Of a stretch of 64,000 nt of DNA, positions 1-64,000 are shown piece after piece. Numbering within the stretch: the stretch's first letter is position 1; every line of letters begins with the position of its first letter. The stretch is from an uncultured Actinomycetes bacterium. Lineage in GTDB: Bacteria; Actinomycetota; Acidimicrobiia; IMCC26256; DASPTH01. Location: contig CAVSEI010000011.1 in the NCBI GenBank assembly GCA_963726965.1, forward strand, positions 441,915 through 505,914, in the 5' to 3' direction. The translations under genes were made by a program, and so were the position numbers. The notes under the pieces were generated by a model that saw nothing but the letters and a program-made list of their open reading frames with translations, searched no databases and was not told the origin of the DNA.

Positions 1-429
1 GCGGTCGCGCGAGGTGCACACCGTTCGGTCCGAAGCCGCCGCTCGGGCTCCAACCAGGCGGGCGTGACGATGGCCTCGCCGGCTGCGATCTGGGGCAGCC
101 ACTCGGCCTGCAGCCCGGGTGACCCGGCGTTGGCGATCACGCCGCCGCTCATCACCGAGCTCACGAAATGGGGCGACGGCGCCAGCGTCCGACCCAACTC
201 GGTGTAGACGACGACCGCGTCCAGCATCGTCATCCCGCTCCCGCCGTGTTCCTCGGGCAGCGTCATGCCGAGGAGCCCCAACTCGGCGAGTTGCTCCCAG
301 AACTTGGTGGGATACCCGATGGGATCGTCTTCCATCGCGCGCGACGACGTCGAGACCGCAGTACCGCGCGCACACGCCGGCCACCGCCTCGCGCAACATG
401 TCCTGCTCGGGAGTGAAGTCGAGATCCAT
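1..429 (-). pseudogene. acyl-CoA dehydrogenase, N-terminal ~140 codons (rest lies beyond the window edge); two apparent frameshifts as sequenced
   Basis: Reverse translation from ATG 429..427 gives MDLDFTPEQDMLREAVAGVCARYCGLDVV. After a frame change in a (GC)n run near 336-343 it reads RAMEDDPIGYPTKFWEQLAELGLLGMTLPEEHGGSGMTMLDAVVVYTELGRTLAPSPHF, a typical ACAD N-terminal domain. A second frame change lies near 36-41. The start overlaps the upstream stop (TGATG). Confidence 0.75.
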
Positions 430-896
430 CAAGGTCTCCAGTCGTCACCGCGGCGTTGCCACGGGTTGTCGTCGATTGAGTTCGGGACGGCGACCTTCGC
501 CTCCGATTCCGTGCAGATCACGTCGCCGACACGGATGGTGAGGTCCAGCTCGACCCAGCCGCAACCGCGATCGTCGAGCGCCACGTCGCGCACGACACCT
601 TCGATCACCATCGTGTCGGCGGGGAAGATCGGCTTGCGCATCTTGTAGCGCAGCCGCCCGAGCCGCCCCTTCGGTCCGGTCCAGTCGGTGACGAAACGCT
701 CCAGCCACGCGCCCTGGTTCGGCGAGTTGAGGAAGATGTCCTTGACGCCCTGACGCTCGACCGCGAAGTGGTGGTCGTGGTGCATCGGTCGCCAGTCGCG
801 CGACGCGAGCGCACCGAGCACCACGGTGGTCGACGTGACGTCGTACGACAGGGAGGGCAGCACGCCGCCGACCGCCACCTGGTCGAAGGTGATCAC
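429..896 (-). CDS. MaoC-like (R)-specific enoyl-CoA hydratase, hot-dog fold subunit
   Basis: These are the last 155 codons of ORF 429..1208. GTG 896..894 overlaps the upstream stop (GTGA). The sequence ITFDQVAVGG...DWRPMHHDHHFAVERQGVKDIFLNSPNQGAWLERFVTDWTG...VELDLTIRVGD is MaoC dehydratase-like. The upstream ~100 codons of the ORF are Arg/Pro-rich non-gene read-through. Confidence 0.8.
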   Translation of the reverse strand: MITFDQVAVGGVLPSLSYDVTSTTVVLGALASRDWRPMHHDHHFAVERQGVKDIFLNSPNQGAWLERFVTDWTGPKGRLGRLRYKMRKPIFPADTMVIEGVVRDVALDDRGCGWVELDLTIRVGDVICTESEAKVAVPNSIDDNPWQRRGDDWRP

Positions 897-1414
897 GCCG
901 CGTCCCTCCGGTAGCCGAAGCCGGTCCACCGTTCGACACCGCAGAGTTCGTTGCGCTGGTTGCGGTACTCGACGTCGATCACCCAGAAGCGACCGGTACC
1001 GAGTCGACGGGTCTGTTCTTCGCTCACCGAGACGAGGCGTTGCGCGCTGGTGATCGTGTCGCCGGGCCGCACCGGTTCGTGGAAGGTGGTGACGTTCTCG
1101 GTCATGATCGCTTCGGGGAGCTCGAACCGGGCCTTCAGGTCGAAGTGGATCTGCAGCGGGAGCTTCTCGACCGTGCGTCCGGGCGCCCAGTGGTGCGGCC
1201 GGAACCACGCCGAGAGCATCGACAGCGGCGCGATGGGCCCACCGGTGATCTCGTTGGCGACCGCATCGTCCCAGAAGATCGGGTTGGCGTTCTCCACCGA
1301 CGCCGCGCTGGTCCAGAAGTACCCGCGCTCGACGGGGAACTCACCCTCCTCCTCGTACTGCAGCTGTCCGATGAGGGACTGCACGTCGCTCGGCAGACCC
1401 GCCGTCGAACTCAT
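893..1414 (-). CDS. MaoC_dehydrat_N-type hot-dog subunit (partner of the adjacent MaoC subunit; HadA/HadB or ChsH1/ChsH2-like arrangement)
   Basis: These are the last 173 codons of ORF 893..1669. ATG 1414..1412 overlaps the stop of the upstream gene (ATGA). The sequence reads MSSTAGLPSDVQSLIGQLQYEEEGEFPVERGYFWTSAASVENANPIFWDD...GTGRFWVIDVEYRNQ. Confidence 0.8.
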   Translation of the reverse strand: MSSTAGLPSDVQSLIGQLQYEEEGEFPVERGYFWTSAASVENANPIFWDDAVANEITGGPIAPLSMLSAWFRPHHWAPGRTVEKLPLQIHFDLKARFELPEAIMTENVTTFHEPVRPGDTITSAQRLVSVSEEQTRRLGTGRFWVIDVEYRNQRNELCGVERWTGFGYRRDAA

Positions 1415-2574
1415 GCCACCACCCCCGAATGGTGCAGCTCGGCGATCTCGTCGGCGGACAGGCCGGCACCGAGCAGCAGCGTGTCGGTGTCGGTGGTCGT
1501 GGCATCGCGCGCCTCGTACCGCGGATCGGGCCGCTGCATGCCCGCGAACACGGGACCGACCTGGCGGAAGGTTCCGTGCTCGGCGTGATGGGCCGACGCG
1601 TAGTCGCCCCTCGCCACGAACTGCTCGTCCTCGAGCACTTCCGGGACGGTGAGCACCGGCGCGACACACGTGTCGGCCGCGGCGAGAAACTCAGTCCACT
1701 CATCGCGGTCGCGGGTGAGGAAGGCCGCGCGCACGTCGGCGCGGATCTGGTCCTGCACCGCGTCGTCGTGCTGGTGCGCAGCCCAGCGTGCGAGGCCGAG
1801 GAGCTCGCAGAGGTTCCCCCAGAAGCGTGGCTCGATCGCGGCGACGGTCATCCACTGTCCATCGCGTGTCGGGTAAGTGTCGTAGCAGGCGTAGCGGCCG
1901 GTGAGCAGCCCGTGTCGAGGCCCGGGGACCTCACCAGTGGCGCAGTACTCGTCCACCGCGAGGGCCATCAGGCCGAGCACGCCGTCGGCGATCGACACGT
2001 CGAGGTACGCACCCTCGCCGCTCGTCGCCCGCCGCACCAACGCCGCCAGGATCGCCATCACCGCGTGCATGCCCCCACCCGCGCTGTCGGCGACGGTCAA
2101 GCCGGGAATGGGGGGTTGACCATCGGGGCCACGGCCGCCGCAGTGCAGGAAGCCGCCGACGCCGAGGTAGTTCAGATCGTGTCCCGCCCACTGCGACCGG
2201 GGTCCGGACTGGCCGAAGCCGCTGGTCGCGCAGTAGACGAGACTCGGGTTGCGGGTCGAGGCTGCCTCCCAGCCGATGCCGAGACGATCGACGACCCCGG
2301 GGCGGAAGCTCTCGATCACCACGTCGGCGTGCTCCACCAGGCGCAGGAACACGTCGCGACCCTCGGGCGTCTTCATGTCGACGAGGGCGCGCTGCATCCG
2401 CCGGTGCGCGCTGTAGGCATAGAACGGCGGGGTGATCTGCACGCCGGTGTCCTTGGGCACCGGTCCGACCTTCACGACCGTCGCGCCGTAGTCGGCGAGC
2501 CAGCGCGACGCGTGCGCCGCCGGCCCCACGCTCGCGAGGTCCAGCACCGTGATGCCCTCGAGCATCTCCGTCAT
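1411..2574 (-). CDS. alpha-methylacyl-CoA racemase-like family III CoA-transferase (CaiB/BaiF fold)
   Basis: Full ORF of 387 aa. GFGQSGPRSQWAGHDLNYLGVGGFL...GLTVADSAGGGMHAVMAILAALV closely resembles the mycobacterial MCR core as I recall it (TGWGQTGPRSQQAGHDINY...VGDFGGGS). The His and Asp positions of the racemase pair are retained. Confidence 0.8.
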   Translation of the reverse strand: MTEMLEGITVLDLASVGPAAHASRWLADYGATVVKVGPVPKDTGVQITPPFYAYSAHRRMQRALVDMKTPEGRDVFLRLVEHADVVIESFRPGVVDRLGIGWEAASTRNPSLVYCATSGFGQSGPRSQWAGHDLNYLGVGGFLHCGGRGPDGQPPIPGLTVADSAGGGMHAVMAILAALVRRATSGEGAYLDVSIADGVLGLMALAVDEYCATGEVPGPRHGLLTGRYACYDTYPTRDGQWMTVAAIEPRFWGNLCELLGLARWAAHQHDDAVQDQIRADVRAAFLTRDRDEWTEFLAAADTCVAPVLTVPEVLEDEQFVARGDYASAHHAEHGTFRQVGPVFAGMQRPDPRYEARDATTTDTDTLLLGAGLSADEIAELHHSGVVA

Positions 2575-2590
2575 CGTCAGCGGACCGTTC

Positions 2591-3772
2591 TCAGAAGTTC
2601 TTCGGAAGACCGAGCTTGCGACGCGAGATGATGTTCTTCTGGATCTCGGAACCGCCGCCGCCGACGGTGTCGATCACGGTGTAGCGGTAGGTCGATTCGG
2701 CCCGGCCCTTCATGGGAGCCTCTTCGGTCTTCACCCGCAGCTGCGAACCCGGACCGCCGAGATCCATGGACGCGTTCGCGAGCCGCTTCGACAGCTCGGT
2801 GGCGAAGAGCTTGTATTCCGACGCCTCGGAGGTGGGCGCGGCGCCGCCCTTCATCGACTTGGCGACGAAGCGCAACCCGAGCACGCGCGCGACTTCTGCA
2901 TCGGTGGCCAGTCGAGCGATCTGCTTGCGGATCACCGCGTCGTCGCGCAACGGCTCACCGTCGACGGTCTCGGTGGCGACGTAGTCACACAGCACGTCGA
3001 GCCGCTGTTTGATCGGCGAGTACGTGAACATGGTGAACCGCTCGAGGTCGAGCGCCTCGGAGATGTACTGAAAACCGTGATTGAGGTCGCCGACGACGTA
3101 GTCGTCGTGGACGAACACGTTGTCGAAGAACACGTCGTTGGTGCGTTCGTCGCCCATGGTCCAGATCGCGTTGATGGTGATGCCGGGGTCGTCGAGCGGT
3201 ACCAGGAACAGCGTGATGCCGTGGTGCTTGGGCGCTTCGGGATCCGTGCGGGCACCCACCCAGTACCACTCGGCGAAGTGGGCCGACGTGGTCCACGTCT
3301 TCTGCCCGTTGAGCCGCCAGCCGTCACCGTCGCGCGTGGCCTTGAGCTTCATCGACGCGGCGTCGGAGCCGGCGTCGGGTTCGCTGTATCCCACGGCGAA
3401 GTCGATCTCGTTGCTCAGGATCTTCGGCAGGAACTCCTTCTGCATCCGCTCGGTGCCGTGGCGGAGGATGGTCTTGCCGATGATGCCGATGCCCTTGCCG
3501 ATCTGGGGCCCTCCGCGGCGGGCCAGCGCCTCGTTGAGCAGATACTCGTAGACACCGTCGCCCTCCTGGCCACCCCATTCCTTGGGCCACGTGATGCCGA
3601 GCCAACCCTGCTCGCCGATCTTGGCCATCAGCGCGCGGCGCTCGGGGATGTCGGCAACCTGGGCCATGTTCTCCCGGGTCACGTCGAAGACGACGGGGTC
3701 GTCGTTGGCGTCGAGGAACGCCTCGACCTCGTCGCGGAACGCGAGCTGTTCGGGCGAGAAGTCGAAATCCAC
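2591..3772 (-). CDS. acyl-CoA dehydrogenase
   Basis: Full ORF of 393 aa starting MDFDFSPEQLAFRDEVEAFL (GTG start). It has ACAD N, middle and C domain motifs, with a C-terminal GGGSEIQKNIISRRKLGLP. Confidence 0.9.
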   Translation of the reverse strand: MDFDFSPEQLAFRDEVEAFLDANDDPVVFDVTRENMAQVADIPERRALMAKIGEQGWLGITWPKEWGGQEGDGVYEYLLNEALARRGGPQIGKGIGIIGKTILRHGTERMQKEFLPKILSNEIDFAVGYSEPDAGSDAASMKLKATRDGDGWRLNGQKTWTTSAHFAEWYWVGARTDPEAPKHHGITLFLVPLDDPGITINAIWTMGDERTNDVFFDNVFVHDDYVVGDLNHGFQYISEALDLERFTMFTYSPIKQRLDVLCDYVATETVDGEPLRDDAVIRKQIARLATDAEVARVLGLRFVAKSMKGGAAPTSEASEYKLFATELSKRLANASMDLGGPGSQLRVKTEEAPMKGRAESTYRYTVIDTVGGGGSEIQKNIISRRKLGLPKNF

Positions 3773-3789
3773 CGGGCCCCCTCAGAAAT

Positions 3790-3804
3790 CTGACGACCCG
3801 TCAG
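3790..3804. promoter_or_regulatory. palindromic operator-like site CTGACG-ACC-CGTCAG (site 1 of 7)
   Basis: A perfect 6+3+6 dyad in the 57-bp gap between CoA-transferase stop 3830 and ACAD start 3772, about 17 nt upstream of that start codon. Confidence 0.6.
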
Positions 3805-3829
3805 TTTAGGCAGTGCGCCGGCGAGTGCA

Positions 3830-5074
3830 TCAACCAGTGACCACACCGTCGGCGATGAGTGCGTCGACGGTCTCGTCGTCGAGACCCAGCTCCTCGGCCA
3901 GGACCGAACGGGTGTGCTCGCCGACCCAGGGGATGCGCGACTCCGGCCCTTCGGCGACCTTCGACAACTTCACCGGGTTGCCCGGGATCACGACGGGTCG
4001 CTCGACGCCGTCGGTGCGCTCCATCTCGATCAGCATGTGCCGGGCTTCGAGGTGAGGGTCGGCCACGACCTCCCGCGCAGTCTGGACCGGTGCCGAAGCG
4101 ATCCCCGCCGCCGACAGCTTCTCCACCGCCTCCATCTTGGTCATGTTCCCGGCCCAGGCCTCGATGGCGGGTCGGAGCATGTCTTCGAGATGCGCGGCCC
4201 AGCCTTCCCGCGTCGCCAGGCGCGGGTCGTCGACCCACTCGGGCCGGCCGACGAGTTGCGCGATTCGCTCGAGTTGGTGCTCGCGCACGAGCTGCAGCAC
4301 GAACCATCCGTTGGACGCACGGAACGGATCGAGGATCGCGCTCCGCGGCTCGTTCAGCCGGTGCTTTCCGAGCGACTCGAAGTTGGTGACGATGTCGGTC
4401 ATGGCCACCGTGGCGTCATACATCGCGATGTCGACTCGCTGTCCCTCACCGGTTGCATCCCGGTGGCGGAGCGCGGCCAGGATGCCGATGGCGGCGAACA
4501 GGGCCGAGCTGATGTCGCCGAGGGCCCCGACGGGGTTGGGTCGGGGCGTTTCGTCGCCGACGAGGACGTAGTCGTAGATGCCCGACATCGCTTCCGCGAT
4601 CGACGCGTACGCGGGCCAGTCGGCGTACGGCGAACCGCTCGCCCCGAACCCCGACACCGAGGCGTAGATCACGGAAGGATGCACTGCCGCGACCGCTTCG
4701 TAGCCGAGACCCATCCGGTCGAGCGCACCCGATTTGAAGTTCTCGGCGAACACGTCGAACTTCGGCGCCAACGCGAGCACCAGTTCCCGACCCTTGTCGG
4801 CCTTGAGGTTCACGGTGACGCTGCGCTTCGAGAGGTTGTTGCGCAGGAACGTGGCGCCGATGAAGCGGCCTTCGGGGTCGTGCATGCCCGGCTGTGAACC
4901 TCGGCCGGACTCGCCGGCCGGCGCTTCGATCTTGACGACATCGGCACCGAGGCGGGCGAGGAGCTGGGTGGCGTAGGGGAGGGCCTGCATCTGTTCCAGG
5001 GCGAGCACCCGCACGCCATCGAGCGGCTTGCCGTACTTCGCCGCACCTTCGTTCGCCACGTCCCCGAGTCGCAC
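3830..5074 (-). CDS. family III CoA-transferase (CaiB/BaiF)
   Basis: ORF 3830..5215. The likely GTG start is at 5074 (or 5059), downstream of the permease stop at 5106. The sequence reads LDGVRVLALEQMQALPYATQLLARLGADVVKIEAPAGE...GQRVDIAMYDA...VGEHTRSVLAEELGLDDETVDALIADGVVTG. Confidence 0.85.
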   Translation of the reverse strand: MRLGDVANEGAAKYGKPLDGVRVLALEQMQALPYATQLLARLGADVVKIEAPAGESGRGSQPGMHDPEGRFIGATFLRNNLSKRSVTVNLKADKGRELVLALAPKFDVFAENFKSGALDRMGLGYEAVAAVHPSVIYASVSGFGASGSPYADWPAYASIAEAMSGIYDYVLVGDETPRPNPVGALGDISSALFAAIGILAALRHRDATGEGQRVDIAMYDATVAMTDIVTNFESLGKHRLNEPRSAILDPFRASNGWFVLQLVREHQLERIAQLVGRPEWVDDPRLATREGWAAHLEDMLRPAIEAWAGNMTKMEAVEKLSAAGIASAPVQTAREVVADPHLEARHMLIEMERTDGVERPVVIPGNPVKLSKVAEGPESRIPWVGEHTRSVLAEELGLDDETVDALIADGVVTG

Positions 5075-5105
5075 GGGTGCAGGGTACCTGTGACGCTTCG
5101 GGGAC

Positions 5106-7208
5106 TCAGGCTCCGGGTGCCGCGCTGACCACCGGTTGCTCGGTGACGTCGGGCGGCGAGGAGGGAGCGGGCGAGTCGTCGGACTCGGCGGCCCGCGCCG
5201 CCCGCTTCTGGGCACGCTTCTCGCGCTGTTCTTCGCCGACGGTCGGGATGATGCCCGCGGGCTGACGGCCGATGCCGATGCCCGCGAGGCCGGGGCCGAC
5301 GGCCGCCCACCACGAGAGGAACGTCGACGACGGGAAGAGCGCGGTCAACCACGTGAAGCCCTGGAGGAAGATGCCGCCGAGCAGGGCACCACTCACCACC
5401 GCGACGCCACCGACGACGAGCAGGAGCAGGTAGCCGAGGCCGGTCAGGACCTGGAAGTCCTGCGGGCTCGCCGAACCGAGCAGCGACCCGAAGAACGCGC
5501 CGGCGAGTCCGGCGATGGCGGCCGAGACCGCGAACACCGCGACCTTCGTCGCGAGCAGGTTCACTCCCAACGTCGTGCACGCGGCGGGGCTGTCGCGCAT
5601 GGCGACCAGCCGTCGCCCAAAGGTGCTGCGACGCATCGCGACCACGAGCATCCCCACGAGCGCGAACGCCAGCGCGGTGACGAACAGCAATCCCGCGTCG
5701 GCAGGAAAGTCGATTCCGAGGATGCTGAACGGCTGACTGGTGTTCCACCCGAAGAGCTTGAGCGGCGGGACGCGCACCGATGACGCGCCGAACACTTCGG
5801 GCTGGCCGAAGAACAAGATCTCCGCCATCGCCGCGAACGACATGGACGCCAGCGCGAGGTACAGACCTTTCAATCGCAGAGCAGGGAGCGCCATCAGGAC
5901 ACCGAAGGGGACGGTGAACAACGCAGCCGCGATGAGACCGACCGCGCTGCCGAGATCGGGACCCCATTTGTAGATGGCGAACGTTCCGGCACCCACGAAC
6001 GTGATCTGGGCGAGTGAGATCTGGCCCGACCAGCCGGTCAGCGGGACCAACGACAACATGATCAACCCGGTGCAGATCGCGAGGTCGAGGTTGCGGATGT
6101 TCTGGCGGTCGAACAGCGCCGCGAGCACGAAGACGACGACGAGCATCGCCGCCATGCCGACCGCCGCCCGACGCAGGGTCGGGACGCGTGCACTGATGGT
6201 GCGCATGGTTCGCTTGCCCTCGATGCGGGCCTCGGGGATGAAGAGCAGCGCGATGAACAGCACGATCGTCGGGATCGCCGGCGCTGCCGAGATCCAGCGA
6301 CCTCCCCACGTGAGGAAGTTGGACTGGAACGAGATCGACAACCCGATGATGATCCCGCCGACGTAGGTCAGCGGCAGGCTCTTCAGACGGCCGATGATCG
6401 CGGCCGCGAATGCGTCGATGATGAGCAGCGTGAGTACCTCGACGTTGAGCTGCGCGAGCTCCTCCGCGAGAAAGATGCCCGCGATCGCCGCCATCGACGA
6501 GCCGAGTGCCCACGAGACCATCGAGATGCGTCCGGGACGAGCGCCGTTGAGTGCGGCAAGCTCCCGGTTGTCGACCACGGCGCGCATGGCGATCCCGAGA
6601 CGGGTTCGGTACAGCACGAAGCGGAGCACCAGGGCGATGACGAGACCGGCCACGATGGTGATGAACCGATACCAGGGAATGAACGTGCTGCCGAGGTTGA
6701 ACCCTTCGCTCCCGAAGAACGTCGTGATGCTGGGCGGGTTGCCGGGATCCCACACCTTCAGGGCGAAGCCGATCATCGCGAGCATCAGCCCGATGGTCAC
6801 CACGAGCTGCGCGACGAGCGGCGCATCCCACATCCTCCGCATGAGGATGCGTTCGACCAGCGCGCCGAACAACGGGGCGGCCACCAGCACCGTGAGCCCC
6901 ACCGCGACCAGCGTGTTCCAACCGAGGTCGACCTTGAATTCCCAGTAGATGAACGCCATCAGCATCCCGATGGCACCCTGGGCGAAGTTGAAGATGCCCG
7001 ACGTCGTGTAGGTGACGACCAGACCGGCGGCCGCGACCGCGTAGATCGAACCCAGCGTCACGCCGACGATGAGGAAGAACAGGATCGAGTCGAACGTGAC
7101 CGGGTTGCCCGCCCACGACTCCTGGATCACGTAGCCCAGGAGGAGCGCGACGACGAGCGCGGAGATCAACCGTCCCCGGTTGCCCCGCGCCGTCAGTCGC
7201 TGGATCAT
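5106..7208 (-). CDS. branched-chain-amino-acid-type ABC transporter permease, fused LivH-LivM (two permease domains in one 700-aa protein)
   Basis: Full ORF of 700 aa, highly hydrophobic throughout. The N-terminal half is LivH-like (GSIYAVAAAGLVVTYTTSGIFNFAQGAIGML) and the second half is LivM-like (GWSGQISLAQITFVGAGTFA). It has an acidic/Pro-rich C-terminal tail and no Walker motifs. Confidence 0.85.
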   Translation of the reverse strand: MIQRLTARGNRGRLISALVVALLLGYVIQESWAGNPVTFDSILFFLIVGVTLGSIYAVAAAGLVVTYTTSGIFNFAQGAIGMLMAFIYWEFKVDLGWNTLVAVGLTVLVAAPLFGALVERILMRRMWDAPLVAQLVVTIGLMLAMIGFALKVWDPGNPPSITTFFGSEGFNLGSTFIPWYRFITIVAGLVIALVLRFVLYRTRLGIAMRAVVDNRELAALNGARPGRISMVSWALGSSMAAIAGIFLAEELAQLNVEVLTLLIIDAFAAAIIGRLKSLPLTYVGGIIIGLSISFQSNFLTWGGRWISAAPAIPTIVLFIALLFIPEARIEGKRTMRTISARVPTLRRAAVGMAAMLVVVFVLAALFDRQNIRNLDLAICTGLIMLSLVPLTGWSGQISLAQITFVGAGTFAIYKWGPDLGSAVGLIAAALFTVPFGVLMALPALRLKGLYLALASMSFAAMAEILFFGQPEVFGASSVRVPPLKLFGWNTSQPFSILGIDFPADAGLLFVTALAFALVGMLVVAMRRSTFGRRLVAMRDSPAACTTLGVNLLATKVAVFAVSAAIAGLAGAFFGSLLGSASPQDFQVLTGLGYLLLLVVGGVAVVSGALLGGIFLQGFTWLTALFPSSTFLSWWAAVGPGLAGIGIGRQPAGIIPTVGEEQREKRAQKRAARAAESDDSPAPSSPPDVTEQPVVSAAPGA

Positions 7209-7210
7209 CG

Positions 7211-8547
7211 TCAGCCTTGGAGCAAGTCGAGCTTCCGTTGGATCACGTTCTTCGGATTGCAGTCGAACGTGCCGGGCTTGCTCGGGAACACGCGAACGTA
7301 CTTCCCGTTCTTCACCTGCATCAGGACGTAGCAGTCGGTGATCTTCTTGGCCGCGAGGTCGGCCGTCGTCCCGTACATCCCGTCGGCGTCGAACTTGTGG
7401 ATGCCGTCCAGCGCGGTGAACAGCGCCTTGCGGGTCAGCCCGTCGTTCCCGGCGGTCTTGACCACCGAAGCCACGGCATCACGCAACAGCAGGCCGACGG
7501 CCCACGCGATCACCGAGTAGCCGTTGGCTTTGTCCTTGCCGACGTACTTCAGGAAGTTGGCCATCATCGGGTTGGACTTGGCCTCCTCGAACGGGAGGAA
7601 TCCGATCTGCACGTACTCGCCGTCGATGTCGGCCCCGCCCTGCGGGATGAAGGTCGGGTCGTAACACGTGGTGTTGCAGTCCCAGACCTTCACGCTGTTG
7701 ACGCCCTGGAGCTTGGCTTCCTTGCGGAGCTTGATCGTGCACCCGGGCGGGTTGCCGCACTGGGCGAGGGTCGAACTGTTCTGCTTGATGGCCTGGACGA
7801 CCGGCGTGTACGCGCTCTGGGGGACCGAACCGCCGAGCGGGAACTCACCGTCGAGCTTGATGCCGACCTGGTTGTCGTAGATGCCACCCTGGCCGACGAA
7901 CTGCGCGTCGCGTGCCGACTTGAGGTCGGCGGAGTCGATGAAGATCCCGTGGAGGCCCTTCCCGAACTTCGTCTTGTAGTAGTTCGCGCGCCCGACGTTC
8001 GCCTGGTAGGTCTGCGGGTGCTGGTCCTTCGTCGAGCAGACGATCGCCGGCGGGTTCACCGCGTACGTCGTCTTCGAGCACTGTTGCGCCACGCTGGTGT
8101 AGAGCGTCGCCAGGTCGGGAAGGCCCGTGGTCGCGCCGGTGGAGTCCTTGCACCCCTCGACGTCGTCGACGTTGGCGAGGAACAGCGCGGCCGCGACGAC
8201 GGCGAAGTCGTCCGAACAGGACGTGATCATCGCGTTCGGGACTCGGAGCCACTGAGCTTGGAGTCGTGGAAGTCGACGACGACCTTGCGCCCCGCGAGCC
8301 CGCCCTGCGCGTTGATGTACTTGGCGAAGCCGTTGAACCCGTCGACGACACCCTGGAACAGACCCGGTGCGAGCGGGGTGTCGACGTCGGCGACCACCGC
8401 GATCTTGAGCTCGGTCGGCGTGACCCCGACGTCGGACGACTTCGTGGGCTTGGCCGCCCGCTCGGTCCCGGCGCTCGCGGTGACCGCGCTGCTCGCCATG
8501 ACGATCGCCACGCCCAGTACGAGCGCAACCCAACGGAACCTCTTCAT
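7211..8547 (-). pseudogene. ABC transporter substrate-binding protein (LivK family), one apparent frameshift
   Basis: The signal peptide and N-terminus lie in ORF 8227..8547 (MKRFRWVALVLGVAIVMASSAVTASAG...KIAVVADVDTPLAPG...GRKVVVDFHDSKL). The remainder is in the 7211.. frame from MITSCSDDFAVVAAALF onward. The frames join near 8230-8240; adding one A would give ...SESRNAMITSCSDDF. Confidence 0.8.
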
Positions 8548-8620
8548 CGGTGTCCCCCCGGTGTCCGATGTTTCCCTGGCGCCGTGTCTGCGGGCACGGC
8601 GGCGACACCCTAACTGGGAT

Positions 8621-8635
8621 CTGACGCCTCGTCAG
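8621..8635. promoter_or_regulatory. palindromic operator-like site CTGACG-CCT-CGTCAG (site 2 of 7)
   Basis: A perfect dyad in the 118-bp divergent intergenic region between SBP start 8547 (-) and the HMGCS-like start 8666 (+). Confidence 0.6.
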
Positions 8636-8665
8636 GTCGCCCGAGGGTTCAGGTACCCTGCAGCC

Positions 8666-10069
8666 ATGCGCGGAATCGTTTCCTGGGCCGCCTACCTGCC
8701 GTACCGAAGGCTTGATCGCACGCAGATCGCCCCGTTCGTCGGTCAGGGTGGGGGGAAGGGCACCCGCACGGTGGCGTCCTTCGACGAGGACTCCACCACG
8801 ATGGGGGTCGAAGCGGCGCGCCTCGCCCTCCGGGACCGCGACGTGACGCCGGCGCAGCTGTTGTTCGCCACCTCCTTCCCCGCGTACGCCGACAAGACCA
8901 ACGCCAGCGCGATCCATGCCGCCCTGCGTCTGCCGGCGAGCGCGCCGGCATTCGACCTGGGTGCATCGGTGCGCTCTGCGGTCGGCGGCCTCCTGCTCGG
9001 ACTGACCGGTACCGTCGACGCCGCCCTCGTGATCGGCGCCGACGTCCGCACCGGGCTGCCCGGGAGCGGTGAGGAGGCAGCCGGTGGTGACGCCGCGGCC
9101 GCATTCGTCGTGGGCGACGAGTCCGCGGGTCCACTCGTGGCCGAGTTCTTGGGATCGGCGAGCGTCACGGACGAATTCGTCGAGCGCTGGCGAGCGCCCG
9201 GAGAACTCCGGACCCGGGTGTGGGACGAGAAGTTCAGCGAGGTCACGTACGTCCCGTTGGGGGTGCAGGCATGGAACGCCGCGCTCGAATCGGCGGGGCT
9301 CACCGCGGGCGATGTCGCGGCCGCGGCGGTTGCGGCCCCTGCGCAGCGCGTGGCGCGCGCGGTCGGCGGCAAGCTCGACGGCGTGCACGTGATCGACGAT
9401 CTTTCGACGGTCGTCGGCAACTGCGCGGCTGCACAACCAGGCCTGTTGTTGGCGGCGTTGCTCGAACAGGCCGAATCCGGTCAGGTGCTGGCTCTCGTGG
9501 TCCTCGCTGACGGTGCTGACGTGTTGTTGTTCCGCGCCACCGATGGGTTGGCCTCGTACCGGCCTGCCCGCACCATCGCCGAGCAAGTCGCGGCCGGCGC
9601 GGCGCTGCCGTACGGCAAGTTCCTGGCGTGGCGCGGCATGTTGCCCGTCGAACCCCCCCGGCGCCCCGAGCCGCAACGCGTGTCGGCGACGGCCGCGGCG
9701 CGCAGCGAGGACTGGAAGTTCGGTTTTGTCGGGTCGAAGGAACGCGACACGGGAGTGGTGCACCTGCCGCCGGCGCGCGTGTCTCGCGATGGCGAGCACA
9801 CCGACGAGATGGAACCGGTCGCGCTCGCCGACGTCCGCGGCACCGTGGTCACGTTCACCATCGATCGCATGGCGTACTCACCCAGCCCACCCGTGGTGTT
9901 CGCGGTCGTGGACTTCGACGGCGGCGGGCGGCTCCCCCTCGAGCTCACCGACGCTGACGCCGACGAGATCGAGATCGGTCAACGGGTGGAGATGACGTTC
10001 CGTCGCCTCTTCACCGCCGACGGGATCGTCAACTACTTCTGGAAAGGGAGGTTGATGCGCGATGGCTAG
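8666..10069 (+). CDS. HMG-CoA-synthase-like (thiolase-fold) protein fused to a C-terminal DUF35/OB-fold domain; catalytic residues apparently substituted
   Basis: ATG 8666 is in frame inside ORF 7217..10069. The motifs VASFDEDSTTMGVEAARLAL, LVIGADVRTGLPGSGEEAAGGDAAAAFVV, DEFVERWRAP and VVGNCAAAQPGLLLAALL follow the HMGCS family pattern. The C-terminal VRGTVVTFTIDRMAYSPSPPVVFAVVDFDGGGRLPLELTD...IGQRVEMTF is a DUF35 OB-fold. The protein has only one Cys in total. Confidence 0.75.
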   Translation: MRGIVSWAAYLPYRRLDRTQIAPFVGQGGGKGTRTVASFDEDSTTMGVEAARLALRDRDVTPAQLLFATSFPAYADKTNASAIHAALRLPASAPAFDLGASVRSAVGGLLLGLTGTVDAALVIGADVRTGLPGSGEEAAGGDAAAAFVVGDESAGPLVAEFLGSASVTDEFVERWRAPGELRTRVWDEKFSEVTYVPLGVQAWNAALESAGLTAGDVAAAAVAAPAQRVARAVGGKLDGVHVIDDLSTVVGNCAAAQPGLLLAALLEQAESGQVLALVVLADGADVLLFRATDGLASYRPARTIAEQVAAGAALPYGKFLAWRGMLPVEPPRRPEPQRVSATAAARSEDWKFGFVGSKERDTGVVHLPPARVSRDGEHTDEMEPVALADVRGTVVTFTIDRMAYSPSPPVVFAVVDFDGGGRLPLELTDADADEIEIGQRVEMTFRRLFTADGIVNYFWKGRLMRDG

Positions 10070-11259
10070 CCACGGCATCAAGGATCGCGTCGCCATCGTC
10101 GGGATGGGGTGCACCAACTTCGTCGAGCACTGGGGCAAAGGGCTCGACGACCTGGTGATCGAAGCAGCCAACGAGGCCTATGCCGCCGCCGGGATGGACA
10201 AGCCTGATGTCGACGCGTACTGGCTCGGTACCGCCAACGGTGGTATGAGCGGCATCACGCTGGCGCGTCCGCTGCAGTTGGTCGACAAGCCCGTCACCCG
10301 GGTCGAGAACTACTGCGCGACGGGCGCGGAGTCGTTGCGGCAGGCCGCGTACGCGGTTGCATCCGGCGCCTACGACACCGCGATGGCGATCGGAGTCGAG
10401 AAGACGAAGGACGGCGGCTTCCAGGGGCTCAACGCGGTGGCCCCACCGAACGACGGGACCGGGCGCACGCTCACCGCCGCCGCGATGTTCTCGATGGTCG
10501 CGCCGGCCTACGCCGCGAAGTACGGCGTCGACCCCGACAAGATGCGTGAGGCGATGGCCCACGTGGCGTGGAAGAACCACTTCAACGGCGCGCGGAATTC
10601 ACGCCGCGCAGTTCCGGCGCGAGGTGTCGATCGAGACCATCTGCAACTCGCCGAAGATGGCAGGCGACCTGCGGGTGTTCGATTGCGCGGGCGTCGCCGA
10701 CGGTTCCGCGGCGGCAATCGTGTGTCGCGCCGAAGATGCGCACAAGTACACCGACACCCCCATCTTCGTGAAGGCGCTGTCGTTCATCGCCGGGAACGGC
10801 AGCGGCGTCACCGACCCGAGCTACGACTACACGAACTTCCCCGAGATCGCGGCGACCGCGCGCGACGCGTACGCCCAAGCGGGGATCACCGATCCACGTC
10901 GGGAGTTCGCACTCGCCGAGGTCCATGACTGCTTCACCATCACCGAGCTCGTGCTCATGGAGGACCTGGGGTTTTCCGAGCGGGGCGCCGTGTGGCGCGA
11001 TGAGCTCGACGGCGTCTACGACCTCGACGGCGAGCTGCCGGTCAACCCGGATGGCGGCTTGAAGTCGTTCGGCCACCCGGTCGGCGCGTCGGGATTGCGC
11101 ATGATGTTCGAGGCCTGGTTGCAGCTGCGGGGTGAAGCGCCGCCCGAGCGTCAGATCGAGGCGGCGAAGCCGGGCGGTGACCGCGGGTTGGCGCTGACCC
11201 ACAACCTCGGCGGCTACCCGGGCGAGATGGTCAGCTTCGTCTCGATCCTGGGGCGGTAG
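10062..11259 (+). pseudogene. SCP-x/Ltp-type thiolase-like protein (nonspecific lipid-transfer-protein thiolase family), one apparent frameshift
   Basis: ORF 10062..10928 (MASHGIKDRVAIVGMGCTNF...VENYCATGAESLRQAAYAVASG...AWKNHFNGARN) continues in ORF 10357..11259 (AAQFRREVSIETICNSPKMAGDLRVFDCAGVADGSAAAIV...NPDGGLKSFGHPVGASGLRMM). The frames join near 10595-10600 (+1 nt). The start overlaps the upstream gene by 8 nt. Confidence 0.8.
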
Positions 11260-11262
11260 ACC

Positions 11263-12000
11263 GTGTTCGACCTGAGCGGACGGGTGGCCGTCGTCACCGG
11301 CGCGGGGCAGAACGTCGGAGCGGGGATCGCACGCGCGCTGGCGGCGCGGGGTGCATCGGTGTTCGTGAACGACATCGTCGGTGAACGGGCAGCCGACACG
11401 GTGGCCCAGATCGCCGGCGCCGGGGGGACGGCCGCGGTCGCTCCGTTCGACGTCACCGACTACGACGACGTGACCGCGGCGATCAGCGACATCGGAACCG
11501 TCGACATCCTGGTCAACAACGCCGGCAACGGCGGCGCCGAGGGCATGGGTCTCGTGCAGTTCCGGGAAAGCGAACCGGCCGGATGGAACGGCGCGATCAA
11601 CGTGAACCTCTTCGGCGTCATGCATTGCGCGCGGGCCGTCGTCAACGGCATGTGCGAGCGCGGCTTCGGGCGCGTCATCACCATCTCGTCCGGCGCCGGC
11701 ATCACGGGACTCAACATCGGCGTGTCGCCCTATGCCGCCGGGAAGGGCGGCGCCATCTCGTTCATGCGCCACCTCGCGTCGGAGACGGCGCGCTACGGCG
11801 TCACCGCCAATTCATTGGCCCTCGGCATGATGCAGCCGGCGACTGCCGACGCGACTGCGGCGCTGGTCAAGCAGATCCCGGTACGGCGCACGGGCACGCC
11901 CGAAGACGTCGGCGCGGCGTGCGTCTATCTCGCGTCCGACGAAGCGTCGTGGATGACCGGTCAGACACTCCACCTCGACGGCGGTGCCACCTTCTCGTAG
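11263..12000 (+). CDS. short-chain dehydrogenase/reductase (SDR)
   Basis: Full ORF of 245 aa with a GTG start 4 nt after the upstream stop. It has VAVVTGAGQNVGAGIA (a TGxxxGxG-type motif), NNAG, and YAAGKGG (the YxxxK region). Confidence 0.85.
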   Translation: MFDLSGRVAVVTGAGQNVGAGIARALAARGASVFVNDIVGERAADTVAQIAGAGGTAAVAPFDVTDYDDVTAAISDIGTVDILVNNAGNGGAEGMGLVQFRESEPAGWNGAINVNLFGVMHCARAVVNGMCERGFGRVITISSGAGITGLNIGVSPYAAGKGGAISFMRHLASETARYGVTANSLALGMMQPATADATAALVKQIPVRRTGTPEDVGAACVYLASDEASWMTGQTLHLDGGATFS

Positions 12001-12028
12001 TCCCGAGCGCTCGTAGATCCCGACTGCG

Positions 12029-12949
12029 TCAGCCGGTGACGAGATCGGGACGGGAAGTGTGGACCAGGCGGGTGATGCCGTCCTTCCAGCCGACGGTCGA
12101 GTGGAATCCGAGGCCGTTGAGCTTGCCGACGTCGAGGATCAGCGGCGGGACGCTGGCGGCGGTGTGCTCGAACACCACCGGCTTGTCGATGAGCTCGCCG
12201 ATCAGACCGCACCACTCTTCGACGCTCACGACCTCGTCGCCACCCCAGTTGACGACGTTGGCCGGCGTCGAGGCCGACGCGAGCAGGTACGGGAGCGAAC
12301 CGACGATGTCGTCGAGGTTGAGCGGGTTGTACTGCGACGGCGCGTCGGGGTGCACCGGGATCGCCATGCCGTGTTCGAGCATCATCACGTGGAAGAACGG
12401 CCAACCGAAGGTGTCGCCGTACGGGACGCTCAGCCGCGCGATCACGGTCGGGATGTCGAGGCGTTTCGACGTGTACTGCACCATCGTCTCTGCCGCGATC
12501 TTGGTGATCGAGTAGCTCTCCATTCCCGCGGCGCGGTGGCTGTCACCGAGCGGTGCGTCTTCCTTCAGGTGATCGTGCTCGTGTTCCTGGTACACGCCGC
12601 CCGAGCTGCAGTGGAAGAACGCGGCGACGTCCTGACACCGCTCCATGAGGTGCGCGGCGCCGTCGGCGTTGGCGGCGAGGTCGCGGGCGAAGTCGTTGGT
12701 CTTCGCCACCGCGAAATGCAGCACGTAGTCGAGGCGGTCGGGCACCTCGTCGAGCTCGCCGTGCTCGAGGTCGACTCGGATGGTCGTGATCCCCGCAGCC
12801 TCGTGGCCCTCTCGTTGGGCCGGATCGGCAAAGCGCGCGGCGCCGTAGACCGTGTTGTCGACGGCCAACCGTGCGGCCATCGGTCCCGCGACCATGCCGG
12901 TCACGCCGGTGACGAGGATGCGTTTTCCCGAGAGAGAAGTGGTGCTCAT
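12029..12949 (-). CDS. NAD-dependent epimerase/dehydratase family protein (extended SDR)
   Basis: ORF 12029..12967. ATG at 12949 is preferred over TTG at 12967. The sequence reads MSTTSLSGKRILVTGVTGMVAGPMAARL...YSITKIAAE (YxxxK). Confidence 0.8.
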   Translation of the reverse strand: MSTTSLSGKRILVTGVTGMVAGPMAARLAVDNTVYGAARFADPAQREGHEAAGITTIRVDLEHGELDEVPDRLDYVLHFAVAKTNDFARDLAANADGAAHLMERCQDVAAFFHCSSGGVYQEHEHDHLKEDAPLGDSHRAAGMESYSITKIAAETMVQYTSKRLDIPTVIARLSVPYGDTFGWPFFHVMMLEHGMAIPVHPDAPSQYNPLNLDDIVGSLPYLLASASTPANVVNWGGDEVVSVEEWCGLIGELIDKPVVFEHTAASVPPLILDVGKLNGLGFHSTVGWKDGITRLVHTSRPDLVTG

Positions 12950-12980
12950 CGATGTAGTAGACCACAATCTGCCGGAGAAT

Positions 12981-12995
12981 CTGAAGGTCCGTCAG
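12981..12995. promoter_or_regulatory. palindromic operator-like site CTGAAG-GTC-CGTCAG (site 3 of 7, one arm mismatch)
   Basis: Lies in the 100-bp divergent region between epimerase start 12949 (-) and ACAD start 13050 (+). It is flanked T...A, giving TCTGAAGGTCCGTCAGA. Confidence 0.55.
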
Positions 12996-12998
12996 AAA

Positions 12999-13034
12999 CA
13001 CCTCCCTCACCTGAAGCACCTCCCTCACCCGAAG
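12999..13034 (+). repeat. 18-bp direct tandem repeat x2 (CACCTCCCTCACCTGAAG / CACCTCCCTCACCCGAAG), with a partial third unit following
   Basis: Read directly from the sequence, 17/18 identical. It starts 4 nt after operator-like site 3 and ends 15 nt before ATG 13050. Confidence 0.85.
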
Positions 13035-13049
13035 CACACCGGAGTTCTC

Positions 13050-14225
13050 ATGGAGATCGGATACACGCCAGAGCAGGAGGCGATGCGGTCGGAGCTGCGC
13101 GCCTACTACGACAAGCTCCTCGACCCCGAGACGGTCGCGAAGTTGTCGCACTCGCACGGCATCGGCCCCGAGATGCGCCGGGTCTGGAAGCAGATGTGCG
13201 CCGACGGATGGGCCGGCATCGGCTGGCCCAAGGAGTACGGCGGCAAGGGTGCGACCGCCATCGAGCAGTTCATCTTCTTCGACGAATCGATGCGCGCCGG
13301 CGCGCCCGTGCCGATGCTCACCATCAACACCGTGGGCCCGACCATCATGCGCTTCGGCACCGACGAGCAGAAAGACTTCTTCCTCCCGAAGATCCTCGCC
13401 GGCGACATCCATTTCTGCATCGGGTACTCGGAGCCCGGCGCCGGTACCGACCTGGCCGCGCTCCAGACCCGTGCCGTGCACGACGGCGAGTCCTACGTGA
13501 TCAACGGTCAGAAGATGTGGACGTCCCTCTCGAGCGACTCCGACTACTGCTGGCTCGCGGTGCGCACCGATCCTGACGCGGCAAAGCACAAGGGCATCTC
13601 GCTGATCATCGTCCCGATGGACACCCCCGGGATCACCCTGTCGCCGCTCAACCTGCTCGGCAGTCATGACATCAACGCGGTGTTCTACGAGGACGTCGTC
13701 GTCCCCGCCGCGAACGTCGTCGGTGGTGAGAACCACGGATGGAAGCTCATCACCAACCAGCTCAACCACGAACGCGTCACGCTGTGCGCGAGTGGCGTGA
13801 TGGAACGCGCGTTGAACGAGGTCACGGAATACGCGCAGGAGACCAAGCTTCCTGACGGCCGTCGGGTCATCGACCAGGAATGGGTGCAGCACAACCTCGC
13901 CAAGCTGCACGTGAAGGTCGAGATCGTGCGGCTCATGAACTGGCAGGTGGCCTGGGAAGCGACGCAGGGCGTCCTCGACATCGGCCACTGCTCCGCGCTC
14001 AAGGTGTTCGGCAGCGAGCTCAACATGGAGGGCTACCAGCTCCTCATGGAGATCCTCGGGCCGGTGTCCTACCTCGAGCCCGACGCGCCGGGCGCGGTGC
14101 TGCGTTCGCGCATGCAGCAGGGCACCCGCGGTTCGATCATCCTCACCTTCGGTGGTGGGGTCAACGAGATGCAACGCGACCTGATCTCCCAGTTCACGCT
14201 GGGCCTCCCGAGGGCTGACCGCTGA
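13050..14225 (+). CDS. acyl-CoA dehydrogenase (long partner of an adjacent pair)
   Basis: ATG 13050 is in frame in ORF 12852..14225. The sequence reads MEIGYTPEQEAMRSELRAYYDKLL...GWPKEYGGKGATAIEQFIFFDE...YSEPGAGTDLAALQTRA...FGGGVNEMQRDLISQFTLGLP. Confidence 0.9.
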   Translation: MEIGYTPEQEAMRSELRAYYDKLLDPETVAKLSHSHGIGPEMRRVWKQMCADGWAGIGWPKEYGGKGATAIEQFIFFDESMRAGAPVPMLTINTVGPTIMRFGTDEQKDFFLPKILAGDIHFCIGYSEPGAGTDLAALQTRAVHDGESYVINGQKMWTSLSSDSDYCWLAVRTDPDAAKHKGISLIIVPMDTPGITLSPLNLLGSHDINAVFYEDVVVPAANVVGGENHGWKLITNQLNHERVTLCASGVMERALNEVTEYAQETKLPDGRRVIDQEWVQHNLAKLHVKVEIVRLMNWQVAWEATQGVLDIGHCSALKVFGSELNMEGYQLLMEILGPVSYLEPDAPGAVLRSRMQQGTRGSIILTFGGGVNEMQRDLISQFTLGLPRADR

Positions 14226-15292
14226 TGGATTTCTCCTTCACCTCCGACCAACAGGATCTCCGCGAGCTCGCGGCGAAGATCCTCACCGACGCGACCACGC
14301 TCGAGCGGGTCAAGGCCGTCATCGCCGACGACGACGGCTTCGACCGGACGCTCTGGGCCGCGCTCGCCGACGCGGGGCTCGTCGGGATCTCGCTGCCCGA
14401 GTCCGTGGGTGGTGCCGGGCTCGGGTTCCTCGAGACGTGCATCGTGCTCGAGGAGGTCGGTCGCACGGCTGCGCCGGTCCCCGCGCTCGCGGTGATGGGA
14501 CTCGCGGCGCCCGCGCTCGTGCAGTTCGACGCGCTCGACGCGCTCGAGGGCGTCGCCGTCGGCACGCGCATCGTGACCGCCGCGCTCACTGAAGCCGTTG
14601 GTGACGCGTCGACCCCGTCGACGTCGGCGTCGTCCGACGGCAAGCTCACCGGCGAGAAGGTGTGTGTACCGGCGGGCCTGCTCGCCGAGTGCATCGTCGT
14701 GACCGCGGCTGATGGCTTGTACATCCTCGACCCGTCGAGTGCGGGCGTCACCGTCGAGCGCGAGGACACCATGCTGGGTTCGCCGATGGCGCGCCTGGTG
14801 ATGCGCGATGCGCCGGCAACGAAGATCGCCGGCCCGGAAGGCGTCGCCTGGATCCTCGAACGTGCGCAGACGGCGATGGCCGTCGTGATGTCGGGCGCGG
14901 CGGCGACTGCGCTCGAGCTCACCTCGACGTACGTGAAGGAACGCAAGCAGTTCGGCCGGGCGATCGGCACGTTCCAGGCCGTGAGCCAGCGCGCCGCCGA
15001 CACGTACATCAACAAGGAAGCCATCAAGCTCACGTCGTGGCAGGCGGCGTGGCGGCTCGACACCGGCAAGTCGGCGTCGACCCAGGTGGCGACGGCGAAG
15101 TACTGGGCGTCGCAAGGTGGGCAAGACGTGTTGCTGGCCGCACATCACCTGCACGGTGGTGTCGGGGTCGACCGCGACTATCCGCTGTACCGCTATTTCC
15201 TGCTGGCCAAGCAGATGGAGCTCGACCTCGGGTCCGAAACCCCCACGCTCATGAAGCTGGGCAAGATGATCGCCGACGCGCCCGTTCCTTGA
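14225..15292 (+). CDS. acyl-CoA dehydrogenase family protein (short partner; beta-subunit-like)
   Basis: Full ORF of 355 aa. The start overlaps the upstream stop (TGATG). It reads MDFSFTSDQQDLRELAAKIL...VKERKQFGRAIGTFQAVSQRAAD and lacks the C-terminal GxxE(I/M)QR motif. Confidence 0.85.
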   Translation: MDFSFTSDQQDLRELAAKILTDATTLERVKAVIADDDGFDRTLWAALADAGLVGISLPESVGGAGLGFLETCIVLEEVGRTAAPVPALAVMGLAAPALVQFDALDALEGVAVGTRIVTAALTEAVGDASTPSTSASSDGKLTGEKVCVPAGLLAECIVVTAADGLYILDPSSAGVTVEREDTMLGSPMARLVMRDAPATKIAGPEGVAWILERAQTAMAVVMSGAAATALELTSTYVKERKQFGRAIGTFQAVSQRAADTYINKEAIKLTSWQAAWRLDTGKSASTQVATAKYWASQGGQDVLLAAHHLHGGVGVDRDYPLYRYFLLAKQMELDLGSETPTLMKLGKMIADAPVP

Positions 15293-15810
15293 CCCGCGCG
15301 ACGCATGTCGGCCTCGGCCTCGCCGGGGTGCTGCTCGTCGTGTTGATCGCGTCCGGCGTCTGGTTGTGGTGGGACTACCGGCCCGGACCCGATCAGTGGA
15401 TTCGTGACGCGCACCAGGTTGCGGCAGACGCGCTGGTCGTGGTCGCGGTCGTCCTGGTCGTGGTCGCGATCCTGCAGCGCGCGCGCTCCCGTGTGCCCGG
15501 CGTCGTCGCTGCGTGCGGCGTCCTCGTCACCGTCGCCGGAGCCTGCATCACCGGGCGTCTGTTGCCGTGGGATCAGCTCGCGCTGTCGGCCGTGACCGTC
15601 GACGTCGGTGGCGGCGTGGATGCGGTCCTCACCAACCCGGTGAAGTTCGTGCTCATCGACGGGCGCGAACTCTCCCCGGCGGCGTACGACTTCTGGGCGT
15701 ACTCGCACCTCGCGCTCACGGTCCTCGTCGCGGTTGCGCTGGTGCTGGTCTGGTTCCGCACTCGAGATCTGCGCCCGGTGGACGCCGAGGAGCCGGTCAG
15801 ATCGTCGTGA
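15289..15810 (+). CDS. hypothetical integral membrane protein (about 4 TM segments)
   Basis: This is the distal part of ORF 15037..15810 and has strong GC3 coding bias. Hydrophobic helices include GLGLAGVLLVVLIASGVWLWW, ALVVVAVVLVVVAIL, VVAACGVLVTVAGACITG and LALTVLVAVALVLVWF. The start is uncertain (TTG 15289, or a GTG a few codons later). Confidence 0.45.
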   Translation: MTRATHVGLGLAGVLLVVLIASGVWLWWDYRPGPDQWIRDAHQVAADALVVVAVVLVVVAILQRARSRVPGVVAACGVLVTVAGACITGRLLPWDQLALSAVTVDVGGGVDAVLTNPVKFVLIDGRELSPAAYDFWAYSHLALTVLVAVALVLVWFRTRDLRPVDAEEPVRSS

Positions 15811-16711
15811 GGACGGGCGCGACCTCGGCGCTGAACGCCGCCATCTGGTCGCAGATCTCGTCGCAGCTCCGGGCCTTGAACCGCACCTGGATCTGGTTCA
15901 CGCCGTCAGGCGTCTCGGCGAGGATCTGCTCGGCGATGTCGCCGGGCGCGCCGCTGAGCACACCGTCACCGACGTCCCAACTCGGAGTGCCCACGTAGAG
16001 GAACGGCGTGATGTCCCCGATCATCATCGGCCGGTCGGCGCGGCCGTGCTCCTCGCGGAGTGCCTGCAGCTTGGTGACCATCTCGGCGTTCGACGGTCCC
16101 TGCGGGAGCCAGCCGTCGGCGTACGTCGCGGCGCGGCGGATCGCGGCCGCGCTCGACCCGGCGATCCAGATCGGGGGCCGCGGCGTCTGCACCGGGCGCG
16201 GCCGCGAACCGACGCCGTTGACGAACTCGTGCTCGAGCGCTTCGATGAGGGGCGGAAGCTTCTCCTCGACGATCTTGCCGCGGCGCGCGTGATCGATCCC
16301 GAGCGCGGCGAACTCCGCCTCGACGTGACCGGCGCCGATGCCGACGATCGCTCGACCACCTGAGAGGTAGTCGAGGGTCTCGAACTCCTTCGCCGCGATC
16401 AACGGATGGCGGTACGGCAGCACGTACGCGTGGGAGAGCAGGTTGGTACGTTCGGTGAGCCCTGCGAGCCACGACAACGTGCTGATGCAGTCCTGCCAGT
16501 ACGTGCCCATCGCGCCGGCCATCGACTCGGGGATCGCGATGTGGTCGCACACCGCGACGTAGAAGAAGCCGTGCTCGTCGGCGGTCTGCGCGACGCGCGC
16601 CAAATCGGCCGGGCCGGCAGTGAGTTCCCAGTCGGCGACGAACGTCTTGCTCTTCGACTGGATGGGAAGTTGGATGCCGAATACGCGGGTCCCCGCGGAA
16701 ATCTCGATCAT
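15797..16711 (-). CDS. LLM-class (luciferase-like) F420-dependent oxidoreductase family protein
   Basis: ATG 16711 lies within ORF 15797..17275. The sequence reads MIEISAGTRVFGIQLPIQ...FFYVAVCDHIAIPE...LSGGRAIVGIGAGHVEAEFAALGIDHARRGKIVEE...IWIAGSSAAAIRRAATYADGWLPQG. Confidence 0.8.
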   Translation of the reverse strand: MIEISAGTRVFGIQLPIQSKSKTFVADWELTAGPADLARVAQTADEHGFFYVAVCDHIAIPESMAGAMGTYWQDCISTLSWLAGLTERTNLLSHAYVLPYRHPLIAAKEFETLDYLSGGRAIVGIGAGHVEAEFAALGIDHARRGKIVEEKLPPLIEALEHEFVNGVGSRPRPVQTPRPPIWIAGSSAAAIRRAATYADGWLPQGPSNAEMVTKLQALREEHGRADRPMMIGDITPFLYVGTPSWDVGDGVLSGAPGDIAEQILAETPDGVNQIQVRFKARSCDEICDQMAAFSAEVAPVLTTI

Positions 16712-16744
16712 GGCGAGAACGTAGCCGCGGTAGGTTGCGCGGTT

Positions 16745-17665
16745 GTGACCACCGAGCACCAACGCCCCGGGCTTCCCCTGGTTGCGGTGGCGTTGGCGGT
16801 GTTCGCGTGGGGTTTCGGGCCACTGTTCGTCAAGGGAATCGACGCGCCGGTCGCGACGATCGTGTTCTGGCGGGTGTTGCTTGCGATCCCGGTGGCGGTC
16901 GTGGTCGCGTACCTGACCGGTGGGCGCATCGACCTGCGATTGCTCCGTGGCGCGTTCCCGACGTCGATCTGCTTCGCGTTGAGCTTCATCTTCGGCTTTG
17001 CATCGTTCCAACAGACCTCGATCGTCAACGCCACTTTGATCCCGGCCCTCCAGCCCGCCTTGATCCTCGTGGTGGCGGCGCGCCTCTTCGGCGAGCGCAG
17101 GACCCGGACCGACATCGCGTTCGCCGGGATTGCGTTCCTGGGCGTGGTGGCGGTGGTGGCCGGTGCGAGTGCCGACGGCGCCACGTTCCACGGCAACCTC
17201 CTCGCGGTCGCCAACCTCCTCGTGTTCACCGGGTACTTCCTGCTCGCCAAGCGCGCCCGTGACGGCAACGTCCACGCGTGGTCATTTCTCGCGGCCGTGT
17301 TCATCGACACCGCCGTGATCGTCGTCCCCTGGGCGGTGCTCACGTCGGGTGATCTCGGAGCCATCCACGGCTCCGACTGGCTGTTGTTGGTCGGACTGGT
17401 GTTGCTGCCGGGCATGGTGGGCCACGGGCTCATGACGTGGGCCCACCACTACCTCGACGTCACCCTCACCTCGATGATGACGCTGGCGAACCCGGTCGTC
17501 TCGATCATCGGCGCCTGGATCATCTATTCGCAGACACTGGCCGCGCTCCAGATCGCGGGCGCGGTGGTCGTCCTCGTCTCCCTCGGCGCGATCCTGCGCC
17601 GTCAACGCGCCGACCGCGCGCTGGCGGCCGAGGCCGCGTTGACCGGCGACCTGCTCGACGAATAG
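16745..17665 (+). CDS. EamA/DMT-family transporter
   Basis: GTG 16745 lies within ORF 16406..17665. The protein has about 10 hydrophobic segments with two EamA-like halves (VAVALAVFAWGFGPLFVKG...; GNLLAVANLLVFTGYFLLAKRA...). It is divergent from the LLM gene. Confidence 0.75.
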   Translation: MTTEHQRPGLPLVAVALAVFAWGFGPLFVKGIDAPVATIVFWRVLLAIPVAVVVAYLTGGRIDLRLLRGAFPTSICFALSFIFGFASFQQTSIVNATLIPALQPALILVVAARLFGERRTRTDIAFAGIAFLGVVAVVAGASADGATFHGNLLAVANLLVFTGYFLLAKRARDGNVHAWSFLAAVFIDTAVIVVPWAVLTSGDLGAIHGSDWLLLVGLVLLPGMVGHGLMTWAHHYLDVTLTSMMTLANPVVSIIGAWIIYSQTLAALQIAGAVVVLVSLGAILRRQRADRALAAEAALTGDLLDE

Positions 17666-17694
17666 GACGAAGAACGGGACAGGAGCAGGCGGGG

Positions 17695-18843
17695 TTACAG
17701 GCGCTCGATGATGGTGACGTTGGCCTGACCGCCGCCCTCGCACATGGTCTGCAGACCGTAACGACCACCCGTGCGCTCGAGCTCGTTGAGCAAGGTCGTC
17801 ATCAGACGCGCGCCGGTGGCGCCGAGTGGGTGACCGAGCGCGATCGCACCACCGTTCACGTTCACCTTGGCGAGGTCGAAGCCGGTTTCCTTCTGCCACG
17901 CGAGCACGACCGACGCGAACGCCTCGTTGATCTCGACGAGATCGATGTCGTCGACGCCCATGCCGGTCTTCTGGAACGCGTACTCGGTGGCCGGGATCGG
18001 CGCGCTGAGCATCATGACCGGATCGTCGGCGCGGACACTCATGTGGTGGATGCGGGCACGCGGCGTGAGACCGTGGTCCTTCACCGCTTGCTCACCGGCG
18101 ATCAGGATCGCGGCCGACGCATCGCTGATCTGGCTCGACACCGCCGCGGTCAGACGGCCGCCTTCGATGAGCGTCGGGAGGGACCGGATCTTGTCCCAGT
18201 TGGGCTCGCGCGGTCCTTCGTCGAAGGTGCAGTCGCCGAGCGGCACGATCTCGCGCTCGAATCGTCCTTCGGTGCGTGCGCGCAGTGCACGCTCGTGCGA
18301 CTCGACCGCGAACTGTTCCATGTCGTCGCGGGAGATGTCCCACTTCTCGGCGATCATCTCGGCACCGCGGAACTGCGACACCTCCTGGTCGCCGTAGCGC
18401 GCCTGCCAGCCCGGTGAGTTGGAGAACGGCGTCTCGTGCCCGTAGGCCTGCCCGGCGACCATCGCGCTCATGATCGGGATCTGACTCATGTTCTGCACAC
18501 CACCCGCGACGACGAGGTCCATCGTCCCGGACATCACCGCCTGCGCGGCGAAGTGGACGGCCTGCTGCGCGGAACCACACTGTCGGTCGACGGTGGTGCC
18601 GGGCACGTGCTCCGGGAATCCGGTGACGAGCCAACACGTGCGGGCGATGTCCCCCGCGTTCGGGCCGATGCTGTCGACGTTGCCGAAGACGACGTCGTCG
18701 ACCGCGGCCGGGTCGATGCCGGCCCGCTCGACGAGCGCCTTGATGGAGTGCCCACCGAGGTCGGCCGGGTGCACCTGGGAGAGGCCACCACCCCTGCGCC
18801 CGACGGGGGTGCGGACTGCTTCGACGATGTAGGCCTCGGCCAT
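17695..18843 (-). CDS. acetyl-CoA C-acyltransferase (degradative thiolase)
   Basis: ATG 18843 lies within ORF 17695..18984. The sequence reads MAEAYIVEAVRTPVGRRGG...VDRQCGSAQQAV (nucleophile Cys)...NEAFASV...GGAIALGHPLGATGARL...CEGGGQANVTIIERL. Confidence 0.9.
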   Translation of the reverse strand: MAEAYIVEAVRTPVGRRGGGLSQVHPADLGGHSIKALVERAGIDPAAVDDVVFGNVDSIGPNAGDIARTCWLVTGFPEHVPGTTVDRQCGSAQQAVHFAAQAVMSGTMDLVVAGGVQNMSQIPIMSAMVAGQAYGHETPFSNSPGWQARYGDQEVSQFRGAEMIAEKWDISRDDMEQFAVESHERALRARTEGRFEREIVPLGDCTFDEGPREPNWDKIRSLPTLIEGGRLTAAVSSQISDASAAILIAGEQAVKDHGLTPRARIHHMSVRADDPVMMLSAPIPATEYAFQKTGMGVDDIDLVEINEAFASVVLAWQKETGFDLAKVNVNGGAIALGHPLGATGARLMTTLLNELERTGGRYGLQTMCEGGGQANVTIIERL

Positions 18844-18860
18844 ACCAATCACCAATCTCT

Positions 18861-20063
18861 CTAGATGGTCACGATCACGGATGACCCATGTCCGAACAAA
18901 CCCTGGTTGGCGGTGATTCCCACCCGCGCGCCCTCGACCTGGCGACCCTCGGCCTGGCCCCGGAGTTGCCAGGTGACTTCGCACACCTGGGCGATGGCCT
19001 GCGCCGGGATCGCCTCGCCGAAACAGGCGAGCCCGCCGCTCGGGTTGACGGGGATGCGGCCGCCGAGTTCGGTGGCGCCCGACCGGAGCAGGGCCTCCGC
19101 CTCGCCTTCACCGCAGAGCCCGATGTTCTCGTACCAGTCGAGCTCGAGTGCCGTGGAGAGGTCGTAGACCTCGGCCAGGCTGAGGTCCTCGGGCCCGATG
19201 CCGGCTTCGTCGTAGGCGGCACCCGCGATCGAGTCCTTGAAGGTGCGCTCCGGCGGCGCGACCGCCGCGCTCGAGTCGGTGGCGAAGTCAGGGAGCTCGA
19301 GCACGGTCTGGGGGTAGCGCGGCGTCACCGTGGAGACGGCCTTGACGCGCGGCACGCCGTCGGTGTTCCCGAGCGTGCTCCGGGCGAAGTCCATGCTCGA
19401 CACGATCAGCGCGGCGGCGCCGTCGGACGTCGCGCAGATGTCGAGGAGCCGGAGGGGATCGGCGACGACGGGGCTGTTCACGACGTCGTCGACGGTGTTC
19501 TCCTTGCGGAACCGGGCGTTCGGATTGTTCAGGCCGTGGTGCGAGTTCTTGACCTTCACCCGCGCGAAGTCTTCGGTCGTCGCGCCGTAGACGTCCATAC
19601 GGCGTCGGGCGTAGAGCGCGAAGTAGACCGGGTTGGTCGCACCGAGCAGGTGGAAGCGCAGCCAGTCGGGATCGGTCCTGCGTTCGCCGCCGACCGGGGC
19701 GAAGAAGCCCTTCGGAGTGGTGTCGGCGCCGATGACCAGCGCGACATCGCAGTACCCGGCGAGGATCTGCGCGCGGGCCTGGTGAAGCGCCTGTGCACCG
19801 GACGCGCACGCGGCGTAGCTCGACGACACGCGCACGCCGGTCCATCCGAGCTTCTGGGCGAAGGTCGCGCCGGCGATGAATCCGGGGTAGCCGTTGCGGA
19901 TGGTGTCGGCGCCCGCGACGTACTGGATGTCGCGCCACGCCAACCCGGCGTCGGCGAGCGCGGCGCGCGCCGCGACCATGCCGTACTCGGTGAAGTCACG
20001 GCCCCACTTGCCCCAGGGGTGCATCCCCACCCCGAGGATGGCGACGTCGCGTTCCGCGCTCAC
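18861..20063 (-). CDS. SCP-x/Ltp-type thiolase-like protein
   Basis: GTG 20063 overlaps the DUF35 stop (GTGA) within ORF 18861..20426. The sequence reads VSAERDVAILGVGMHPWGKW...SSSYAACASGAQALHQA...NPSGGLACFGEAIPAQ. Confidence 0.85.
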   Translation of the reverse strand: MSAERDVAILGVGMHPWGKWGRDFTEYGMVAARAALADAGLAWRDIQYVAGADTIRNGYPGFIAGATFAQKLGWTGVRVSSSYAACASGAQALHQARAQILAGYCDVALVIGADTTPKGFFAPVGGERRTDPDWLRFHLLGATNPVYFALYARRRMDVYGATTEDFARVKVKNSHHGLNNPNARFRKENTVDDVVNSPVVADPLRLLDICATSDGAAALIVSSMDFARSTLGNTDGVPRVKAVSTVTPRYPQTVLELPDFATDSSAAVAPPERTFKDSIAGAAYDEAGIGPEDLSLAEVYDLSTALELDWYENIGLCGEGEAEALLRSGATELGGRIPVNPSGGLACFGEAIPAQAIAQVCEVTWQLRGQAEGRQVEGARVGITANQGLFGHGSSVIVTI

Positions 20064-20509
20064 GGCGCCGCCGGTGTCGCCGGTGCCCAGACGTAGACGA
20101 GGTACTCGTGCTCGTCGTCGCGGTAGAGCGCATCGACCTCGAGCTGCATCTCCATGCCGACGTGCAACTCGTCGGCCCGTACCCCCTTGGCGACCTGGCC
20201 CAGGACGACGATGCCCTCCTCGGTCAGCTCGACCGCGGCGAGCGCGTACGGCTCGAACGGCTCGGCAGCGACGTAGGGCGGGGGCGGCGCGTAGTGGTTC
20301 TCGGTGTACGACCACACCGTGCCCCGCCGCGAGAGCTCGGTCGGCTCGAGCGTGTCCGAGTCGCACTCCGGGTTCGGGCAGGCATCGGCGCGGGGCGGGA
20401 ACACGATGGTCGTGCACCGGGGGCACCTGGCGCCGATGAGCCGGGGCTCATTGGCGTCGGTCGTGAACCAGCCCTCGACGGCAGGGACGCGCGTTACGGT
20501 TTCTGACAC
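20060..20509 (-). CDS. DUF35 protein (zinc-ribbon plus OB-fold, acyl-CoA-associated)
   Basis: Full ORF of 149 aa. It has a four-Cys ribbon (GARCPRCTTIVFPPRADACPNPEC) followed by an OB-fold (GTVWSYTENHY...YALAAVELTEEGIVVLGQV). Confidence 0.85.
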   Translation of the reverse strand: MSETVTRVPAVEGWFTTDANEPRLIGARCPRCTTIVFPPRADACPNPECDSDTLEPTELSRRGTVWSYTENHYAPPPPYVAAEPFEPYALAAVELTEEGIVVLGQVAKGVRADELHVGMEMQLEVDALYRDDEHEYLVYVWAPATPAAP

Positions 20510-20517
20510 CCAGTCAG
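20503..20517. promoter_or_regulatory. palindromic operator-like site CTGACA-CCC-AGTCAG (site 4 of 7, degenerate inner positions)
   Basis: The site TCTGACACCCAGTCAGA overlaps the GTG start (20509) of the DUF35-Ltp-thiolase operon. It lies in the short divergent gap to amidase start 20544. Confidence 0.5.
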
Positions 20518-20543
20518 ACTAGGTCGAGCGAGGAGCATGCGCC

Positions 20544-21936
20544 GTGGTGGACGACAGCACAGCGACGCGCTCGGCAGTGGACCTCGCGACCTCCATTCGA
20601 GCCGGTGAGCTGTCGAGCCGAGAGCTGCTCGAGCTCTACCTGGACCGGATCGCCCGGCTCGACCGCGACGTCAACGCGGTCGTCACGCTCGATGCCGACC
20701 GCGCCCGGGTCGCAGCCGACGCGGCGGATGCCGCGGTTGCACGCGGCGACGAGCTCGGCGTGCTGCACGGGCTCCCGGTGACCATCAAGGACGCCATCGA
20801 GACGGAGGGGATCCGCTCGACGGGAGGCGCGGTGAGCTCGTGGATCACGTTCCGGCCGCCGACGCGCCGGCCGTCGCTCGACTCAAGGACGCCGGGGCGA
20901 TCGTGTTCGGCAAGACCAACTTGCCGCGTTGGTCGGGCGACTTCCAGACGTTCAACGACATCTTCGGCGTCACCAGCAACCCGTGGGACCGCACCCGCAC
21001 GGTCGGCGGTTCCTCGGGGGGTGCGGCCGCGGCGGTGGCCGCCGGATTCACCAGCTTCGAGGTGGGGACCGACATCGGTGGCTCGGTGCGCATCCCGTCG
21101 CACTGCTGCGGCGTGTTCGGTCTGAAGCCGAGCTACGGCGTGATCCCCCAGCGCGGGTACCTCGACCACATCGGTGGCGGCACCGTCGACGTCGACATCA
21201 ACGTGTTCGGCCCGATCGCGCGCAGCGCCGACGACCTCGAGCTGTTGCTCGGTGTGCTCGCCGGTCCCGAGCCGGAGCGCGCCGGCGCGTGGCAGCTCGA
21301 GCTCCCACCGAGTGACGCGCGAGCGCTGGCCGACTTCCGCATCGGCACGTGGCTCGGCGATCCGGCGGCACCGGTCGATGCCGAGTACCTCGAGCTGCTG
21401 CGCGCCGCAGTCGATCGCCTCGCCGACGCCGGCGCGCGCGTCGACGACGATCGACCGCCCGTCGATTTCGCCGCGCAGCGCGAGCTCTTCGTGCGCATGA
21501 TCGTGCCGGCGATGTCTCCGAGCCTCCCCGAGGAGCAGGCCGACGCGTCGTCGGGATCGCACCTCGCCTGGTTGCGGGCGGAAGAGGAGCGCGTCGTGCT
21601 GCGACGGACGTGGGCGGAGTGGTTCACCGGCCACGACCTGCTGCTCCTCCCGGTGATGACCGTCCCCGCGTTCCCTCACGACCACGACCCCGACATGTTC
21701 GGTCGTACGATCGAGGTCAACGGCGAACGCGCGCGCTGGTCAGCACCATCGACTGGCTCGGGCTCGTCGGGATCGTCGGGCTGCCGTCGGCGGTGGTCCC
21801 GATCGGCCGGACCGCCGGAGGACTCCCGGTGGGCATGCAGATCGTCGCGCCGTACCTCCACGACCGCCGGGCGGTCCGGGCCGCCCAGCTGGTCGAAGCG
21901 GTGCTCGGCGGTTACACCCCGCCGCCCGGCTTCTAA
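20544..21936 (+). pseudogene. amidase (amidase-signature family), two apparent frameshifts
   Basis: The gene runs through three frames. ORF 20544..21125 gives MVDDSTATRSAVDLATSIRAGELSSRELLELYLDRI...LHGLPVTIKDAIETEGIRSTGGA. ORF 20840..21979 gives VDHVPAADAPAVARLKDAGAIVFGKTNLP...GGSSGGAAAAVAAGFTSFEVGTDIGGSVRIPS. ORF 21349..21936 gives ALVSTIDWLGLVGIVGLPSAVVPIGRTAGGLPVGMQIVAP. The frames join near 20830-20836 and near 21728-21736 in a (GC)n run. Confidence 0.8.
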
Positions 21937-21975
21937 TGTGGAGTCATTGACCGCGGTGAGCGGGGGAGGACACCC

Positions 21976-23211
21976 ATGAATCCCGACGACCGTTACGTCG
22001 TCATCTCGGCCGACTGCCACGGGGGCGGCGAGATCCACGAGTACCGCGATTTTCTCGCGAGTCGGTACCACGACGAGTTCGACGCCTGGGTCGACGGCTA
22101 CCAGATCATGTTCCCCGACCTGCTCGGTGACCTCGGGAAGCGCAACTGGGACTCCGACCGTCGCCAGCGTGACCTCGAGGCCGACGGCATCGCGGCCGAG
22201 GTCATCTTCCCCAACACCATCCCGCCGTTCTTCCCCGGCGGCGCGCTCGTCACCCAGGTGGCTCCGACCGACGCGCACGACCACGAGCTCAGGTGGGCAG
22301 GATTGCAGGCGCACAACCGCTGGCTCGCCGACTTCTGCGCGCGGGAGCCCGGGCGCCGGGCCGGTGTCGCGCAGATCATGCTGCACGACGTCGACGCGTC
22401 GATCGAGGAGATCCGCTGGGCGAAGGAGCACGGTCTCACCGGTGGCGTACTCCTGCCGGGCGCGCCTCCCGGTACCGGGCTGTTGCCGCTGCACCACCGG
22501 CACTACGACCCGATCTGGACAGTGTGCGAAGAGCTCGGCATGCCCGTGAACCACCACGGTGGGAGCGCGGGTCCGCCGCGCGGCGCGGAGCAGGAAGACA
22601 TCGTGATGTTCCTGCTCGAAGTCACGTGGTGGTCGCACAACGTGCTCACCAACCTCATCGTCGGCGGCGCGCTCGACCGTCACCCCGATCTGCAGTTCGT
22701 GTTCACCGAGCAGGGCACCGCATGGGTGCCCGAGTTTCTCGGTTCCCTCGACTACTTCTTCGACCGCATGCGCAACGCGGTCGGTTCGCAGGAGCGGGAG
22801 TGGGGATTGCCGATCGTCGAGAAGATGTCGTTGGTGCCCAGCGAGTACTGGGCGCGCCAGTGCCACATCGGCGCGAGCTTCATCCGCCCGTCCGAGGTGC
22901 CGATCCGCGACGCGGTCGGCGTCGACCGGATCATGTGGGGGAGCGACTACCCGCACAAGGAGTCGAGCCACCCGTTCTCGCGGGAGGCGATCCGGCTGAG
23001 CTTCGCGGGCGTCGACCCGGTCGAGGTGCAGATGATGCTGGCCGGGAATGCCGCCGCGCTGTACGGCTTCGATCTCGACGCGCTGCGGCCGATCGGTGCC
23101 AGAATCGGTCCGGTGGTCGGCGAGGTGGCGGAACCGCTGCTCCGCGCCGACTTCCCCGACGGTTCGCAGAAATGCCCGGCGTTCGCGGATCCCGCGTTCG
23201 CCTCGCTCTGA
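21976..23211 (+). CDS. amidohydrolase_2 (ACMSD/LigW-type metal-dependent hydrolase/decarboxylase) family protein
   Basis: Full ORF of 411 aa. The sequence reads YVVISADCHGG...DLEADGIAAEVIFPN...MWGSDYPHKESSHP. It is a paralog of 39961, 51150 and 54136. Confidence 0.85.
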   Translation: MNPDDRYVVISADCHGGGEIHEYRDFLASRYHDEFDAWVDGYQIMFPDLLGDLGKRNWDSDRRQRDLEADGIAAEVIFPNTIPPFFPGGALVTQVAPTDAHDHELRWAGLQAHNRWLADFCAREPGRRAGVAQIMLHDVDASIEEIRWAKEHGLTGGVLLPGAPPGTGLLPLHHRHYDPIWTVCEELGMPVNHHGGSAGPPRGAEQEDIVMFLLEVTWWSHNVLTNLIVGGALDRHPDLQFVFTEQGTAWVPEFLGSLDYFFDRMRNAVGSQEREWGLPIVEKMSLVPSEYWARQCHIGASFIRPSEVPIRDAVGVDRIMWGSDYPHKESSHPFSREAIRLSFAGVDPVEVQMMLAGNAAALYGFDLDALRPIGARIGPVVGEVAEPLLRADFPDGSQKCPAFADPAFASL

Positions 23212-23231
23212 ACTCGAACTGAGGAGGCCGC

Positions 23232-24456
23232 ATGTCGGTCGATGTACGGACTCGCGTGGACGGGGAGATCGAGCCCTTCGATCCGACCCGTTGCCTCGAA
23301 CATGATCTGCCCGCTGCGTTCGAACGCCATCGCGAGCTCCTGCGAGCGCGCGGTCGACGCGTTCGCGCCTGCGCCCCTCGTGCTCGAGGTTGACGGCCGT
23401 GCGTGGAGTCTCGTCGCCCAGGGTGGAATGGTGCGCGTTGCAGCAGGTGCATGCGACGACCCGGGCGCGGTGCTGCGGCTCACCGGAGACGGCCTCGGCG
23501 ATCTGGTGAACGACCAGGTGACGGTCGTGGGTCTGCAGACGAACGGGACCCTCGACCAGCCCGTCGGCCGCTTCGACACGCTGCTGGACTGGTGGTTGTT
23601 GCTGCGGGGTGCGTTGGACGCGCGCGCTCCACACGTCGCCGGCGACATCGACCTCGTCGACGCCGGCGGCGCGCCGCTCGACCTCGGTCGAGCCTTCCCG
23701 GCCGACGCACCACTCGACGAGATGGGCGACTTCCTCCAGCGCGCCGGGTTCCTCCACCTCGAAGGTGTGTTCACCGAAGACGAGATGGCGGCGGTCTCCC
23801 TCGACATGGATCGCGCGGCACCCACCTACACGCCCACCGACGGTCGCTCCTGGTGGGCCCGGAATGCCGATGGAGAACAGCTGCTCGTCCGCATGCAGTA
23901 CTTCGACGACGTGTCTCCTGCGGTCGAACGCCTGGTGCGCGACGATCGACTGCAACGCCTCGCCGCGCTGACCGGCGACGGCCACGTGTACGGCAGCATG
24001 GAGGACAACCGCATCGAGGCATTGTTCAAGCCGTTCAACGTGGTCGAGGGGATCTCCGACCTCCCCTGGCACAAGGACTGCGCGCTCGGCCGCCACAGCT
24101 ATGACTGCTGTGGAATGACGGTCGGCATCTCGGTGACCGGTGCCGACGCGCGCTCCGGACAGCTGCGCGCGGTGGCGGGTTCGCACCGCGCGCTCATGTG
24201 GCCGTCCGACCACCGCGAGCACCGGTCCGACCTCCCTGCGGTCGACCTCCCGACCCGCACCGGTGACATCACGGTGCACCTGTCGTGCACGTTGCACAAG
24301 TCGCAGCCGCCCGTCGAACGTGAGCGACGCGTGCTCTACACCGGCTTTCGCCTGCCGATGCGCGGGACGGACGCGGAACGTGAAGCACGCGAGCGACTCC
24401 GCGCCATTCGCGAAGACGCGCCGGTGAAAGCGCCGACCGCGCAGCACACCGCCTGA
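23232..24456 (+). pseudogene. phytanoyl-CoA dioxygenase (PhyH) family Fe(II)/2-oxoglutarate oxygenase with an N-terminal SCP2-like domain; one apparent frameshift near the 5' end
   Basis: ATG 23232 is preceded by GAGGAGG and gives MSVDVRTRVDGEIEPFDPTRCLEHDLPAAFERHRELLRA. The frame changes in a (GC)n run near 23346-23352 into ORF 23242..24456. That ORF gives PLVLEVDGRAWSLVAQGG...AVLRLTGDGLGDLVNDQVTVVGLQTNG (SCP2-like), then LPWHKDCALGRHSY...GDITVHLSCTLHKSQPP (PhyH-like). Confidence 0.7.
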
Positions 24457-24555
24457 CCCCGCTCCCCCCCCCACCACTCCGAACATCTCGGACTTGGAGT
24501 GCGCATTTGACACCCAACCCCGAGATGTTCGGGGTGGGGTTCGGGGTGGGGAGGG
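24457..24555 (+). repeat. long imperfect palindrome (C-rich arm / 13-bp perfect inverted repeat / G-rich arm); the G-rich arm is a G-quadruplex-type motif
   Basis: CCGAACATCTCGG (24479..24491) and CCGAGATGTTCGG (24520..24532) are perfect reverse complements separated by 28 nt. Flanking CCCCGCTCCCCCCCCCACCACT (24457..24478) is largely complementary to GGTGGGGTTCGGGGTGGGGAGGG (24533..24555). GGGG-T-GGGG-TTC-GGGG-T-GGGG spans 24531..24551. Confidence 0.7.
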
Positions 24556-24570
24556 TACCGTTCCCCACCG

Positions 24571-25725
24571 ATGGATCTGCGGTACACACCTGAGCAGGAC
24601 GCGTTCCGGGCCGAGGCGCGAGCCTGGCTGGAGGCGAACGTTCCCGCCGCGCCGCTCCCGAGCTTCGACACCGCGGAAGGGTTCGCGCTCCACCGGGAGT
24701 GGGAGCGCACGCTGGCCGAAGGTCGCTGGTCGGCGGTCTCGTGGCCCGAGGAGTACGGCGGGCGTGGCGCCGACTACCTCCACTGGCTGATCTTCGAAGA
24801 GGAGTACTACCGCGCCGGCGCGCCCGGCCGGGTGAACCAGAACGGCATCTTCCTCCTCGGTCCCACCATCATGGAAGTGGGTACCCCCGAACAGAAGGCC
24901 CGGTTCCTGCCCACCATGGCGTCGAGCGAGATCGTCTGGGCGCAGGCGTGGAGCGAGCCCAACGCCGGGTCCGACCTGGCGGCCATCCGCTCGACCGGCG
25001 TGCACAGCGACGACGGCACCGAGTGGGTGCTCAATGGCCAGAAGATCTGGGCATCACGGGCGGTGTGGGCCGACTGGTGCTTCGGCATCTTCCGGACCGA
25101 TCCCGACGCCGAGCGACATCGCGGTCTGACGTTCGTCCTGGTTCCCCTGGACCTTCCCGGCGTGACCGTCCGTCCGATCGCACAGCTCGACGGCGACACC
25201 GGATTCGCCGAGATCTTCTTCGACGACGTCCACGTCCCCGTGGAGAACACGTTGGGTGAGGTGAACCAGGGCTGGCGGGTTGCGATGGCCACCGCGGGCT
25301 TCGAACGCGGCGTCAGCCTGCGCAGCCCGGCGCGGTTCAGCGCCGCAGCCGACCGCTTGGTCGACCTGTGGCGCGAGTACGCCGACCCGTCGGACACCGC
25401 GCTGCGCGACGCGGTCGTCGACGCGTGGATGCAGGCCGAGGGATACCGGTTGCACACCTACATGACCGTCACCCACATGATCGACGGCGGCACCATCGGT
25501 GCCGAGGCGAGCCTCAACAAGATCTTCTGGAGCGAGATGGATGTGCGTATCCACGAGCTCGCGTTGGAGATCATCGGACCCGAGGCCGAGCGCATGAGCG
25601 GATCGCTCGAACGCTGGGTCGACGGATTCCTGTTCTCGTTGTCGGGACCGATCTACGCGGGGACGAACGAGATCCAGCGCAACATCATCGCCGACCGGGT
25701 GCTCCAACTCCCGCGGGGTGCGTGA
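24571..25725 (+). CDS. acyl-CoA dehydrogenase (long partner of an adjacent pair)
   Basis: Full ORF of 384 aa. The sequence reads MDLRYTPEQDAFRAEARAWLEANVP...WPEEYGGRGADYLHWLIFEEE...WSEPNAGSDLAAIRSTG...IYAGTNEIQRNIIADRVLQLP. Confidence 0.9.
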   Translation: MDLRYTPEQDAFRAEARAWLEANVPAAPLPSFDTAEGFALHREWERTLAEGRWSAVSWPEEYGGRGADYLHWLIFEEEYYRAGAPGRVNQNGIFLLGPTIMEVGTPEQKARFLPTMASSEIVWAQAWSEPNAGSDLAAIRSTGVHSDDGTEWVLNGQKIWASRAVWADWCFGIFRTDPDAERHRGLTFVLVPLDLPGVTVRPIAQLDGDTGFAEIFFDDVHVPVENTLGEVNQGWRVAMATAGFERGVSLRSPARFSAAADRLVDLWREYADPSDTALRDAVVDAWMQAEGYRLHTYMTVTHMIDGGTIGAEASLNKIFWSEMDVRIHELALEIIGPEAERMSGSLERWVDGFLFSLSGPIYAGTNEIQRNIIADRVLQLPRGA

Positions 25726-26654
25726 TGCGCTTCGCGTTCACCGAGGACCAGTTGCTGTTCGCCGGAGGTCTGCGCGACCTGCTGGCCAAGGAGTGCACTC
25801 CCGCTCACGTGCGCGCGGCATGGGACGACGGTACGGGACACGTGCCGACGTTGTGGGCCCACCTCACGGAGATGGGGGTGTTCGGCATGCTGGTGCCAGA
25901 GGCCGACGGCGGACTCGGAGGCACCGAGGTCGACCTCGTGCTCCTGCTGGAGGAGCTCGGCCGCGCCGCCGCGCCGGGGCCGGTGCTCGAGACTGCAGCC
26001 GTGGTCGCGCCGGCACTCAACGACGCGGCGGTGGTCGGGACCGCGGCGATCGACGGTTCTCCGTACGTGCCGCACGCGCGCGTCGCCGACGTCGTGCTCG
26101 TGCCCGGCGGCGTGATCCGGGTCGCCGACGCGACGCTCACCGATGTCGACGGGATCGACGGTGGGCGTCGCCTGTTCAGCGTGTCGGGCGCTTCGCTCGA
26201 AGCCGTCGACTACGACGAAGCGCTCGCGTTCGACCGCGGGGCGCTCGGGGCCGCGGCCGCGCTGGTGGGGCTGAGCGAGCACATGATCGACGTCGCCGCG
26301 GAGTACGCCCGTCAACGTGAGCAGTACGGGCGACCCATCGGCGTGAACCAGGCGGTCAAGCATCTGCTCGCCGACGCCCTCCTGAAGGTGGAGTTCGCCA
26401 AGCCCGCGGTGTACCGCGCCGCGTGGTCGGTCGCGGTGAACGAACCGACACGCGCGCGCGACGTCTCGATGGCCAAGGCATTCGCGAGTGACGCGGCCTA
26501 CCGGACCAGCCGGAGCGCGATGCAGGTGCACGGAGCTATCGGGTACACGTGGGAGGCCGATCTCCAGCTCTGGATGAAGAAGGCATGGGCCCTCCAGCGC
26601 GCGTGGGGCGACGCCACGTTCCACCGGCGCCGGGTGGCGTCCGCGGTGCTCTGA
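25725..26654 (+). CDS. acyl-CoA dehydrogenase family protein (short partner; beta-subunit-like)
   Basis: ATG 25725 overlaps the upstream stop (TGATG) and is in frame in ORF 25368..26654. The sequence reads MRFAFTEDQLLFAGGLRDLLAKECTP...YARQREQYGRPIGVNQAVKHLLAD...VHGAIGYTWEADLQLWMKKAW. There is no GxxEIQR motif. Confidence 0.85.
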   Translation: MRFAFTEDQLLFAGGLRDLLAKECTPAHVRAAWDDGTGHVPTLWAHLTEMGVFGMLVPEADGGLGGTEVDLVLLLEELGRAAAPGPVLETAAVVAPALNDAAVVGTAAIDGSPYVPHARVADVVLVPGGVIRVADATLTDVDGIDGGRRLFSVSGASLEAVDYDEALAFDRGALGAAAALVGLSEHMIDVAAEYARQREQYGRPIGVNQAVKHLLADALLKVEFAKPAVYRAAWSVAVNEPTRARDVSMAKAFASDAAYRTSRSAMQVHGAIGYTWEADLQLWMKKAWALQRAWGDATFHRRRVASAVL

Positions 26655-26655
26655 T

Positions 26656-27115
26656 TCAGACCTTGCCGTCGAGCTCGTGGAGACGGCGGGCCATGCCGAC
26701 GAAGATGTTGTCGCGGACGGTCGCTTCTTCGAGCACGAGCTTGAACGCGGGTTTCGAGAGTACGGCCAACGACAACGGACTCTGTGCGGTGATGGTCGCG
26801 TTGCGCGGCGCAGGGTCGAACAACGCGAGCTCGCCGAAGAAGTCGCCCGCGGTGAGGTGGCCGACCTCGTTCCCCGCGCGTCACCGCCGCGTCACCGTGC
26901 AGGATCACGAAGAACTCTCTTCCGGCTTCGCCCTCAGTGAGGACCGCTTCGCCGGCCGCCGCTTCGCGCAGGGTGCAGACCCTCGCGACGCTGAGGAGCT
27001 CGTCGGTGGAACACACGCTGAAGATCGGCACCTTGGCGAAGCTGAGCTCGACGTAGTTCAGCTCGGCATTGCCGATCGGCGACTCGGTGAGAGCTTTCCC
27101 TTTTCGCTTCGCCAT
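26656..27115 (-). pseudogene. stand-alone cyclic-nucleotide-binding (cNMP/CAP-effector) domain protein, one apparent frameshift
   Basis: ATG 27115 gives MAKRKGKALTESPIGNAELNYVELSFAKVPIFSVCSTDELLSVARVCTLREAAAGEAVLTEGEAGREFFVILHGDAAVTR. After a frame change near 26871-26880 it reads GNEVGHLTAGDFFGELALFDPAPRNATITAQSPLSLAVLSKPAFKLVLEEATVRDNIFVGMARRLHELDGKV. The FGELAL...R-N/A-A-T motif is typical of cNMP-binding domains. Confidence 0.7.
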
Positions 27116-27158
27116 GCAGTGACACGTTAGGAGATGCCGCGGAGTACCGTGACCGCCC

Positions 27159-28736
27159 GTGGCTCGCGCTGACCTCGAATTCCGCACGATTCCGGCGCTG
27201 GTGCGTGCGAGTGCGCAGCGCTTCCCGGCGTTGGAAGGCCTCGTCGACGGCGAGATGCGGTTGACCTTTCCCGAGCTGGCGGCACGGATCGACGAGGCGT
27301 CGCGTGCGTTCATCGCCGCCGGCCTCGAACCGGGCGACCGCGTCGGGGTGTGGGCCCCCAACGGCGCCGAATGGGTCATCGCCGCACTCGGAGCACTGGG
27401 CGCCGGGGGCGTGCTGGTCCCGCTCAACACGCGGTTCAAAGGCGCGGAGGCGGCGTTCGTGCTCGGTCGCAGCGGCGCCCGGTTCCTCTGCACCGTCAAC
27501 GGGTTCCTCGGCACGGATTACGTCGCGATGTTGCGCGACGCCGGACCCCTCCCGGACACGTTGGACCAGATCGTGGTGTTGCAGGGCGACGCGCCCGTGG
27601 GGACGACGACCTTCGCCGAGTTCCTCACCCACGCCGACGACGTGTCGATCGAAGCCGCGCGCGAGCGAGCCGACGCGATCGGTCCCGACGACGTGGCCGA
27701 CATCATCTTCACGTCGGGCACCACGGGGAAGCCGAAGGGCGCGATGACGACGCACGCGCAGACCCTGCGCACCTTCGACGCGTGGGCGAGCACCGTCGGG
27801 CTCGCCGAAGGTGACCGGTACCTGGTCGTCAACCCGTTCTTCCACACGTTCGGGTACAAGGCGGGCATCGTCGCCTGCTTCATCAAGGGCGCGACCATCG
27901 TGCCCGAGCCGGTGTTCGACGTCCCCGCCGTGCTCGCGCACGTCGCGTCCGAGCGCATCTCGGTGTTGCCGGGCCCGCCGACGCTCTACCTCTCGATCCT
28001 CGACCATCCCGGCCGCGCCGCGTTCGACTTGTCGTCGCTGCGGCTGGCCGTGACCGGCGCCGCCGCGGTACCGGTCGAGATGATCCGCCGCATGCGCGAG
28101 GAGCTGACCTTCCAGACGATCGTCACCGCGTACGGCCTCACGGAATCGACCGGGACGGTCTCGATCTGCCGACCGGACGACGATCCGGAAACCATCTCGC
28201 ACACGTCGGGTCGCGCGATGGACGGCGTCGAGGTGCAGATCGTCGGCGACGACGGGAACGAACTGCCGCGAGGCGAGCCGGGCGAGATCGTCTGCCGGGG
28301 CTTCAACGTGATGGTCGGCTACTTCGAGGATGATGTCGCGACACGAGAAGCGATCGACCCGGACGGCTGGCTGCACACCGGCGACATCGGCGTGATGGAC
28401 GAACGTGGCTACCTGCAGATCACCGACCGCAAGAAGGACATGTTCATCGTCGGCGGCTTCAACGTGTACCCCGCCGAGGTCGAGAACGCCATCCTCGAAC
28501 ACCCCGACGTCGCGCAGGTTGCGGTGGTCAGCGCGCCCGACGCCCGGATGGGGGAGGTCGGGGTCGCGTTCGTCGTACCGCGCGCGGGCTCGTCGATCGA
28601 TCCCGCGGCGCTCTGCGAATGGTGCACGCCCCGAATGGCGAACTACAAGGTGCCGCGCCGTGCGGTGGTCGTCGACGCGTTGCCGGTGAATGCGAGCGGC
28701 AAGGTGCTCAAGTTCGAGCTGCGTGAGAGGGTTTGA
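27159..28736 (+). CDS. acyl-CoA synthetase (AMP-forming, ANL superfamily; FadD-type)
   Basis: Full ORF of 525 aa with a GTG start. Motifs include [65 protein letters not shown] and [10 protein letters not shown]. Confidence 0.9.
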
Positions 28737-28738
28737 GG

Positions 28739-29495
28739 ATGGACTCGCGCCACACGGAAACCCGCGCCATCGTGACCGGAGCCGGTTCGGGGATCGGCCG
28801 TGCCACCGCTCGCCGTTTGGCCGCCGAGGGCGCGGCGGTCGCATGTCTCGACGTGAAGGGGCATGAAGAAGCCGCCGCCGAGATCGTCGCCGACGGCGGC
28901 CGGGCCTGGGGCTACGAGTGCGACGTCACCGACGCCGAGGCGGTGCAGACGACCGTCGACCTCGTCGTTCGTGGAGCTGGGCGGGTTGAACGTGGTGTGC
29001 AACGTCGCCGGGATCGGCCAGTTCTACCGGACCGAGACCTTGGATCCCGCGGTCTTCGACCGCATCATCGCGGTCAACCTGCGCGGCACCTTCCTCGTGT
29101 GCCGGTACGCGCTCCCGCATCTCCTCGAAGCCGGCGGGGGCGTCATCGTCAACACCACGTCCGTGTCGGGGATCGTCGGCAATCCGTGGAACGCGGCGTA
29201 CGCCGCGTCGAAGGGTGGCGTGCTGATGCTCACCAAGGCGCTCGCGGCCGAGTACCGCACCCGCGGTGTTCGCGTCAACGGCGTCGCTCCGGGCATGGTC
29301 GCCACCGATCTCAGTGCGGGTTTCTCCGACTTCTTCACCCGCGAGAACATCGACCTTTCGGAGTTCGGGCGGGGGTCGCCGACCCGCGCCGCTCAGCCCG
29401 AAGAGATCGCGGCCGCGTTCGCCTACATCGCATCCGCGGACGCGTCGTTCATGTCGGGCGCGATTCTCGTGCTCGATGGCGGCTCGACCTCTTGA
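28739..29495 (+). pseudogene. short-chain dehydrogenase/reductase, one apparent frameshift
   Basis: ATG 28739 gives [39 protein letters not shown]...VQTTVDLVV. The gene continues in ORF 28863..29495 as ELGGLNVVCNVAGI...SVSGIVGNPWNAAYAASKGGVLMLTKALA...GAILVLDGGSTS. The frames join near 28971-28975, where there is an extra G. Confidence 0.8.
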
Positions 29496-29508
29496 GCGCG
29501 AGCACCCG

Positions 29509-30973
29509 GTGAAGTCGGCCGTCCCGGTCGTCGTCGGCGTCGGGCAGATCACGCATCGGGACGACGACGACCTGGCCGCGGCGGAGCCGCTCGCGCTGAT
29601 CCTCGCCGCCGCGCGCGCGGCCGACGCCGACGCCGGCGGTGGCACGTTGGCGAAACTCGACGGGCTCGAGCTCATGCCCGTGGGATGTTGGCCCTACGAC
29701 GACCTGGCTGGGCTGGTCGCGGCGCGCCTCGGTGTCGAGGTCGCATCGACGCGTCGGCGGGTGCTGCCGACCGGCGGTGAGACGCCGATCCGCGCGTTGG
29801 ACGCGGCGGCGGCGCGGATCGCGGTCGGTGACGCACGCGTGGTGCTGCTCGCAGGCGCCGAGGGCACCCGGGCGACGACGCGCGCACGGAGGGCGGGGGT
29901 CGAGGTGCCCTGGACGCCACCCGGGACCCGGCCCGTGATGCCGGCGTTCGGACCCGACCTCCAGCGCGCCGCGGCCGTCGGCATCAGCCGGGCGATGCAC
30001 TGCTTCCCGTTGTACGAGCACGGGCTCCGCGCGCACGAAGGCCGCACGCTCGACGACGCGCACCAGGAGTCGGCAGAGCTGTGGGCCGGACTCTCGCGCG
30101 TCGCCGCCGACAACCCGTACGCGTGGACGCGTTCGGCTGCCGATGCGTGCGACCTCGCACACGTCGGAACCGACAATCGGATGATCACCTACCCGTATCC
30201 GAAACGGCTGACCGCCAACCCGTTCGTGAACCAAGGCGCAGCCCTGCTGGTGGCCGACACCGACACGGCGCGGTCGTTGGGCATCGCCGAGGACCGCTGG
30301 GTGTACCTGCTGGGTGGTGCCGGAGCCGACGAGCCCACGGACCCGCGCGCGGGCCGCGTACCACCGAGTGCCCGCGCTCGAAGCGACCATCGAGCAGGTG
30401 CAGATCAACACGGGCACGAACGCCGACGACTACGACCGGGTGGAGCTCTACAGCTGTTTTCCCGCGATGCCGAAGTTGTCGCGGCGCGCGCTCGGGCGCT
30501 CGGCGACGGATCCCATCTCGGTCACGGGCGGGTTGTCGTTCTTCGGCGGACCGGGCAGCAACTACCTCACGCATTCGCTCGCGGCGATGGTCGACGACCT
30601 ACGCGTGGCCGGGGGCACCGGTCTGATCCACGGCGTCGGCATGTTCAACACCAAGCACCACACGCTCGTCCTGGCTGATCGACCGCGCGCGGACGGTCGG
30701 TACCCGGCTGCGACGCTGCGAGCGGTCGAGCCCGGGGTGGCGGTGGTCGAGGACTACGCAGGTTCCGGGACGGTCCTGACCCTCTCGGTGATGTTCGGTC
30801 GTGACGGCGCGCCCGAGCAGGGGGTGGTCATCGGTACCGGCCGACGCGGCGAACGGTTCGCGGCCCGCGTCGACCCCGACGGCGACACCCTCGGCGAGCT
30901 GACCGACGGCTCGGAACCGGTGGGTCGCACCGGAACCGTGACCGCCGGCGACATTCCCGGGTTCAGGTTCTAG
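29509..30973 (+). pseudogene. thiolase-like protein (about 490-aa acetyl-CoA acetyltransferase-related family), one apparent frameshift
   Basis: GTG 29509 in ORF 29266..30678 gives VKSAVPVVVGVGQITHRDDDD...DNRMITYPYPKRLTANPFVNQGAALLVADTD. The gene continues in ORF 30314..30973 as YHRVPALEATIEQV...VELYSCFPAMPKL...GGLSFFGGPGSNYLTHSLAAMV. The frames join in a (GC)n run near 30344-30351. Confidence 0.7.
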
Positions 30974-31011
30974 GGTGAGGTGATGCGGAATCGACCGTGG
31001 AACAGGAGAAA

Positions 31012-32465
31012 ATGGTGAACCGAGACAAGTTCTTCATTGGTGGCGACTGGGTGGACCCGGCCGGGAACGACACGCTGGCCGTGATCTCGCCGGCGACCGA
31101 GGAAGTCATCGCCAAGGTTCCTGACGCGACCACCACCGACGTCGATCGCGCGGTCGCCGCCGCCCGCCAGGCGGTCGACTCCGGCCCGTGGCCACAGATG
31201 TCACCCGCGGAGCGGGCCGACGTGATGGCCGTCATCTCCGGTCTCCTGCAGGCACGCTACGAGGAGATCGCGCAGACCATCTCCGAGGAGATGGGCTCAC
31301 CGATCTCGTTCTCGGTGATGGGTCAGGTCTTCGCCGCGACCATGGTGCTCGACTACTACACCGGTCTGGCCCGTGAGTTCGCGTTCGAGGAGCGCCGCCC
31401 CGGCATTCTCGGTCCGACGCTCGTCCGCCGCGAGCCGGTCGGCGTCGTCGGCGCGATCATCCCGTGGAACGTGCCGCTGTTCGTGACCATGCTGAAGGTG
31501 GCCCCCGCGCTCGCATCGGGGTCGACCGTGGTGCTCAAGCCCGCACCCGAGACGCCGCTCGACGCGTACATCCTCGCGGAAGTCGTCAAGGAAGCCGGCC
31601 TCCCTGCGGGGCGTACTCAACATCGTGCAAGCGGGTCGTGAAGTCGGCGAGCACATCGTCACCCACCCGGACGTCGACAAGATCTCGTTCACCGGTTCGA
31701 CGGTTGCCGGCAAGAAGATCGCTGCACTGTGCGGTGCGCAGCTGAAGCGATGCACGCTCGAGCTCGGCGGCAAGTCCGCGGCGATCATCCTCGACGACGC
31801 CGACCTTGCCGCGACGATCCCGGCCCTGATGCCGAACGCGTTGATGAACAACGGCGAGGCGTGCGTGGCGCAGACGCGCATCCTCGCTTCGCGTGAGCGC
31901 TACGCCGAAGTGGTCGACGCGCTGGCTGCGGCGGTGTCGGGTTCCAAGGTCGGCGAGCCGCTCGATCAGGAGACCGTCGTCGGCCCGCTGTTCGCGTTCG
32001 CGACACCGTGACCGCGTCGAGGGCTACATCGCCAAGGGCAAGGAAGAGGGTGCGCGTCTCGTCGTCGGTGGTGGCCGTCCCGCCGGCTTCGACAAGGGTT
32101 GGTACGTCGAGCCGACGCTCTTCGCCGACGTCGACAACAAGATGACGATCGCGCAGGAGGAGATCTTCGGGCCGGTGCTCGTGGCGATTCCCTATGACGA
32201 CGTCGACGATGCGGTGGCGATCGCCAATGATTCCGACTACGGACTCTCGGGCTCGGTGTGGACGTCTGATGCTCAGGCCGGCGTCGACGTCGCCCGGCGC
32301 GTGCGGACCGGGACCTACGGCATCAACGGGATGGGCATGGACTTCTCGTCCCCGTTCGGTGGCTTCAAGCAGTCCGGCATCGGTCGCGAGCTCGGCCCCG
32401 AGGGGCTCGAGGAGTTCCTCGAGTCGAAGACCATCGTGCTGCCGGCCGGCTTCGAACCTGCCTAG
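31012..32465 (+). pseudogene. NAD(P)-dependent aldehyde dehydrogenase, two apparent frameshifts
   Basis: The gene runs through three frames. The first gives MVNRDKFFIGGDWVDPAG...GAIIPWNVPLFVTMLKVAPALASGSTVVLKPAPETPL. The second gives VLNIVQAGREVGEHIVTHPDVDKISFTGSTVAGKKI...ELGGKSAAIILDDAD...[13 protein letters not shown]. The third gives [19 protein letters not shown]...[36 protein letters not shown]. The frames join at a G-run near 31607-31611 and near 31991. Confidence 0.85.
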
Positions 32466-32521
32466 CTCCGGCGTGACCAAGCACACCCTGCGGGTCGACG
32501 TCGGCGACGTCGCACCCGCGG

Positions 32522-33391
32522 GTGTGCCGCGAGCTCGCGGTCGACGTCTTCGAACCCGAGCAGGTCGGCGCCCGCCCGGTCGTCTGTTGTTGCCTCCCGG
32601 GGGGCGGGATGTCGCGTGGCTATTTCGATCTGCAGGCGCCCCGCGACCTCGGCAACTACAGCATGGCCCGACACCTGGTCGACCACGGTTTCGTCGTCGT
32701 GACGCTCGATCCTCCCGCAGTCGGCGAGAGCGACACGCCGGACGACGGCTACACGCTCACGCCTGACCTGGTCGCCGATGTCGACGCGTACGCCTTCGAC
32801 CAGGTGCTCGCGCACTGGCCGCATGCGTTTCGGATCGGCGTGGGACACTCGGCGGGCGCGTTGCTCACCGTGGTGCAGCAGGCGCGTCACCGAACGTACG
32901 GCGCGCTCGGCCTCCTCGGATTCGGCAGCGGTGGGCACGAGCGCTTCGCGTTGAGCATGAGCGAGCTGGGAGTCGGCGAGGATCCCGACGCGTTGAAGAC
33001 CGCGATCGTCGACCTGACGAAGGAGCGGTTCGGACGACCACTCCCACGGGGATCGACCGCGACGTCGGAGTTCCTGCTCGGTGGTATGGAGGTCCCGCCC
33101 GCCGCGCTCGACGCGCTGGGTGCGGTGAAGAGCTGTCTGCTCGCCATCGTCGGTCTCACGTCGATGATTCCGGGGAGCGTCGCCGCGGAGATGGCGGCGG
33201 TCGACGTGCCGGTCTTCCTCGGGCTCGGCGAGCACGACATCGCCGGTGATCCGCACGGGATCCCGGCCTTCTTCTGCGGGAGCAACGACGTCGCGCTGTT
33301 CGTGCTCCCGGGCACCGGTCACAACCACAACGTGGCGCCGAACCGCGAAGATCTCTGGGACCGGCTCGCCGTGTGGGCGCGACAGTTCTGA
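32522..33391 (+). CDS. alpha/beta-hydrolase fold protein
   Basis: Full ORF of 289 aa. It has IGVGHSAGALL (a nucleophile-elbow GxSxG variant) and a C-terminal GTGHNHN. A possible 16-codon N-terminal extension from GTG 32473 (VTKHTLRVDVGDVAPAG) lies in another frame, so there may be one more frameshift near 32525. Confidence 0.7.
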   Translation: MCRELAVDVFEPEQVGARPVVCCCLPGGGMSRGYFDLQAPRDLGNYSMARHLVDHGFVVVTLDPPAVGESDTPDDGYTLTPDLVADVDAYAFDQVLAHWPHAFRIGVGHSAGALLTVVQQARHRTYGALGLLGFGSGGHERFALSMSELGVGEDPDALKTAIVDLTKERFGRPLPRGSTATSEFLLGGMEVPPAALDALGAVKSCLLAIVGLTSMIPGSVAAEMAAVDVPVFLGLGEHDIAGDPHGIPAFFCGSNDVALFVLPGTGHNHNVAPNREDLWDRLAVWARQF

Positions 33392-33396
33392 CGAGC

Positions 33397-33415
33397 ACCG
33401 TCGCTCGTCGACGGT
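33397..33415 (+). terminator. short GC hairpin after the hydrolase gene (ACCGTCG-ctcgt-CGACGGT)
   Basis: A 7-bp perfect stem with a 5-nt loop, starting 6 nt after stop 33389..33391. There is no U-tract, so this is a weak call. Confidence 0.3.
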
Positions 33416-33492
33416 TACATGGTGCGAGCGATACGCTCCCGGTGTCGGTAGACGTGGGCCTGACCAGGAAATTGGCCGGTGAGCGGGGGCAC

Positions 33493-34527
33493 GTGAGCAT
33501 GTTCCGGAACGGGGTCGCGGCATGGAAGCTGGTCGCGTGCGCGCTGGTGTCGACCGGCCTCGCGGTCGCGGTCGCGACGACGCCCGCCGCCGCGAACACG
33601 CCGAATGCTCCTGCGTTCTGTGTCGTGCTCCCGCAGGTTGCCGCCGTGCAGGCAGAGTTCCAGGCCCTGGCCGGCAACATCGACCCGACGAGCCAGACGA
33701 CCATCACGAACACCCAGCCGAGCGTCGGCGACGTCACCGCATTCGTCGGTGACGTCGCCGCGGTGGTCACCCCGGGTGACCTGAACGTCACCGATGACAT
33801 CAAGCCGCAGTGGGATGTCGTCAGCGGGGGCCTGAGCCAGTTGTCGCAGACGCTGCAGACGGCGGGGTATCAGTTCTCCACCCTGCCGCCCCTGCAGGTC
33901 CAGGCGATCGTCGACGCCGCGAATGCCTCCGAGCTGCCCGGCGTCCTGCCCGCCGACCTCGATGCTGCGAAGGCCGCACTGACCACGTGGTCGACGACGA
34001 ACTGTGTCGGCGCACCGACGCCCCCGGGGACCACGGTTCCGGTGCAGCCCGTCGATCCTGCGACCGGGACGTCCCCGGTGACGGTGACCTTCGCGACCGT
34101 CGGTGCTGCCGGTCTGACCGCGGTGACGTCGTCCTCCTCGGGTCCGGCGGTGCCGACCGGTTTCCAACTGGGGAACCCACCGACGTACTACGACGTCACC
34201 ACGACCGCCGGTTACAGCGGAGCGATCACGCTCTGCTTCAGCTACGACCCGGTCGCGTACCCAGCGGGCGCGTCACTCGTGCTCTACCACTTCGATTCGG
34301 TGACGAACGCGTGGCAGAACGTCACCACGTCGGTCACCACCGCGCCGCCCGTCATCTGCGGGACGACGACGTCGCTGTCGCCGTTCACGGTGTTGGCCGC
34401 GCCCCCGCCACCCGGATGCAAGAAGGGCGGAGGGCAGAACGGCACCGATCGTCACGGCCCCGACCCGAAGAACCCGGGTCGCGTCGGTTCCGGCAACACC
34501 GGCGGGAGGAAGTCGGGCCGGCGCTGA
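33493..34527 (+). CDS. secreted protein of unknown function (signal peptide; Thr/Pro/Val-rich)
   Basis: In frame in ORF 33373..34527, starting at GTG 33493 or ATG 33499. It has a signal-like N-terminus (MFRNGVAAWKLVACALVSTGLAVAVATTPAAA). The C-terminal region reads PVTVTFATVGAAGLTAVTSSSSGPAVPTGFQLGNPPTYYDVTTTAGYSGAITLCFSY...LVLYHFDSVTNAWQNVTTS...ICGTTTSLSPFTVLA, followed by a basic Gly-rich tail. Confidence 0.6.
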   Translation: MSMFRNGVAAWKLVACALVSTGLAVAVATTPAAANTPNAPAFCVVLPQVAAVQAEFQALAGNIDPTSQTTITNTQPSVGDVTAFVGDVAAVVTPGDLNVTDDIKPQWDVVSGGLSQLSQTLQTAGYQFSTLPPLQVQAIVDAANASELPGVLPADLDAAKAALTTWSTTNCVGAPTPPGTTVPVQPVDPATGTSPVTVTFATVGAAGLTAVTSSSSGPAVPTGFQLGNPPTYYDVTTTAGYSGAITLCFSYDPVAYPAGASLVLYHFDSVTNAWQNVTTSVTTAPPVICGTTTSLSPFTVLAAPPPPGCKKGGGQNGTDRHGPDPKNPGRVGSGNTGGRKSGRR

Positions 34528-34530
34528 CGG

Positions 34531-36161
34531 TCACACCACCGGTCGTGCGTCGGCCATCTCGCGCAGCTTGTTCTTGAGGATCTTGTCGAGGGTGCCGAGC
34601 GGGAACTCGTCGACGAAGTAGACCGCCCGCGGCACCTTGAACCCGGCCAGGTTGTCCCGGCAGGTCGGCGATGATCTCGATCTCGACCGCGGCCTCGTCG
34701 TGGTCGCCGGGCGCCGTGATCACGAAGGCGACCGCCACCTCGTCGAGGAATTCGTGGTTGCTTGCCGACCACCGCGACGGACTGCACCGCAGGGTGGGCG
34801 ACGATCAGGTCCTCGACCTCCCTGGCCGACACGTTCTCGCCGCCGACCTTGAGCAGGTCCTTGTCGCGCTCCTGGTAGAAGACGTTGCCGCCCTCACCCA
34901 TCTTCACCATGTCGCCGGTCTTGAACCAGCCGTCCTCGAACGCCTTGGCGTTGGCCTCGGGGTTGTCGTAGTACTCGAGGAACAGCTGGATGCCCGCGGG
35001 TCCCGCGCAGCCAGAGCTCGCCGGTCCGCCCGTCGGTGCAGAGCTCGCCGGTCTCCTGGTCGACGACGGCGATCTCGTAGCCCGGGGTCACGTGACCCAT
35101 CGAGCGCATCGGGAGCTGCTCTTCGGGCTTCCCGGTGATGCAGTGGGTGACCGTCTCGGTCATGCCGTACGCGGCGTACACCGAGATCCCGAACAGGCGA
35201 TCGAGGTCGGGCATGATCAGACCGAACACGCCGACCCGCAGCGTGTGTTCGTCGGGGTGGTCGGGCGCCATGAGGCCGGGATGACGAACGGCATCACCGA
35301 GGTGTGCGTGACGCCGTGCTCGACGATCGATCGGCCAGAACCGGCTCTGCGACCACTTCGGCATCAGCACCACGGTCGCGCCGACGCCGAGCACCGAGAA
35401 GAGGCTCCAGCTCTGCGCGTTCACGTGGAAGAACGGGAGGTAGATCAGGTAGGTGTCGTCGGTGGTGAGGTCGATGTTGCGCGGGCCGGTGCGGCTCGCC
35501 CAGATCGCGTTGGCGTGGGTGTGGACGACGGCCTTCGGTCGGCTGGTGGTGCCCGAGGTGAACATGATCCCGAACGGCAGCATCGGCTCGGGACCGCGCG
35601 CGCGGTCCAGTCGGCGTCGGCCGAGAAGGCGCGTCGAAGGTCTCGAAGCCGTGCGCGACTCTCGTCGCTCGCCGGCTCGCCGCTGTTGTCGGCGGTGACG
35701 ACGATCCACTTCAGCGCCGGGGCCGCCTCGGCGACCATTGCCGCGTACTGCGGCTGGGTGATCGCAGCCACCGCGCCGGTGTGCTCGGCGAAGTAGGTGA
35801 GCTCGGCGCCGACCGACTTGGTGTTGGTGGTGACCGCGACGGCGCCGAGCGTGGCGCACGCCAGCCAGGCCAGCACCATCTCGGGGCAGTTCTCCGCGTG
35901 GATGAGCACCTTGTCGCCCTTGGCGATCCCGCGGGCGTCGAGCCCGGCCGCGACGCGGCGCACGTCGCCGAGCAACTCGGCGTAGGTCCAGTGCCGGCCG
36001 CCGCCTTCGCGCGGCGCCCAGACCAGGACGGGGTGGTCGGGCTTGCGGTCGGCCCAGTGCTCGAGGAGCCAGGGGATGTCCTGGCCGGACATCTGGAACT
36101 TCTCGAGGTCGACGGAGTCCATGCCCGACATCTTGGACCACGACGGCGTCTGACGGGTCAT
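34531..36161 (-). pseudogene. acyl-CoA synthetase (ANL superfamily), heavily disrupted: 6-8 frame changes
   Basis: ATG 36161 gives MTRQTPSWSKMSGMDSVDLEKFQMSGQDIPWLLEHWADRKPDHPVLVW... Later segments in other frames include PMLPFGIMFTSGTTSRPKAVVHTHANAIW, AAYGMTETVTHCITG, IQLFLEYYDNPEANAKAFEDGWFKTGDMVKMGEGGNVFYQERDKDLLKVGGENVSAREVE, HEFLDEVAVAFVITAPG and CRDNLAGFKVPRAVYFVDEFPLGTLDKILKNKLREMADARPVV-stop (34531). Frame changes lie near 35585-35660 (1-3 of them), 35324-35334, 35273-35280, 34992-34996, 34754-34762 and 34660-34666. Confidence 0.8.
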
Positions 36162-36164
36162 CAG
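36150..36164. promoter_or_regulatory. palindromic operator-like site CTGACG-GGT-CATCAG (site 5 of 7, one mismatch)
   Basis: The site TCTGACGGGTCATCAGA overlaps the ATG (36161) of the disrupted synthetase and lies about 16 nt upstream of ACAD ATG 36181, in a divergent junction. Confidence 0.55.
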
Positions 36165-36180
36165 ATACGCTCCCGACCGC

Positions 36181-37371
36181 ATGGATCTCCGGTACACCGC
36201 CGCCGAGCAGCAGTTCCGGGCCGACCTGCGTACGTGGTTGGCCGACACCCTGCCCGGTCTCGGACCCGAGCCCGATCGCGAGGACTGGGACGGGCGGCGA
36301 GCCTGGGACACCGGTTGGCAGCGCCTGCTGTTCGACGCCGGGTACGCAGGCATCAACTGGCCCGAGGAGTACGGCGGCCGCGGGGCGACCCCGACCGAGC
36401 ACCTCATCTTCATCGAGGAGAGCGAGCGGGCCCGGGCGCCCTACGTGGGCATGAACTTCGTCGGACTGTTGCACGCGGGGCCGACGCTCATCGCCGAAGC
36501 GTCCGCCGAACAGAAGGCGCACCACCTTCCCGGGATCCTCAAGGGCGAGCACGTGTGGTGCCAGGGATTCTCGGAACCCAACGCCGGTTCCGACCTCGCC
36601 AGCCTCCGGACCCGCGCCGTCCGCGACGGCGACGACTACGTGATCTCCGGCCAGAAGATCTGGACGAGCTACGGCCACGTCGCCGACTACTGCGAGATGC
36701 TCGTGCGCACCGACCCCGAGGCGCCGAAGCACCGGGGAATCTCCTGGCTCATCATGCCGATGGACACTCCCGGCATCGACGTCCGGCCCCTGCTCACCAT
36801 GGAGGGGACCGCCGAGTTCTGCGAAGTGTTCTTCGACGACGTGCGCGTCCCGGTCGTGAACCGGGTGGGCGACGAGAACGACGGGTGGCGCGTCGCGATG
36901 GTCACGCTCAGCTTCGAGCGCGGCACCGCGTTCGTGTCCGACGTGCTCGAGTCGATGGAGTTGGTCCGCGACCTGGCTGAGCTGGCGAAGCGGATCACGA
37001 GCCACGGCGCGACGCGTTGGGAAGATGCCGGCCTGCGCCGCGAGCTCGGGCGCATCGCCGCCGAGTTCGACGCGTTGTGGGCGTTGACCAAGCGCAACAT
37101 CTCCCAGGCGCAGCGCACCGGGCTGGTCGGCGTGGGTGGCAACGTGTTCAAGATCGCGTGGTCCGACCTGCGTCAACACCTCGGCGACATCGCCATGCGG
37201 TTGCTCGACCGTGCGTCGCTGTCGCTCGACGACCTCGCCGACCTCCCGACGGGACGGCACGTGCACGCACGCTTCTACGCGTTGTCGATGACCATCGCCG
37301 CCGGTACGTCGCAGGTGAATCGCAACATCGTGGGGGAGCGCGTGCTCGGCCTCCCCAAAGAGCCACGCTGA
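36181..37371 (+). CDS. acyl-CoA dehydrogenase (long partner of an adjacent pair)
   Basis: Full ORF of 396 aa. The sequence reads MDLRYTAAEQQFRADLRTWLADTLPG...WPEEYGGRGATPTEHLIFIEE...FSEPNAGSDLASLRTRA...IAAGTSQVNRNIVGERVLGLP. Confidence 0.9.
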   Translation: MDLRYTAAEQQFRADLRTWLADTLPGLGPEPDREDWDGRRAWDTGWQRLLFDAGYAGINWPEEYGGRGATPTEHLIFIEESERARAPYVGMNFVGLLHAGPTLIAEASAEQKAHHLPGILKGEHVWCQGFSEPNAGSDLASLRTRAVRDGDDYVISGQKIWTSYGHVADYCEMLVRTDPEAPKHRGISWLIMPMDTPGIDVRPLLTMEGTAEFCEVFFDDVRVPVVNRVGDENDGWRVAMVTLSFERGTAFVSDVLESMELVRDLAELAKRITSHGATRWEDAGLRRELGRIAAEFDALWALTKRNISQAQRTGLVGVGGNVFKIAWSDLRQHLGDIAMRLLDRASLSLDDLADLPTGRHVHARFYALSMTIAAGTSQVNRNIVGERVLGLPKEPR

Positions 37372-38336
37372 TGGACTTCGAGCTGACGGCCGATCAGGAG
37401 TCTCTGCAGGAGGGCATCCGCGCGTTCCTCGACGGACGCTTTCCGCTCGACACCGTTCGAGCCATCGAGGCCGCCGGCACGCTCGATCGTGGACGGTGGC
37501 AGGAGCTCGGGGAGACCGGCGTGTTCTCGTTGACGCTGCCCGAAGCCGACGGTGGTCTCGGCTTCGGGATCTCCGAAGCTGCGCTCGTGTTCGAGGAGCT
37601 GGGACGCGCGCTCGTGCCCGGTCCGCTGGTCGCCACGCTGCTCGCGGCGCCGTGGATCGACGGTGCCGCGGCCGGCGAAACCGTCGTCGGCCTGTTCGAG
37701 CCGGCCACGCCCGTGAGCGTGGTCGAGCGCCAGCCCGAACTCGACGCGCTGCTCGTGATCGACGCCGGCGGGATCCGGCGTCTCGACCCGGCAGCCGTGC
37801 CCACCGAGCCGGTGCGGCGCCCGGTCGATGCCCTCACCCCGATGTGGCTGGTGACGGGCGACGTGCCGCGTGGTGACGACGTGGCGAACGGCTCGGCCGC
37901 GGCCCGGGCTCGCCTCGAAGGGATCGTGCTCACCGCCGCGCTGCAGCTGGGCCTCGCCATCCGGGCGACCGAGCTCGCCACCGCCTACGCCAAGGAGCGT
38001 GAACAGTTCGGGCGGGTGATCGGCTCGTTCCAGGCGGTCAAGCATCTCTGTGCCGACATGCTGGTGCGCGCCGAGGTGGCGCGCGCGGCGGTGTACGCGG
38101 CGGCGGTGGCGCTCGACGGCCGCAGTGACGACGACCCGGCGCGCGCCGCGGCCGTCGCCAAGACCATGGCGGGAGACGCGGCGATCGCCAACGGCAAGTC
38201 GGGGATCCAGGTGCACGGCGGGATCGGCTTCACGTGGGAGGTCGACGCCCAGCGCTTCTGGAAGCGGGCGTGCGTGCTCGACACCCACTTCGGCAACAGC
38301 GACGAGCACGCCGAAGCCGTCGCGGCAACGCTCTGA
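37371..38336 (+). CDS. acyl-CoA dehydrogenase family protein (short partner; beta-subunit-like)
   Basis: ATG 37371 overlaps the upstream stop (TGATG) and is in frame in ORF 37017..38336. The sequence reads MDFELTADQESLQEGIRAFLDGRFP...YAKEREQFGRVIGSFQAVKHLCAD...VHGGIGFTWEVDAQRFWKRA. Confidence 0.85.
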   Translation: MDFELTADQESLQEGIRAFLDGRFPLDTVRAIEAAGTLDRGRWQELGETGVFSLTLPEADGGLGFGISEAALVFEELGRALVPGPLVATLLAAPWIDGAAAGETVVGLFEPATPVSVVERQPELDALLVIDAGGIRRLDPAAVPTEPVRRPVDALTPMWLVTGDVPRGDDVANGSAAARARLEGIVLTAALQLGLAIRATELATAYAKEREQFGRVIGSFQAVKHLCADMLVRAEVARAAVYAAAVALDGRSDDDPARAAAVAKTMAGDAAIANGKSGIQVHGGIGFTWEVDAQRFWKRACVLDTHFGNSDEHAEAVAATL

Positions 38337-38362
38337 CCGGGGTTTTTGGGGAGGCGAGTGAC

Positions 38363-39264
38363 ATGGGGATCTGCGACGGACGCGTCGTCGTCGTCACCGG
38401 GGGAGGGCGCGGCCTGGGCCGCGCGCACTCGCTGGCGTTCGCGGCGGAAGGCGCCAAGGTGATCGTGAACGACCTCGGCGCGTCGTTGACCGGTGACACG
38501 ACCGACGAATCGCCGGGCGCCGAGGTCGTCAACGAGATCCGCGCCACCGGGGGCGAGGCGATCGTCAACGGCGAAGACGTCAGCGACTGGGATGGCGCCG
38601 GGCGACTGATCGCGCAGGCGATCGACGCGTTCGGCGGTCTCGACACCGTGGTGTGCAACGCCGGTATCGTGCGCGACCGCATGATGGTGAACATGTCGGT
38701 CGACGAGTGGGACGCGGTCATCCGCGTCCACCTCCGCGGCATGTTCTGCCCGGTCCGTCACGCCATCGGGTACTGGCGTGACGAACAGAAGGCCGAGCGC
38801 CGGGCGCGTCGCCGCGCATCGTGACGACGACGTCGGGCGCCGGGCTCCGCGGTTCCATCGCGCAGTCGAATTACGTCGCGGCCAAGGCCGGCATCGCCGC
38901 GTTCACCCTCAACGCGGCCGCCGAGCTCGGGCGCTACGGCGTGAAGGCGAACACCATCGCGCCCTCGGCCCGCAGCCGGATGACCGAGGACGCGATGCCC
39001 GAGATGATGGCGCGCCCCGAGTCGGGATTCGACGCGATGGACCCGGCCAACGTGTCACCGTTCGTGGTGTGGCTCGGGAGTGGCGACTGCGACGTCAGCG
39101 GTCGGGCGTTCGAGATGGCGGGCGGCGACGTGTGCGTGATGAACGGCTGGTCGCGGGGTCCGTCGGTCGACGAAGGTCGCCGGCTCACCCCCGACGAGGT
39201 CGGTCCACTCCTCCGGCGGTTGGTCGCCGCCGCGCCCGAGCCCGAGGCCGTCCACGGAACCTGA
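38363..39264 (+). pseudogene. short-chain dehydrogenase/reductase (about 300 aa, hydroxyacyl-CoA/hydroxysteroid dehydrogenase-like), one apparent frameshift
   Basis: ATG 38363 follows GGGGAGG and gives MGICDGRVVVVTGGGRGLGRAHSLAFAAEGAKVIVNDLG...VVCNAGIVRDRMMVNMSVDEWDAVIRVHLRG...YWRDEQKA. The gene continues in ORF 38821..39264 as IVTTTSGAGLRGSIAQSNYVAAKAGIAAFTLNAAAELGRYGVKANTIAP. The frames join near 38785-38800. Confidence 0.8.
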
Positions 39265-39275
39265 CAGGTCGTCAG
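39261..39275. promoter_or_regulatory. palindromic operator-like site CTGACA-GGT-CGTCAG (site 6 of 7)
   Basis: Overlaps SDR stop 39262..39264 and lies about 30 nt upstream of the TetR GTG at 39306. Confidence 0.6.
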
Positions 39276-39305
39276 ATTCGTCCGGACTCAGGTAGCGTCA
39301 CCGAC

Positions 39306-39944
39306 GTGACCGAGCCCGCACTCGCTTCTGACGGCCGGGTGATCGGCGCACGCGCGCACAAGACCCGACGCAAGCTGCTCGACGCCACCGCCCGCTTGCT
39401 CGAGGAGCGGGGGGCGCTCGGACTGCGGGTCGTCGACATCACGCGGGAGGTCGGGACGTCGCCCGCGACCTTCTACCAGTACTTCCCGGACGTCGAGGAA
39501 GCGATCCTCGTGCTCGCCGACGAAGCGACCGACGACATCGAGACCCTGCGGCCGTTCATCCTGACTTCGTGGAACGACCAGGACGGCGTCGGACACGTGC
39601 AGGAGTTCGTCGGCGCGTTCATGGAGTACTGGGACCGCCACCGAGTGATTCTCCGGGTCCGCGACCTGCGGGCCGAAGAGGGCGATGATCGCTTCTGGGC
39701 GGTGCGCCGGCGCGGGTACGCCGCCATCATCCCCGAGCTCACCAACAAGATCGAGGACGCCCAGCTCGGCGGTCGGGTCTCGAAGGAACTCAATTCGTAC
39801 GCCGCCGCCGCCGCGGCGATGGCGATGTTGGAGCGGTTGCTGACCTACCGGTCGGTGTTCCGACGCCGCGGCGTCACCAAGGAAGCCATGGCGGCAACGC
39901 TGGCCGCCATTCTCTACGAGACCGTCACCGGCCACCCGAGCTGA
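39306..39944 (+). CDS. TetR/AcrR-family transcriptional regulator
   Basis: GTG 39306 is in frame in ORF 38778..39944. The N-terminal HTH reads RKLLDATARLLEERGALGLRVVDITREVGTSPATFYQYFPDVEEAIL. The protein is 212 aa. Confidence 0.85.
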   Translation: MTEPALASDGRVIGARAHKTRRKLLDATARLLEERGALGLRVVDITREVGTSPATFYQYFPDVEEAILVLADEATDDIETLRPFILTSWNDQDGVGHVQEFVGAFMEYWDRHRVILRVRDLRAEEGDDRFWAVRRRGYAAIIPELTNKIEDAQLGGRVSKELNSYAAAAAAMAMLERLLTYRSVFRRRGVTKEAMAATLAAILYETVTGHPS

Positions 39945-39960
39945 CGAGAGCGAGGATCCC

Positions 39961-41166
39961 ATGGCACGCGACATCCCCCGGTTCATCAGCGTCGACGATC
40001 ACGTGGTCGAGCCGCCGCATCTGTTCGAGCGGTGGTTGCCGAAGAAGTTCGCCGACGATCCGCGCGCGCCGCACGTCGAGCGTCGGGGGATCGGCAAGAT
40101 GGAGTACAAGGGCGGCACGACGTACGAGATCGAATGGGACGACAGCCAGCCGAAGTCCGACACCTGGTTCTACGAGGAACTGGTGGCTCCCCACAAACGG
40201 CATGTTGCGTCGGTGGGATTCCCACGCGACGAGATGACGTTGTCGCCGATCACGTACGACGAGATGCGGCCCGGGTGTTACGAGCCCGCGGCGCGGCTCG
40301 AGGACATGGACGTCGACCACGTCGAGGCGTCGTTGTGCTTCCCGACCTTCCCGCGGTTCTGTGGGCAGACGTTCTCGGAGGCACAGGACAAAGACCTCGC
40401 GTTCGCGTGCGTCCGTGCGTACAACGACTGGATGGTCGAGGAGTGGTGTGGTGACTCCGGTGGCCGGTTGATCCCGCTGTGCCTCGTGCCCTTGTGGGAC
40501 GTCGAACTCGCGGCCGCCGAGGTGCGCCACAATGCGGCGCGGGGCGTCACCGCGGTGGCGTTCTCCGAGATCCCGTCGAAGCTCGGCCTGCCGACCTTGC
40601 ACTCGGGCTACTGGGAGCCGTTCTTCCACGCGTGCGCGGAGACGCAGACACTGGTGTGCATGCACATCGGGTCGTCGTCGCAGATGCCGGCGACGTCGGC
40701 CGACGCCCCCCCGGCGGTCGCGGCCACGCTGAGTTTCGGCAACGCGATGTCGTCGATGACGGACTATCTGTTCTCCGGTGTGCTCGTCCGCAACCCGGAT
40801 CTGAAGCTCGCGTACAGCGAAGGTCAGATCGGGTGGATCCCCTACATCCTCGAACGGGCCGACGACGTGTGGGTCGAGCACCGCGCGTGGGGCGGCGTAC
40901 AGGGTGTGATGACCGAACCGCCGTCGTTCTACTACCACCGTCAGGTCTTCGGTTGCTTCTTCCGCGACCGCCACGGGCTCGAGTCGCTGCACCGCATCGG
41001 GGTCGACAACGTCACCTTCGAGACCGACTACCCGCACACCGACTCGACCTGGCCGCACACCAGGAAGCTGTTCGAGGAGCAGGTCGCGGACCTCGACGAC
41101 GAGACCGTCTACAAGCTCGCCCGGGGCAACGCCATCCGTATGCTCCGTCTGCCACTCGACCGCTGA
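39961..41166 (+). CDS. amidohydrolase_2 family protein
   Basis: Full ORF of 401 aa. The sequence reads FISVDDHVVEPPHLFERWLP...DHVEASLCFPTFPRFCGQTF...CMHIGSSSQMP...FETDYPHTDSTWPH. By eye it is roughly half identical to the protein at 51150..52355. Confidence 0.85.
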   Translation: MARDIPRFISVDDHVVEPPHLFERWLPKKFADDPRAPHVERRGIGKMEYKGGTTYEIEWDDSQPKSDTWFYEELVAPHKRHVASVGFPRDEMTLSPITYDEMRPGCYEPAARLEDMDVDHVEASLCFPTFPRFCGQTFSEAQDKDLAFACVRAYNDWMVEEWCGDSGGRLIPLCLVPLWDVELAAAEVRHNAARGVTAVAFSEIPSKLGLPTLHSGYWEPFFHACAETQTLVCMHIGSSSQMPATSADAPPAVAATLSFGNAMSSMTDYLFSGVLVRNPDLKLAYSEGQIGWIPYILERADDVWVEHRAWGGVQGVMTEPPSFYYHRQVFGCFFRDRHGLESLHRIGVDNVTFETDYPHTDSTWPHTRKLFEEQVADLDDETVYKLARGNAIRMLRLPLDR

Positions 41167-41200
41167 TCCGCTGATCCGAATCACCCAGGGGGACACCGCG

Positions 41201-42125
41201 ATGCCGCTCGACGCCGATTTCCTGGAGCTCGCCGCCCGCGTCCGCAATTGGGGCCGTTGGGGACCCGACGACGAGCTGGGCACGCTCAACCTGATCGATG
41301 ACGCAGCAGTGAAGCGCGGTGCCGCGTGCGTGCAGAACGGAAAGACGTTCTCGCTCGCGATCCCGCTCGACGACAACGGCCCGCAGATCGGGTTCATCCC
41401 CGGCCGCTACAACCCGATCCACAAGGTCTTCCAGATCAACGAGGTCACCATCGGTGATCCTGACGGCACCCGGTTCTCCGACGATCAGATGGACCTCGCG
41501 CTGCAGGCGTGCACGCACTGGGACGCGCTCTCCCACTCGAGCTACGGCGGGAACCTCTGGAACGGGCATCCGGCCGACGCCATCACGGAGACGGGCGCTT
41601 CCAAGTGTGGCATCGGTCTGGTGAAGACGCTGGTGACGCGCGGCGTGCTGCTCGACATCGCGCGGCTCAAAGGCGTCGACGTGATCGAGGCCGGTACGCC
41701 GTTCACCGGCGCGGACCTCGACGCCGCGTGCGAGGCCGGTGGCGTCACCGTCGAACCCGGCGATGTCGTACTCCTGCGGACCGGCGCGATGTCACTGTTC
41801 CTCGCCGGTGACCGGGAGGGGTACGCCTCGACGAACGCGGGACCGTCGCTGCAGAGCGTCGAGTGGTTCCACGACCACGACGTCGCCGCCGTCGCCACCG
41901 ACAACCCGACGTTCGAGCACGTCGACTTCGAACGATCCGTGCCGCTCCCCGTCCACGCGATCCACCTCGTCGACATGGGGATGACCCAAGGGCAGAACTG
42001 GAACCTGGACGAACTTGCGGCTGACTGCGCTGTCCGACGGGCGCTACACCTTCCTGCTCTCGGCCACGCCCGAGCCGGTCACCGGAGGCACCGGCGCTCC
42101 CGTCGTCCCCGTCGCGGTGAAGTAG
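41201..42125 (+). pseudogene. putative cyclase / kynurenine-formamidase-like family protein, one apparent frameshift near the 3' end
   Basis: The first ~275 codons of ORF 41201..43006 give NWGRWGPDDELGTLNLI...ACTHWDALSHSSYGG...GDVVLLRTG...VATDNPTFEH. The C-terminus LSDGRYTFLLSATPEPVTGGTGAPVVPVAVK-TAG (42123..42125) is in the +1 frame. The frames join near 42026-42030. Confidence 0.75.
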
Positions 42126-43006
42126 ATGAAGTTCATCGCCAACATCTCGATGTGCGACGCGTCGTTCTACGTGCCCCTCGCGCAAGCGGCCGAAGCTGCG
42201 GGGTTCGACACGATCGCGGTCCCCGACAGCATCGCCTACCCCGCGAGTCGTCGTCGACGTATCCGTACAACTTCGACGGCACCCGCGAGTTCCTCGAGAA
42301 CAAGCCGTTCATCGAACCCGGGATCGCCATGGCGGCGATGGGCGCGGTCACGAGCACGATCGAGTTCCACACGTTCGTGCTCAAGACCCCCATCCGCCAC
42401 CCGGTCATCTACGCCAAGGAGGCGACTTCGCTGGCCGTCATCACCGGCGGGCGTTTCGTCCTGGGCGTCGGTTCCAGCCCGTGGCCCGACGACTACGAGA
42501 TCGTCGGCCTCCCCTGGGAGGGCCGTGGCCGACGGTTCGACGAGTGCATCGAGATCGTGCGCGGCCTGGCCGCGGGCGGGTACTTCGAGTACCACGGTGA
42601 GTTCTACGACTTCCCCGCGATCAAGATGGAACCGGTGCCGACGAAGCCGATCCCCGTCCTGATCGGTGGACACGGCGACGCCAACCTGCGCCGCGCGGCC
42701 CGCCTGGGCGACGGGTGGATGGGCGCCGGCGGCATGATCGACGATCTGATCCCGATGATCGACCGGATGAACGACCTGCGCCGCGACTACGGACGCGAGC
42801 AGGTGCCGTTCGCGATCTACGCGACGGCAGGCGAGTCGTTCACCGCCGACGGGATCAAGCGGCTCGAGGACCTGGGGGTCACGCACACCGCGGGCGGGTT
42901 CGGACGGTTCAACCCGTACGGGCTCGAGACCGACCCGGAGACGCTGCAGGAGAAGATCGACAACCTCAACCGCTACGCCGACGAAGTGATCTCCGCCATT
43001 CGTTGA
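42126..43006 (+). pseudogene. LLM-class flavin/F420-dependent oxidoreductase, one apparent frameshift
   Basis: ATG 42126 comes directly after the TAG of the previous gene and gives MKFIANISMCDASFYVPLAQAAEAAGFDTIAVPDSIAYP (ORF 42126..42662). The gene continues in the 41201..43006 frame as RESSSTYPYNFDGTREFLENKPFIEPGIAMAAMGAVTSTIEF...GRFVLGVGSSPWPDDYEIVGLPWEGRGRRFDECIEIV...PVLIGGHGDANLRRAARLGDGWMG. The frames join near 42237-42245. Confidence 0.75.
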
Positions 43007-43017
43007 CCGGTCTGCCG

Positions 43018-43233
43018 TCAGGTGCGGGCGACCAGGCGCGCGGAGGCGGCGAGCAACCCGGCGCCGAGCAGGACGCCGCCGACCGCGATCGGCCACCCGC
43101 CGTGGAACTGCAGCGGTGCGTGCGCGTCCATCACCGCGAGCAGCGTCACCACCGCCGGGCCGATCAGGAGGAACCCGGCGACGAGCGCGCAGAGCATCGC
43201 GACGACGAACCGGATCATCCCCATCGCCCGCAC
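43018..43233 (-). CDS. small hypothetical membrane protein (2 TM)
   Basis: Full ORF of 71 aa with strong GC3 bias. The sequence is MRAMGMIRFVVAMLCALVAGFLLIGPAVVTLLAV...WPIAVGGVLLGAGLLAASARL. Confidence 0.5.
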   Translation of the reverse strand: MRAMGMIRFVVAMLCALVAGFLLIGPAVVTLLAVMDAHAPLQFHGGWPIAVGGVLLGAGLLAASARLVART

Positions 43234-43306
43234 CCCCAGCCCCGCTTCCCGGGGGAAGGTTAGACCGCCGGCTCGGTCCGTCGCCTGGAGGCGGCGCGAG
43301 TCGGGC

Positions 43307-44710
43307 TCACGGCGCGACGGTGCGGCCCTTGGTGCTCACCGGGACGAGACAGATCGTGTCGAGTGGTGGCGCCGGCAGCTTGCACGGATAGGTGGCTCGG
43401 CTCTCGAACGCGGTGGTCGGTGTCGTCTTCTTGTCGATGAACACCACGACCGGCGCGCCTCCGATGCCGCCGATCGGGTCGGGCGGGAGCTTCCGCAACG
43501 CGGCGACGAACGAATCCTTGGTCAGCTTGTCGCCCGCGTCGTAGAGCGCGCGCGCCACCATGCGCATGTTGGTGCACGAGAGCCCGACGACACCCCACTT
43601 CGTGTACCCCTCGGTGTCGGGCTTGAACGAGTCACCGGTCTTGGTGTTCTTGGCGTACACGTCGTTGCACATCACGCCGATCGGAGGCGGACCGAAACCG
43701 GGGAGCCGCCAATCGCCGGTCACGGTGGCCGAGACGAGCGTCGCTCCCTTGTAGTAGTCGGCCACCGACTTCCCGCCGACCTGGAGCACCTTGCTCTGTA
43801 CGAGGTCGGTTCCGAGCGCGTTGTACGAGGACTCGTACACCTTCACCGTCATCGCGGCGCGCTTCATCTCGTTCATGTACGCGGGCAGGGTCGTCGCCGT
43901 GAGGACGGGAATCACGACGTCGGGCTTCGCGCTCGCCAACTTCATGACCGACTGCGGGATCGGCTGCGTACACACGATGTTGCCCTGGCACGGCATCACG
44001 TCGTACGCGACGACGTTGACGCCCTTCTTCTTCAGCGGAGCCACCAGCGCGCGCTCGATCACGTCGGCCTGGTCAGGAAGATCGGTGGCCGCGATCGCGA
44101 CGCGCTTGCCCTTCAGCGCACCGCTGGCCAAGAGGTCCTTCGCGAGCAGACGAAGCTGCCCGTCGGCCGACGGTCCGTACGACGCCAGCCGCCCGTTGGT
44201 GGACGCGTACTCGGAATCGGGCGCGCCGCCGACGTACACCAGCGGCGTCTTGTGGTCACCGGCCACGCAGATCGGCCCGGTGCCCGTGAGCGTGTTCGAG
44301 TTCACGACGACGAACGCCTTGTCGTCTTCGGTCGCGGCGATGCACGCGGCGTCGCGACTGGCCGGGTTCGTCGGGTCGTACTCCTCGTTCTGGAGCACGA
44401 CCTTCCGGCCGCGGATGCCACCGCACACGTTGATCTGGTCGGTGAAGACCTGGAACATGTCGTTGACGTCCCCGACCGGCAGCGAGAAGCCGAGCGGCTC
44501 GTACTTCTCGAGCTGCGATCGGATCTGGACGACCTTGATCGTGCCCTTGGTCGGCGCCGGCCCGGTCTTGGTGCAGAAACGATCGGTGGGCGCGAACGGA
44601 TTGGTGGTCGCGGCTTCGGCGCGATGGCTCGCTGGGGCGACGAGCGCAAGCGCGACCGCAGTCACGCCCACCGCCACCAGCGAACCGACCCCCCTGTTCA
44701 CGGGGTGCAC
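43307..44710 (-). CDS. ABC transporter substrate-binding protein (LivK/periplasmic-binding type I family), orphan
   Basis: Full ORF of 467 aa with a signal-like N-terminus (GVGSLVAVGVTAVALALVAPASHRAEA). The body resembles the SBP at 7211..8547 (several conserved Cys, and GKRVAIAATDLPDQ). No permease or ATPase gene is adjacent. Confidence 0.8.
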   Translation of the reverse strand: MHPVNRGVGSLVAVGVTAVALALVAPASHRAEAATTNPFAPTDRFCTKTGPAPTKGTIKVVQIRSQLEKYEPLGFSLPVGDVNDMFQVFTDQINVCGGIRGRKVVLQNEEYDPTNPASRDAACIAATEDDKAFVVVNSNTLTGTGPICVAGDHKTPLVYVGGAPDSEYASTNGRLASYGPSADGQLRLLAKDLLASGALKGKRVAIAATDLPDQADVIERALVAPLKKKGVNVVAYDVMPCQGNIVCTQPIPQSVMKLASAKPDVVIPVLTATTLPAYMNEMKRAAMTVKVYESSYNALGTDLVQSKVLQVGGKSVADYYKGATLVSATVTGDWRLPGFGPPPIGVMCNDVYAKNTKTGDSFKPDTEGYTKWGVVGLSCTNMRMVARALYDAGDKLTKDSFVAALRKLPPDPIGGIGGAPVVVFIDKKTTPTTAFESRATYPCKLPAPPLDTICLVPVSTKGRTVAP

Positions 44711-44728
44711 GCTAGATGCTCGCTCCGC

Positions 44729-45574
44729 TCACGCGTCGTCGCGCGGCTCCGCGGTCCGGTAGTCGCCGAACGGCGTGTCCCGCTTGGTGAGGGTGTCTCG
44801 GAGACCGGTGGCCCGGATGTCGGCCACGAACTTCTCCATGGTCTCGGTGTGGGTCGCGAGGGCACTGAGCTCGGTGCCGGCCCGGATCGACGACCGCAGC
44901 CCCATGACTTCCATGGCGCGGTGCACGGTCCGCTTGTTGATCTGCACCAGGTCGCTCGGGATCTGGGCGATCCGGCTCGCGATCGCGAGCACGTGCTCCT
45001 CGAGCTCCTCGACCGGGTACGCCCGGTTCGCCCACCCGAGCTGGGCGGCTTCCACCCCGGAGAACGAGTCGCCGGTGAGCATCGACTCCATGCCCGCCCG
45101 CATGCCGAACAGCCACGCGTGGTACTGCATGTCCGGCGTGCCGAAGCGCACCGCGGGGTAACCGATCTTGGCGTCCTCGGCGACGTACACGAGGTCGCAC
45201 CCGGTCGCGAGCTCGCTCCCACCGGCCAGGCAGTACCCGTGTACCTGCGCGATCACCGGCTTGGCGAGATCCCAGATGCTCATCCAGCCGTTGGTGACGC
45301 CGCGCATGTACGAGCCCTCGCCCTCCGAGTTGTAGTCGAGGGGCTCGCCCTGCGCGTTGGGATCGCCGGAGAGGTCGTAGCCCGCGGAGAAGCACTTCCC
45401 CGCGCCCCGGATGACGGTGACCCGCACCTCGGGGTCGCGATCGAACTCACGCGTCGCGACCAGGATCTCGCGCCGGAGGGTCGCGTTGAGCGCGTTGCGC
45501 TTCTCCGGACGGTTCAGGGTGATGCGACGTACCGCGGGCGCGGGATCGTCGACCAGGATCAGGGAAGCACTCAC
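44729..45574 (-). CDS. enoyl-CoA hydratase/isomerase (crotonase) family protein
   Basis: Full ORF of 281 aa with a GTG start. The sequence reads VRRITLNRPEKRNALNATL...VIRGAGKCFSAGYDLS...KPVIAQVHGYCLAGGSELATGCDLVYVAEDAKIGYPAVRFG. Confidence 0.9.
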   Translation of the reverse strand: MSASLILVDDPAPAVRRITLNRPEKRNALNATLRREILVATREFDRDPEVRVTVIRGAGKCFSAGYDLSGDPNAQGEPLDYNSEGEGSYMRGVTNGWMSIWDLAKPVIAQVHGYCLAGGSELATGCDLVYVAEDAKIGYPAVRFGTPDMQYHAWLFGMRAGMESMLTGDSFSGVEAAQLGWANRAYPVEELEEHVLAIASRIAQIPSDLVQINKRTVHRAMEVMGLRSSIRAGTELSALATHTETMEKFVADIRATGLRDTLTKRDTPFGDYRTAEPRDDA

Positions 45575-45617
45575 ACAGGTCTCCTCACTCAGTGGTCGAC
45601 TCCGCTTCGTCTCCGGG

Positions 45618-47340
45618 CTAACGGGCGGTGACGGTCTCGGTGTCGCGTCCGGAACGCAGGAGCACGCCCGGGGTTGCTCCTGTTGCTACTCCGTGCTCGA
45701 CGATGGCGGTGCCACCGACGAGCACGCGTTCGATGCCCTTCGACCCCGCGGTGAGCCGAGCCGAGTCGCCGGGCAGGTCGGCGACCAGCGTGGCATCGCC
45801 GGCGTCGACCGTGTCGGGATCGAACACCACGATGTCGGCGATCGCGCCGTCGCGCAGCACGCCGCGGTCGCGCAGCCCGAACAACGCGGCCGGCGCGCTG
45901 GTGATGAGCTGCACCGCGCGCTCGAGCGACACGAGTTGCCGACCGCGGAGGCAGTCGGCGAGGAATCGGGTCGTATAGGGCGCGCCGCACATGCGGTCGA
46001 GGTGCGCGCCGGCGTCGGACCCGCCGATCAACGCCCGCGGGTCGTTCCACACGTCACGCCGGAGATCCCACGACGAGCCGTCGTCGTCCTGGGGGATGGG
46101 CCACAGGACGGTGCGCAGCTCGTCGGCGATGACGATGTCGAGCAAGGTGCCGAAGTTCGACTGGCCGCGCTCCTGCGCGATCTCGCGCACCATGCGACCC
46201 TTCAACGTCTGGTTCTCGGGCGCGTACACGTCGCCCAGTCGGTAGTCACCGAAGTCGGCGAGGCGGCGGAACACGCCGGCCGCCGGGGACTGCGACTGCT
46301 CGAGCATCTTCAGGCGGGTCTCCGGATCGCGCAGCCGGGCGATGCGTTCGGGCACCGCGACGCTGAGCACGTCGCTCCATCCCGGGATGAGCCAGATCCC
46401 GCAGAAGTTCAGGAAGCTCATGTTCATCGGCACCTGGACCGGCATGGTGAGCGCGACCAGGCGACCACCCAGCTCGTGCGCGCGGTCGCCGGCCGAGAGT
46501 TGGCGGGGGACACGTTCGGGCTCACGGGCGTCGACGGTGAGCACGTTCCAGTTGAGCGGACGGTTCGCCGCCGCGCTCACCTGGCCGAGCAGCTCGATCT
46601 CGTCGTCGGAGAACTGGTCGAGACAACCCTGGACGATGCCTTCGAGTGTCGTACCGGGGTGGGCGCCGGTTTCCTCGCTCATCGCGAGGAGCTCTTCGGG
46701 AGTCGCCCACCGGCTGGCCACCGGTTCGCCGTCGCCGTCGCTGTGCGACGAGGACTGGGTGAACGAGAAGCCGAGCGCACCGGCGTCGAGCGCCCGGCCG
46801 AGCTCGGCCCGCATCTCGGCGATCTGCTCCGGCGTCGCGACCTTTCCGATCGCGTCGGTACCCATGACGTAGCGACGGATGGCGCAGTGCCCGGCGAGGA
46901 ACCCGGCGTTGACCGAGATCGAACCCTCGAACCGGTCGAGGTATTCGGCGAACGTCTCCCACTTCCAGTCGACGCCCTGTTCCAGCGCCGGAAGGGGCAT
47001 GCCCTCGACCCGCGCCATCATGCGGCGGAGGTAGTCGGCATCGCCGTCGCGCAGGGGAGCGAGGGTGAACCCGCAGTTGCCGCCGATCACCGTGGTGACG
47101 CCGTGGACGCTCGACGGGCTCGCGGTCGGGTCCCACAGGAGCTGCGCGTCGTAGTGCGTGTGCGGATCGACGAAACCGGGCGTGACGACCAGCCCGGTGG
47201 CGTCGACGACGTTGGCTGCGGGCTCGTCGATGGCGCCGATGGCCACGATGCGACCGTCGCGCGATTCCGACATCGGCGACGACGCCGGGCGCCCCGGTGC
47301 CGTCGATCACGGTGCCGCCCTTGATGATCTCGTCGAGCAT
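45618..47340 (-). pseudogene. metal-dependent amidohydrolase, N-acyl-D-amino-acid deacylase (D-aminoacylase)-like family; one apparent frameshift near the 5' end
   Basis: ATG 47340 gives MLDEIIKGGTVIDGTGAPGVVADVGI. After a frame change in a (GC)n run near 47257-47264 the gene enters ORF 45618..47273, reading RDGRIVAIGAIDEPAANVVDATGLVVTPGFVDPHTHYDAQLLWDP...TTVIGGNCGFTLAP. Confidence 0.8.
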
Positions 47341-47382
47341 GGCCCCTCGTCCCCGCGGCCGTCCCCACCGCGCCGAAGAAGT

Positions 47383-47397
47383 CTGACGGACCGTCAG
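47383..47397. promoter_or_regulatory. palindromic operator-like site CTGACG-GAC-CGTCAG (site 7 of 7, perfect)
   Basis: The site TCTGACGGACCGTCAGA lies in the 161-bp divergent region between amidohydrolase start 47340 (-) and ALDH start 47502 (+). Confidence 0.6.
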
Positions 47398-47501
47398 ATT
47401 GTAGCCTTGCCGCACTGAAACAGAAGACGAAGCGGTGCCGTTGCCGGAGGCGGGACGGCGCCGCGGAGTCGACCAGTGAAACAGGACCGGGGGACGAGGC
47501 G

Positions 47502-48975
47502 ATGGCCGACTGGCAGGACCACGAGTGGAAGCTTCTGATCGGGGGCGAGTTCGTCGCCGGGGACGCGGGGACCGCGCCGATCGTGAATCCCGCCACCGAG
47601 GAGGTCGTCGGCGAGGCGCCGGAGGCGTCGGTGGCCCAGGCGGTGGAAGCGGCGCGGGCGGCGCAGGAGGCGTTCCCGGCGTGGTCGGCGACGCCGGCTG
47701 ACGAACGCGCAGCATTGCTGCTGAAGGCGGCGAACCGGCTCGGTGAGCTCGGTGCCGACCTCGTGCCGCTGATCATCTCGGAAACCGGGGCCACCGCGAC
47801 CGTCGGTTCGCGCATGCAGGTGCCGGTCGCGCTCGAGCGTTTCCATCGCTACGCGCGCGTGACGCGACGAAGAGCATCGGGATCCCGATGCCGCCCCAGC
47901 CGGTGTCGGCCACACCGCTCGCGCCGGGTGGGCTGATGGGCGCGTACGTCAACCGTCAGCCGGTCGGCGCGGTGGCGTGCATCTCGCCGTACAACTTCCC
48001 GCTCACGAACATGGTGGGCAAGATCGCCCCGCGCTCGCGGTCGGGTGCACCGTGGTGATGAAGCCGGCACCGCAGGACCCCCTCGCGATTCTCGTGCTCG
48101 CCGAGGTCATGCGCGAGGTCGGGTTCCCGCCGGGTGTCGTGAACGTGGTCAGCTCGGCGGCGCCCGATCCCGCCGCCGCGCTCACCGAGAGCCGCGACAT
48201 CGACATGGTGTCGTTCACCGGCTCGACCGCGGTCGGTTCGCGCATCTATCAAGCCGGTGGCGCGACGATGAAACGCATGTTGCTCGAGCTCGGCGGCAAG
48301 GGTGCAGCGCTGGTGCTCGACGATGCTGATCTCGGCGCCGCGGTCACCGCTATCAGCAGCGTGTGGACATTCCACAGCGGCCAGATCTGTACCGCGCCGA
48401 CCCGTGCCATCGTGCACCGCAGCAAGTACGACGAACTGGTCGAGCGCCTTGCCGGTTTCGCCGGCAACGTGAAGGTCGGTGATCCGCTCGACGACGACAC
48501 CATCGTCGGGCCGGTCATCTCGGCCGCACAGCGCGAGCGCATCGAGGGGTACGTCGCCGCCGGCGGTGACGAGGGTGCCGAGATCGTCGTCGACGGCCGT
48601 CGCCCTGCTCACATGGAGCGCGGCTACTACGTCGCGCCGACGCTGCTCGCCGGTTGCAAGCCCGAGATGACGTCGGTGCGTGAAGAGATCTTCGGCCCGG
48701 TGGTCGCGGTGCTGCCGTTCGACGACGACGACGAAGCGGTCGCCATCGCCAACAGCACCGACTTCGGCCTGTACGACTACGTGATGACGAGTGACACCGA
48801 GCGGGGGTTCCGCCTGGCCGGCAAGTTGCGGTCGGGCAACGTCGGCATCAACACCGCGCAGCGCAACATGGAGACGCCCTTCGGTGGGTTCAAGATGAGC
48901 GGCGTCGGTCGCGACGGTGGCGACTTCGGTCTCTACGCCTACACCGAGATGCAGTCGGTGGTGTGGCCCGCATGA
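47502..48975 (+). pseudogene. NAD(P)-dependent aldehyde dehydrogenase, two apparent frameshifts
   Basis: The gene runs through three frames. ORF 47502..47936 gives MADWQDHEWKLLIGGEFVAGD...ALERFHRYAR. A middle frame gives DATKSIGIPMPPQP...VGAVACISPYNFPLTNMVGKIAP. ORF 47977..48975 gives ALAVGCTVVMKPAPQDP...FTGSTAVGSRI...ELGGKGAALVLDDAD...SGQICTAPTRAIV...EEIFGPVVAVLPFDDDDEAVAIANSTDFGL. The frames join near 47853-47860 in a (GC)n run and near 48027-48030 in a C-run. Confidence 0.85.
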
Positions 48976-48986
48976 GCGGAGTGGCC

Positions 48987-49009
48987 GCGAGCCGGGTATC
49001 CCGGCTCGC
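48987..49009 (+). terminator. GC-rich hairpin after the ALDH gene (GCGAGCCGGG-tat-CCCGGCTCGC)
   Basis: A 10-bp perfect stem with a 3-nt loop, 12 nt after stop 48973..48975. No U-tract follows, which makes it the I-shaped terminator type common in high-GC genomes. Confidence 0.4.
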
Positions 49010-49084
49010 AACGGAGCGGGGCCCGAGCGGCCCGGAGCGCAGCGACGAGAGCGGGAACATGAGCATGAGCGAACGAGCAAGCCG

Positions 49085-50302
49085 ATGCTCGACGGTGTCC
49101 GGGTGATCGAGTGCTCGTTGCTCGGCCCGGCCGCGATCACGTCGCACCTCATCGATCTCGGCGCCGAGGTCGTCAAGGTGGAGGCGCCCGCGGGCGACTA
49201 CGTCCGCAAGATGACCTGGCCGTTGATGGACGGCACGTCGCTGCTGCACCTGCACGTCAATCGCGGGAAGCAGTCGGTCGTCCTCAACCTGAAGCAGCCC
49301 GATGCGATCGCGGTGTTCGAGGATCTGGTTCGCCACTCCGACGTCGTCGTCGAGGCCATGCGGCCGGGATTCCTGGCCAAGATGGGCCTCGGGTACGAGC
49401 GGCTGAAGGAGCTGAACCCCAAGATCGTGATGTGCACCATCTCGGGATACGGCGCGACCGGTCCGTACCGAGACCTGCCGAGCCACGGCATTGCGTACGA
49501 CGCGTGGTCCGGCACCATCCAGCCGGTGCTCGACGACGAGGGTTTCACCCACATCCCCGACCAGGCCAACATCGGCATCACCGCCGGTCCCACGTTCGGC
49601 GCGATCGGCATCCTCGCGGCATTGCTTCGCGCGGAGAAGACGGGCGAGGGCGCGTGCATGGAGATCGCGCAGTCCGACAGCTCCGCGTACTTCGACTGGT
49701 ATCGCATCGAGACCTGGAAGGGCTACGACGACTATCCCGACGACGTCGTCACCGGGAACCCCAGCGACGACTACGAGCGGCGACCTCCGGGTCTCGGCGG
49801 CATGTGGGAAGGCGTGCGCTACCAGTACTACGAGTCGTCCGACGGCCACGTTCTCTTCATGGCCTCCGAACAGTCGTTCTGGAAGAACTTCTGTGAGGGT
49901 GTCGACCGCATGGATCTCTTCGAGCGGTGGCCGGGCAAGACGATCGCCGACCACGCACGCGGCAACAAGGAGCTGCAAACCCAGCTGCGCGACATCTTCC
50001 GTACCCGCACCTCGCAGGAGTGGATCGATTTCGCCGACGAGCACAACACGACGATTGCGCCGGCGAACACGGCGCAATCGGTGCGGCACGATCCGCAGTT
50101 CCAGGACCGCTTCAGCTGGGTCTCCTACGAGGACGCGGGCGCAGACATGTTGCTGTTCCCGTTGCACGTCGAGGGTGAAGAGCTCCCGGTCCCGACCAAG
50201 GCGCCCGAGGTCGGCGAGCACACCGAAGCGGTGCTCACGAACGTCCTGGGTTACGACGATGCCAAGGTCGCGGCACTCCGCGACGCCGGCGCGCTCGGGT
50301 AG
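49085..50302 (+). CDS. family III CoA-transferase (CaiB/BaiF)
   Basis: ATG 49085 is in frame in ORF 48917..50302. The sequence reads MLDGVRVIECSLLGPAAITSHLIDLGAEVVKVEAPAGD...GYGATGPYRDLPSHGIAYDAWSG...EVGEHTEAVLTNVLGYDDAKVAALRDAGALG. Confidence 0.85.
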   Translation: MLDGVRVIECSLLGPAAITSHLIDLGAEVVKVEAPAGDYVRKMTWPLMDGTSLLHLHVNRGKQSVVLNLKQPDAIAVFEDLVRHSDVVVEAMRPGFLAKMGLGYERLKELNPKIVMCTISGYGATGPYRDLPSHGIAYDAWSGTIQPVLDDEGFTHIPDQANIGITAGPTFGAIGILAALLRAEKTGEGACMEIAQSDSSAYFDWYRIETWKGYDDYPDDVVTGNPSDDYERRPPGLGGMWEGVRYQYYESSDGHVLFMASEQSFWKNFCEGVDRMDLFERWPGKTIADHARGNKELQTQLRDIFRTRTSQEWIDFADEHNTTIAPANTAQSVRHDPQFQDRFSWVSYEDAGADMLLFPLHVEGEELPVPTKAPEVGEHTEAVLTNVLGYDDAKVAALRDAGALG

Positions 50303-50309
50303 GGGAGAC

Positions 50310-51093
50310 GTGGGAAGGCTCAGCGGCAAGGTGGCCGTCGTCACCGGTGCCGCCCGTGGTCAGGGCGAAGCCGAGGCGCGCATCTTCGTGCGCGAAGGCG
50401 CCAAAGTCGTCCTCACCGACATCCTCGACGACGAGGGCAAGCAGGTGGCCGACGACCTCGGTGCCGACGCACGGTTCGTCCACCACGACGTCAGCCGCGA
50501 GGCGGACTGGGCCGATGTGATGGTTGCGGCCGCGGACTTCGGACCGCTCGCGGTGCTCGTCAACAACGCCGCGGTCCTGTTCTCCAAGCCCATCGTCGAC
50601 ACGACGCTCGATGACTACATGCCGCGTGATCACGACCAACCAGGTCGGGACGTTCCTCGGGATCAAGGCCGCGATCGCCCCGATGATCGCGGCGGGCGGA
50701 GGTTCGATCATCAACGTGTCGTCGATCGACGGCCTCGGTTCCAAGAACAGCCTGATCGCGTACACGGCCTCGAAGTTCGCCATCCGGGGCATGACCAAGA
50801 CCGCGGCCATCGAACTGGGGGTGCACGGCATCCGGGTGAACTCACTCCACCCCGGCGGGGTGAACACCTTCATGACGAACCCCACCGAGGAAGCCGACGA
50901 CGTCGTCGACACCTGGTTCCACAACATCGCCCTCGGCCGGGTCGGACGGCCCGACGAGTTGGCCAACGTGGCCCTCTTCCTCGCGTCGGACGAGAGCTCG
51001 TACTGCACCGGGGCGGAGTTCGTCGTCGACGGGGGTTGGACCTGCGGCGACCTCACCCCTCAGCTCCCCGGCGCTCCTGATTTCACCGCCTGA
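50310..51093 (+). pseudogene. SDR resembling 3-alpha(or 20-beta)-hydroxysteroid dehydrogenase (FabG3-like), one apparent frameshift
   Basis: GTG 50310 follows GGGGAG and gives VGRLSGKVAVVTGAARGQGEAEARIFVREGAKVVLTDILDDEGKQVADDLGADARFVHHDVS...LVNNAAVLFSKPIVDTTLDDYM. The gene continues in ORF 50524..51093 as RVITTNQVGTFLGIKAAIAPM...SIINVSSIDGLGSKNSLIAYTASKFAIRGMTKTAAIELG. The frames join near 50620-50624. The N-terminal block closely parallels mycobacterial FabG3 as I recall it. Confidence 0.8.
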
Positions 51094-51149
51094 GATTTCA
51101 CGGGCCGCTGACACCCGCCATACTGGGACCGACGAAGGAGACCACGGTC

Positions 51150-52355
51150 ATGGACATTCCCCGCATCATCTCGGTCGACGACCACGTCGTCGAACCCCCC
51201 GACCTGTGGACCGAACGGATCCCGGCCAAGTTCCGCGACCGCGCGCCGCGTGTCGAACGCGACTCGGCGATCTTCCACTTCGAGGGCGGAGTGTTCTCGT
51301 TCGAGAAGGGTGTCGAGGGCGGAGAGCCGTGTGACTGGTGGCTCTACGACGACCTCGTGTACCCGTTCCCGAAGCTCTCCGCCGCGGTCGGCTTCCCCGA
51401 GCTCGACGTGACCCCGACGACGTTCGACGAGATCCGCCCGGGCTGCTGGATCAAGTCCGAGCGGCTGCTCGACATGGACGCCAACCACATGGACGCGTCG
51501 ATCTGCTTCCCGAACACGTTGCCGCGGTTCTGTGGCCAGACGTTCCTCGAACGCGACGACAAGGAGCTCGCGCAGCTCTGCGTCGAGGCCTACAACGACT
51601 GGATGATCGACGACTGGTGCGGCGGCGAGGGCAAGGGTCGCCTCATCCCGCTCACCATGGTGCCGCTGTGGGATGTGGAGCTGGCCGCGGCCGAACTGCG
51701 TCGGTGCGCGGATCGCGGGAGCTTCGCGGTGACGTTCCCGGAGAACCCGTACCCGCTCGGTCTCCCGTCGATCCACGACAAGGACCACTACTGGGATCCG
51801 TTCTACCAGGCATGTCAGGACACCGAGACCACGATCTGCATGCACATCGGCTCGAGCTCGAAGATGCCGACCACGTCACCGGACGCACCGTTCATCGTCA
51901 GTTCGACCCTCACCTTCTCGAACGCGATGGGCTCGATGATCGACTACATCTTCTCCGGCACGCTCGAGCGCTTCCCCGACCTCAAGCTCGCCTACTCGGA
52001 GGGTCAGGTCGGGTGGATGCCCTACGTGATGGAGCGGGCGGACAAGTTGGCGGCCGAACGGTCCGCGAACAGCTTCGGGACGTCGTTGCCGCACCCGCCC
52101 TCGAGCTACGTGACCCGGATCTACGGCTGCATCTTCGACGACGAGGTCGGCCTCGCCAACCGCGACGTCATCGGCATGGACCAGATCTGCTTCGAGACCG
52201 ACTACCCGCACGCGGACTCGACCTTCCCCCACTCCAAGAAGGTGGTCGAGGACATCTGCACGCAGGCCGGCCTCGATGAGGACGAACGCTACAAGCTCCT
52301 CCGCGGCAACGCGATCAAGGCCTTCGGCCTGGAGCGGTTCGGCATCACCAGTTAG
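51150..52355 (+). CDS. amidohydrolase_2 family protein
   Basis: Full ORF of 401 aa. The sequence reads IISVDDHVVEPPDLWTERIP...NHMDASICFPNTLPRFCGQTF...CMHIGSSSKMP...FETDYPHADSTFPH. It is a paralog of 39961..41166. Confidence 0.85.
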   Translation: MDIPRIISVDDHVVEPPDLWTERIPAKFRDRAPRVERDSAIFHFEGGVFSFEKGVEGGEPCDWWLYDDLVYPFPKLSAAVGFPELDVTPTTFDEIRPGCWIKSERLLDMDANHMDASICFPNTLPRFCGQTFLERDDKELAQLCVEAYNDWMIDDWCGGEGKGRLIPLTMVPLWDVELAAAELRRCADRGSFAVTFPENPYPLGLPSIHDKDHYWDPFYQACQDTETTICMHIGSSSKMPTTSPDAPFIVSSTLTFSNAMGSMIDYIFSGTLERFPDLKLAYSEGQVGWMPYVMERADKLAAERSANSFGTSLPHPPSSYVTRIYGCIFDDEVGLANRDVIGMDQICFETDYPHADSTFPHSKKVVEDICTQAGLDEDERYKLLRGNAIKAFGLERFGITS

Positions 52356-53096
52356 ATGGACCACACGTTGCTCGTCGACGACGGCGACGGCATCCGCACC
52401 ATCACGTTCAACCGGCCCGAGTCCAAGAACGCGTTGACCGCGGCGATGCGGACGCGTCTGTGCGAGCTCCTGGACGACGCCGATGCCGACGACGACGTTC
52501 GTTCGGTGATCATCACGGCGGTCGACCCGGTGTTCACCGCCGGTGTGGACTTCAAAGAGGCCGGGAGCGGTCCCGCACCGGCGCCGTCGCGCAACCCGGG
52601 GAAGGCGCTGCGGGCGATGAAGAAGCCCGTGCTCTCCGCGGTCAACGGCGCGTGCGTGACCGGGGGGCTCGAGATCGCGTTGAGCTCGACCTTCGTGGTG
52701 GCGTCGGAGCGCGCGCGTTTCGCCGACACCCATGCCCGGCTCGGCGTCGTCGCCGCCTGGGGGCTCACCGCGCTGCTGCCACGAACGGTCGGAGTGCGGA
52801 AGGCGGCCGAGATGTCGATCACCGGCAACTTCGTCGACGCCGACGAGGCGCTGCGCCTCGGCATCGTCAACCATGTCGTCCCGCACCGCGAACTCGGTGC
52901 CTTCAGCCGCGCGCTGGCGCTCGACATCTCGACCACCGGAGCGGTCGCCGAGGTCCTCGACCTCTACCGCCGGGGTGACGGCCTCCCGCTCGCCGATGCG
53001 CTCGCGCTCGAAGCCCAACATCGAACCAACCGCCCGTTCGACGCCGCCGCGTTCGCCGCCGCCGGGCGCGCCACCGCGGCGCGCCAGAAGTCGTGA
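52356..53096 (+). CDS. enoyl-CoA hydratase/isomerase (crotonase) family protein
   Basis: Full ORF of 246 aa, starting 1 nt after the upstream stop. The sequence reads IRTITFNRPESKNALTAAM...DPVFTAGVDFKE...KKPVLSAVNGACVTGGLEIALSSTFVVASERARFADTHARLG. Confidence 0.85.
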   Translation: MDHTLLVDDGDGIRTITFNRPESKNALTAAMRTRLCELLDDADADDDVRSVIITAVDPVFTAGVDFKEAGSGPAPAPSRNPGKALRAMKKPVLSAVNGACVTGGLEIALSSTFVVASERARFADTHARLGVVAAWGLTALLPRTVGVRKAAEMSITGNFVDADEALRLGIVNHVVPHRELGAFSRALALDISTTGAVAEVLDLYRRGDGLPLADALALEAQHRTNRPFDAAAFAAAGRATAARQKS

Positions 53097-53707
53097 GCGA
53101 CGATTCGACCCGCGCCCGCGTCATCGACGCGGCCATCTCCTGCATTCTCGACGAGGGCTTCTACCGGGCCAGCTCGAACAAGATCGCGCGGCGGGCGGGC
53201 GTCACGTGGGGCGTGATCCAGTACCACTTCGGGACCCGCGAAGCGCTCCTGCTCGCGGTGCACGAACACGGGCTCGACGAGCTGGCGAGGTGCTTGTCGG
53301 ACGCGGTCATCACGGGCGAGACGATCGACGAACGACTCGGCTCGTTCGTCGATGCGCTCTGGGCCTACTACCGCCGCCCGGAGTTCCTCGCGTACATGCA
53401 GGTCATGCTGAACCTCAGCCACGACCCGACGACCGCCGAGTCGACGCTCGAGGCGATGCAGTCGGTGCAAGCCATCGTGCTGGAACGAATGCCGTCGTTG
53501 GTCCGCGAAGTGCTCGGTGACGAAGTGACGGCGGAACAGGTCGAGCAGACCGGCCGGTTCGTGTACAACGTCGTGCGCGGACTCGCGCTGGACCAGGAGC
53601 TGATCGAAGCCAGCCCCCTCGATCCGCGCTCGAGTGCGTCAGAGTTCGACGCGCAACGCGCCCGGTTGGTGCGAGTGCTGGCGCGCTCGCTGGAGTCCGA
53701 CCGGTAG
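53093..53707 (+). CDS. TetR/AcrR-family transcriptional regulator
   Basis: Full ORF of 204 aa. The GTG start overlaps the upstream stop (GTGA). The HTH reads RARVIDAAISCILDEGFYRASSNKIARRAGVTWGVIQYHFGTREALLLAV. Confidence 0.85.
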   Translation: MSDDSTRARVIDAAISCILDEGFYRASSNKIARRAGVTWGVIQYHFGTREALLLAVHEHGLDELARCLSDAVITGETIDERLGSFVDALWAYYRRPEFLAYMQVMLNLSHDPTTAESTLEAMQSVQAIVLERMPSLVREVLGDEVTAEQVEQTGRFVYNVVRGLALDQELIEASPLDPRSSASEFDAQRARLVRVLARSLESDR

Positions 53708-53720
53708 TACCCCTGTCACC

Positions 53721-54131
53721 TCAGGTGCTGACCCGACGCGAGCTGCATGCACCCGCTGCGAGCGCGAGGCACAGCGGTGAATACACGCGTCGGTCGAGGC
53801 GACGGAAGCGGACCGACGTGCTCCCTGGCGACGCCAGATCGGTGTGACCAGTGAACCCGAGCACGGCGCGAGCCGCGAGCACCGCGGCGACCCCCGTGAC
53901 GCCGACGCGTTGGATCGAGCGAGGGAGACGCGGTCGGTCGACGACCAGTGCAGTCGCAAGGGTGAGCGCGCCGGCGACCGCGAAGCACGCCGCAGGTGAC
54001 GGCACGGTTGAGCGCCCGACCACGGCGTCGGCGAGGTCGTCGCGATCCGAGAACGGGAACGGCGAACCGCGACCCCACAGCAGGTGGAGGACGGCGAGCG
54101 AGCCCAGGATCGCCGCGGTGGCGCGCCGCAC
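53721..54131 (-). CDS. hypothetical membrane protein (DUF3995-like)
   Basis: Full ORF of 136 aa with four hydrophobic segments. The N-terminal ILGSLAVLHLLWGRGSPFPF motif is typical of the DUF3995 family as I recall it. Confidence 0.55.
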   Translation of the reverse strand: MRRATAAILGSLAVLHLLWGRGSPFPFSDRDDLADAVVGRSTVPSPAACFAVAGALTLATALVVDRPRLPRSIQRVGVTGVAAVLAARAVLGFTGHTDLASPGSTSVRFRRLDRRVYSPLCLALAAGACSSRRVST

Positions 54132-54135
54132 CTGA

Positions 54136-55231
54136 CTACGCGGGGACGGGATCGGGGAGCGCGGCGAGCTGGTCGAGATCGAAGCCGAAGACCTTGGCCG
54201 CGTTGCCCGCCACGATGGCGTGCAGATCGGCTTCGCTGACGCCGTCGAACTGGTCCGCGCACACCGCTTGCGAGTTCGGCCACGTCCCTTCGGGATGGGG
54301 GTAGTCGTTCCCCCACATCAGGGTCTCGACCCCGGTCGTGGCGCGGTTGTTGATCGCGACCGGGTCGTACATGAACGTGGCGTGCACCCTGGCGGCGGAT
54401 CAGCTCGCTCGGCAGCATCGACAGCTTCGGCTTCGCCCACATGTGGTGGTCCTCGTAGATCGCGTCGGCCTGGGTCATGATCCACGCGAGCCACGATGCG
54501 CCCGTCTCCACGGTGACGACCTTCAACTCGGGGAAGCGGTCGAGCGCGCCACCGGCGGCGAGACCGAGGAGCACCATGGGCCCATCGAGCTGTGAACCCA
54601 TGAGGTAGTTGATGACCGCGCCGCCGGGGCCGCGTACGACCCGCGGTTCGTGGCCGGTGCCGGAATGGAACGTCAGCGGGAGGCCGAGGTCCTGCGCGGT
54701 GGCCCAGAACGGGTCGTAGGCCCCGTCGTTGTAGCCCCGCGACGGCACCTGGGCCGGGAGGAACAGCGCACGGAAGCCCTGGTCGGCGACGACCTTGGCG
54801 TCCTCGACCGCGCCTTCGACGTCGAGCATGGACACCATGCCGACGGGCAGGAGGCGATGGTCGTCGAACACGTCGGCGGCCCAACTGTTGTACGCCCGGC
54901 AGAGCTGACGTTGGAACTCGGCGTCGTCGCTGGCGAAGCAGGCCTGCAACGCGAAGGTCGGGAAGATCACTTCCGCGCTCACGCCGTCGCGTCGTTGGTC
55001 GCGGAGGCGATCGTCGGCGTCGAAATCGCCGACCACCGCGACCTCGCGCTCCGAGACCGGCATCAACTTGCGCGGGCCGAGACCTTCGATGAGCAGCGTG
55101 CGCCATTCACCGATGGTCTCGATACGCGGGACCCGCCCGCGGAACGCGGCGTCGATCCGGTCTTCGTACAACTCGATCGGCTCGGTGACGTGAGAATCGG
55201 TCGAGATGAAGATCGCGTCGCGGTAGGTCAT
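54136..55231 (-). pseudogene. amidohydrolase_2 family protein, one apparent frameshift
   Basis: ATG 55231 in ORF 53639..55306 gives MTYRDAIFISTDSHVTEPIELYEDRI...DGVSAEVIFPT...LTFHSGTGHEP...PSELIRRQ. The gene continues in ORF 54136..54387 as VHATFMYDPVAINNRATTGVETLMWGNDYPHPEGTWPNS. The frames join near 54387-54391. Confidence 0.8.
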
Positions 55232-55250
55232 ACCGACAACAGTACGAGGG

Positions 55251-56408
55251 TCAGGGGGACAGGACCAGACCGCTGCGGCCCGCCGACACGAGGACGTGCT
55301 CGGCATCCTGGACCTGGTTGGCGGCGCTGCCTCGCACCTGACGTACTCCTTCGAGAATGTTGTTCATCCCGTGGATGTAGGCCTCGCCGAGCAGTCCACC
55401 GTTCGGGTTCACCGGGATCTTCCCCCCGACCTCGATGTTGCCGCCGGCGATGAAATCGGTGGCCTCGCCGGGTCCGCAGAAGCCGAACGCCTCCAACTGC
55501 AGGAACACGGTCGGGGTGAAGTTCTCGTAGATCATGGCCACGTCGATGTCGGCGGGCGAGAGTCCGGTCGCCTCGTACATCTGGCGGCCCAGCGCGGCGG
55601 CTTCCGGGAAGGTGGCGCGGTCGCCGACGTAGTAGTCGAACATCTCGTCACCGTCTCGCAGGTGGGCCTGCGTCGCCGCCGCCACCCGCACCGGTCGGTG
55701 TGGAAGGTCACGAGCCCGCGCGCCGCTCGTGATCACCATGGCGACGCCACCGTCGCTCTCCTGGCAGCAGTCGAGCTTGCGGAGGATCGGCTCGACGATC
55801 CAGCGCGACTGCTGGTGCTCCTCCAGCGTGAGCGGCTGCTGGTAGTAGAACGCCGCGGGATTGGTCGCCGCATGTTTGCGAGCGACCACCGGATAGAGGC
55901 CGAAGTCGACGTTGGTGATGCCGTATGTGTGCATGTACCGCTGGTACCAGAGCGAGTACACCTTCGCCGGGGTGTCGAGACCGAAGGGCAGGTACCAGTT
56001 CCAGCCCGGCGGCGTGACGCGCGCCTGATTGTTCTCCGCGATCGGCTGACCGAAGCGCCGTCCGGATCGCTCGTTGAAGGCGCGGTACACCACGACGGCA
56101 TCGGCCGCGCCCGACGCGACCGCGGCCGATGCGAGTTGCACGGTCGCGCACGCGCCGCCGCCCCCACCGCGCGTGCGCGCGGTGAATCGCAATTCGGGGA
56201 TACCCGCGCACCGGATGACCGAGAGCTCGTCGTTCACGTCCATGGCGAAGGTCACGGCGCCGTCGATGTCGGCGGGGGTGAGCCCGGCGTCGGTCACCGC
56301 CGCGGCGATCGCTTCGCCGGCCAGCTGCAGTTCGCTGCGTCCCGAGTGCTTGGAGAACTCGGTCTGGCCGATGCCGACGATCGCGGTGTCGCTCTGCAAC
56401 GCGCTCAT
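55251..56408 (-). CDS. SCP-x/Ltp-type thiolase-like protein
   Basis: ATG 56408 in ORF 55251..57329 overlaps the DUF35 stop (ATGA). The sequence reads MSALQSDTAIVGIGQTEFSKHSG...GGGGGACATVQLASAAVASG...NPNGGLLGEAYIHGMNNILEGVRQVRG. Confidence 0.85.
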   Translation of the reverse strand: MSALQSDTAIVGIGQTEFSKHSGRSELQLAGEAIAAAVTDAGLTPADIDGAVTFAMDVNDELSVIRCAGIPELRFTARTRGGGGGACATVQLASAAVASGAADAVVVYRAFNERSGRRFGQPIAENNQARVTPPGWNWYLPFGLDTPAKVYSLWYQRYMHTYGITNVDFGLYPVVARKHAATNPAAFYYQQPLTLEEHQQSRWIVEPILRKLDCCQESDGGVAMVITSGARARDLPHRPVRVAAATQAHLRDGDEMFDYYVGDRATFPEAAALGRQMYEATGLSPADIDVAMIYENFTPTVFLQLEAFGFCGPGEATDFIAGGNIEVGGKIPVNPNGGLLGEAYIHGMNNILEGVRQVRGSAANQVQDAEHVLVSAGRSGLVLSP

Positions 56409-56816
56409 GCGTTCCCGCTCTCGCCGCCGGCAACGCGGAACTGCGGGAGCAGGACACCGTCGACGTCCTCGATGCTGAGCGCGACTTCCATCCCGTTCTC
56501 GACGTCGTCCGGGCCGACTCCGACCAGGTTCGACACGAACCTGATGCCGTGGTCGAGCTCGACCAAGATGACGACCCGCGGTTCCGCGTCGGGCTTGGTC
56601 GGATGGTGCGAGACGATCCACGTGTACACGGAACCGTGGCCGCTCGACTCCTGCGTGTCCCACTCGACGGAATGGCACTCGCCACACATCGGTGCGGGCG
56701 GATGGCGCACTGCGCCGCACTCGGCGCAGCGTTGGAAGACCAGTCGGTGCTCGGCGATCGCATCCCAGAAGAACTGGTCGTCGACGCGTCGGCGAGGGAG
56801 GGATCACCGAGGGCAT
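56405..56816 (-). pseudogene. DUF35 protein (zinc-ribbon plus OB-fold), one apparent frameshift near the 5' end
   Basis: ATG 56816 gives MPSVIPPSPTR. After a frame change near 56781-56790 it reads DDQFFWDAIAEHRLVFQRCAECGAVRHPPAPMCGECHSVEWDTQESSGHGSVYTWIVSHH...VVILVELDHGIRFVSNLVG. ORF 56405..56710 covers only the distal part, and starting there would remove the first CxxC of the ribbon. Confidence 0.75.
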
Positions 56817-56817
56817 G

Positions 56818-59227
56818 TCACGCCGCCAGTCGAGGATGGCGCCCGAGGCGGCGAGCTTGTCGATGCGCTCGGCGTCGTATCCCAGCTCCTCGAGGATCGC
56901 GCGGGTGTCCTGGCCCGGCACGAGCGGCGGACCCTGCACGACGCCCGGCGTCTCCGACAGGTCGAACAGCAACCCCATCACGTCCATGTCGCCCACGATC
57001 GGATGGCGATACTTGGTGACCCAACCCTTCTCGATCATCTCGGGGTCGTCGAACAGATCCAGGACGAAGTCGGGTGTCGACACTTCGCACGGTACGCCGA
57101 CCGCGTCGAGTGCGCGCGAACCACTGGGCTGCGGTTCGGGTGCGGAACGCCGGTTCGAGCGCGTCGAACGCGGTGTCGGTGGTGATCGCGCCGACACCGA
57201 GCGTCGCCGCGAGCGTGGAGCGGTGCTCATCGGTGACCGCGGCGACGCAGAGCCAGCCGTCGGCCGTCTCGTAGAGGCGGTAGCGCGCGTGCCAGCCGAG
57301 TTGCATCGCGTCGAGCTGCGGGCGGTCACCGTGCTGGCTGCCGTCGGCCGCGCTCCAGGCGATCGACGCGTTCAGCAATTGCGCGTACATGATCGACGTG
57401 TCGACGAACTGGCCCTCGCCGGTGCGCGCTCGGTGGTACAGCGCCTGCACGATCGCGATCGCCGAGAGGAACCCGTTCCCGGTGTCGCCGAGCGAGACGA
57501 CCGGCCAGAACGGGATGCCGTCGTGGTCGAGACCACCATCGAGCCAGTCGGGCCCCGCCAGTGCCGCGCCGGTCTGGTCGTTCCCGGGCAGACCCTCGCG
57601 ATCGCCGTGCTCGAAGCCACGGGTGTGGCAGTAGATGATGTCGGGCTTGATCGCGCGGATGCTCTCGTAGTCGACGCCGAGGCGGACTGCCGCGTCGTAG
57701 CGCATGTTGTGCTGCACGACGTCCGCAGACTCGACCATCTCGCGCAGGACAACCATCGCGTCGGGGTCCTTGAGGTTCATCGCGATGCTGCGCTTGCCTC
57801 GATTGCAGCACATCGCGATGTGCGTACTCATCCAATAGAAGTCGTGCAGCGGGTTGACCTTGATCACGTCGGCCCCGAGGTCGGCGAGCATCATCGTCCC
57901 CCACGGGCCGGCGACCGCGAGCCCCAGGTCGATCACGCGAACCCCGGCGAGGGGTGACGGCGGCGCCGGCGAATCCGACGCCGTCGGCGACTCGGACGCG
58001 GACGATGGCATCGGCTTCTGCTCGCACCGTGTCGGTGTCGGCGCCGACTGCCCGAGGTGGCGACGGTGCATCCGTCGGACAGTTGTGCAGTTCGTAGACG
58101 CGCCCGACCTGGCGCACCGGGCCGAGGTGTGGGTCGGTCACCTCGGTGACGCAACCGTCGGCGAGGAACGCGGGATCGTGGAGCGCTTCCTCCGGTGAGC
58201 GCAGCGGTTGCAGCGGCACGCCCACCTCGGCGCCGAGCGCGATCCATGGCTCCGACGGGAACTTGGCGACGGCCGCCGCCATCAACGGTTGGTAGTGGTG
58301 GAGCAGCAGCATCTCGTTGACGTCCATCCCGATGCGGGTGGTCGCGTCGCACGGTCGCGTGGTCTTCTCGGTGCGCTGTACCCGATCGCCCTCGGCGGCG
58401 CTGATGATGAAGTCGGGGAGGGGCACCCACTGGTGGATCCACCGACCGTCGGCGCAGCGGAACACGCCCTTGGGCGCGCGCGGGTCGCTGATCCAGCTCT
58501 GGAAGTTGTCGGTCTCGACGTGTTCGACGCGCTGCCAGGCGGAGAGGGTCGTCGCGAGTACGCCCTGGAACAGGGAGGTCGACACCCGCTGCCCACGACC
58601 CGTCTGCTCCCGCACGCGCAACGCGGCGCTGATCGCCAGGGTGGCGAGGTAGCACGACGCCACGCTGATCCACGGCACGCCGGAGAACAGCGGTCCGGGG
58701 CGGGGCGCCGCCACCCAACAGTCGTCGGGGACGACGAGATCGGGGAATGCCGGGGGCACTCCACCGAGTCGCGCCAGCGTGCCACCGGGGACGCCGCGGC
58801 TCTCCCACTGGTGGCCGGTGCGGGCGGCGACCAGCGCGTCGTATCCCGGCCGGTCGGCGTGACGGCCGTCGTCCCCGTACCCGGTGATGGAGCAGTAGAT
58901 GAGGCGTGGATTGATCGTGTGCAGCGTCTCGAAGTCGATCCCGAGGCGAGCGGTCGTTCCCGGTGCGAAGCTCTCGATCAGGACGTCGGCGCGTGACGCG
59001 AGCGCGACGAAGCGGGCGCGCTCCACGTCGTCGTGCAGGTCGAGGACCGCGCTGCGCTTTCCTCGGTGCCACACCTGCGCGCCGCTGAAGCCCCGAGTCG
59101 GGTCGCCACCCGGTGGCTCGACCTTGGTGACCCCGGCACCGTGGTCGCCGAGCAGCATGCCGGTCATCGGACCCGCGATCCCCGTCGTCAGGTCCAGGAC
59201 CTCGACCCCGTCCAGCACCCCTGTCAT
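56818..59227 (-). pseudogene. tandem two-domain family III CoA-transferase (CaiB-CaiB, about 800 aa), 2-3 apparent frameshifts
   Basis: Domain 1 is in ORF 57326..59227 (MTGVLDGVEVLDLTTGIAGPMTGMLLGDHGAGVTKVEPPGGD...GYGDDGRHADRPGYDALVAARTG...VGADTDTVRAEADAIVRVRVADGV). Domain 2 is in ORF 56818..58071 (LAGVRVIDLGLAVAGPWGTMMLADLGADVIKVNP...). Its C-terminus is in the 55251..57329 frame (RALDAVGVPCEVSTPDFVLDLFDDPEMIEKGWVTKYRHPIVGDMDVMGLLFDLSETPGVV...ILEELGYDAERIDKLAASGAIL). Domain 1 has no stop codon in any plausible frame. Removing one C/G near 57951-57954 joins the two domains in frame. Other frame changes lie near 57112-57118 and probably 56822-56835. Confidence 0.65.
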
Positions 59228-59246
59228 CGTTTCCGCCTCGGGAAGC

Positions 59247-59633
59247 TCATGCGTTGACCGCCGTTCGGTAGACGTCGGGGTTCGAGAACTCGCGCCAGCG
59301 ATACACCAAGCCGTCGCGGAAGTACAGGAACATGATGTACAGGTTTTGATAGCGACGGTCGGTGTCGCGTACCCGGTTGTCGCCGTGGACCTCGACGATC
59401 ACCAGATCGGGATCGACGGTCGGGAAGTCGTCGACCACGACGTAGGAGATCGAATCGAAGCGGGCTTCGACCGCGGTCAGCATCGCCCCGAGCTCCGCCT
59501 TGCCCCGCCGTTCCAGGCCCGCGTAGTACGGCGCCTCGTACACGATGTCTTCGGTGCAGTGACGCAGTTGTCCTTCCTTGTCGCCCGCGGAGAAGCACGC
59601 GAACATTTCCCGGACGGTGTCGAGGTTGCTCAT
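59247..59633 (-). CDS. SnoaL/NTF2-like (ketosteroid-isomerase fold) protein
   Basis: ATG 59633 lies within ORF 59247..60179. The 128-aa protein reads MSNLDTVREMFACFSAGDKEGQLRHCTEDIVYEAPYYAG...VVEVHGDNRVRDTDRRYQNLYIMFLYFRDGLVYRWREFSNP. Confidence 0.75.
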   Translation of the reverse strand: MSNLDTVREMFACFSAGDKEGQLRHCTEDIVYEAPYYAGLERRGKAELGAMLTAVEARFDSISYVVVDDFPTVDPDLVIVEVHGDNRVRDTDRRYQNLYIMFLYFRDGLVYRWREFSNPDVYRTAVNA

Positions 59634-59684
59634 CGCCCGGAGCATAGTAGTCACTAGGTAGGGCGAGTGGGGTAGGTTTCGGCC

Positions 59685-60173
59685 ATGCCCGAAGTACAGC
59701 CTGCCTCCCAACAGAGCGAGCCGTTCGAGGAACCGCCCCGCGAGGAGATCCCGGCGATCAGCCGCGGTCACGTGGAGTACATGGAGTCGTCCGACGCCGA
59801 AGAGGTCTGGTGCATCGCGGGGATGCACCACGTGGTGCTCCACACCATCGGACGCAAGAGCGGCAACGAGCACAAGGTCGCGCTGCCGTACTGGGTGGAC
59901 CGCGACGGCCACCGCATCATCGTGGCGTCGTTCTCCGGTGCGCCGGATCATCCGTCGTGGTACCTGAACCTCTCCGACCGCGACGCCAACCCCGAGGTCA
60001 AGATCCGTGTGCGCGCCGGGCAGTTCTGGGCCGATGCCCAGGTGCTCGACGGTGCTGACTACGCGGAGACGTGGACCGCGCTCAACGCCGACCGGCCGTG
60101 GTACGACGACTACCAGAGCCGCACCGATCGGCAGATCCCGCTGGTTCGGCTCGTCGAGCTCCGGCCCGCCTGA
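59685..60173 (+). CDS. deazaflavin (F420)-dependent nitroreductase-family oxidoreductase (Ddn/DUF385-like)
   Basis: Full ORF of 162 aa. The sequence reads HVVLHTIGRKSGNEHKVALPYWVDRDGHRIIVASFSGAPDHPSWYLNLSDRDANPEVKIRVRAGQFWADAQVLDGADYAETW...YQSRTDRQIPLVRLV. Confidence 0.8.
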   Translation: MPEVQPASQQSEPFEEPPREEIPAISRGHVEYMESSDAEEVWCIAGMHHVVLHTIGRKSGNEHKVALPYWVDRDGHRIIVASFSGAPDHPSWYLNLSDRDANPEVKIRVRAGQFWADAQVLDGADYAETWTALNADRPWYDDYQSRTDRQIPLVRLVELRPA

Positions 60174-60181
60174 GCGCAACC

Positions 60182-60908
60182 GTGGACGTCACCGGCATCA
60201 TCTTCGCGTCGGTCGACTGCGACGCCGACGCGGTCGAAGCGTGGAACCGTTGGTACGACCTCGAGCACCTGCCGCCGAACATCGCGTTGCCGGGGATCAT
60301 GACCGGCAAGCGCTATGTCGCGCCCCCCGAGCTCCACGATGTACGTGAGCCGGCCGATCGGCTCGAGGGTTTCGCCGACGGCCGCGGTGTCCACGTGACC
60401 GTCTACACCCTCGGCGGTGATCCCGCGCAGGTGCTCGCCGACATGACGACGTACCGCGACAAGCTCGAAGACGCCGGCCGCATGTTCGCGCCCGAGAAGA
60501 AGATCGTCCGCGCGGGTGGACGCGATGACGTGGAGTTGGGGCGTCGCCGATCCGGTGTTGAAGGCCGATCCGGAAGACATTCCGCACATCCAGCACACCG
60601 CGATCCGGGTCGTGTTGCGACGCGGAGGTGACGACGACGCACGCCACGATGTCGCTCCCGCGGCCGTGATGGTCGACGGTGTGCACACGGTCCTCGGTCA
60701 TCATTCCATCACCGACGACTCGCTCGACTGCGACGTCTACCTGCTCGAGGGCGATCCCGTCGCGGTCACACGCGCGGCCCGGGTCGCGGCACCGTACGGT
60801 CCGGGCACCGACGTGGTGTTGGACGCGCCGTTCCGGTTGATCGTCCCGTTCGACTACAGCTTCGCCGACGCCATCCGGGGCAGCTCGTTGCCGCAGACCA
60901 TCTCCTGA
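60182..60908 (+). pseudogene. hypothetical protein (N-terminal EthD/DUF4286-like alpha+beta-barrel motif), one apparent frameshift
   Basis: GTG 60182 in ORF 60071..60631 gives VDVTGIIFASVDCDADAVEAWNRWYDLEHLPPNIALPGIMTGKRYV...KIVRAG. The gene continues in ORF 60516..60908 as DAMTWSWGVADPVLKADPEDIPHIQHTAIRVVL...VYLLEGDPVAV. The frames join near 60512-60520. The function is unclear. Confidence 0.5.
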
Positions 60909-60967
60909 AGAACGCTCTCCTCCGGAAGAACCCAAGCCTGCAGAACGCAAACCGGAAGGGGCGCATC

Positions 60968-62188
60968 ATGGAGATCGGCGACTCGCCCGAAGAAGCGGCG
61001 TTCCGGGCCGAGGCCCGGGCCTGGCTGGAGCAACACGCCACCCGGCTCGACGACGACTCGGCCTCGCCGCAGGGCAGTTACGGGGCCTCCGGGCTCCAGT
61101 CGCACATGGACCGGTCACGCGCCTGGCAACGCACCCTCTACGAGGAAGGCTGGGCGGGCATCACCCTGCCGAAGGAGTACGGCGGTCGCGGTGGCACCGG
61201 GATGCAGCAGGCCATCTTCAACGAAGAGCAGGCGCACTTCGACGTGTCGGTCGGCGCGTTCTCGGTCGCGGTGTCGATGGTCGTACCCACGGTGATCGCC
61301 CATGGCACCGAGCAACAGAAGAAGGAGCACGTCGACGCGATCCTCCGCGGCGACGAGCTCTGGTGTCAGCTCTACAGCGAGCCCGGGGCCGGATCCGATC
61401 TCGCGTCGCTCGGTACGCGCGCGGTGCTCGACGGCGACGAGTACGTCGTCAACGGCCAGAAGGTGTGGAACAGCTTCGCCCAGTTTGCCGACTACGGCAT
61501 CCTTCTCGCCCGCACCGACCCCGACCTGCCGAAGCATCGCGGCATCACCTACTTCATCGTCGACATGAAGACGCCGGGCATCGACGTACGTCCCCTCGTG
61601 CAGATCACCGGAGTCGCGCACTTCAACGAGGTGTTCCTGACCGACGTTCGTATCCCCGCGGCCAACGTGCTCGGCGACGTGAACAACGGCTGGCGCGTCG
61701 CGCAGACCACGCTCGGCAACGAGCGGGCGATGATCGGCGGCGCGCAGGGCGGCCGGCAGTTGGCCGACATCATCGCGCTGGCGAAGCGCATGGGCGTGAG
61801 CGACGACCCGGTCGTCCGCCAGCAGCTCGCGCAGACGGTCGTCCGCGCCGGTGTCATCAAGTACCTGGGGTTCCGCCTCCGTACCGCGATGAGCAAGGGG
61901 CAGATGCCCGGACCCGAAGCATCGGTGCTGAAGCTGGCGTACTCGCAGCACCTGGCCAAGACCGGCGATCTCGTCATGAGCCTGCTCGGCCCGAGCGCCA
62001 CGCTGTGGGGGAGCGACGCGCCCGATGCCTCGCGCTGGCAGGACCAGTTCCTGAGTCAATGGGCGAGCCGCATCGGCGGCGGTACCGACGAAGTGCAGCG
62101 GAACGTGATCGGCGAGCGGGTGCTCGGGCTGCCACGCGACCCGATGAGCGACAAGGACGTGCCGTGGCGCGAGCTGGCGAAGCCGTGA
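60968..62188 (+). CDS. acyl-CoA dehydrogenase
   Basis: Full ORF of 406 aa. The sequence reads MEIGDSPEEAAFRAEARAWLEQH...LPKEYGGRGGTGMQQAIFNEE...YSEPGAGSDLASLGTRA...IGGGTDEVQRNVIGERVLGLP. Confidence 0.9.
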   Translation: MEIGDSPEEAAFRAEARAWLEQHATRLDDDSASPQGSYGASGLQSHMDRSRAWQRTLYEEGWAGITLPKEYGGRGGTGMQQAIFNEEQAHFDVSVGAFSVAVSMVVPTVIAHGTEQQKKEHVDAILRGDELWCQLYSEPGAGSDLASLGTRAVLDGDEYVVNGQKVWNSFAQFADYGILLARTDPDLPKHRGITYFIVDMKTPGIDVRPLVQITGVAHFNEVFLTDVRIPAANVLGDVNNGWRVAQTTLGNERAMIGGAQGGRQLADIIALAKRMGVSDDPVVRQQLAQTVVRAGVIKYLGFRLRTAMSKGQMPGPEASVLKLAYSQHLAKTGDLVMSLLGPSATLWGSDAPDASRWQDQFLSQWASRIGGGTDEVQRNVIGERVLGLPRDPMSDKDVPWRELAKP

Positions 62189-62983
62189 GCCCGCGGACGA
62201 TCGCGATCACCGGCGCGGGTTCCGGCATGGGGGCGGCCCTCGCCGCGCGACTCACCGCGGCCGGCGATCGCGTCATCGGTGTCGACCTGAAGAACGCCGA
62301 GGTCCAGGCCGACCTCGGTACGGCCGACGGGCGCGCCGATGCGATCGCCCGGGTCGGTGAGCTGTCCGGCGGCACGCTCGACGGGCTGGTCACCCTCGCC
62401 GGGCTGGCGGGGCTGCCCGGAGCGGCCTGCGTCGTTGCTGATCTCGGTCAACTACTTCGGCACGGTGGAGCTGCTCGCCGGGCTGCGTCCGTTGCTGGCA
62501 CGGGGCACGGATCCGGCCGCAGTCGCGATCAGTTCGAACTCCACGACGTGCCAACCCGGACTCGACGAGGCCCTGATCGAGAGCTGCCTCGCGGGCGACG
62601 AAGCGGCGACGCGGGCGCTCGCGGGTGACGGCGAGTCCTTGAGCACCTACCCGGTGACCAAGACCGCACTGTCGTGGTGGGTGCGGCGGCACGCACCAAC
62701 GGCCGAGTGGGCCGGTGCAGGGATCACCCTCAACGCGGTGGCGCCCGGCGCGATCCAGACCCCGCTCCTCCAGGAGGGGCTCGATCACCCGACGGTCGGG
62801 CCGTTGATCGACGCGTTCAAATCGCCGCTCGGTCGCAACGGCCGGCCGGAGGAGATCGCCGCGCTCATCGCGTACCTGCTCGGTCCGGACGCGCGGTTCT
62901 TCTGCGGTTCGGTGGTGTTCTGCGACGGTGGCATGGACGCGCAGTTCCGGAGTGACGACTGGCCGAAACCATGGAGGCCCTGA
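62185..62983 (+). pseudogene. SDR resembling 3-alpha-hydroxysteroid dehydrogenase/carbonyl reductase, one apparent frameshift
   Basis: GTG 62185 overlaps the ACAD stop (GTGA) and gives VSPRTIAITGAGSGMGAALAARLTAAGDRVIGVDLKNAEVQADLGTADGRADAIARV...LDGLVTLAGLAGL. The gene continues in ORF 62339..62983 as LLISVNYFGTVELL...AAVAISSNS...YPVTKTALSWWVRR...ITLNAVAPGAIQTPLLQEGL...GRNGRPEEIAALIAYLLGPDARFFCGSVVFCDGGMDA. The frames join near 62415-62420. The block order and motifs parallel the Comamonas 3-alpha-HSD/CR sequence as I recall it. Confidence 0.8.
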
Positions 62984-63651
62984 TGGACACACTCGACGAG
63001 CTCCGAGCGATCGAGCGGATCAAGCAGCTCAAGGCCCGGTACTTCCGGTGTATGGACACGAAGGACTGGGACGGTTTCCAGGCCGTGTTCGCCGCGGACG
63101 CGACGCTCGACACGACCGAGGAGGCGCCCGAGGTCGAGGTGGTGCACGGCGCCCCGAACATCCGCCAGTTCGTGGAGGGCATGGTCGGGCCGGTGGTCAC
63201 GGTGCACCACGGGCACATGCCCGAGATCGAGATCACGTCGCCGACCACGGCACGCGGGATCTGGGCCATGCAGGACTTCCTGCAGATCCCCGAGGGTTCG
63301 CCGCTCGGCATGAAGAGCATGACCGGCTGGGGTCATTACACCGAGACCTACGAGCTGGTGGACGGGACCTGGTTGATCAAGACGCTCGTCCTCACCCGCC
63401 TCCGCCGCGACGTCGAGACTGGCGTGGACGTACCGGCGGACGACGCTACGCTCCGGCCGCCGCAACCGCGCGACGCCCGCGCCGGGGCGAGTTCACGATC
63501 CACCGCTCGGTCGTCGCCGACGACCTCTCGTTGGCGTACGTGCGCGAAGGTCTCGGCGGCCACCCCCTGGTGCTGCTGCACGGGTACCCGGAGACCAAGC
63601 GCATCTGGTGGCGGAACATCGCGCCGCTCGCCGCCGCCGGATTCGAGGTGA
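62983..63651 (+). CDS. NTF2/SnoaL-like protein; only about the first 145 codons look NTF2-like, and the ORF has no stop before it runs into the next gene
   Basis: ATG 62983 overlaps the SDR stop (TGATG); an alternative ATG is at 62971. The sequence reads MDTLDELRAIERIKQLKARYFRCMDTKDWDGFQAVFAADATLD...VVTVHHGHMPEIEITSPTTARGIWAMQDFLQ...WGHYTETYELVDGTWLIKTLVLTRLRRDVE. The remaining codons up to stop 63651 are out-of-frame hydrolase sequence. Confidence 0.6.
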   Translation: MDTLDELRAIERIKQLKARYFRCMDTKDWDGFQAVFAADATLDTTEEAPEVEVVHGAPNIRQFVEGMVGPVVTVHHGHMPEIEITSPTTARGIWAMQDFLQIPEGSPLGMKSMTGWGHYTETYELVDGTWLIKTLVLTRLRRDVETGVDVPADDATLRPPQPRDARAGASSRSTARSSPTTSRWRTCAKVSAATPWCCCTGTRRPSASGGGTSRRSPPPDSR

Positions 63652-64000
63652 TCGTTCCCGACCTGCGCGGCTACGGCGACAGTGATCTGTCGGCCGACGA
63701 TGTCTACGACCTGGCGGTCTACTCGCGCGACGTCCATGCGCTCGTGCACGACGTGCTCGGTCACGAGACGCTGCGCGATCGCGGGCGGTGACGTCGGCGG
63801 TGTCGTCGCCGTCGACCTGGTGCACCGTTTCCCTGGCTTCGTCGAGCGGCTCTGCTTCTTCAACACCGTGCCACCGGCCGCGCTCGACGAGTACGCCGCG
63901 GCCGGACTCGACTACGGCTCGCTCAGCGCGCTGAACGACGGTCCCACCGGTGACTACCGCGAACTGCAGGGCGCACGCCCCGACGAGCTGGCCGCGATGC
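63424..64000 (+). pseudogene. alpha/beta-hydrolase (epoxide-hydrolase/haloacid-dehalogenase-like HGYP type), 5' part; two apparent frameshifts; continues past the window end
   Basis: The frame of ORF 62928..63791 gives EFTIHRSVVADDLSLAYVREGLGGHPLVLLHGYPETKRIWWRNIAPLAAAGFEVIVPDLRGYGDSD...VHDVLGHE. After a frame change near 63766-63770 it reads RCAIAGGDVGGVVAVDLVHRFPGFVERLCFFNTVPP... to position 64000. No start codon exists in the first frame. The only candidate start is GTG 63424 in the NTF2 frame, which needs a frame change at a G-run near 63483-63488. Confidence 0.65.

Follow-up and report, generated by a model that had tools for sequence, protein, structure and literature searches.

Accumulation of genuine pseudogenes is known from reductive genome evolution, e.g., in Mycobacterium leprae. 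In true decay, frameshifts occur together with nonsense codons, deletions, mobile elements and elevated rates of substitution, and the indels of bacterial pseudogenes are biased towards deletions. Frameshift-causing indels have also been described from Nanopore-only (meta)genome assemblies, together with the IDEEL truncated-gene test, and accounts of Nanopore consensus errors emphasise homopolymers (PMC9262707). Nanopore reads were the only input to the Microflora Danica (MFD) long-read catalogue, which was produced with Flye and a single Medaka round (PMC12313526).

The stretch of DNA analysed here (64 kb, hereafter the window) carries a steroid/HIP-type catabolic cluster with FadD3, acyl-CoA dehydrogenases, thiolases, CaiB transferases and others, and homologues of its FadD3 are labelled 'FadD3 family acyl-CoA ligase' and 'HIP-CoA ligase' in the sources. 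All genes of the window are catabolic or accessory. Many of them are interrupted by changes of reading frame, which are almost certainly single-base consensus errors of a long-read-only metagenome assembly and not gene decay; the phenomenon is an ordinary artefact.

In order to find frame switches, the window was segmented with a codon-usage Viterbi model, each frame segment was scanned separately against Pfam, and the breaks were placed by frameshift-aware protein-to-DNA alignment against intact orthologues. In total, the three approaches gave 36 frame breaks across 23 of the 61 genes, in good agreement with the earlier note, which had estimated about 35 breaks in about 22 of about 62 genes from the sequence alone. 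Its estimates of a rate near 0.5 per kb and of intact genes making up more than half of the coding length were likewise borne out, as the rate was 0.58 per kb for all genes and 0.46 per kb without the AMP-ligase gene, and intact genes accounted for 60% of the coding length. Viterbi frame switches were observed at 336/337, 21732, 23343, 26877, 30354, 31602, 47271, 47859, 48030, 57111 and 63483, and breaks were found at, or a few bases from, nearly all of the positions that the note had listed. In the per-segment scans, the Pfam coordinates flanking each junction were collinear and complementary (e.g., Aldedh 1-102 / 119-149 / 150-461; adh_short 3-69 / 74-188; cNMP_binding 2-30 / 41-87). Orthologues from complete references were covered over essentially their full length; for the gene at either edge of the window and for CaiB-CaiB, the alignment was extended as far as the window or the reference permitted. 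The same alignment method found no breaks in ten intact-looking genes (five chosen controls and five more). The breaks are thus confirmed as a real feature of the sequence as deposited. They are listed below, with orthologues taken from other assemblies (L001-L013); the reference for sites 339, 8234 and 10608 was L008, a relative that is itself error-prone.

336..343, minus strand: ACAD at the 5' edge, +1 at 339 by alignment to the L008 orthologue; window CGCGCGCGAC vs. L008 CGCGCG-GAC; in segment 3-338 the Acyl-CoA_dh_N profile begins at position 31
8230..8238, minus strand: solute-binding protein, -1 at 8234 by alignment, one base fewer than in L008 and L009; Peripla_BP_6 2-50 / 174-342 in separate frames
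10600..10610, plus strand: thiolase, +1 at 10608, 93% identity to the L008 orthologue; Thiolase_N and Thiolase_C_1 in different frames
20832..20838, plus strand: amidase, first break, -1 at 20836 by alignment, also in the nucleotide alignment; tblastn frame 3 to 2 at 20834
21725..21736, plus strand: amidase, second break, at CGCGCGCGC, -1 at 21729; tblastn frame 2 to 1 at 21727-21730
23340..23352, plus strand: PhyH, +1 at 23346, one base more than four relatives; tblastn frame 3 to 1
26870..26880, minus strand: cNMP-binding protein, Viterbi switch at 26877; cNMP_binding 2-30 / 41-87 in separate frames
28962..28969, plus strand: SDR (251 aa), +1 at 28967, also in the nucleotide alignment; adh_short split 3-69 / 74-188
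30344..30356, plus strand: TLP1-type thiolase-like gene, -2 at 30346, a two-base gap vs. four relatives; tblastn frame 1 to 2
31606..31612, plus strand: first aldehyde dehydrogenase, break in a GGGG run, +1 at 31612 by alignment, 94% identity to the JGI orthologue, also in the nucleotide alignment
31994..32000, plus strand: first aldehyde dehydrogenase, second break, +1 at 32000; window TTCGCGTTCGCG vs. relatives TTCGCG-TCGCG
32524..32531, plus strand: alpha/beta hydrolase, near the N-terminus, +1 at 32530, one C more than three relatives
34660..35670, minus strand: AMP-ligase gene, eight breaks, at ~34666, 34754, 34992, 35272, 35328, 35590, 35628 and 35657-35666
38795..38812, plus strand: SDR (299 aa), -1 or +2 at 38802 by alignment; adh_short split 1-128 / 129-181
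42030..42037, plus strand: cyclase, near the C-terminus, +1 at 42035 by alignment, also in the nucleotide alignment
42244..42250, plus strand: luciferase-like oxidoreductase, -1 at 42250; tblastn frame 3 to 2 at 42239-42242
47254..47264, minus strand: Amidohydro_3 (D-aminoacylase-like) gene, +1; orthologue residues 1-27 / 28-573 in separate frames; window GTCGCGCGAT vs. relatives GTCG-GCGAT
47853..47860, plus strand: second aldehyde dehydrogenase, +2 vs. L006 and L007; Aldedh split 1-102 / 119-149
48026..48031, plus strand: second aldehyde dehydrogenase, further break, -1 at 48030; Aldedh split 119-149 / 150-461
50620..50627, plus strand: SDR (261 aa), +1 at 50625; adh_short split 1-100 / 103-193
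54376..54384, minus strand: Amidohydro_2 gene (364 aa), +1 at 54379; Amidohydro_2 split 17-199 / 233-289
56780..56790, minus strand: DUF35/ChsH2-type gene, probable break ~10 codons in, +1 at 56783, resting on ~10 N-terminal residues; one base more than L006 and L007
57108..57118, minus strand: fused CaiB-CaiB gene, +1; CoA_transf_3 1-271 / 315-366 in separate frames; window GTGCGCGCGAA vs. relatives GTGCG-GCGAA
57995..58029, minus strand: CaiB-CaiB gene, between the two CaiB domains, +1 at ~58000; tblastn frame change at 58004-58029
60514..60522, plus strand: ~241-aa gene without a name, +1 at 60521; a single 243-codon ORF on JGI contigs L012 and L013 (88-89% identity)
62414..62420, plus strand: SDR (268 aa), +1 at 62419, one G more than L010; tblastn frame 1 to 2
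63468..63488, plus strand: terminal hydrolase, two breaks near the start, +1 at 63472 (window CCGCGCGAC vs. L010 CCGC-CGAC) and +1 at 63488 (window GCCGGGGCG vs. L010 GCC-GGGTG)
63766..63772, plus strand: terminal hydrolase, third break, +1 at 63771; tblastn frame 3 to 1 at 63767-63769

At the cyclase the break at 42035 removes the stop codon and joins the ORF to the next gene; in the relatives, the two are encoded separately (307 aa and 293 aa). CaiB-CaiB is a single protein of 802-810 aa in the relatives. Some assignments of the note had to be adjusted. Two of its three broken thiolase-like genes were recovered (breaks at ~10608 and ~30346), while no third was found, the genes at 17698-18861, 18864-20090 and 55257-56408 being intact, and the upstream CaiB-CaiB break that it had put at 57951-57954 was placed near 58000 instead. 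The LLM oxidoreductase that it had called broken is the gene at 42126-43003; in a further LLM gene at 15800-16783 neither Viterbi segmentation nor Pfam indicated a break. In addition, we identified breaks beyond its list in the hydrolase (~32530), in the 241-aa gene (~60521) and in the terminal hydrolase close to its start (63472 and 63488).

Single-base gains dominated in the window, with +1 events at 24 of the 36 breaks and -1 events at eight, and insertions outnumbered deletions 3:1. At 10 of 34 sites an alternating G/C run of at least 6 nt lay no more than 3 nt away (background 3.2%; p = 8e-8), while homopolymers of at least 4 nt were not enriched (4 of 34 sites vs. 6.6% background, p = 0.18); of the two sequence contexts proposed in the earlier note, the (GC)n runs thus held and the homopolymers did not. 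The (GC)n tracts at breaks comprise 3-4 units (6-9 nt), and in the nucleotide alignments the length changes in dinucleotide runs were mostly ±1, not ±2. At four sites (339, 47256, 57111 and 63472) the extra base itself creates the (GC)n run, the reference reading CGGCG and the window CGCGCG. A random spread apart from one gene had been proposed, and the distribution conforms to it: outside the AMP-ligase gene 22 genes were broken vs. 21.9 under random placement, and the 28 breaks there are compatible with a uniform rate. The exception is the AMP-ligase gene (34534-36122), where eight breaks were observed vs. 0.73 expected (Poisson P = 1e-6) and the pieces of the AMP-binding Pfam profile are spread over different frames. 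The eight sites were identical with either of two orthologues (84% identity) as reference.

Independent assemblies of the lineage were used as the equivalent of a read-level test. The FadD3 of the window gave a 100% self match on a 550,445-bp contig in NCBI and ENA, a source pattern shared with the 430 kb to 2.9 Mb contigs of the relatives with Flye-style 'contig_N' names; we infer that the contig of the window is of long-read (Nanopore) origin. Five related long contigs with the same syntenic cluster carry private frameshifts, in genes that differ from contig to contig. Four of these have Flye-style names (ENA ERZ25039533, ERZ25039488 and ERZ25039502), and the fifth is by its title a Microflora Danica MAG ('isolate MFD05942.bin.2.12 ... 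contig_10582'). Against common short-read reference proteins the number of breaks per kb was 0.51 in the window (leaving out the AMP-ligase gene in this cross-assembly run), 0.38 in L001, 0.37 in L002, 1.30 in L003 and 3.54 in L005, and in L008 at least four genes with intact counterparts in the window carry private breaks. The relatives share the character of the breaks, with +1 events at 37 of 50 sites (vs. 24 of 36 in the window) and an association with (GC)n runs at 9 of 50 sites in L001, L002, L003 and L005 (p = 3e-4); as in the window, homopolymers were not enriched at their break sites. Apart from the MFD-named MAGs, the platforms of the assemblies compared were judged by how their contigs are named and where they come from. 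In contrast to the long contigs, the short-read-style assemblies contained no frameshifts in 23.3 kb (L006, 12.0 kb; L004, 11.3 kb) at 75-95% amino-acid identity, and in these assemblies (JGI, a GenBank third-party MAG and MEGAHIT-named contigs) all genes were of full length. Orthologues in the other assemblies (L001-L013) cross the break sites in one frame, and the breaks are confined to the assembly of the window.

Since the breaks are present in the deposited sequence, and the affected genes all lie within one accessory catabolic region, one of them with eight breaks as an old pseudogene might show, a recent mass pseudogenisation could be considered, in which real mutations inactivated about one third of the genes of an unselected catabolic island. 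We regard this as highly improbable. No stop codons occur inside any frame segment of the window, as the earlier note had stated, and truncations and insertion elements were not seen in the window either. Broken genes show no surplus of amino-acid divergence: identity is equal on either side of the breaks (94/95/95% in the ALDH), and the values for the broken window copies lie among those of intact relatives (0.73 vs. 0.69-0.73 for TLP1; 0.83 vs. 0.78-0.86 for PhyH). The threefold excess of insertions runs contrary to the usual bias of bacterial pseudogenes, and genes were hit as expected for random placement by gene length. Moreover, as the five related long contigs are broken at other sites and the short-read-style assemblies at none in 23.3 kb, decay would have had to proceed independently and simultaneously in a manner tied to the type of sequencing. 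A more restricted version, in which most breaks are consensus errors and the AMP-ligase gene alone is a real pseudogene or a chimeric consensus of collapsed strains or paralogues, would account for the excess of breaks in this gene over the uniform remainder, but is still unlikely. The related long-read contigs have similar bursts in other genes (seven breaks in TLP1 of L003; 11 in the ALDH, eight in the AMP-ligase and five in the ACAD of L005), and local clustering is therefore characteristic of such assemblies. In addition, the corrected AMP-ligase contains no stop codon and shares 84% identity with two orthologues, compared with 86-87% between the intact copy of L002 and that of L004.

That breaks are significantly associated with alternating G/C runs, both here and in the relatives, might instead point to functional switches or recoding sites, i.e., slipped-strand (phase-variable) or programmed frameshifting at the (GC)n tracts, an explanation to which we give almost no credence. 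Phase-variable contingency loci were rejected, as the tracts are just 3-4 units long, most changes involve one nucleotide instead of a complete GC unit, and the inserted base itself gives rise to several of the tracts. Programmed ribosomal frameshifting was rejected as well, because the orthologues keep one frame through the same sites, so that there is no conserved recoding signal; the sites also lie anywhere in ordinary enzyme genes.

The interpretation as consensus errors, already favoured in the earlier note, is thus strongly supported by the private breaks in the relatives, the clean short-read-style assemblies and the lack of signs of decay. The window would be part of a long contig of a metagenome-assembled Acidimicrobiia-type actinobacterium in which the affected genes are presumably functional. 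The pipeline was most likely that of the Microflora Danica catalogue, i.e., Nanopore reads assembled with Flye, followed by a single round of Medaka. Errors would consist chiefly of one extra base, less often of one missing base or of two bases gained or lost, and would arise approximately at random at ~0.5 per kb with a preference for G/C-alternating contexts. Local bursts such as that in the AMP-ligase gene may represent a locally poor consensus, possibly caused by low local coverage or mixed strains.

In gene content and order the window matches relatives annotated as actinobacterial steroid ring C/D (HIP) degradation clusters, the order being kept in at least ten assemblies, and beneath the artefact its biological content is nothing unusual for such clusters. 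With decay of the M. leprae type it shares many frameshifted genes in one contiguous region, but it differs in having no nonsense codons, deletions, mobile elements, raised substitution or deletion bias. The closest resemblance is to the errors of Nanopore-only assemblies: single-base indels in otherwise conserved genes, private to each assembly, varying in rate between contigs, absent from short-read assemblies of the lineage and accompanied by no further signs of decay. Unlike the published Nanopore errors, for which homopolymers are emphasised, those of the window, in a genome of 68% GC, are biased towards extra bases and G/C-alternating contexts and also cluster as bursts in single genes.

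The window has a G+C content of 68%, and a raw listing with an 80-aa minimum gave 314 ORFs. Since raw ORF lists are useless at such G+C, three independent methods were used to locate frame breaks, the points where the reading frame of a gene shifts by an extra (+1) or a missing (-1) base. A codon-usage Viterbi segmentation over six frames plus a non-coding state, with stop codons barred inside coding states, switched frame inside apparent genes at 336/337, 21732, 23343, 26877, 30354, 31602, 47271, 47859, 48030, 57111, and 63483, recovering breaks that the earlier note had read from the sequence alone. In a separate Pfam scan of each frame segment, both sides of each junction matched complementary, collinear portions of a single profile:

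Aldedh: profile positions 1-102, 119-149, and 150-461, in separate frames
adh_short (three junctions): 3-69 and 74-188; 1-128 and 129-181; 1-100 and 103-193
cNMP_binding: 2-30 and 41-87
Amidohydro_2: 17-199 and 233-289
CoA_transf_3: 1-271 and 315-366
Thiolase_N and Thiolase_C_1: split across frames
Peripla_BP_6: 2-50 and 174-342

The third method was a frameshift-permitting protein-to-DNA dynamic program, in which intact proteins from the syntenic loci of other assemblies were aligned to the window. Such frameshift-aware alignment to orthologues, proposed earlier as a check, placed the breaks and gave zero breaks in ten intact-looking genes (five chosen controls and five more). An initial four-way alignment at the nucleotide level, in which phase was tracked, performed well on conserved genes; it over-called in the divergent amidase and missed sites, and was replaced by this method.

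In total, 36 breaks were identified in 23 of the 61 genes, in agreement, apart from small corrections, with the ~35 breaks in ~22 of ~62 genes reported before. Intact genes make up 60% of the coding length, in agreement with the previous estimate of more than half, and no stop codon was found inside any frame segment, as the earlier note had also observed. Breaks occur at 0.58 per kb in total, and at 0.46 per kb once the AMP-ligase gene (34534-36122, - strand) is set aside. Outside this gene, 28 breaks hit 22 genes, compared with 21.9 predicted by random placement on gene length, which bears out the view that they are roughly randomly spread. Some individual calls had to be revised: of three thiolase-like genes thought to be broken, two are and the third is not; the upstream break in the CaiB-CaiB gene, put at 57951, lies near 58000; and four breaks (32530, 60521, 63472, and 63488) had been missed. 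A possible second break in the acyl-CoA dehydrogenase (ACAD) gene at the window edge, near 44, rests on 11 residues and was left out of the count. Two further candidates were rejected. MaoC (441-911) and FAS1_DH_region (911-1417), considered as a frameshift pair, are two genes, each with its own ORF match in the related long contig L008. The 449-aa DUF35-type protein at 8720-10066, considered as a fusion, corresponds to one conserved frame in L008 (88% identity over 474 residues), and frameshift-aware alignment gave only a weak, unconvincing shift in its first 10 residues.

Pfam matches on the frame segments describe the ~61 genes as a steroid/HIP-type catabolic cluster, including a FadD3-type CoA ligase, many ACADs, thiolases with DUF35 partners, CaiB-type CoA transferases, SDRs, aldehyde dehydrogenases (ALDHs), amidohydrolases, TetR regulators, and an ABC uptake system. 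The FadD3 protein matches itself at 100% on a contig of 550,445 bp present in NCBI and ENA, and its closest named relatives are Acidimicrobiia MAGs. All genes of the window are accessory. Four loci were recorded in addition:

8614-10066 (+ strand), protein of ~480 aa with a C-terminal DUF35/ChsH2 OB-fold domain and an N-terminal ~360 aa without a Pfam match; kept in L008 at 88% identity, other DUF35 proteins of the window being ~130-145 aa
26659-27169 (- strand), small cNMP-binding-domain gene between the second ACAD gene and FadD3; absent there in all syntenic relatives examined, where ACAD_b is followed directly by FadD3
33388-34524 (+ strand), coding-looking segment of 372 aa without a Pfam match; no orthologue was found among the named reference proteins taken from the relatives
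43021-43308 (- strand), coding-looking segment of 96 aa without a Pfam match, directly downstream of a solute-binding-protein gene

For most of the comparison assemblies, the sequencing platform was judged by name and source. Four related contigs carry Flye-style names (ENA assemblies ERZ25039533, ERZ25039488, and ERZ25039502), and one more is titled as a Microflora Danica (MFD) MAG (MFD05942.bin.2.12, contig_10582). For the MFD long-read catalogue, Nanopore reads alone were assembled with Flye and given a single Medaka round (PMC12313526), and residual frameshift-causing indels are well described in such assemblies, particularly below ~40-fold coverage (PMC9262707). Against one short-read reference protein set, we obtained 0.51 breaks per kb for the window (AMP-ligase gene not in the run), and 0.38, 0.37, 1.30, and 3.54 for the related long contigs L001, L002, L003, and L005, respectively. 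The genes hit vary from one long-contig assembly to another, and at least four genes with an unbroken frame in the window are broken in L008. The short-read-style set comprised two JGI contigs, one GenBank third-party MAG, MEGAHIT-named contigs, and two further JGI contigs; genes were full length throughout, and 23.3 kb of alignment in the same 75-95% range of amino-acid identity gave zero frameshifts. An amidase in L002 (3765-5183) was called apparently full-length (472 aa), and tblastn against the intact L001 orthologue recovered it as four pieces whose frame alternates. Breaks can thus go unnoticed in these assemblies when genes are judged by length alone.

The decisive evidence is comparative, long contigs carrying private breaks and short-read-style ones being clean. 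The frame breaks are very probably an assembly artefact over an ordinary conserved catabolic cluster. The comparison with independent assemblies thereby supports the indel-error reading already preferred in the earlier note. Real pseudogenisation, with decay of a catabolic island, appears extremely improbable, as all long-read genomes of the lineage would have had to decay independently, and none of the short-read ones. Nonsense codons and truncations are absent, orthologue identity is equal on either side of a break (94/95/95% in the ALDH), and the broken genes diverge no more than the intact copies of relatives. Moreover, extra bases outnumber missing ones by 24 to 8, whereas bacterial pseudogenes show a deletion bias. 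Slipped-strand or programmed frameshifting was ruled out since orthologues are single-frame at every site and changes by a whole repeat unit are in the minority, the length change at dinucleotide runs being mostly ±1 nt and not whole GC units.

The AMP-ligase gene stands apart from an otherwise random distribution, with eight breaks within ~1 kb compared with ~0.7 expected (P = 1e-6). Its frame segments contain zero stop codons, and the corrected protein shares 84% identity with two orthologues, an intact relative and the orthologue from the short-read-style L004 sharing 86-87%. Single-gene bursts were also observed in relatives, with seven breaks in the thiolase-like gene TLP1 of L003 and 11 in an ALDH of L005. 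The burst is likeliest to reflect a locally poor consensus, which could arise through a depth dip or mixed strains.

As assembled, about one third of the window genes would be annotated as fragments, fusions, or pseudogenes. At 41201-43003, one 601-aa ORF joins Cyclase and luciferase-like domains in a false fusion, where a +1 at ~42035 abolishes the cyclase stop and a -1 at ~42250 restores the same frame; relatives have separate genes of 307 and 293 aa. Gene loss or island decay inferred from this assembly would be wrong, and the contig and its sister contigs need frameshift-aware gene calling or polishing before functional or evolutionary use.

Of 34 break sites, 10 have an alternating G/C run of at least 6 nt no more than 3 nt away, against a background of 3.2% (p = 8e-8), while homopolymers of at least 4 nt are not significantly enriched (4 of 34 sites vs 6.6%); of the two contexts proposed earlier, (GC)n runs therefore hold and homopolymers do not. 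In the four measured relatives, G/C runs were likewise found near 9 of 50 sites (background 4.3%, p = 3e-4), with no homopolymer enrichment and with +1 in 37 of the 50 events. Nucleotide alignments show that most events in the window are a single extra base. At 339, 47256, 57111, and 63472, the inserted base itself makes the run (CGGCG in relatives, CGCGCG in the window), so that the error, and not a pre-existing repeat, accounts for some of the (GC)n association. A similar recurrent extra C or G, converting CGGCG-type sequence to CGCGCG, was seen in L003 (6816 and 7542) and L005 (14742). The amidase gene lacks one base at the same position in the window (20832-20838, G-TGAGCTC) and in the independent L003 (~4178-4226, G-CGAGCTC), compared with GTCGA(G/A)CT in L001 and L002, which suggests a context-specific systematic error, possibly tied to a modified motif. 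It is conceivable, though rather unlikely, that a DNA modification at a G/C-rich motif common to this Acidimicrobiia lineage systematically misleads Nanopore base-calling and accounts both for the insertions that turn CGGCG into CGCGCG and for the base missing from the amidase in window and L003 alike, the genes themselves being intact. The textbook long-read error is homopolymer deletion; in contrast, the residual long-read errors seen in this high-GC lineage are insertion-biased and occur in G/C-alternating contexts.

Follow-up and report, generated by a model that had tools for sequence, protein, structure and literature searches.

A palindrome repeated at the promoters of an actinobacterial catabolic locus is the predicted operator of a TetR-family repressor

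Results

The locus and its candidate sites

The 64,000-nt stretch of an uncultured actinobacterial genome considered here (hereinafter, the window) carries seven copies of a short palindrome, CTGACG-N3-CGTCAG (Table 1). A sequence-only reading of the window had listed seven such 15-mers, with a flanking T on the left of six and a flanking A on the right of five; all coordinates and sequences match the window, and the flanking letters, read off the seven sites, are as claimed.

Table 1. Candidate operators and associated features of the window (PWM, 19-nt weight matrix).
Feature	Sequence	Position	Strand	Remarks
Putative regulon, extent		429..53707		seven sites at the head of up to 12 transcription units
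Operator copy 1	aTCTGACGACCCGTCAGt	3790..3804		exact match; PWM 27.4 bits
Operator copy 2	aTCTGACGCCTCGTCAGg	8621..8635		exact match; PWM 25.7 bits
Operator copy 3	aTCTGAAGGTCCGTCAGa	12981..12995		one mismatch; PWM 23.0 bits
Operator copy 4	tTCTGACACCCAGTCAGa	20503..20517		two mismatches; PWM 18.5 bits, rank 7 in the window, weakest of the seven
Operator copy 5	gTCTGACGGGTCATCAGa	36150..36164		one mismatch; PWM 23.6 bits
-10-like hexamer	TACGCT	36166..36171	+	2 nt past operator 5, 10 nt before ACAD ATG 36181
Operator copy 6	cCTGACAGGTCGTCAGa	39261..39275		one mismatch; PWM 24.5 bits; candidate autoregulatory site
TetR-family regulator, 212 aa		39306..39944	+	proposed operator binder
Operator copy 7	gTCTGACGGACCGTCAGa	47383..47397		exact match; PWM 27.9 bits

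The genes were annotated with Pfam, NCBIfam and PDB sequences, and operon membership was inferred from gene orientation and short gaps only. The putative regulon delimited in this way includes five ACADs or ACAD pairs, family-III CoA-transferases, DUF35/thiolase-like pairs, MaoC and ECH hydratases, SDRs, ALDH, AMP-ligase, two SBP transport sets and three DitZ/PtmU3-like dinuclear oxygenases. The metal-binding motifs of amidohydrolase-related dinuclear oxygenases (ARO) are an N-terminal D-x-H and a C-terminal D-x-P-H-x-D/E (PMC13154177); three Amidohydrolase-related proteins of the locus have both, namely DDH/DYPHTD (39961-41166), DCH/DYPHKE (21976-23211) and DDH/DYPHAD (51150-52355), and are predicted dinuclear oxygenases. 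The first of these matches DitZ (8UYR) with E 9e-63 and PtmU3 with E 7e-31. For the ACAD starting at 36181, the closest solved relative is entry 4X28, which we take to be the Mycobacterium tuberculosis steroid side-chain enzyme ChsE4-ChsE5.

Five of the seven sites are situated in divergent gaps and two before co-directional genes, and between 1 and 53.7 kb five of the seven divergent gaps carry a site. Copy 1 lies within a 57-nt gap between the stop codon of a CoA-transferase gene (3830) and the GTG of an ACAD gene (3772), both on the minus strand, 17 nt upstream of the latter; a -10-like TAAACT (3808-3803, minus strand) overlaps its edge. Copy 2 is in the divergent gap between the SBP/permease/CoA-transferase (minus strand, ATG 8547) and HMGCS-like/thiolase-like/SDR (plus strand, ATG 8666) operons, these genes being named from Pfam and NCBIfam, and TACCCT (8654-8659) ends 7 nt before ATG 8666. 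Copy 3 separates an epimerase gene (minus strand, ATG 12948) from a divergent ACAD pair (plus strand, ATG 13050), the start codons here being refined from the sequence and the translations; no TANNNT was found near this site. Copy 4 covers GTG 20509 of a DUF35/thiolase-like/thiolase string (minus strand), 26 nt upstream of the divergent amidase GTG 20544 (plus strand), and TAGTCT (20521-20516, minus strand) ends 7 nt before GTG 20509.

Copy 5 heads an ACAD-ACAD-SDR-TetR-oxygenase-cyclase/LLM string (plus strand), divergent from the AMP-ligase gene. Its distance of 16 nt to the ACAD start, ATG 36181, agrees with the sequence-only reading; the overlap with the synthetase ATG claimed there is possible and not established, the AMP-ligase gene having three in-frame candidate ATGs (36161, 36131 and 36122), one of which overlaps the site. 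Since TACGCT lies so close to ATG 36181 (Table 1), the ACAD transcript likely has a very short leader or none. Copy 6, 30 nt upstream of the TetR GTG 39306, includes the TGA stop of the preceding SDR gene; it is identical in three related loci (L001-L003), a conservation confounded by the partial overlap of the site with coding sequence. TAGCGT (39293-39298) near it is conserved and ends 8 nt before GTG 39306. Copy 7 is located in the divergent gap between an amidohydrolase/ECH/SBP operon (minus strand, ATG ~47340) and a string running from an ALDH gene (plus strand, ATG 47502) to ECH and a second TetR gene (TetR#2, 53093-53707); a conserved block, GTCTGACGGAnCGTCAGATTGTAGCCTTG, is common to the window and L002, with indels in the flanks, and TAGCCT (47402-47407) lies 5 nt past the site.

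Over-representation and placement in the window

The exact palindrome occurs three times in the window, as compared to 0.00 expected from 100 dinucleotide-preserving shuffles, and at most one mismatch is seen in six sites, with 0.89 expected and a shuffle maximum of four. With up to two mismatches, the count (10) is at the chance level (10.25 expected), hence the site at 20503 is not significant by pattern count alone. The PWM was trained on sites from other genomes only, the window being left out. Its seven best matches in the window are exactly the seven sites (18.5-27.9 bits), and the next one, at 12.8 bits, is within a gene. In 1000 shuffles, matches of at least 18 bits numbered 0.017 per shuffle on average and never more than one, versus seven in the window; the 95th percentile of the null maxima is 14.4 bits, and the site at 20503 is above it.

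The claim of the sequence-only reading that every copy sits at a promoter or start codon holds: all seven fall in the intergenic fraction, approximately 7.4% of the window, the probability of such placement by chance being ~1e-8. No other perfect 6+N+6 palindrome is recurrent in the intergenic DNA of the window, and the sequences flanking the seven copies show no relation to one another.

Promoter geometry

Four start codons of the window are preceded by a -10-like hexamer, the distance from its end to the codon being 7-10 nt. For sites 1, 4, 5 and 7, either the -10-like box is overlapped by the operator or at most 5 nt away from it, or the operator covers the start point or start codon; at sites 2 and 6 the operator is 18-19 nt upstream of the box, over or beside the -35 region. 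Across loci, TANNNT clusters 2-11 nt past the operator edge (approximately 70 of 306 flanks); further out, zero or one instance is seen per offset.

The motif in related loci

We considered 80 loci (1.27 Mb) from Acidimicrobiia, MAGs labelled as Myxococcota, and Streptomyces, fetched by homology to TetR 39306-39944 with peptide patterns from its helix-turn-helix and N-terminal arm. They contain 45 exact sites versus 0.1 expected (~450-fold) and 102 one-mismatch sites versus 5.35 expected, raw counts that overstate the number of independent events, as many Streptomyces sites are orthologous copies. The consensus of these loci is aTCTGACG-N3-CGTCAGAt, and at flank positions outside the search pattern A and T reach frequencies of 0.69 and 0.60, a bias seen in DNA with a GC content of ~69%.

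If the motif is an operator, as the sequence-only reading proposed, it should avoid coding DNA and be conserved in relatives, and both are borne out. Of the 147 sites in these 1.27 Mb, 144 are outside called genes; divergent, tandem and convergent gaps hold 95, 47 and 2 sites, respectively, the background gaps being distributed as 235:630:242. Upstream of the orthologous ACAD gene the operator is kept in seven genomes with randomised flanks, where the TetR proteins are 43-93% identical; the operator and a TANNNT box are all that is conserved there. Synteny was confirmed at the operator 5 locus, and in its -10-like box (36166-36171) the first T, the A and the last T do not vary among the seven genomes.

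A strong site (at least 16 bits) is present in 55 of the 80 loci. The other 25 have none within 10 kb on either side of the TetR gene; three of them are Streptomyces loci in which the helix-turn-helix is identical. The TetR gene itself accounts for 13 of the classified flanking genes, and in approximately 15 non-Streptomyces loci or lineages a site is found 25-230 nt upstream of it. In Streptomyces loci with the motif, the TetR protein is 37-40% identical to that of the window, and the site at its own gene has two mismatches and overlaps the ATG. Streptomyces also has tandem site pairs, with the sites 24-27 bp apart. The only regulator common to the window and one Streptomyces locus, L070, is of the TetR 39306-39944 type, the one other regulator in L070 being an Lrp/AsnC protein adjoining a LysE exporter. 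A site upstream of an FMO-like monooxygenase gene was also observed in L070.

Conversely, 120 metagenome contigs (median GC 0.69, median length 4.3 kb) were fetched by the motif only. The same enzyme families are encoded within 2.5 kb in 81 of them; the site adjoins the 5' end of an ACAD gene in 28 and that of a DitZ-like Amidohydro_2 gene in 19, and the TetR subfamily is encoded in six. The latter low yield is expected, given short contigs and approximately one TetR per 5-7 sites.

The regulator

TetR 39306-39944 comprises a TetR_N domain (PF00440; residues 24-62, E 2.6e-9, 37.2 bits at a cut-off of 24) and a TetR_C_38 domain (PF19352; residues 88-210, E 1.3e-23), and has more than 2,200 homologs at E <= 1e-10. 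Its AlphaFold2 model is all-helical, with pLDDT 79-96 in the C-terminal domain, and the best fold matches by Foldseek are TetR-family structures. The TetR_N domain, the helical C-terminal domain and the length of ~200 aa are all features of TFR members. The DNA-binding domain is poorly resolved in the model, pLDDT <50 for residues 36-60 ruling out a structural argument on DNA recognition. TetR homologs of 48-93% identity all have the helix-turn-helix stretch SPATFYQYF and the arm DGRVIGxRA at the N terminus unchanged, an invariance that within the loci is partly selection, since the loci were fetched by these very peptide patterns.

The sequence-only reading had named this protein as the candidate autoregulator. 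The association of the motif with its subfamily in the compared sequences, including the ~15 loci with a site upstream of the gene, supports this suggestion, and in the window one site directly precedes the TetR gene (copy 6) and another stands at the head of its operon (copy 5). An operator at the regulator's own promoter is frequent in the TetR family, though not found in every member. No homolog of TetR#2 was found in the 80 TetR loci and the 120 motif-fetched contigs; TetR#2, the last gene of the string starting behind site 7, may itself be a target.

Discussion

Alternative explanations

The motif is real, restricted to promoters, evolutionarily constrained, and linked to a TetR subfamily and to a set of enzyme families. 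We consider it probable that aTCTGACG-N3-CGTCAGAt is the operator of the predicted repressor TetR 39306-39944 (TetR_N + TetR_C_38), an assignment by association, as the link is seen through co-occurrence in sequences. A genuine operator could be bound by another protein, such as TetR#2, a global or unlinked transcription factor, or a Crp-like protein, TetR 39306-39944 being merely regulated. The motif-TetR link is a correlation, the association of the motif with catabolic genes is at least as close as that with TetR (81 versus six of the 120 contigs), 25 of the 80 TetR loci have no site, and a site before the regulator gene is equally expected if the regulator is a target. However, loci chosen purely by TetR homology hold ~450 times the expected number of exact sites, the window and L070 have no further regulator in common, the TetR#2 homolog is seen in none of 200 loci, and few TetR genes are what short contigs with one TetR per 5-7 sites would yield; we thus regard another binder as rather unlikely. 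That TetR 39306-39944 binds the sites as an activator or dual regulator seems less likely still. TetR-family activators exist, XNR_0706 of Streptomyces albus exerting positive control of beta-oxidation genes (PMC11584518), and at sites 2 and 6 the distance of 18-19 nt from the operator to the -10-like box downstream could suit an activator. At the same time, sites 1, 4, 5 and 7 overlap a -10-like box, lie within 5 nt of it or cover a start, and across loci TANNNT peaks 2-11 nt from the operator edge, a geometry typical of steric repression, as with KstR, the motif of which partly overlaps the -10 region (PMC1995591).

Two readings would leave the motif without a protein, and both are highly improbable. 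The palindrome might act as a nucleic-acid hairpin, that is, a REP-like element, a terminator or attenuator, or a 5'-UTR stem-loop, and indeed stems of 6-9 bp closed by a loop of 3 nt are possible in the three perfect copies (z-scores -1.5 to -2.8). The four imperfect copies, though, fold no better than shuffles. The 102 single-mismatch sites break the dyad and dominate, whereas compensatory double changes (3 of 55) are at chance level, which points to recognition by a protein rather than to pairing. Moreover, convergent gaps hold just two of 147 sites, T-tracts are absent after the sites, an Rfam search of the window returned zero matches, and several sites are upstream of the -10 box and would therefore be outside the transcript; hence we give the hairpin very little credence. 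As for an artefact of chance, composition or duplication (e.g. copied promoter cassettes), it could appeal to the two-mismatch count being at chance level, but the exact copies (three versus 0.00), the matches of at least 18 bits (seven versus at most one in any of 1000 shuffles), the mutually unrelated flanks of the seven copies and the retention of the motif across genomes with completely diverged flanks all contradict it. We consider it refuted by the shuffle counts, the counts in related loci and the seven-genome footprint.

Proposed mechanism

Returning to TetR 39306-39944 as the probable binder, we infer a mechanism that extends to physical binding, dimer stoichiometry, repressor sign, transcription start sites and ligand. 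In a TetR dimer, each subunit would contact one TCTGACG half-site through its helix-turn-helix, with ~10 bp between the centres of the two half-sites. The operator would abut or overlap the -10 box, sit in the -10/-35 spacer, or cover the -35 box or the start of promoters with short leaders or none, so that the bound repressor would keep RNA polymerase off, and in a divergent gap a single dimer could silence both directions. In this way a single signal acting through the seven operators might govern up to 12 transcription units over ~50 kb, including the regulator's own operon, by site 5 at its head and site 6 directly before the TetR gene. The products of the controlled units presumably act on bulky carboxylates, steroid- or diterpenoid-like, in a CoA-dependent pathway resembling beta-oxidation; as substrates, we propose bulky fatty-acid-like or terpenoid-like compounds. 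The C-terminal domain would bind an effector, for which an acyl-CoA of the pathway or the free acid is the most plausible candidate, and the repressor would thereby be released. Such regulation is ordinary in kind; this particular regulator-operator pair is apparently undescribed, and the pairing of motif and TetR spans from uncultured Acidimicrobiia to Streptomyces.

Comparison with known systems

In the TetR/tetO system, a homodimer binds a ~15-bp dyad with two helix-turn-helix motifs in successive major grooves. Ligand binding frees the operator, and both divergent promoters and the gene of the repressor itself are under its control. The target of TetR is one efflux gene and its signal is tetracycline, whereas the predicted control here is of many catabolic operons.

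The TetR family profile has 38 matches at E <= 1e-3 among all PDB sequences. The first of them, EthR (Rv3855) of M. tuberculosis (E 4e-11), is the closest solved relative by profile and also the top Foldseek match, although a very distant one (~21% identity, TM ~0.55-0.6, Foldseek E only 1e-3 to 1e-2, with ~3e-3 for EthR). Both are actinobacterial TetR repressors (here, putative) of oxidative catabolic or activating enzymes, EthR controlling the flavin monooxygenase EthA, to be compared with the FMO-like gene behind a site in L070. The EthR operator, ~55 bp long, is found at one locus and is occupied by a multimer, in contrast to the compact single dyad that recurs at many promoters here. KstR and KstR2 are not among the 38 matches, as judged by the entry codes that we take to be theirs (3MNL, 5CW8, 5CXI, 5UA1, 4W97, 2IBD). 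This absence from the profile matches speaks against orthology to KstR or KstR2 (Rv3574/Rv3557c).

BkaR (Rv2506) is an autoregulatory TetR repressor encoded beside a divergently transcribed acyl-CoA catabolic operon, and its dimer binds a palindrome (PMC3920632). It has two motif copies in the divergent gap (PMC3920632), similarly to the tandem pairs in Streptomyces, but the core, GTTA(N)T(N4)A(N)TAAC, is unlike the motif described here, and the regulon is small and local (10-12 genes). SAV7471, a TetR of Streptomyces avermitilis, has an operator of the same ~6+N3+~6 architecture, GAGAACN3CGTTCTC (as quoted in PMC11584518), with a half-site different from TCTGACG.

KstR (Rv3574) of Mycobacterium and Rhodococcus is, like the proposed regulator, an autoregulated TetR-family repressor of a large lipid and steroid catabolic supercluster, its short palindromic operator being repeated in many intergenic, often divergent, regions (PMC1995591). 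The target types are shared as well: alpha/beta ACAD pairs, DUF35/Ltp-type thiolase-like proteins, MaoC hydratases and CoA ligases. The KstR motif, TnnAACnnGTTnnA, which partly overlaps the -10 region (PMC1995591), is 14 bp long with a 2-nt centre, as opposed to 17-19 bp with a 3-nt centre for TCTGACG-N3-CGTCAGA. As the sequence-only reading had maintained, both the half-site and the spacer differ, and membership in the KstR regulon type was rejected by the comparison of this motif with the consensus of the operator. The C-terminal domain, PF19352, is counted as another difference, and so are the hosts, Mycobacteriales for KstR versus Acidimicrobiia and Streptomyces here. By analogy, the proposed TetR, while apparently not an ortholog of KstR, likely works in the same way through a motif of its own.

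Occurrence of the motif in the window

The seven 15-mers proposed as operator copies in the sequence-only reading are all present with the sequences and at the positions claimed, and its counts of flanking bases were also correct (a left T in six copies of seven, a right A in five). The strict palindrome CTGACG-N3-CGTCAG occurs three times in the window vs. 0.00 expected (100 dinucleotide-preserving shuffles), and six copies are found if one mismatch is allowed, vs. 0.89 expected, the highest shuffle value being four. If two mismatches are tolerated, the count is at the chance level (10 vs. 10.25 expected), hence the site at 20503 could not be justified by the pattern count alone. We then scored the window with a 19-nt weight matrix built from 143 sites of other genomes, with the window sites left out. 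The top seven positions of the 64 kb were exactly the same seven sites (18.5–27.9 bits), while the mean number of hits of at least 18 bits was 0.017 per shuffle (1000 shuffles), with the maximum of one. An eighth candidate, 37383 (12.8 bits), lies inside an ACAD (acyl-CoA dehydrogenase) gene, 37371–38336; with 0.275 hits of at least 12 bits expected, it was judged to be due to chance.

The window has a GC content of 66–70%, and about 7.4% of it is intergenic. Apart from the operator palindrome, no perfect 6+N+6 palindrome occurs repeatedly in this intergenic DNA; a second recurrent one, which could serve the other TetR gene (53093–53707, TetR#2) or the site-less 53–64 kb, was sought in the window and not found. 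As the sequences flanking the seven copies are unrelated to one another, the copies are not duplicated cassettes.

Site placement and gene map

Genes were mapped by codon-position GC analysis and by Pfam, NCBIfam and PDB-sequence searches (see the table). Five of the seven divergent gaps within 1–53.7 kb bear a site. Site 5 does adjoin the AMP-ligase gene, as proposed earlier; its overlap with the start codon of that gene is possible and not established, there being three in-frame candidate ATGs (36161, 36131 and 36122). The gap between operator 3 and the ACAD start contains a tandem direct repeat, CACCTCCCTCACC(T/C)GAAG x2 (12998–13035), and a search of this gap for a TANNNT box gave none.

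Frameshifts split eight genes or more, whose Pfam domains resume in another frame. The pattern suggests indels left by long-read sequencing without correction, and not pseudogenes; the closest relatives are long-contig MAGs. Given the number of frameshifts, the positions of the start codons and the limits of the operons are to be taken as approximate. Exact-protein look-ups of the TetR (39306–39944) and the neighbouring oxygenase gave no match, the genome being outside the index or the proteins altered by frameshifts. The region 53708–64000 encodes enzymes of kinds also seen in the rest of the window, namely an Amidohydro_2 protein, a thiolase-like protein, two family-III CoA-transferases, a SnoaL-like protein and an ACAD; it contains no operator copies, and its genes are presumably under different control.

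Operator sites, frameshift-split genes and putative oxygenases of the window, and sites of the Streptomyces locus L070
Feature	Position	Context
Site 1	3790	Co-directional gap, after family-III CoA-transferase; 17 nt upstream of ACAD GTG 3772
Site 2	8621	Divergent gap: SBP/permease/CoA-transferase string (ATG 8547) vs. HMGCS-like-DUF35/thiolase-like/SDR string (ATG 8666)
Site 3	12981	Between epimerase (ATG 12948) and ACAD pair (ATG 13050); starts refined
Site 4	20503	Over GTG 20509 of DUF35/thiolase-like/thiolase string; 26 nt before amidase GTG 20544
Site 5	36150	16 nt before ATG 36181 of ACAD-ACAD-SDR-TetR-oxygenase-cyclase/LLM string; divergent from AMP-ligase
Site 6	39261	Includes SDR stop codon; 30 nt before TetR GTG 39306
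Site 7	47383	Between amidohydrolase/ECH/SBP string (ATG ~47340) and ALDH/CoA-transferase/SDR/oxygenase/ECH/TetR#2 string (ATG 47502)
Split gene	7211–8547	SBP
Split gene	10062–11259	Thiolase-like
Split gene	20544–21979	Amidase
Split gene	30997–32465	ALDH (three pieces)
Split gene	34894–36413	AMP-ligase
Split gene	38363–39264	SDR
Split gene	45618–47340	Amidohydrolase
Split gene	47502–48975	Second ALDH
Amidohydro_2 protein	21976–23211	Both dinuclear-oxygenase metal motifs (Pfam and motifs)
Amidohydro_2 protein	39961–41166	Both dinuclear-oxygenase metal motifs (Pfam and motifs); next to TetR
Amidohydro_2 protein	51150–52355	Both dinuclear-oxygenase metal motifs (Pfam and motifs)
L070 site		Between AMP-ligase and thiolase-like/DUF35/ECH operon
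L070 site		Between ACAD and SCP-x-type thiolase
L070 site		Upstream of FMO-like monooxygenase
L070 site		Upstream of NDP-forming acyl-CoA synthetase

Co-occurrence of the motif, the regulator and the enzymes

The TetR consists of TetR_N and TetR_C_38 (PF19352) domains, and more than 2,200 homologs of it were found at E <= 1e-10. Metagenome assemblies are the source of the closest ones (at most 93% identity), of which the few with a name are Acidimicrobiia MAGs. Using an alignment of 15 homologs, we fetched 80 genomic loci (up to +/-10 kb, 1.27 Mb in total). The identity of the TetR is 88–92% in three close MAGs, 40–55% in many Acidimicrobiia and Actinomycetota MAGs, and 37–40% in 24 Streptomyces species. 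Several loci belong to MAGs labelled Myxococcota or Deltaproteobacteria, and some labels, e.g. "Bifidobacterium breve" or "Spirochaetales", are probably binning errors. Conservation of the operator across phyla is firm for Acidimicrobiia vs. Streptomyces, and tentative as far as Myxococcota are concerned.

The loci contain 45 exact 15-mers (0.1 expected) and 102 one-mismatch ones (5.35 expected), these counts overstating independence, since most of the Streptomyces sites are orthologs of one another. Sites scoring 16 bits or more occur in 55 of the 80 loci, so the motif accompanies homologs of the TetR earlier named as its candidate regulator; in the remaining 25 no site was found within +/-10 kb. 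When density in coding and non-coding DNA was compared, as suggested by the sequence-only reading, 144 of 147 sites fell outside called genes (crude gene calls, 19% of bases uncalled), the numbers in divergent, tandem and convergent gaps being 95, 47 and 2 vs. 235, 630 and 242 background gaps. Positions outside the search pattern are also biased, with A at –1 (0.69) and T at 0 (0.60) in GC-rich DNA, the dyad with its flanks being aTCTGACG-N3-CGTCAGAt. In the non-Streptomyces loci the commonest classified family directly flanking the sites is the TetR itself (13), and in approximately 15 of these loci the TetR gene has a site 25–230 nt upstream. A near-motif, CCCGACGAGGCGTCAGC, occurs three times in one locus (L013; 4274, 4363, 4452) with an exact 89-bp period, which points to a tandem repeat that has nothing to do with the promoter sites.

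In the reverse direction, scanning a metagenome collection for ATCTGACGNNNCGTCAGAT alone yielded at least 120 contigs (median length 4.3 kb, median GC 0.69). Among the 120 contigs listed, 81 carry an enzyme family of the window type within 2.5 kb of the motif. The motif is adjoined by the 5' end of an ACAD gene in 28 of the contigs listed, a DitZ-like Amidohydro_2 gene in 19, HMGCS-like-DUF35, family-III CoA-transferase and SDR genes in seven each, and a D-aminoacylase-like amidohydrolase gene in five. A gene of the TetR subfamily is present on six of these contigs (three of the 34 not shorter than 8 kb), and a TetR#2-like protein on none of them. Thus, the motif predicts the gene families, and the families together with the TetR predict the motif.

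In the Streptomyces locus L070 all sites are intergenic, and the only regulator besides the TetR is one Lrp/AsnC, adjoining a LysE exporter. Strong Streptomyces sites often form tandem pairs, 24–27 bp apart. An invariant block of approximately 55 bp lies upstream of the Streptomyces TetR orthologs (L070, L072, L059 and others; ~9945–10012) and contains TTTGCA, TAAGCT and CTGACGGCATGACAG. The latter is a two-mismatch version of the operator overlapping the ATG of these orthologs and may be a weak autoregulatory site.

Phylogenetic footprint

The order site-ACADa-ACADb-(SDR)-TetR-oxygenase-cyclase/LLM is syntenic in seven of the fetched loci (L001–L003, L006, L008, L021 and L052). Conservation in relatives, another check proposed earlier, was assessed by aligning the ACADa upstream regions of seven genomes (TetR identity 43–93%), and the operator is retained upstream of the orthologous gene in this alignment. 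TCTGACGG..[..]TCAGA is invariant, as are T, A and the final T of the hexamer after the operator (TACGCT, TAATGT, TAGAGT, TACTCT, TACGGT); no conserved column was found in the left flank of the operator, and the sequence between the hexamer and the ACADa ATG has diverged. L021 has a 20-nt insertion between the operator and the hexamer. In the closest relative, L001 (6845–6885, corresponding to window 36150), the left half-site of the operator heading the ACAD-TetR operon has been broken up by a 6-nt insertion. The right half and the –10 box remain whole, and the change reflects natural decay of the operator or else an error of assembly.

At site 7 the window and L002 have the block GTCTGACGGAnCGTCAGATTGTAGCCTTG in common, with indels in both flanks. 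Site 6 is identical in L001–L003, its conservation being confounded by partial overlap with the SDR C-terminus; the downstream TAGCGT is conserved, and the spacer varies by at most 68 nt.

Promoter geometry and probable mode of action

Four starts (8666, 20509, 36181 and 39306) are preceded by –10-like TANNNT hexamers ending 7–10 nt before them, a spacing characteristic of actinobacterial transcripts that have a short leader or none. The operator overlaps such a hexamer at sites 1 and 4 and, for the minus-strand promoter, at site 7; it is situated 2–5 nt upstream of the hexamer at sites 5 and 7, and at sites 2 and 6 this upstream distance is 18–19 nt, which puts it over the –35 region. Over all loci, TANNNT is concentrated 2–11 nt past the operator edge. 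This geometry fits steric repression, of the kind shown for KstR.

The palindrome could alternatively be a hairpin, a REP element or a terminator, acting through its structure. However, most variant sites carry a single uncompensated change, compensatory double changes (3 of 55) are at the chance level, the imperfect copies have no advantage in folding over shuffled sequences, and no match to an Rfam family was found. We rejected this reading, the element being recognised as sequence. The best explanation, and in our opinion a rather probable one, is an autoregulated TetR repressor with a locus-wide operator; the co-occurrence of the motif, the TetR and the enzymes in relatives supports this interpretation, first made from the window sequence. 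A TetR dimer would bind two TCTGACG half-sites with centres about 10 bp apart, and a metabolite of the pathway would release it. Conceptually, this would be a TetR repressor system of the standard type, which leaves the understanding of such systems unchanged.

The regulators

The N-terminal arm of the TetR, A-x-DGRVIG-x-RA-xx-TRR (residues 7–22), situated ahead of the helix-turn-helix, is invariant down to 48% identity, the invariance of both stretches within the loci being partly selected, as the loci were fetched by peptide patterns from them. An invariant arm of this kind is unusual for TetR proteins. In SimR, an N-terminal arm makes minor-groove contacts, and by speculative analogy the arm might add such DNA contacts here. 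In the predicted structure the C-terminal domain is good and the DNA-binding domain unusable; fold search yielded a distant EthR-like relationship only. No family-level name was found in NCBIfam, all matches being far below the cut-offs.

TetR#2 overlaps the stop codon of the upstream ECH gene (52356–53096) and closes the all-plus-strand gene string that starts behind operator 7 (47502–53707). Hence it may itself belong to the regulon, as part of a regulatory cascade, instead of being an unrelated gene. No homolog of it was found in the 80 TetR-anchored loci.

Genes of the proposed regulon

The putative regulon is made up of modules for breaking down bulky acids by CoA-dependent beta-oxidation. 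The heteromeric ACAD pairs are nearest to the PimC/PimD and IpdE2 models (below the cut-off) and to PDB entry 4X28, which is M. tuberculosis ChsE4-ChsE5. The regulon also comprises pairs of DUF35 and thiolase-like proteins, MaoC and crotonase hydratases, SDRs, family-III CoA-transferases, ALDH, AMP-ligase and two binding-protein-dependent transport sets. Three Amidohydro_2 proteins have both metal-binding motifs, D-x-H and D-x-P-H-x-D/E, of amidohydrolase-related dinuclear oxygenases (PMC13154177) and are probably oxygenases, not hydrolases. The protein encoded beside the TetR gene matches DitZ (8UYR, E 9e-63), a diterpenoid hydroxylase, and PtmU3 (E 7e-31). Given these matches and the metal motifs, a terpenoid- or steroid-like substrate is plausible.

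Within the limits of the searchable library, no description of the operator motif or of PF19352/TetR_C_38 was found, and the regulator-operator pair appears to be undescribed. Going further, to a reading that we hold with somewhat less than even confidence, the operator and the PF19352 TetR would constitute an undescribed, deeply conserved regulon, nearly unchanged across Acidimicrobiia, Streptomyces and possibly Myxococcota, and marking a widespread uncharacterised soil pathway, the CoA-dependent degradation of polycyclic terpenoid- or steroid-like acids via PimCD/ChsE-like ACAD pairs, Bbs-like DUF35-thiolase modules, family-III CoA-transferases and DitZ/PtmU3-like diiron oxygenases. If so, the motif would be a genomic tag for delimiting the pathway and finding the inducer, with experiments starting from cultivable Streptomyces.

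For the uncultured Acidimicrobiia, the result is a regulatory map of a catabolic supercluster of about 50 kb, with seven operators, at most 12 transcription units and one candidate repressor. The presence of the pair in cultivable Streptomyces, and its being common in soil metagenomes, extend its reach beyond the genome of the window, and validation in Streptomyces would cover a large uncharacterised TetR subfamily. The motif links alpha/beta ACADs, DitZ-like dinuclear oxygenases, CoA-transferases and DUF35-thiolase pairs, and hence is of help in discovering the pathway and in the design of biosensors.

Comparison with known systems

The nearest solved protein to the TetR is EthR, with approximately 21% identity; KstR and KstR2 entries were not found among the PDB matches of the family profile. 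XNR_0706 of S. albus was considered as a match and rejected, as it binds the unrelated TGCGGGGCGC-N35-GCCCCGCGCT (PMC11584518). BkaR binds a different sequence, GTTA(N)T(N4)A(N)TAAC, while SAV7471 has the same 6-N3-6 layout and a different sequence, GAGAACN3CGTTCTC (quoted in PMC11584518). The KstR regulon works alike, and the KstR motif, TnnAACnnGTTnnA, partly overlaps the –10 region; as the sequence-only reading maintained, however, this motif differs from the operator described here (PMC1995591).

Follow-up and report, generated by a model that had tools for sequence, protein, structure and literature searches.

Organisation of the locus

In the 64,000-nucleotide stretch of DNA analysed here (the window), the gene of a fusion between an HMG-CoA-synthase-like (HMGS-like) domain and a DUF35 domain is directly followed by the gene of an SCP2-type thiolase. 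The sequence-only reading had proposed a 467-residue fusion of this kind; translation together with Pfam and NCBIfam matches bears this out, and the 8-nt overlap it had reported between the two genes is indeed present.

8666..10069, + strand: HMGS-like/DUF35 fusion gene, stop included, 467 aa on translation
8666..9640, + strand: HMGS-like thiolase-fold domain, aa 1-325 (phmmer and hhalign against 6esq_I, Foldseek, NCBIfam)
8873-8875, + strand: S70, replacing the catalytic Glu (alignment to 6esq_I E82)
8969-8971, + strand: V102, replacing the catalytic Cys (alignment to 6esq_I C114)
9332-9334, + strand: A223, replacing the catalytic His (alignment to 6esq_I H238)
9419-9421, + strand: N252, tetrad Asn, kept (alignment to 6esq_I N270)
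9422-9424, + strand: C253, sole Cys of the fusion (sequence)
9641..9715, + strand: DUF35 module, linker and N-terminal helices (aa 326-350); EPPRRPEP motif conserved (alignment A1)
9716..9817, + strand: DUF35 zinc-ribbon remnant without Cys, aa 351-384 (alignment A3)
9740-9742, + strand: E359, first ribbon position (alignment A3, relatives with CxxC...CxxC)
9749-9751, + strand: T362, second ribbon position (alignment A3)
9782-9784, + strand: S373, third ribbon position (alignment A3)
9791-9793, + strand: G376, fourth ribbon position (alignment A3)
9818..10066, + strand: DUF35 OB-fold, aa 385-467 (Pfam PF01796, Foldseek)
10046..10069, + strand: gene junction, with the 8-nt overlap ATGGCTAG at 10062..10069 (sequence)
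10046-10051, + strand: GGGAGG upstream of the thiolase start (sequence)
10062-10064, + strand: thiolase ATG (sequence)
10067-10069, + strand: fusion stop TAG (sequence)
10062..11259, + strand: SCP2-type thiolase gene, 398 aa after removal of one extra C (NCBIfam PRK06157, PDB match)
10314-10316, + strand: thiolase Cys85, in NYCATG (sequence)
10924-10935, + strand: thiolase HDCF, residues 288-291 (sequence)
11071-11079, + strand: thiolase GHP, residues 337-339 (sequence)

The fusion is 100 % identical to database protein P0001. Our search found no contigs encoding a protein identical to P0001, and loci of close relatives were compared instead. The comparisons cover 81 species-level orthologues of the fusion from Acidimicrobiia, 84 representatives of the wider family and 75 orthologous thiolases. 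AF2 modelled the whole fusion with a pLDDT of 96.7 and a pTM of 0.95, and its dN/dS against relatives is 0.09-0.19. In the orthologue alignment the linker and the OB-fold are better conserved than the HMGS-like body: residues 326-350 are 71 % identical to the orthologues versus 59 % for the body. Rfam, promoter and terminator scans gave no matches.

The condensing active site is lost

The HMGS-like domain was aligned to the solved archaeal HMG-CoA synthase 6esq_I in two independent ways, by pairwise phmmer and by hhalign with a profile of 84 family members (Prob 99.9 %, E 5e-33). Both alignments place Ser70 at E82, Val102 at C114, Ala223 at H238 and Asn252 at N270. Of the E-C-H-N tetrad, Glu, Cys and His are hence gone and only Asn252 is kept in the window protein. 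Their absence had been read from an alignment by eye, in which the Cys site was one residue off (Ser101 instead of Val102), and it holds in both alignments. Glu, Cys or His occurs at the three sites in none of the 84 family representatives and in none of the 81 Acidimicrobiia orthologues, which argues against a chance loss. Across the 84 representatives the tetrad positions vary freely, the Asn column included. The single Cys that had been noted in the protein is Cys253; it is not conserved in relatives, and 43 of the 81 orthologues contain no Cys at all.

The fold is nevertheless of the archaeal HMGS type. Foldseek best matched the domain to 6esq_I (TMt 0.87), MucA 9vbo and PhlA 5m3k, and the structural hallmarks DED, D97, D126, E137 and R176 are retained. 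On the NCBIfam models, the domain scored 112 bits for PRK04262 (archaeal HMG-CoA synthase, cutoff 244) and 76 bits for TIGR00748 (cutoff 353); it thus has neither the catalytic Glu/Cys/His nor the score above a curated cutoff that mark an HMG-CoA synthase (EC 2.3.3.10). PF08541 does not match the window fusion, so published mining based on Pfam would miss it.

Purifying selection, seen as low dN/dS, extends over the entire HMGS-like domain, and Arg103, which directly follows the site of the lost Cys, is found in 77 of the 84 representatives. The domain could accordingly have gained a new, Cys-independent catalytic or ligand-recognition role, such as the binding of a distal carboxylate via Arg103, and the neighbouring CoA-transferases and acyl-CoA dehydrogenases do most resemble dicarboxylate enzymes. 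However, for each conserved polar residue there is an equivalent in true archaeal HMGCS (R103 aligns with K115), and these residues hence look inherited rather than newly acquired. With the tetrad positions free to vary, and with a related Pseudomonas fluorescens complex that showed no activity beyond thiolysis (PMC12960953), we regard a new role as unlikely.

The thiolase is conserved and probably intact

The adjacent gene had been described as an SCP-x-type thiolase that keeps its nucleophile, and we find Cys85 in NYCATG along with HDCF and GHP. Taken together, the two halves of its broken frame score 558 bits on NCBIfam PRK06157 (cutoff 403), and PF22691 (Thiolase_C_1) matches with E 2.8e-30. 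The thiolase thus has all the marks of the SCP2 type, i.e., Thiolase_C_1, the nucleophilic Cys, an acid/base Cys in HDCF, and GHP. Its best PDB match is the archaeal thiolase 6esq_A (E 7.7e-51), ahead of the SCP2-thiolase type-1 6hsj (E 6e-36). None of the 75 orthologues deviates at Cys85, HDCF or GHP, and dN/dS is 0.05-0.11.

A single surplus C at 10604/10605 interrupts the reading frame of the thiolase. If this frameshift were real, the operon might be decaying and the fusion an orphaned relic. Apart from the extra base, however, the gene is 95 % identical to intact orthologues at a dN/dS of about 0.05, and all 75 orthologues are intact. At least four other single-base frameshifts occur in the window (one in an SBP gene, two in an aldehyde dehydrogenase and one in a DUF35 gene), and split genes are common in related MAGs of the MFD series. 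As the window thus holds at least five such frameshifts while 75 orthologues are intact, the extra C near 10604 most likely stems from an error in long-read assembly, and we consider decay of the operon improbable.

The DUF35 module has a Cys-less ribbon

PF01796, the only Pfam match of the fusion, covers residues 385-446 with 54.6 bits (cutoff 27.1; E 1e-14). The model of residues 326-467 matched PhlB, the archaeal DUF35 6esq_E-G (TMt about 0.80), MucC, ChsH2-DUF35 and BbsA, the Foldseek entries being 6esq_E-G, 5m3k_B, 9vbt_G, 6ok1_B and 7pxp_A. The ribbon positions were compared with two stand-alone DUF35 proteins of the window:

20060..20509, - strand: stand-alone DUF35, CPRC...CPNPEC (sequence, PF12172 match)
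56405..56816: second stand-alone DUF35, CAEC...CGEC, 412 nt, frameshift near the 5' end (sequence)

E359, T362, S373 and G376 align with the CxxC...CxxC of both proteins. The PF12172 zinc ribbon gave no Pfam match in the fusion, in contrast to the protein at 20060..20509. An intact OB-fold without the four ribbon cysteines, as claimed before, was hence found again by alignment A3 and PF01796, as was the CPRC...CPNPEC motif of the first stand-alone protein. The CAEC...CGEC motif of the second is likewise there, although the 412-nt span given for it holds a frameshift near the 5' end. In terms of DUF35 membership, the fusion has the OB-fold and lacks the C4 (or C3H1) rubredoxin-like zinc ribbon. 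The backbone topology of the ribbon remnant is still predicted, with a pLDDT >= 96 (AF2).

How widely the Cys-less fusion occurs had been posed as a question, and the answer has two sides. Not one of the 81 species-level Acidimicrobiia orthologues has any ribbon Cys, whereas 73 of the 84 representatives of the wider family keep all four (CCCC). Judged from these sequences, loss of the ribbon cysteines is a trait of one Acidimicrobiia subclade and not of the whole fusion family. Zinc is bound by four Cys in all solved DUF35 homologues except CtShy, where the site is C3H1 (PMC12329534). Since every solved DUF35 binds zinc, the Cys-less ribbon might behave differently. A conserved set of Asp/Glu, Ser/Thr, Ser and Gly takes the place of the zinc site in the Acidimicrobiia clade, and from this the ribbon is predicted to fold without metal.

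Gene pairing and neighbourhood

Related loci were located with alignment A1. The thiolase lies directly downstream of the fusion in 80 of 82 related loci, and the remaining two are contig ends. At 78 junctions the genes overlap in 23 and are separated by a gap of <= 30 nt in 39, together 62 of 78; the identical 8-nt overlap recurs in 12 related loci. Further genes at the window locus are:

11263..12000, + strand: SDR (FabG-like) gene, 3 nt past the thiolase stop (Pfam adh_short_C2, E 1.9e-46)
1411..5074, - strand: conserved module divergent from the fusion, on the opposite strand (Pfam)
1411..2673, - strand: family-III CoA-transferase (Pfam)
2591..3781, - strand: acyl-CoA dehydrogenase (Pfam; sub-threshold NCBIfam match to a PimC-like acyl-CoA dehydrogenase)
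3830..5074, - strand: second family-III CoA-transferase (Pfam)

The SDR is probably a 3-hydroxyacyl-CoA dehydrogenase of the same operon. It is kept downstream only in the six closest relatives, and the downstream SDR and acyl-CoA dehydrogenase pair is likewise conserved only in the closest relatives. About 33-39 of 81 loci have orthologues of the 1411..5074 module next to the fusion. The conserved CoA-transferase and acyl-CoA dehydrogenase neighbours point to a real catabolic role of the pair.

The neighbours examined comprise genes of CoA-transferases, acyl-CoA dehydrogenases, the SDR and an ABC transporter; none of them showed a PKS or NRPS domain. For the CoA-transferases, NCBIfam gave matches to dicarboxylate CoA-transferases, all of them sub-threshold, and no neighbour gene matched a characterised pathway above the curated cutoffs. 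A substrate assignment from NCBIfam was dropped, as each neighbour match lay far below its curated cutoff. The literature yielded nothing usable on a link to ibuprofen-type side-chain clusters.

Such pairs are not confined to Acidimicrobiia. More than 7,700 clusters (90 % identity) of fusion/thiolase pairs were matched, and on Rhodococcus and Variovorax plasmids the pair lies inside beta-oxidation-like clusters. Proteobacterial fusions match the window protein, the Variovorax fusion with 32.8 % identity (E 1e-26). Among the best 120 matches to the Variovorax fusion there was no Pseudomonas entry, and the names were those of Burkholderiales only.

Comparison with solved complexes

For each of the three modules of the pair, the best matches are the respective subunits of one set of solved complexes, namely archaeal 6ESQ, PhlACB and MucABC. 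The archaeal complex provides the best match for the thiolase and for the HMGS-like domain; its DUF35 is a near-best match, with PhlB 9skh_E ahead of it by E-value. Both thiolases have the same motifs (Cys, HDCF, GH). In contrast, the archaeal HMGCS is active (E82, C114, H238, N270) and channels acetoacetyl-CoA into HMG-CoA, whereas the HMGS site of the window protein is dead, and the archaeal DUF35 is a separate zinc-binding subunit, whereas that of the window is fused and its ribbon lacks Cys.

The closest described counterpart is bacterial. Liao et al. (Nat Commun 2026) purified a fused HMGS-DUF35 of P. fluorescens together with its ACAT; the fusion lacks the E-C-H-N tetrad, the ACAT keeps Cys, HDxF and GHx, and the complex is a degradative thiolase only that cleaves acetoacetyl-CoA and does not make HMG-CoA (PMC12960953). 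The window pair resembles PfACAT/HMGS-DUF35, by architecture and motifs only, in joining an HMGS-like fold and DUF35 within one polypeptide, in the lost tetrad and in the adjacent ACAT of SCP2/archaeal type with its Cys, HDxF and GHx. Neither has PKS or NRPS neighbours, for the window among the genes examined, and degradative thiolysis is implied. The window pair differs in that its fusion has no zinc-ribbon Cys, keeps the tetrad Asn and comes from Acidimicrobiia. In addition, the window pair lies in a conserved catabolic neighbourhood, whereas the authors took the view that no pathway had so far recruited theirs.

Other systems share single features. The benzoylsuccinyl-CoA thiolase BbsAB (7PXP) also combines DUF35 with an SCP2-type thiolase carrying HDxF in CoA-ester catabolism, but it has no HMGS-like component and its DUF35 holds a C4 zinc site. 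The same catabolic setting is found for Ltp2-ChsH2(DUF35) and Sal-Shy(DUF35) (6OK1, 9MYR), where DUF35 tethers a thiolase-fold enzyme in steroid side-chain cleavage. A retro-aldolase complex of this kind would agree with the matches of the DUF35 model to 6ok1 and 9myr and with MaoC-type hydratase genes that lie nearby in relatives. However, these aldolases lack an HMGS-like component, and their DUF35, with a C4 zinc site in ChsH2 and C3H1 in Shy (PMC12329534), is part of a MaoC-type hydratase and not of an HMGS-like body. They carry YDHF (TcLtp2) or YDCY (CtSal) (PMC12329534) instead of HDxF, and Ltp2 6ok1_A matched the window thiolase with only E 5e-21 versus 7.7e-51 for the archaeal thiolase. 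With Cys85, HDCF and GHP in 75 of 75 orthologues, the partner reads as a thiolase and not an aldolase, and a retro-aldolase pair appears very improbable.

In the Friedel-Crafts C-acyltransferases PhlACB (PpATase, 5M3K) and MucABC (SmaATase, 9VBO), the same three modules occur and the HMGS-like unit is non-catalytic, without Cys and Glu, as in the window. Only the thiolase-like subunit of these tripartite complexes is catalytic and DUF35 acts as a bridge; MucB by itself is insoluble and inactive. In contrast to the window pair, they consist of three separate subunits with a zinc-binding DUF35. PhlC and MucB have lost HDxF and acetylate small-molecule acceptors in antibiotic biosynthesis, whereas the window thiolase keeps HDCF and its neighbours are catabolic CoA enzymes, with no PKS or NRPS domain among those examined. 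Their matches to the window thiolase are also much weaker than that of the archaeal thiolase (PhlC 1e-22, MucB 6e-11), so that we deem C-acylation in secondary metabolism to have very little probability.

Least probable of all is a working HMG-CoA synthase or other Claisen-condensing enzyme, for although JGI and NCBI name the protein 'hydroxymethylglutaryl-CoA synthase' and the HMGS-type fold, Asn252 and the structural hallmarks are kept, Ser, Val and Ala occupy the catalytic sites of the window protein, Glu, Cys and His are never seen there in the 84 representatives or the 81 orthologues, 43 of these orthologues are Cys-free, NCBIfam scores fall far under the cutoffs, and both an archaeal tetrad mutant and the P. 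fluorescens fusion complex yield no HMG-CoA (PMC12960953).

Discussion

The folds, residue substitutions, synteny and purifying selection described above are direct observations. We consider it likely that the two gene products together make up a degradative 3-ketoacyl-CoA thiolase, a heteromer of the bacterial ACAT/HMGS-DUF35 type derived from the archaeal thiolase/HMG-CoA-synthase/DUF35 complex. Complex formation, thiolase activity, metal independence and the pathway are inferred. According to its invariant motifs, the SCP2-type thiolase would do all the chemistry: Cys85 would form the acyl-enzyme, and HDCF would contribute His288 and the acid/base Cys290, with His338 provided by GHP.

The fusion, having lost the condensing Glu/Cys/His, is most likely the structural partner of the neighbouring thiolase. 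By homology, its thiolase-fold body would dimerise and its DUF35 module would clamp the thiolase. A shared CoA or acyl-binding chamber is probably bounded on one side by the dead HMGS pocket, which probably also keeps the thiolase soluble and assembled. A non-catalytic partner of an adjacent thiolase or aldolase had been suggested from the sequence; the partner role agrees with the solved complexes and the pairing at 80 of 82 loci, whereas the aldolase option does not fit the thiolase motifs. That such a pseudo-enzyme arrangement was uncharacterised proved wrong: PhlA lacks Cys and Glu and leaves the chemistry to PhlC, as shown in 2018 (PMC6392133), and the P. fluorescens fusion followed in 2026 (PMC12960953). 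As the fusion arrangement occurs widely among bacteria and has been characterised in one case, only the full loss of the ribbon cysteines is new about it. New here are this Cys-less ribbon clade and the conserved catabolic neighbours of the pair.

Judging from its neighbourhood, the pair probably carries out thiolysis within a catabolic pathway for CoA-esters, in which the neighbouring CoA-transferases, acyl-CoA dehydrogenases and SDR would also take part. More tentatively, and at somewhat less than even chances, we propose that the Acidimicrobiia clade has a metal-free, often Cys-free DUF35 scaffold, and that the pair is no leftover but the dedicated thiolase of a conserved Acidimicrobiia pathway with two family-III CoA-transferases and one PimC-like acyl-CoA dehydrogenase at its core. 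Replacement of the zinc site might be tolerated thanks to the covalent link between DUF35 and the HMGS-like body, and the substrate of the pathway might be a dicarboxylic or branched acyl-CoA.

Apart from the ribbon loss and the neighbourhood, the pair is a typical case of an architecture described before. Pairs of such a fusion and a thiolase are very common and routinely mis-named 'HMG-CoA synthase' in databases; the mevalonate-pathway label is wrong for them, and scaffolded degradative thiolases is the better reading. The physiological role of the fused form was not settled by the 2026 study, and the conserved catabolic neighbourhood provides a concrete place to seek the substrate. The Acidimicrobiia clade, in which all four zinc ligands are missing, moreover lends itself as a natural experiment on the need for the DUF35 zinc ribbon in assembly.

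Fold of the HMGS-like/DUF35 fusion and loss of its catalytic residues

The window DNA (~68 % GC) comes from an Acidimicrobiia-like actinobacterium, with MFD-series soil MAGs and other Acidimicrobiales as the closest relatives. Our analysis centred on two adjacent genes:

8666..10069, forward strand, HMGS-like/DUF35 fusion, 467 aa by translation
10062..11259, forward strand, SCP2-type thiolase

In Pfam searches, the fusion matched the DUF35 OB-fold alone (PF01796, aa 385-446), and neither a zinc-ribbon nor an HMGS domain was found. The archaeal HMG-CoA synthase model of NCBIfam gave a distant, sub-threshold match of 112 bits (cutoff 244). A search of solved structures with the N-terminal 320 residues gave 6esq_I as top match (E 1.6e-15), which is the HMGCS chain of 6ESQ, an archaeal complex of thiolase, HMGCS and DUF35; PhlA and MucA came next. 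Residues 351-460 matched the DUF35 chain of 6ESQ. AlphaFold, supplied with 84 representatives of the family, returned a very confident model (pLDDT 96.7, pTM 0.95). With this model, Foldseek ranked 6esq_I first (TM 0.87 on target, rmsd 2.3), then MucA (9vbo) and PhlA (5m3k, 9skh); free-standing bacterial HMGCS and FabH ranked below these. When aa 326-467 were modelled separately (pLDDT 93), every solved DUF35 was matched over its full length, with DUF35 subunits of HMGS/ACAT/DUF35 complexes on top.

Catalytic positions were mapped by pairwise phmmer alignment to 6esq_I, the numbering of which reproduces the published archaeal HMGCS tetrad (PMC12960953), and by hhalign with the profile of the 84-member family (Prob 99.9 %, E 5e-33). 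Both gave the same result.

Catalytic tetrad of archaeal HMGCS and corresponding residues of the fusion
E82: Ser70
C114: Val102
H238: Ala223
N270: Asn252

The alignments thus bear out the sequence-only reading that Glu, Cys and His are absent from the HMGS-like domain. Its by-eye alignment was correct in that the catalytic Cys is missing, but its register was one residue off (Ser101 instead of Val102). Glu, Cys or His did not occur at the catalytic positions in any of the 84 representatives, which stand for 50 %-identity clusters and share 29-58 % identity with the query, nor in any of 81 species-level Acidimicrobiia orthologues. Cys253, the sole cysteine of the fusion, is not conserved, and 43 of these 81 orthologues contain no cysteine whatever.

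A DUF35 ribbon without cysteines

At the ribbon positions the fusion carries E359, T362, S373 and G376, which align to the CxxC...CxxC of both stand-alone window DUF35 proteins (20060..20509 and 56405..56816, reverse strand), of a Rhodococcus fusion and of more distant fusions. That the ribbon cysteines are missing here and present in the two stand-alone proteins had been noted before and is confirmed by alignment. All four cysteines are kept in 73/84 representatives of the wider family; the cysteine-less state is found in the window's own clade (6 representatives) and three small groups. Two Rhodococcus fusions (DK17 pDK3, R. qingshengii) combine a dead tetrad with an intact CCCC ribbon. Among the Acidimicrobiia orthologues the replacements are themselves conserved (D/E 74/81, S/T 77/81, S 73/81, G 71/81), and the region is modelled at pLDDT >=96. 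Since every solved DUF35 binds zinc, via C4 or in one case C3H1 (PMC12329534), the cysteine-less ribbon is a real though modest departure.

The SCP2-type thiolase partner

The thiolase gene starts at 10062 and, as proposed earlier, overlaps the fusion gene by 8 nt (ATGGCTAG); GGGAGG lies 10 nt 5' of its ATG. Its frame is broken by one extra C at 10604/10605. When this base is deleted, a 398-aa thiolase results that reads ...NGARNSRAQFRREVS..., in exact agreement with relatives, and dN/dS against intact orthologues is ~0.05, the frameshift base aside. Of the possible causes, an assembly indel is by far the most likely. The window contains at least five single-base frameshifts, all in otherwise well-conserved genes, among them:

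7220..8547, reverse strand, solute-binding protein gene neighbouring the fusion gene, frame switch near 8235
30979..32465, forward strand, aldehyde dehydrogenase in three frames (Pfam profile positions 1-184, 183-312 and 314-461)
56405..56816, reverse strand, second DUF35 gene, ATG out of frame with its body

Split genes are also numerous in related MAGs. The pattern points to indel errors of long-read assembly, not to pseudogenes.

The combined thiolase halves surpass the NCBIfam PRK06157 cutoff. The best solved relative is 6esq_A, the thiolase of the archaeal complex (E 7.7e-51), then SCP2-type thiolases and BbsB; PhlC, Ltp2 and MucB were far weaker matches. Cys85, H288-D-C290-F and G-H338-P are invariant in 75/75 orthologues, so the nucleophile is retained, as the initial inspection had held. 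Judged by its motifs, the protein is predicted to be a working SCP2-type thiolase. With Cys85, HDCF and GHP present, the motif set differs from that of a Tyr-based aldolase, which we reject; a Friedel-Crafts acylase is likewise rejected, as those enzymes lack HDxF whereas HDCF is present here.

The window holds two further DUF35 and SCP2-thiolase pairs with normal C4 ribbons. With these and a classical thiolase, it is dense in thiolase systems:

18861..20509, reverse strand, DUF35 and SCP2-thiolase pair, C4 ribbon
56405..56816 and the gene just downstream (below 56405), reverse strand, DUF35 and SCP2-thiolase pair, C4 ribbon
17695..19107, reverse strand, classical thiolase
Elsewhere in the window, a single stop-free frame at 40913..43003 (forward strand) matches both Cyclase (PF04199) and luciferase-like monooxygenase (PF00296), and may be two adjacent same-frame genes or a fusion.

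Linkage, selection and gene neighbourhood

A thiolase orthologue lies directly 3' of the fusion on the same strand in 80/82 related loci, and both remaining loci end at contig edges. Both genes could be recovered intact from 73 loci. At 78 junctions we found 23 overlaps, 12 of them by the identical 8 nt, and 39 gaps of <=30 nt. Purifying selection acts on the fusion (dN/dS 0.09-0.19), which nevertheless changes more quickly than the thiolase: identity to the window averages 62 % for the fusion and 75 % for the thiolase. Within the fusion, conservation is higher in the linker and OB-fold than in the HMGS-like body. This pattern agrees with a structural role dominated by interfaces.

The opposite strand upstream of the fusion encodes two family-III CoA-transferases together with an acyl-CoA dehydrogenase (ACAD). 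Their orthologues are neighbours of the fusion in some 33-39 of 81 loci. Between this module and the fusion gene is located:

5106..8547, reverse strand, ABC transporter (solute-binding protein and fused permease)

At fusion loci, the window and a single relative were the only places where this transporter turned up. A CoA-transferase or ACAD gene is located some 150 nt or less from the fusion in about two dozen related loci. The transporter appears to have been inserted recently into a conserved pair of divergent genes. Downstream of the pair, a short-chain dehydrogenase (SDR), an epimerase-like protein and an ACAD pair are conserved only among the closest relatives. In NCBIfam, the neighbour genes gave only sub-threshold matches, to PimC/PimD-like dehydrogenases and dicarboxylate CoA-transferases.

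Cultured bacteria also carry the pair, annotated as 'OB-fold domain-containing protein' and 'acetyl-CoA acetyltransferase'. On Rhodococcus and Variovorax plasmids it lies within clusters of hydratases, dehydrogenases, CoA ligases and ring-hydroxylating dioxygenases:

L083, Rhodococcus sp. DK17 plasmid pDK3, 1..14494
L084, Rhodococcus qingshengii plasmid pdjl-6-4, 5100..13580
L085, Variovorax sp. SRS16 plasmid 3, 1648..13169

In L084 and L085 the pair adjoins ring-hydroxylating dioxygenase alpha/beta subunits, several enoyl-CoA hydratases, an SDR, an ACAD and FAD oxidoreductases, with an additional AMP-binding CoA ligase in L084; this context suggests side-chain processing of aromatic acids. 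In L083, genes for a second thiolase, an SDR and a crotonase come after the pair; the opposite strand upstream encodes a CaiB/BaiF CoA-transferase, an ACAD and an HMG-CoA lyase. The CoA-transferase and ACAD theme therefore recurs outside Acidimicrobiia.

Relation to known systems

The fusion family is large, with >7,700 matching clusters at 90 % identity among at most 8,000 candidates considered and 573 matches at E <=1e-30 among 50 %-identity representatives, and has members in Actinomycetota, Pseudomonadota, Chloroflexota and Clostridia. Taken together, the HMGS-like/DUF35 fusion probably has no catalytic function of its own and serves as scaffold for an SCP2-type thiolase that acts in degradation.

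This arrangement is already known. In PhlACB, described in 2018, an HMGS-like subunit without Cys and Glu and a DUF35 bridge accompany a catalytic thiolase-like subunit (PMC6392133). By genome mining, Liao et al. (2026) collected 1,030 bacterial HMGS/ACAT/DUF35 loci, 1,001 of them without biosynthetic neighbours, and characterised a P. fluorescens pair in which the HMGS-DUF35 fusion has lost the tetrad and the ACAT keeps Cys, HDxF and GHx. That pair cleaved acetoacetyl-CoA, an activity abolished by H294Y, and made neither HMG-CoA nor acetoacetyl-CoA (PMC12960953). The window pair shares its architecture and motif pattern, and the sequence-only claim that such a pseudo-enzyme arrangement had yet to be characterised therefore falls. 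New relative to the known arrangement is the clade with a ribbon predicted to be metal-free.

The mining by Liao et al. required Pfam PF08541 (PMC12960953). The window fusion has no Pfam match to PF08541, and together with most Acidimicrobiia relatives it matches PF01796 only; the Acidimicrobiia clade was thus probably missed by the published count. Beyond that work, the conservation of catabolic genes around the pair speaks for a genuine function in a pathway, and not for an unrecruited intermediate.
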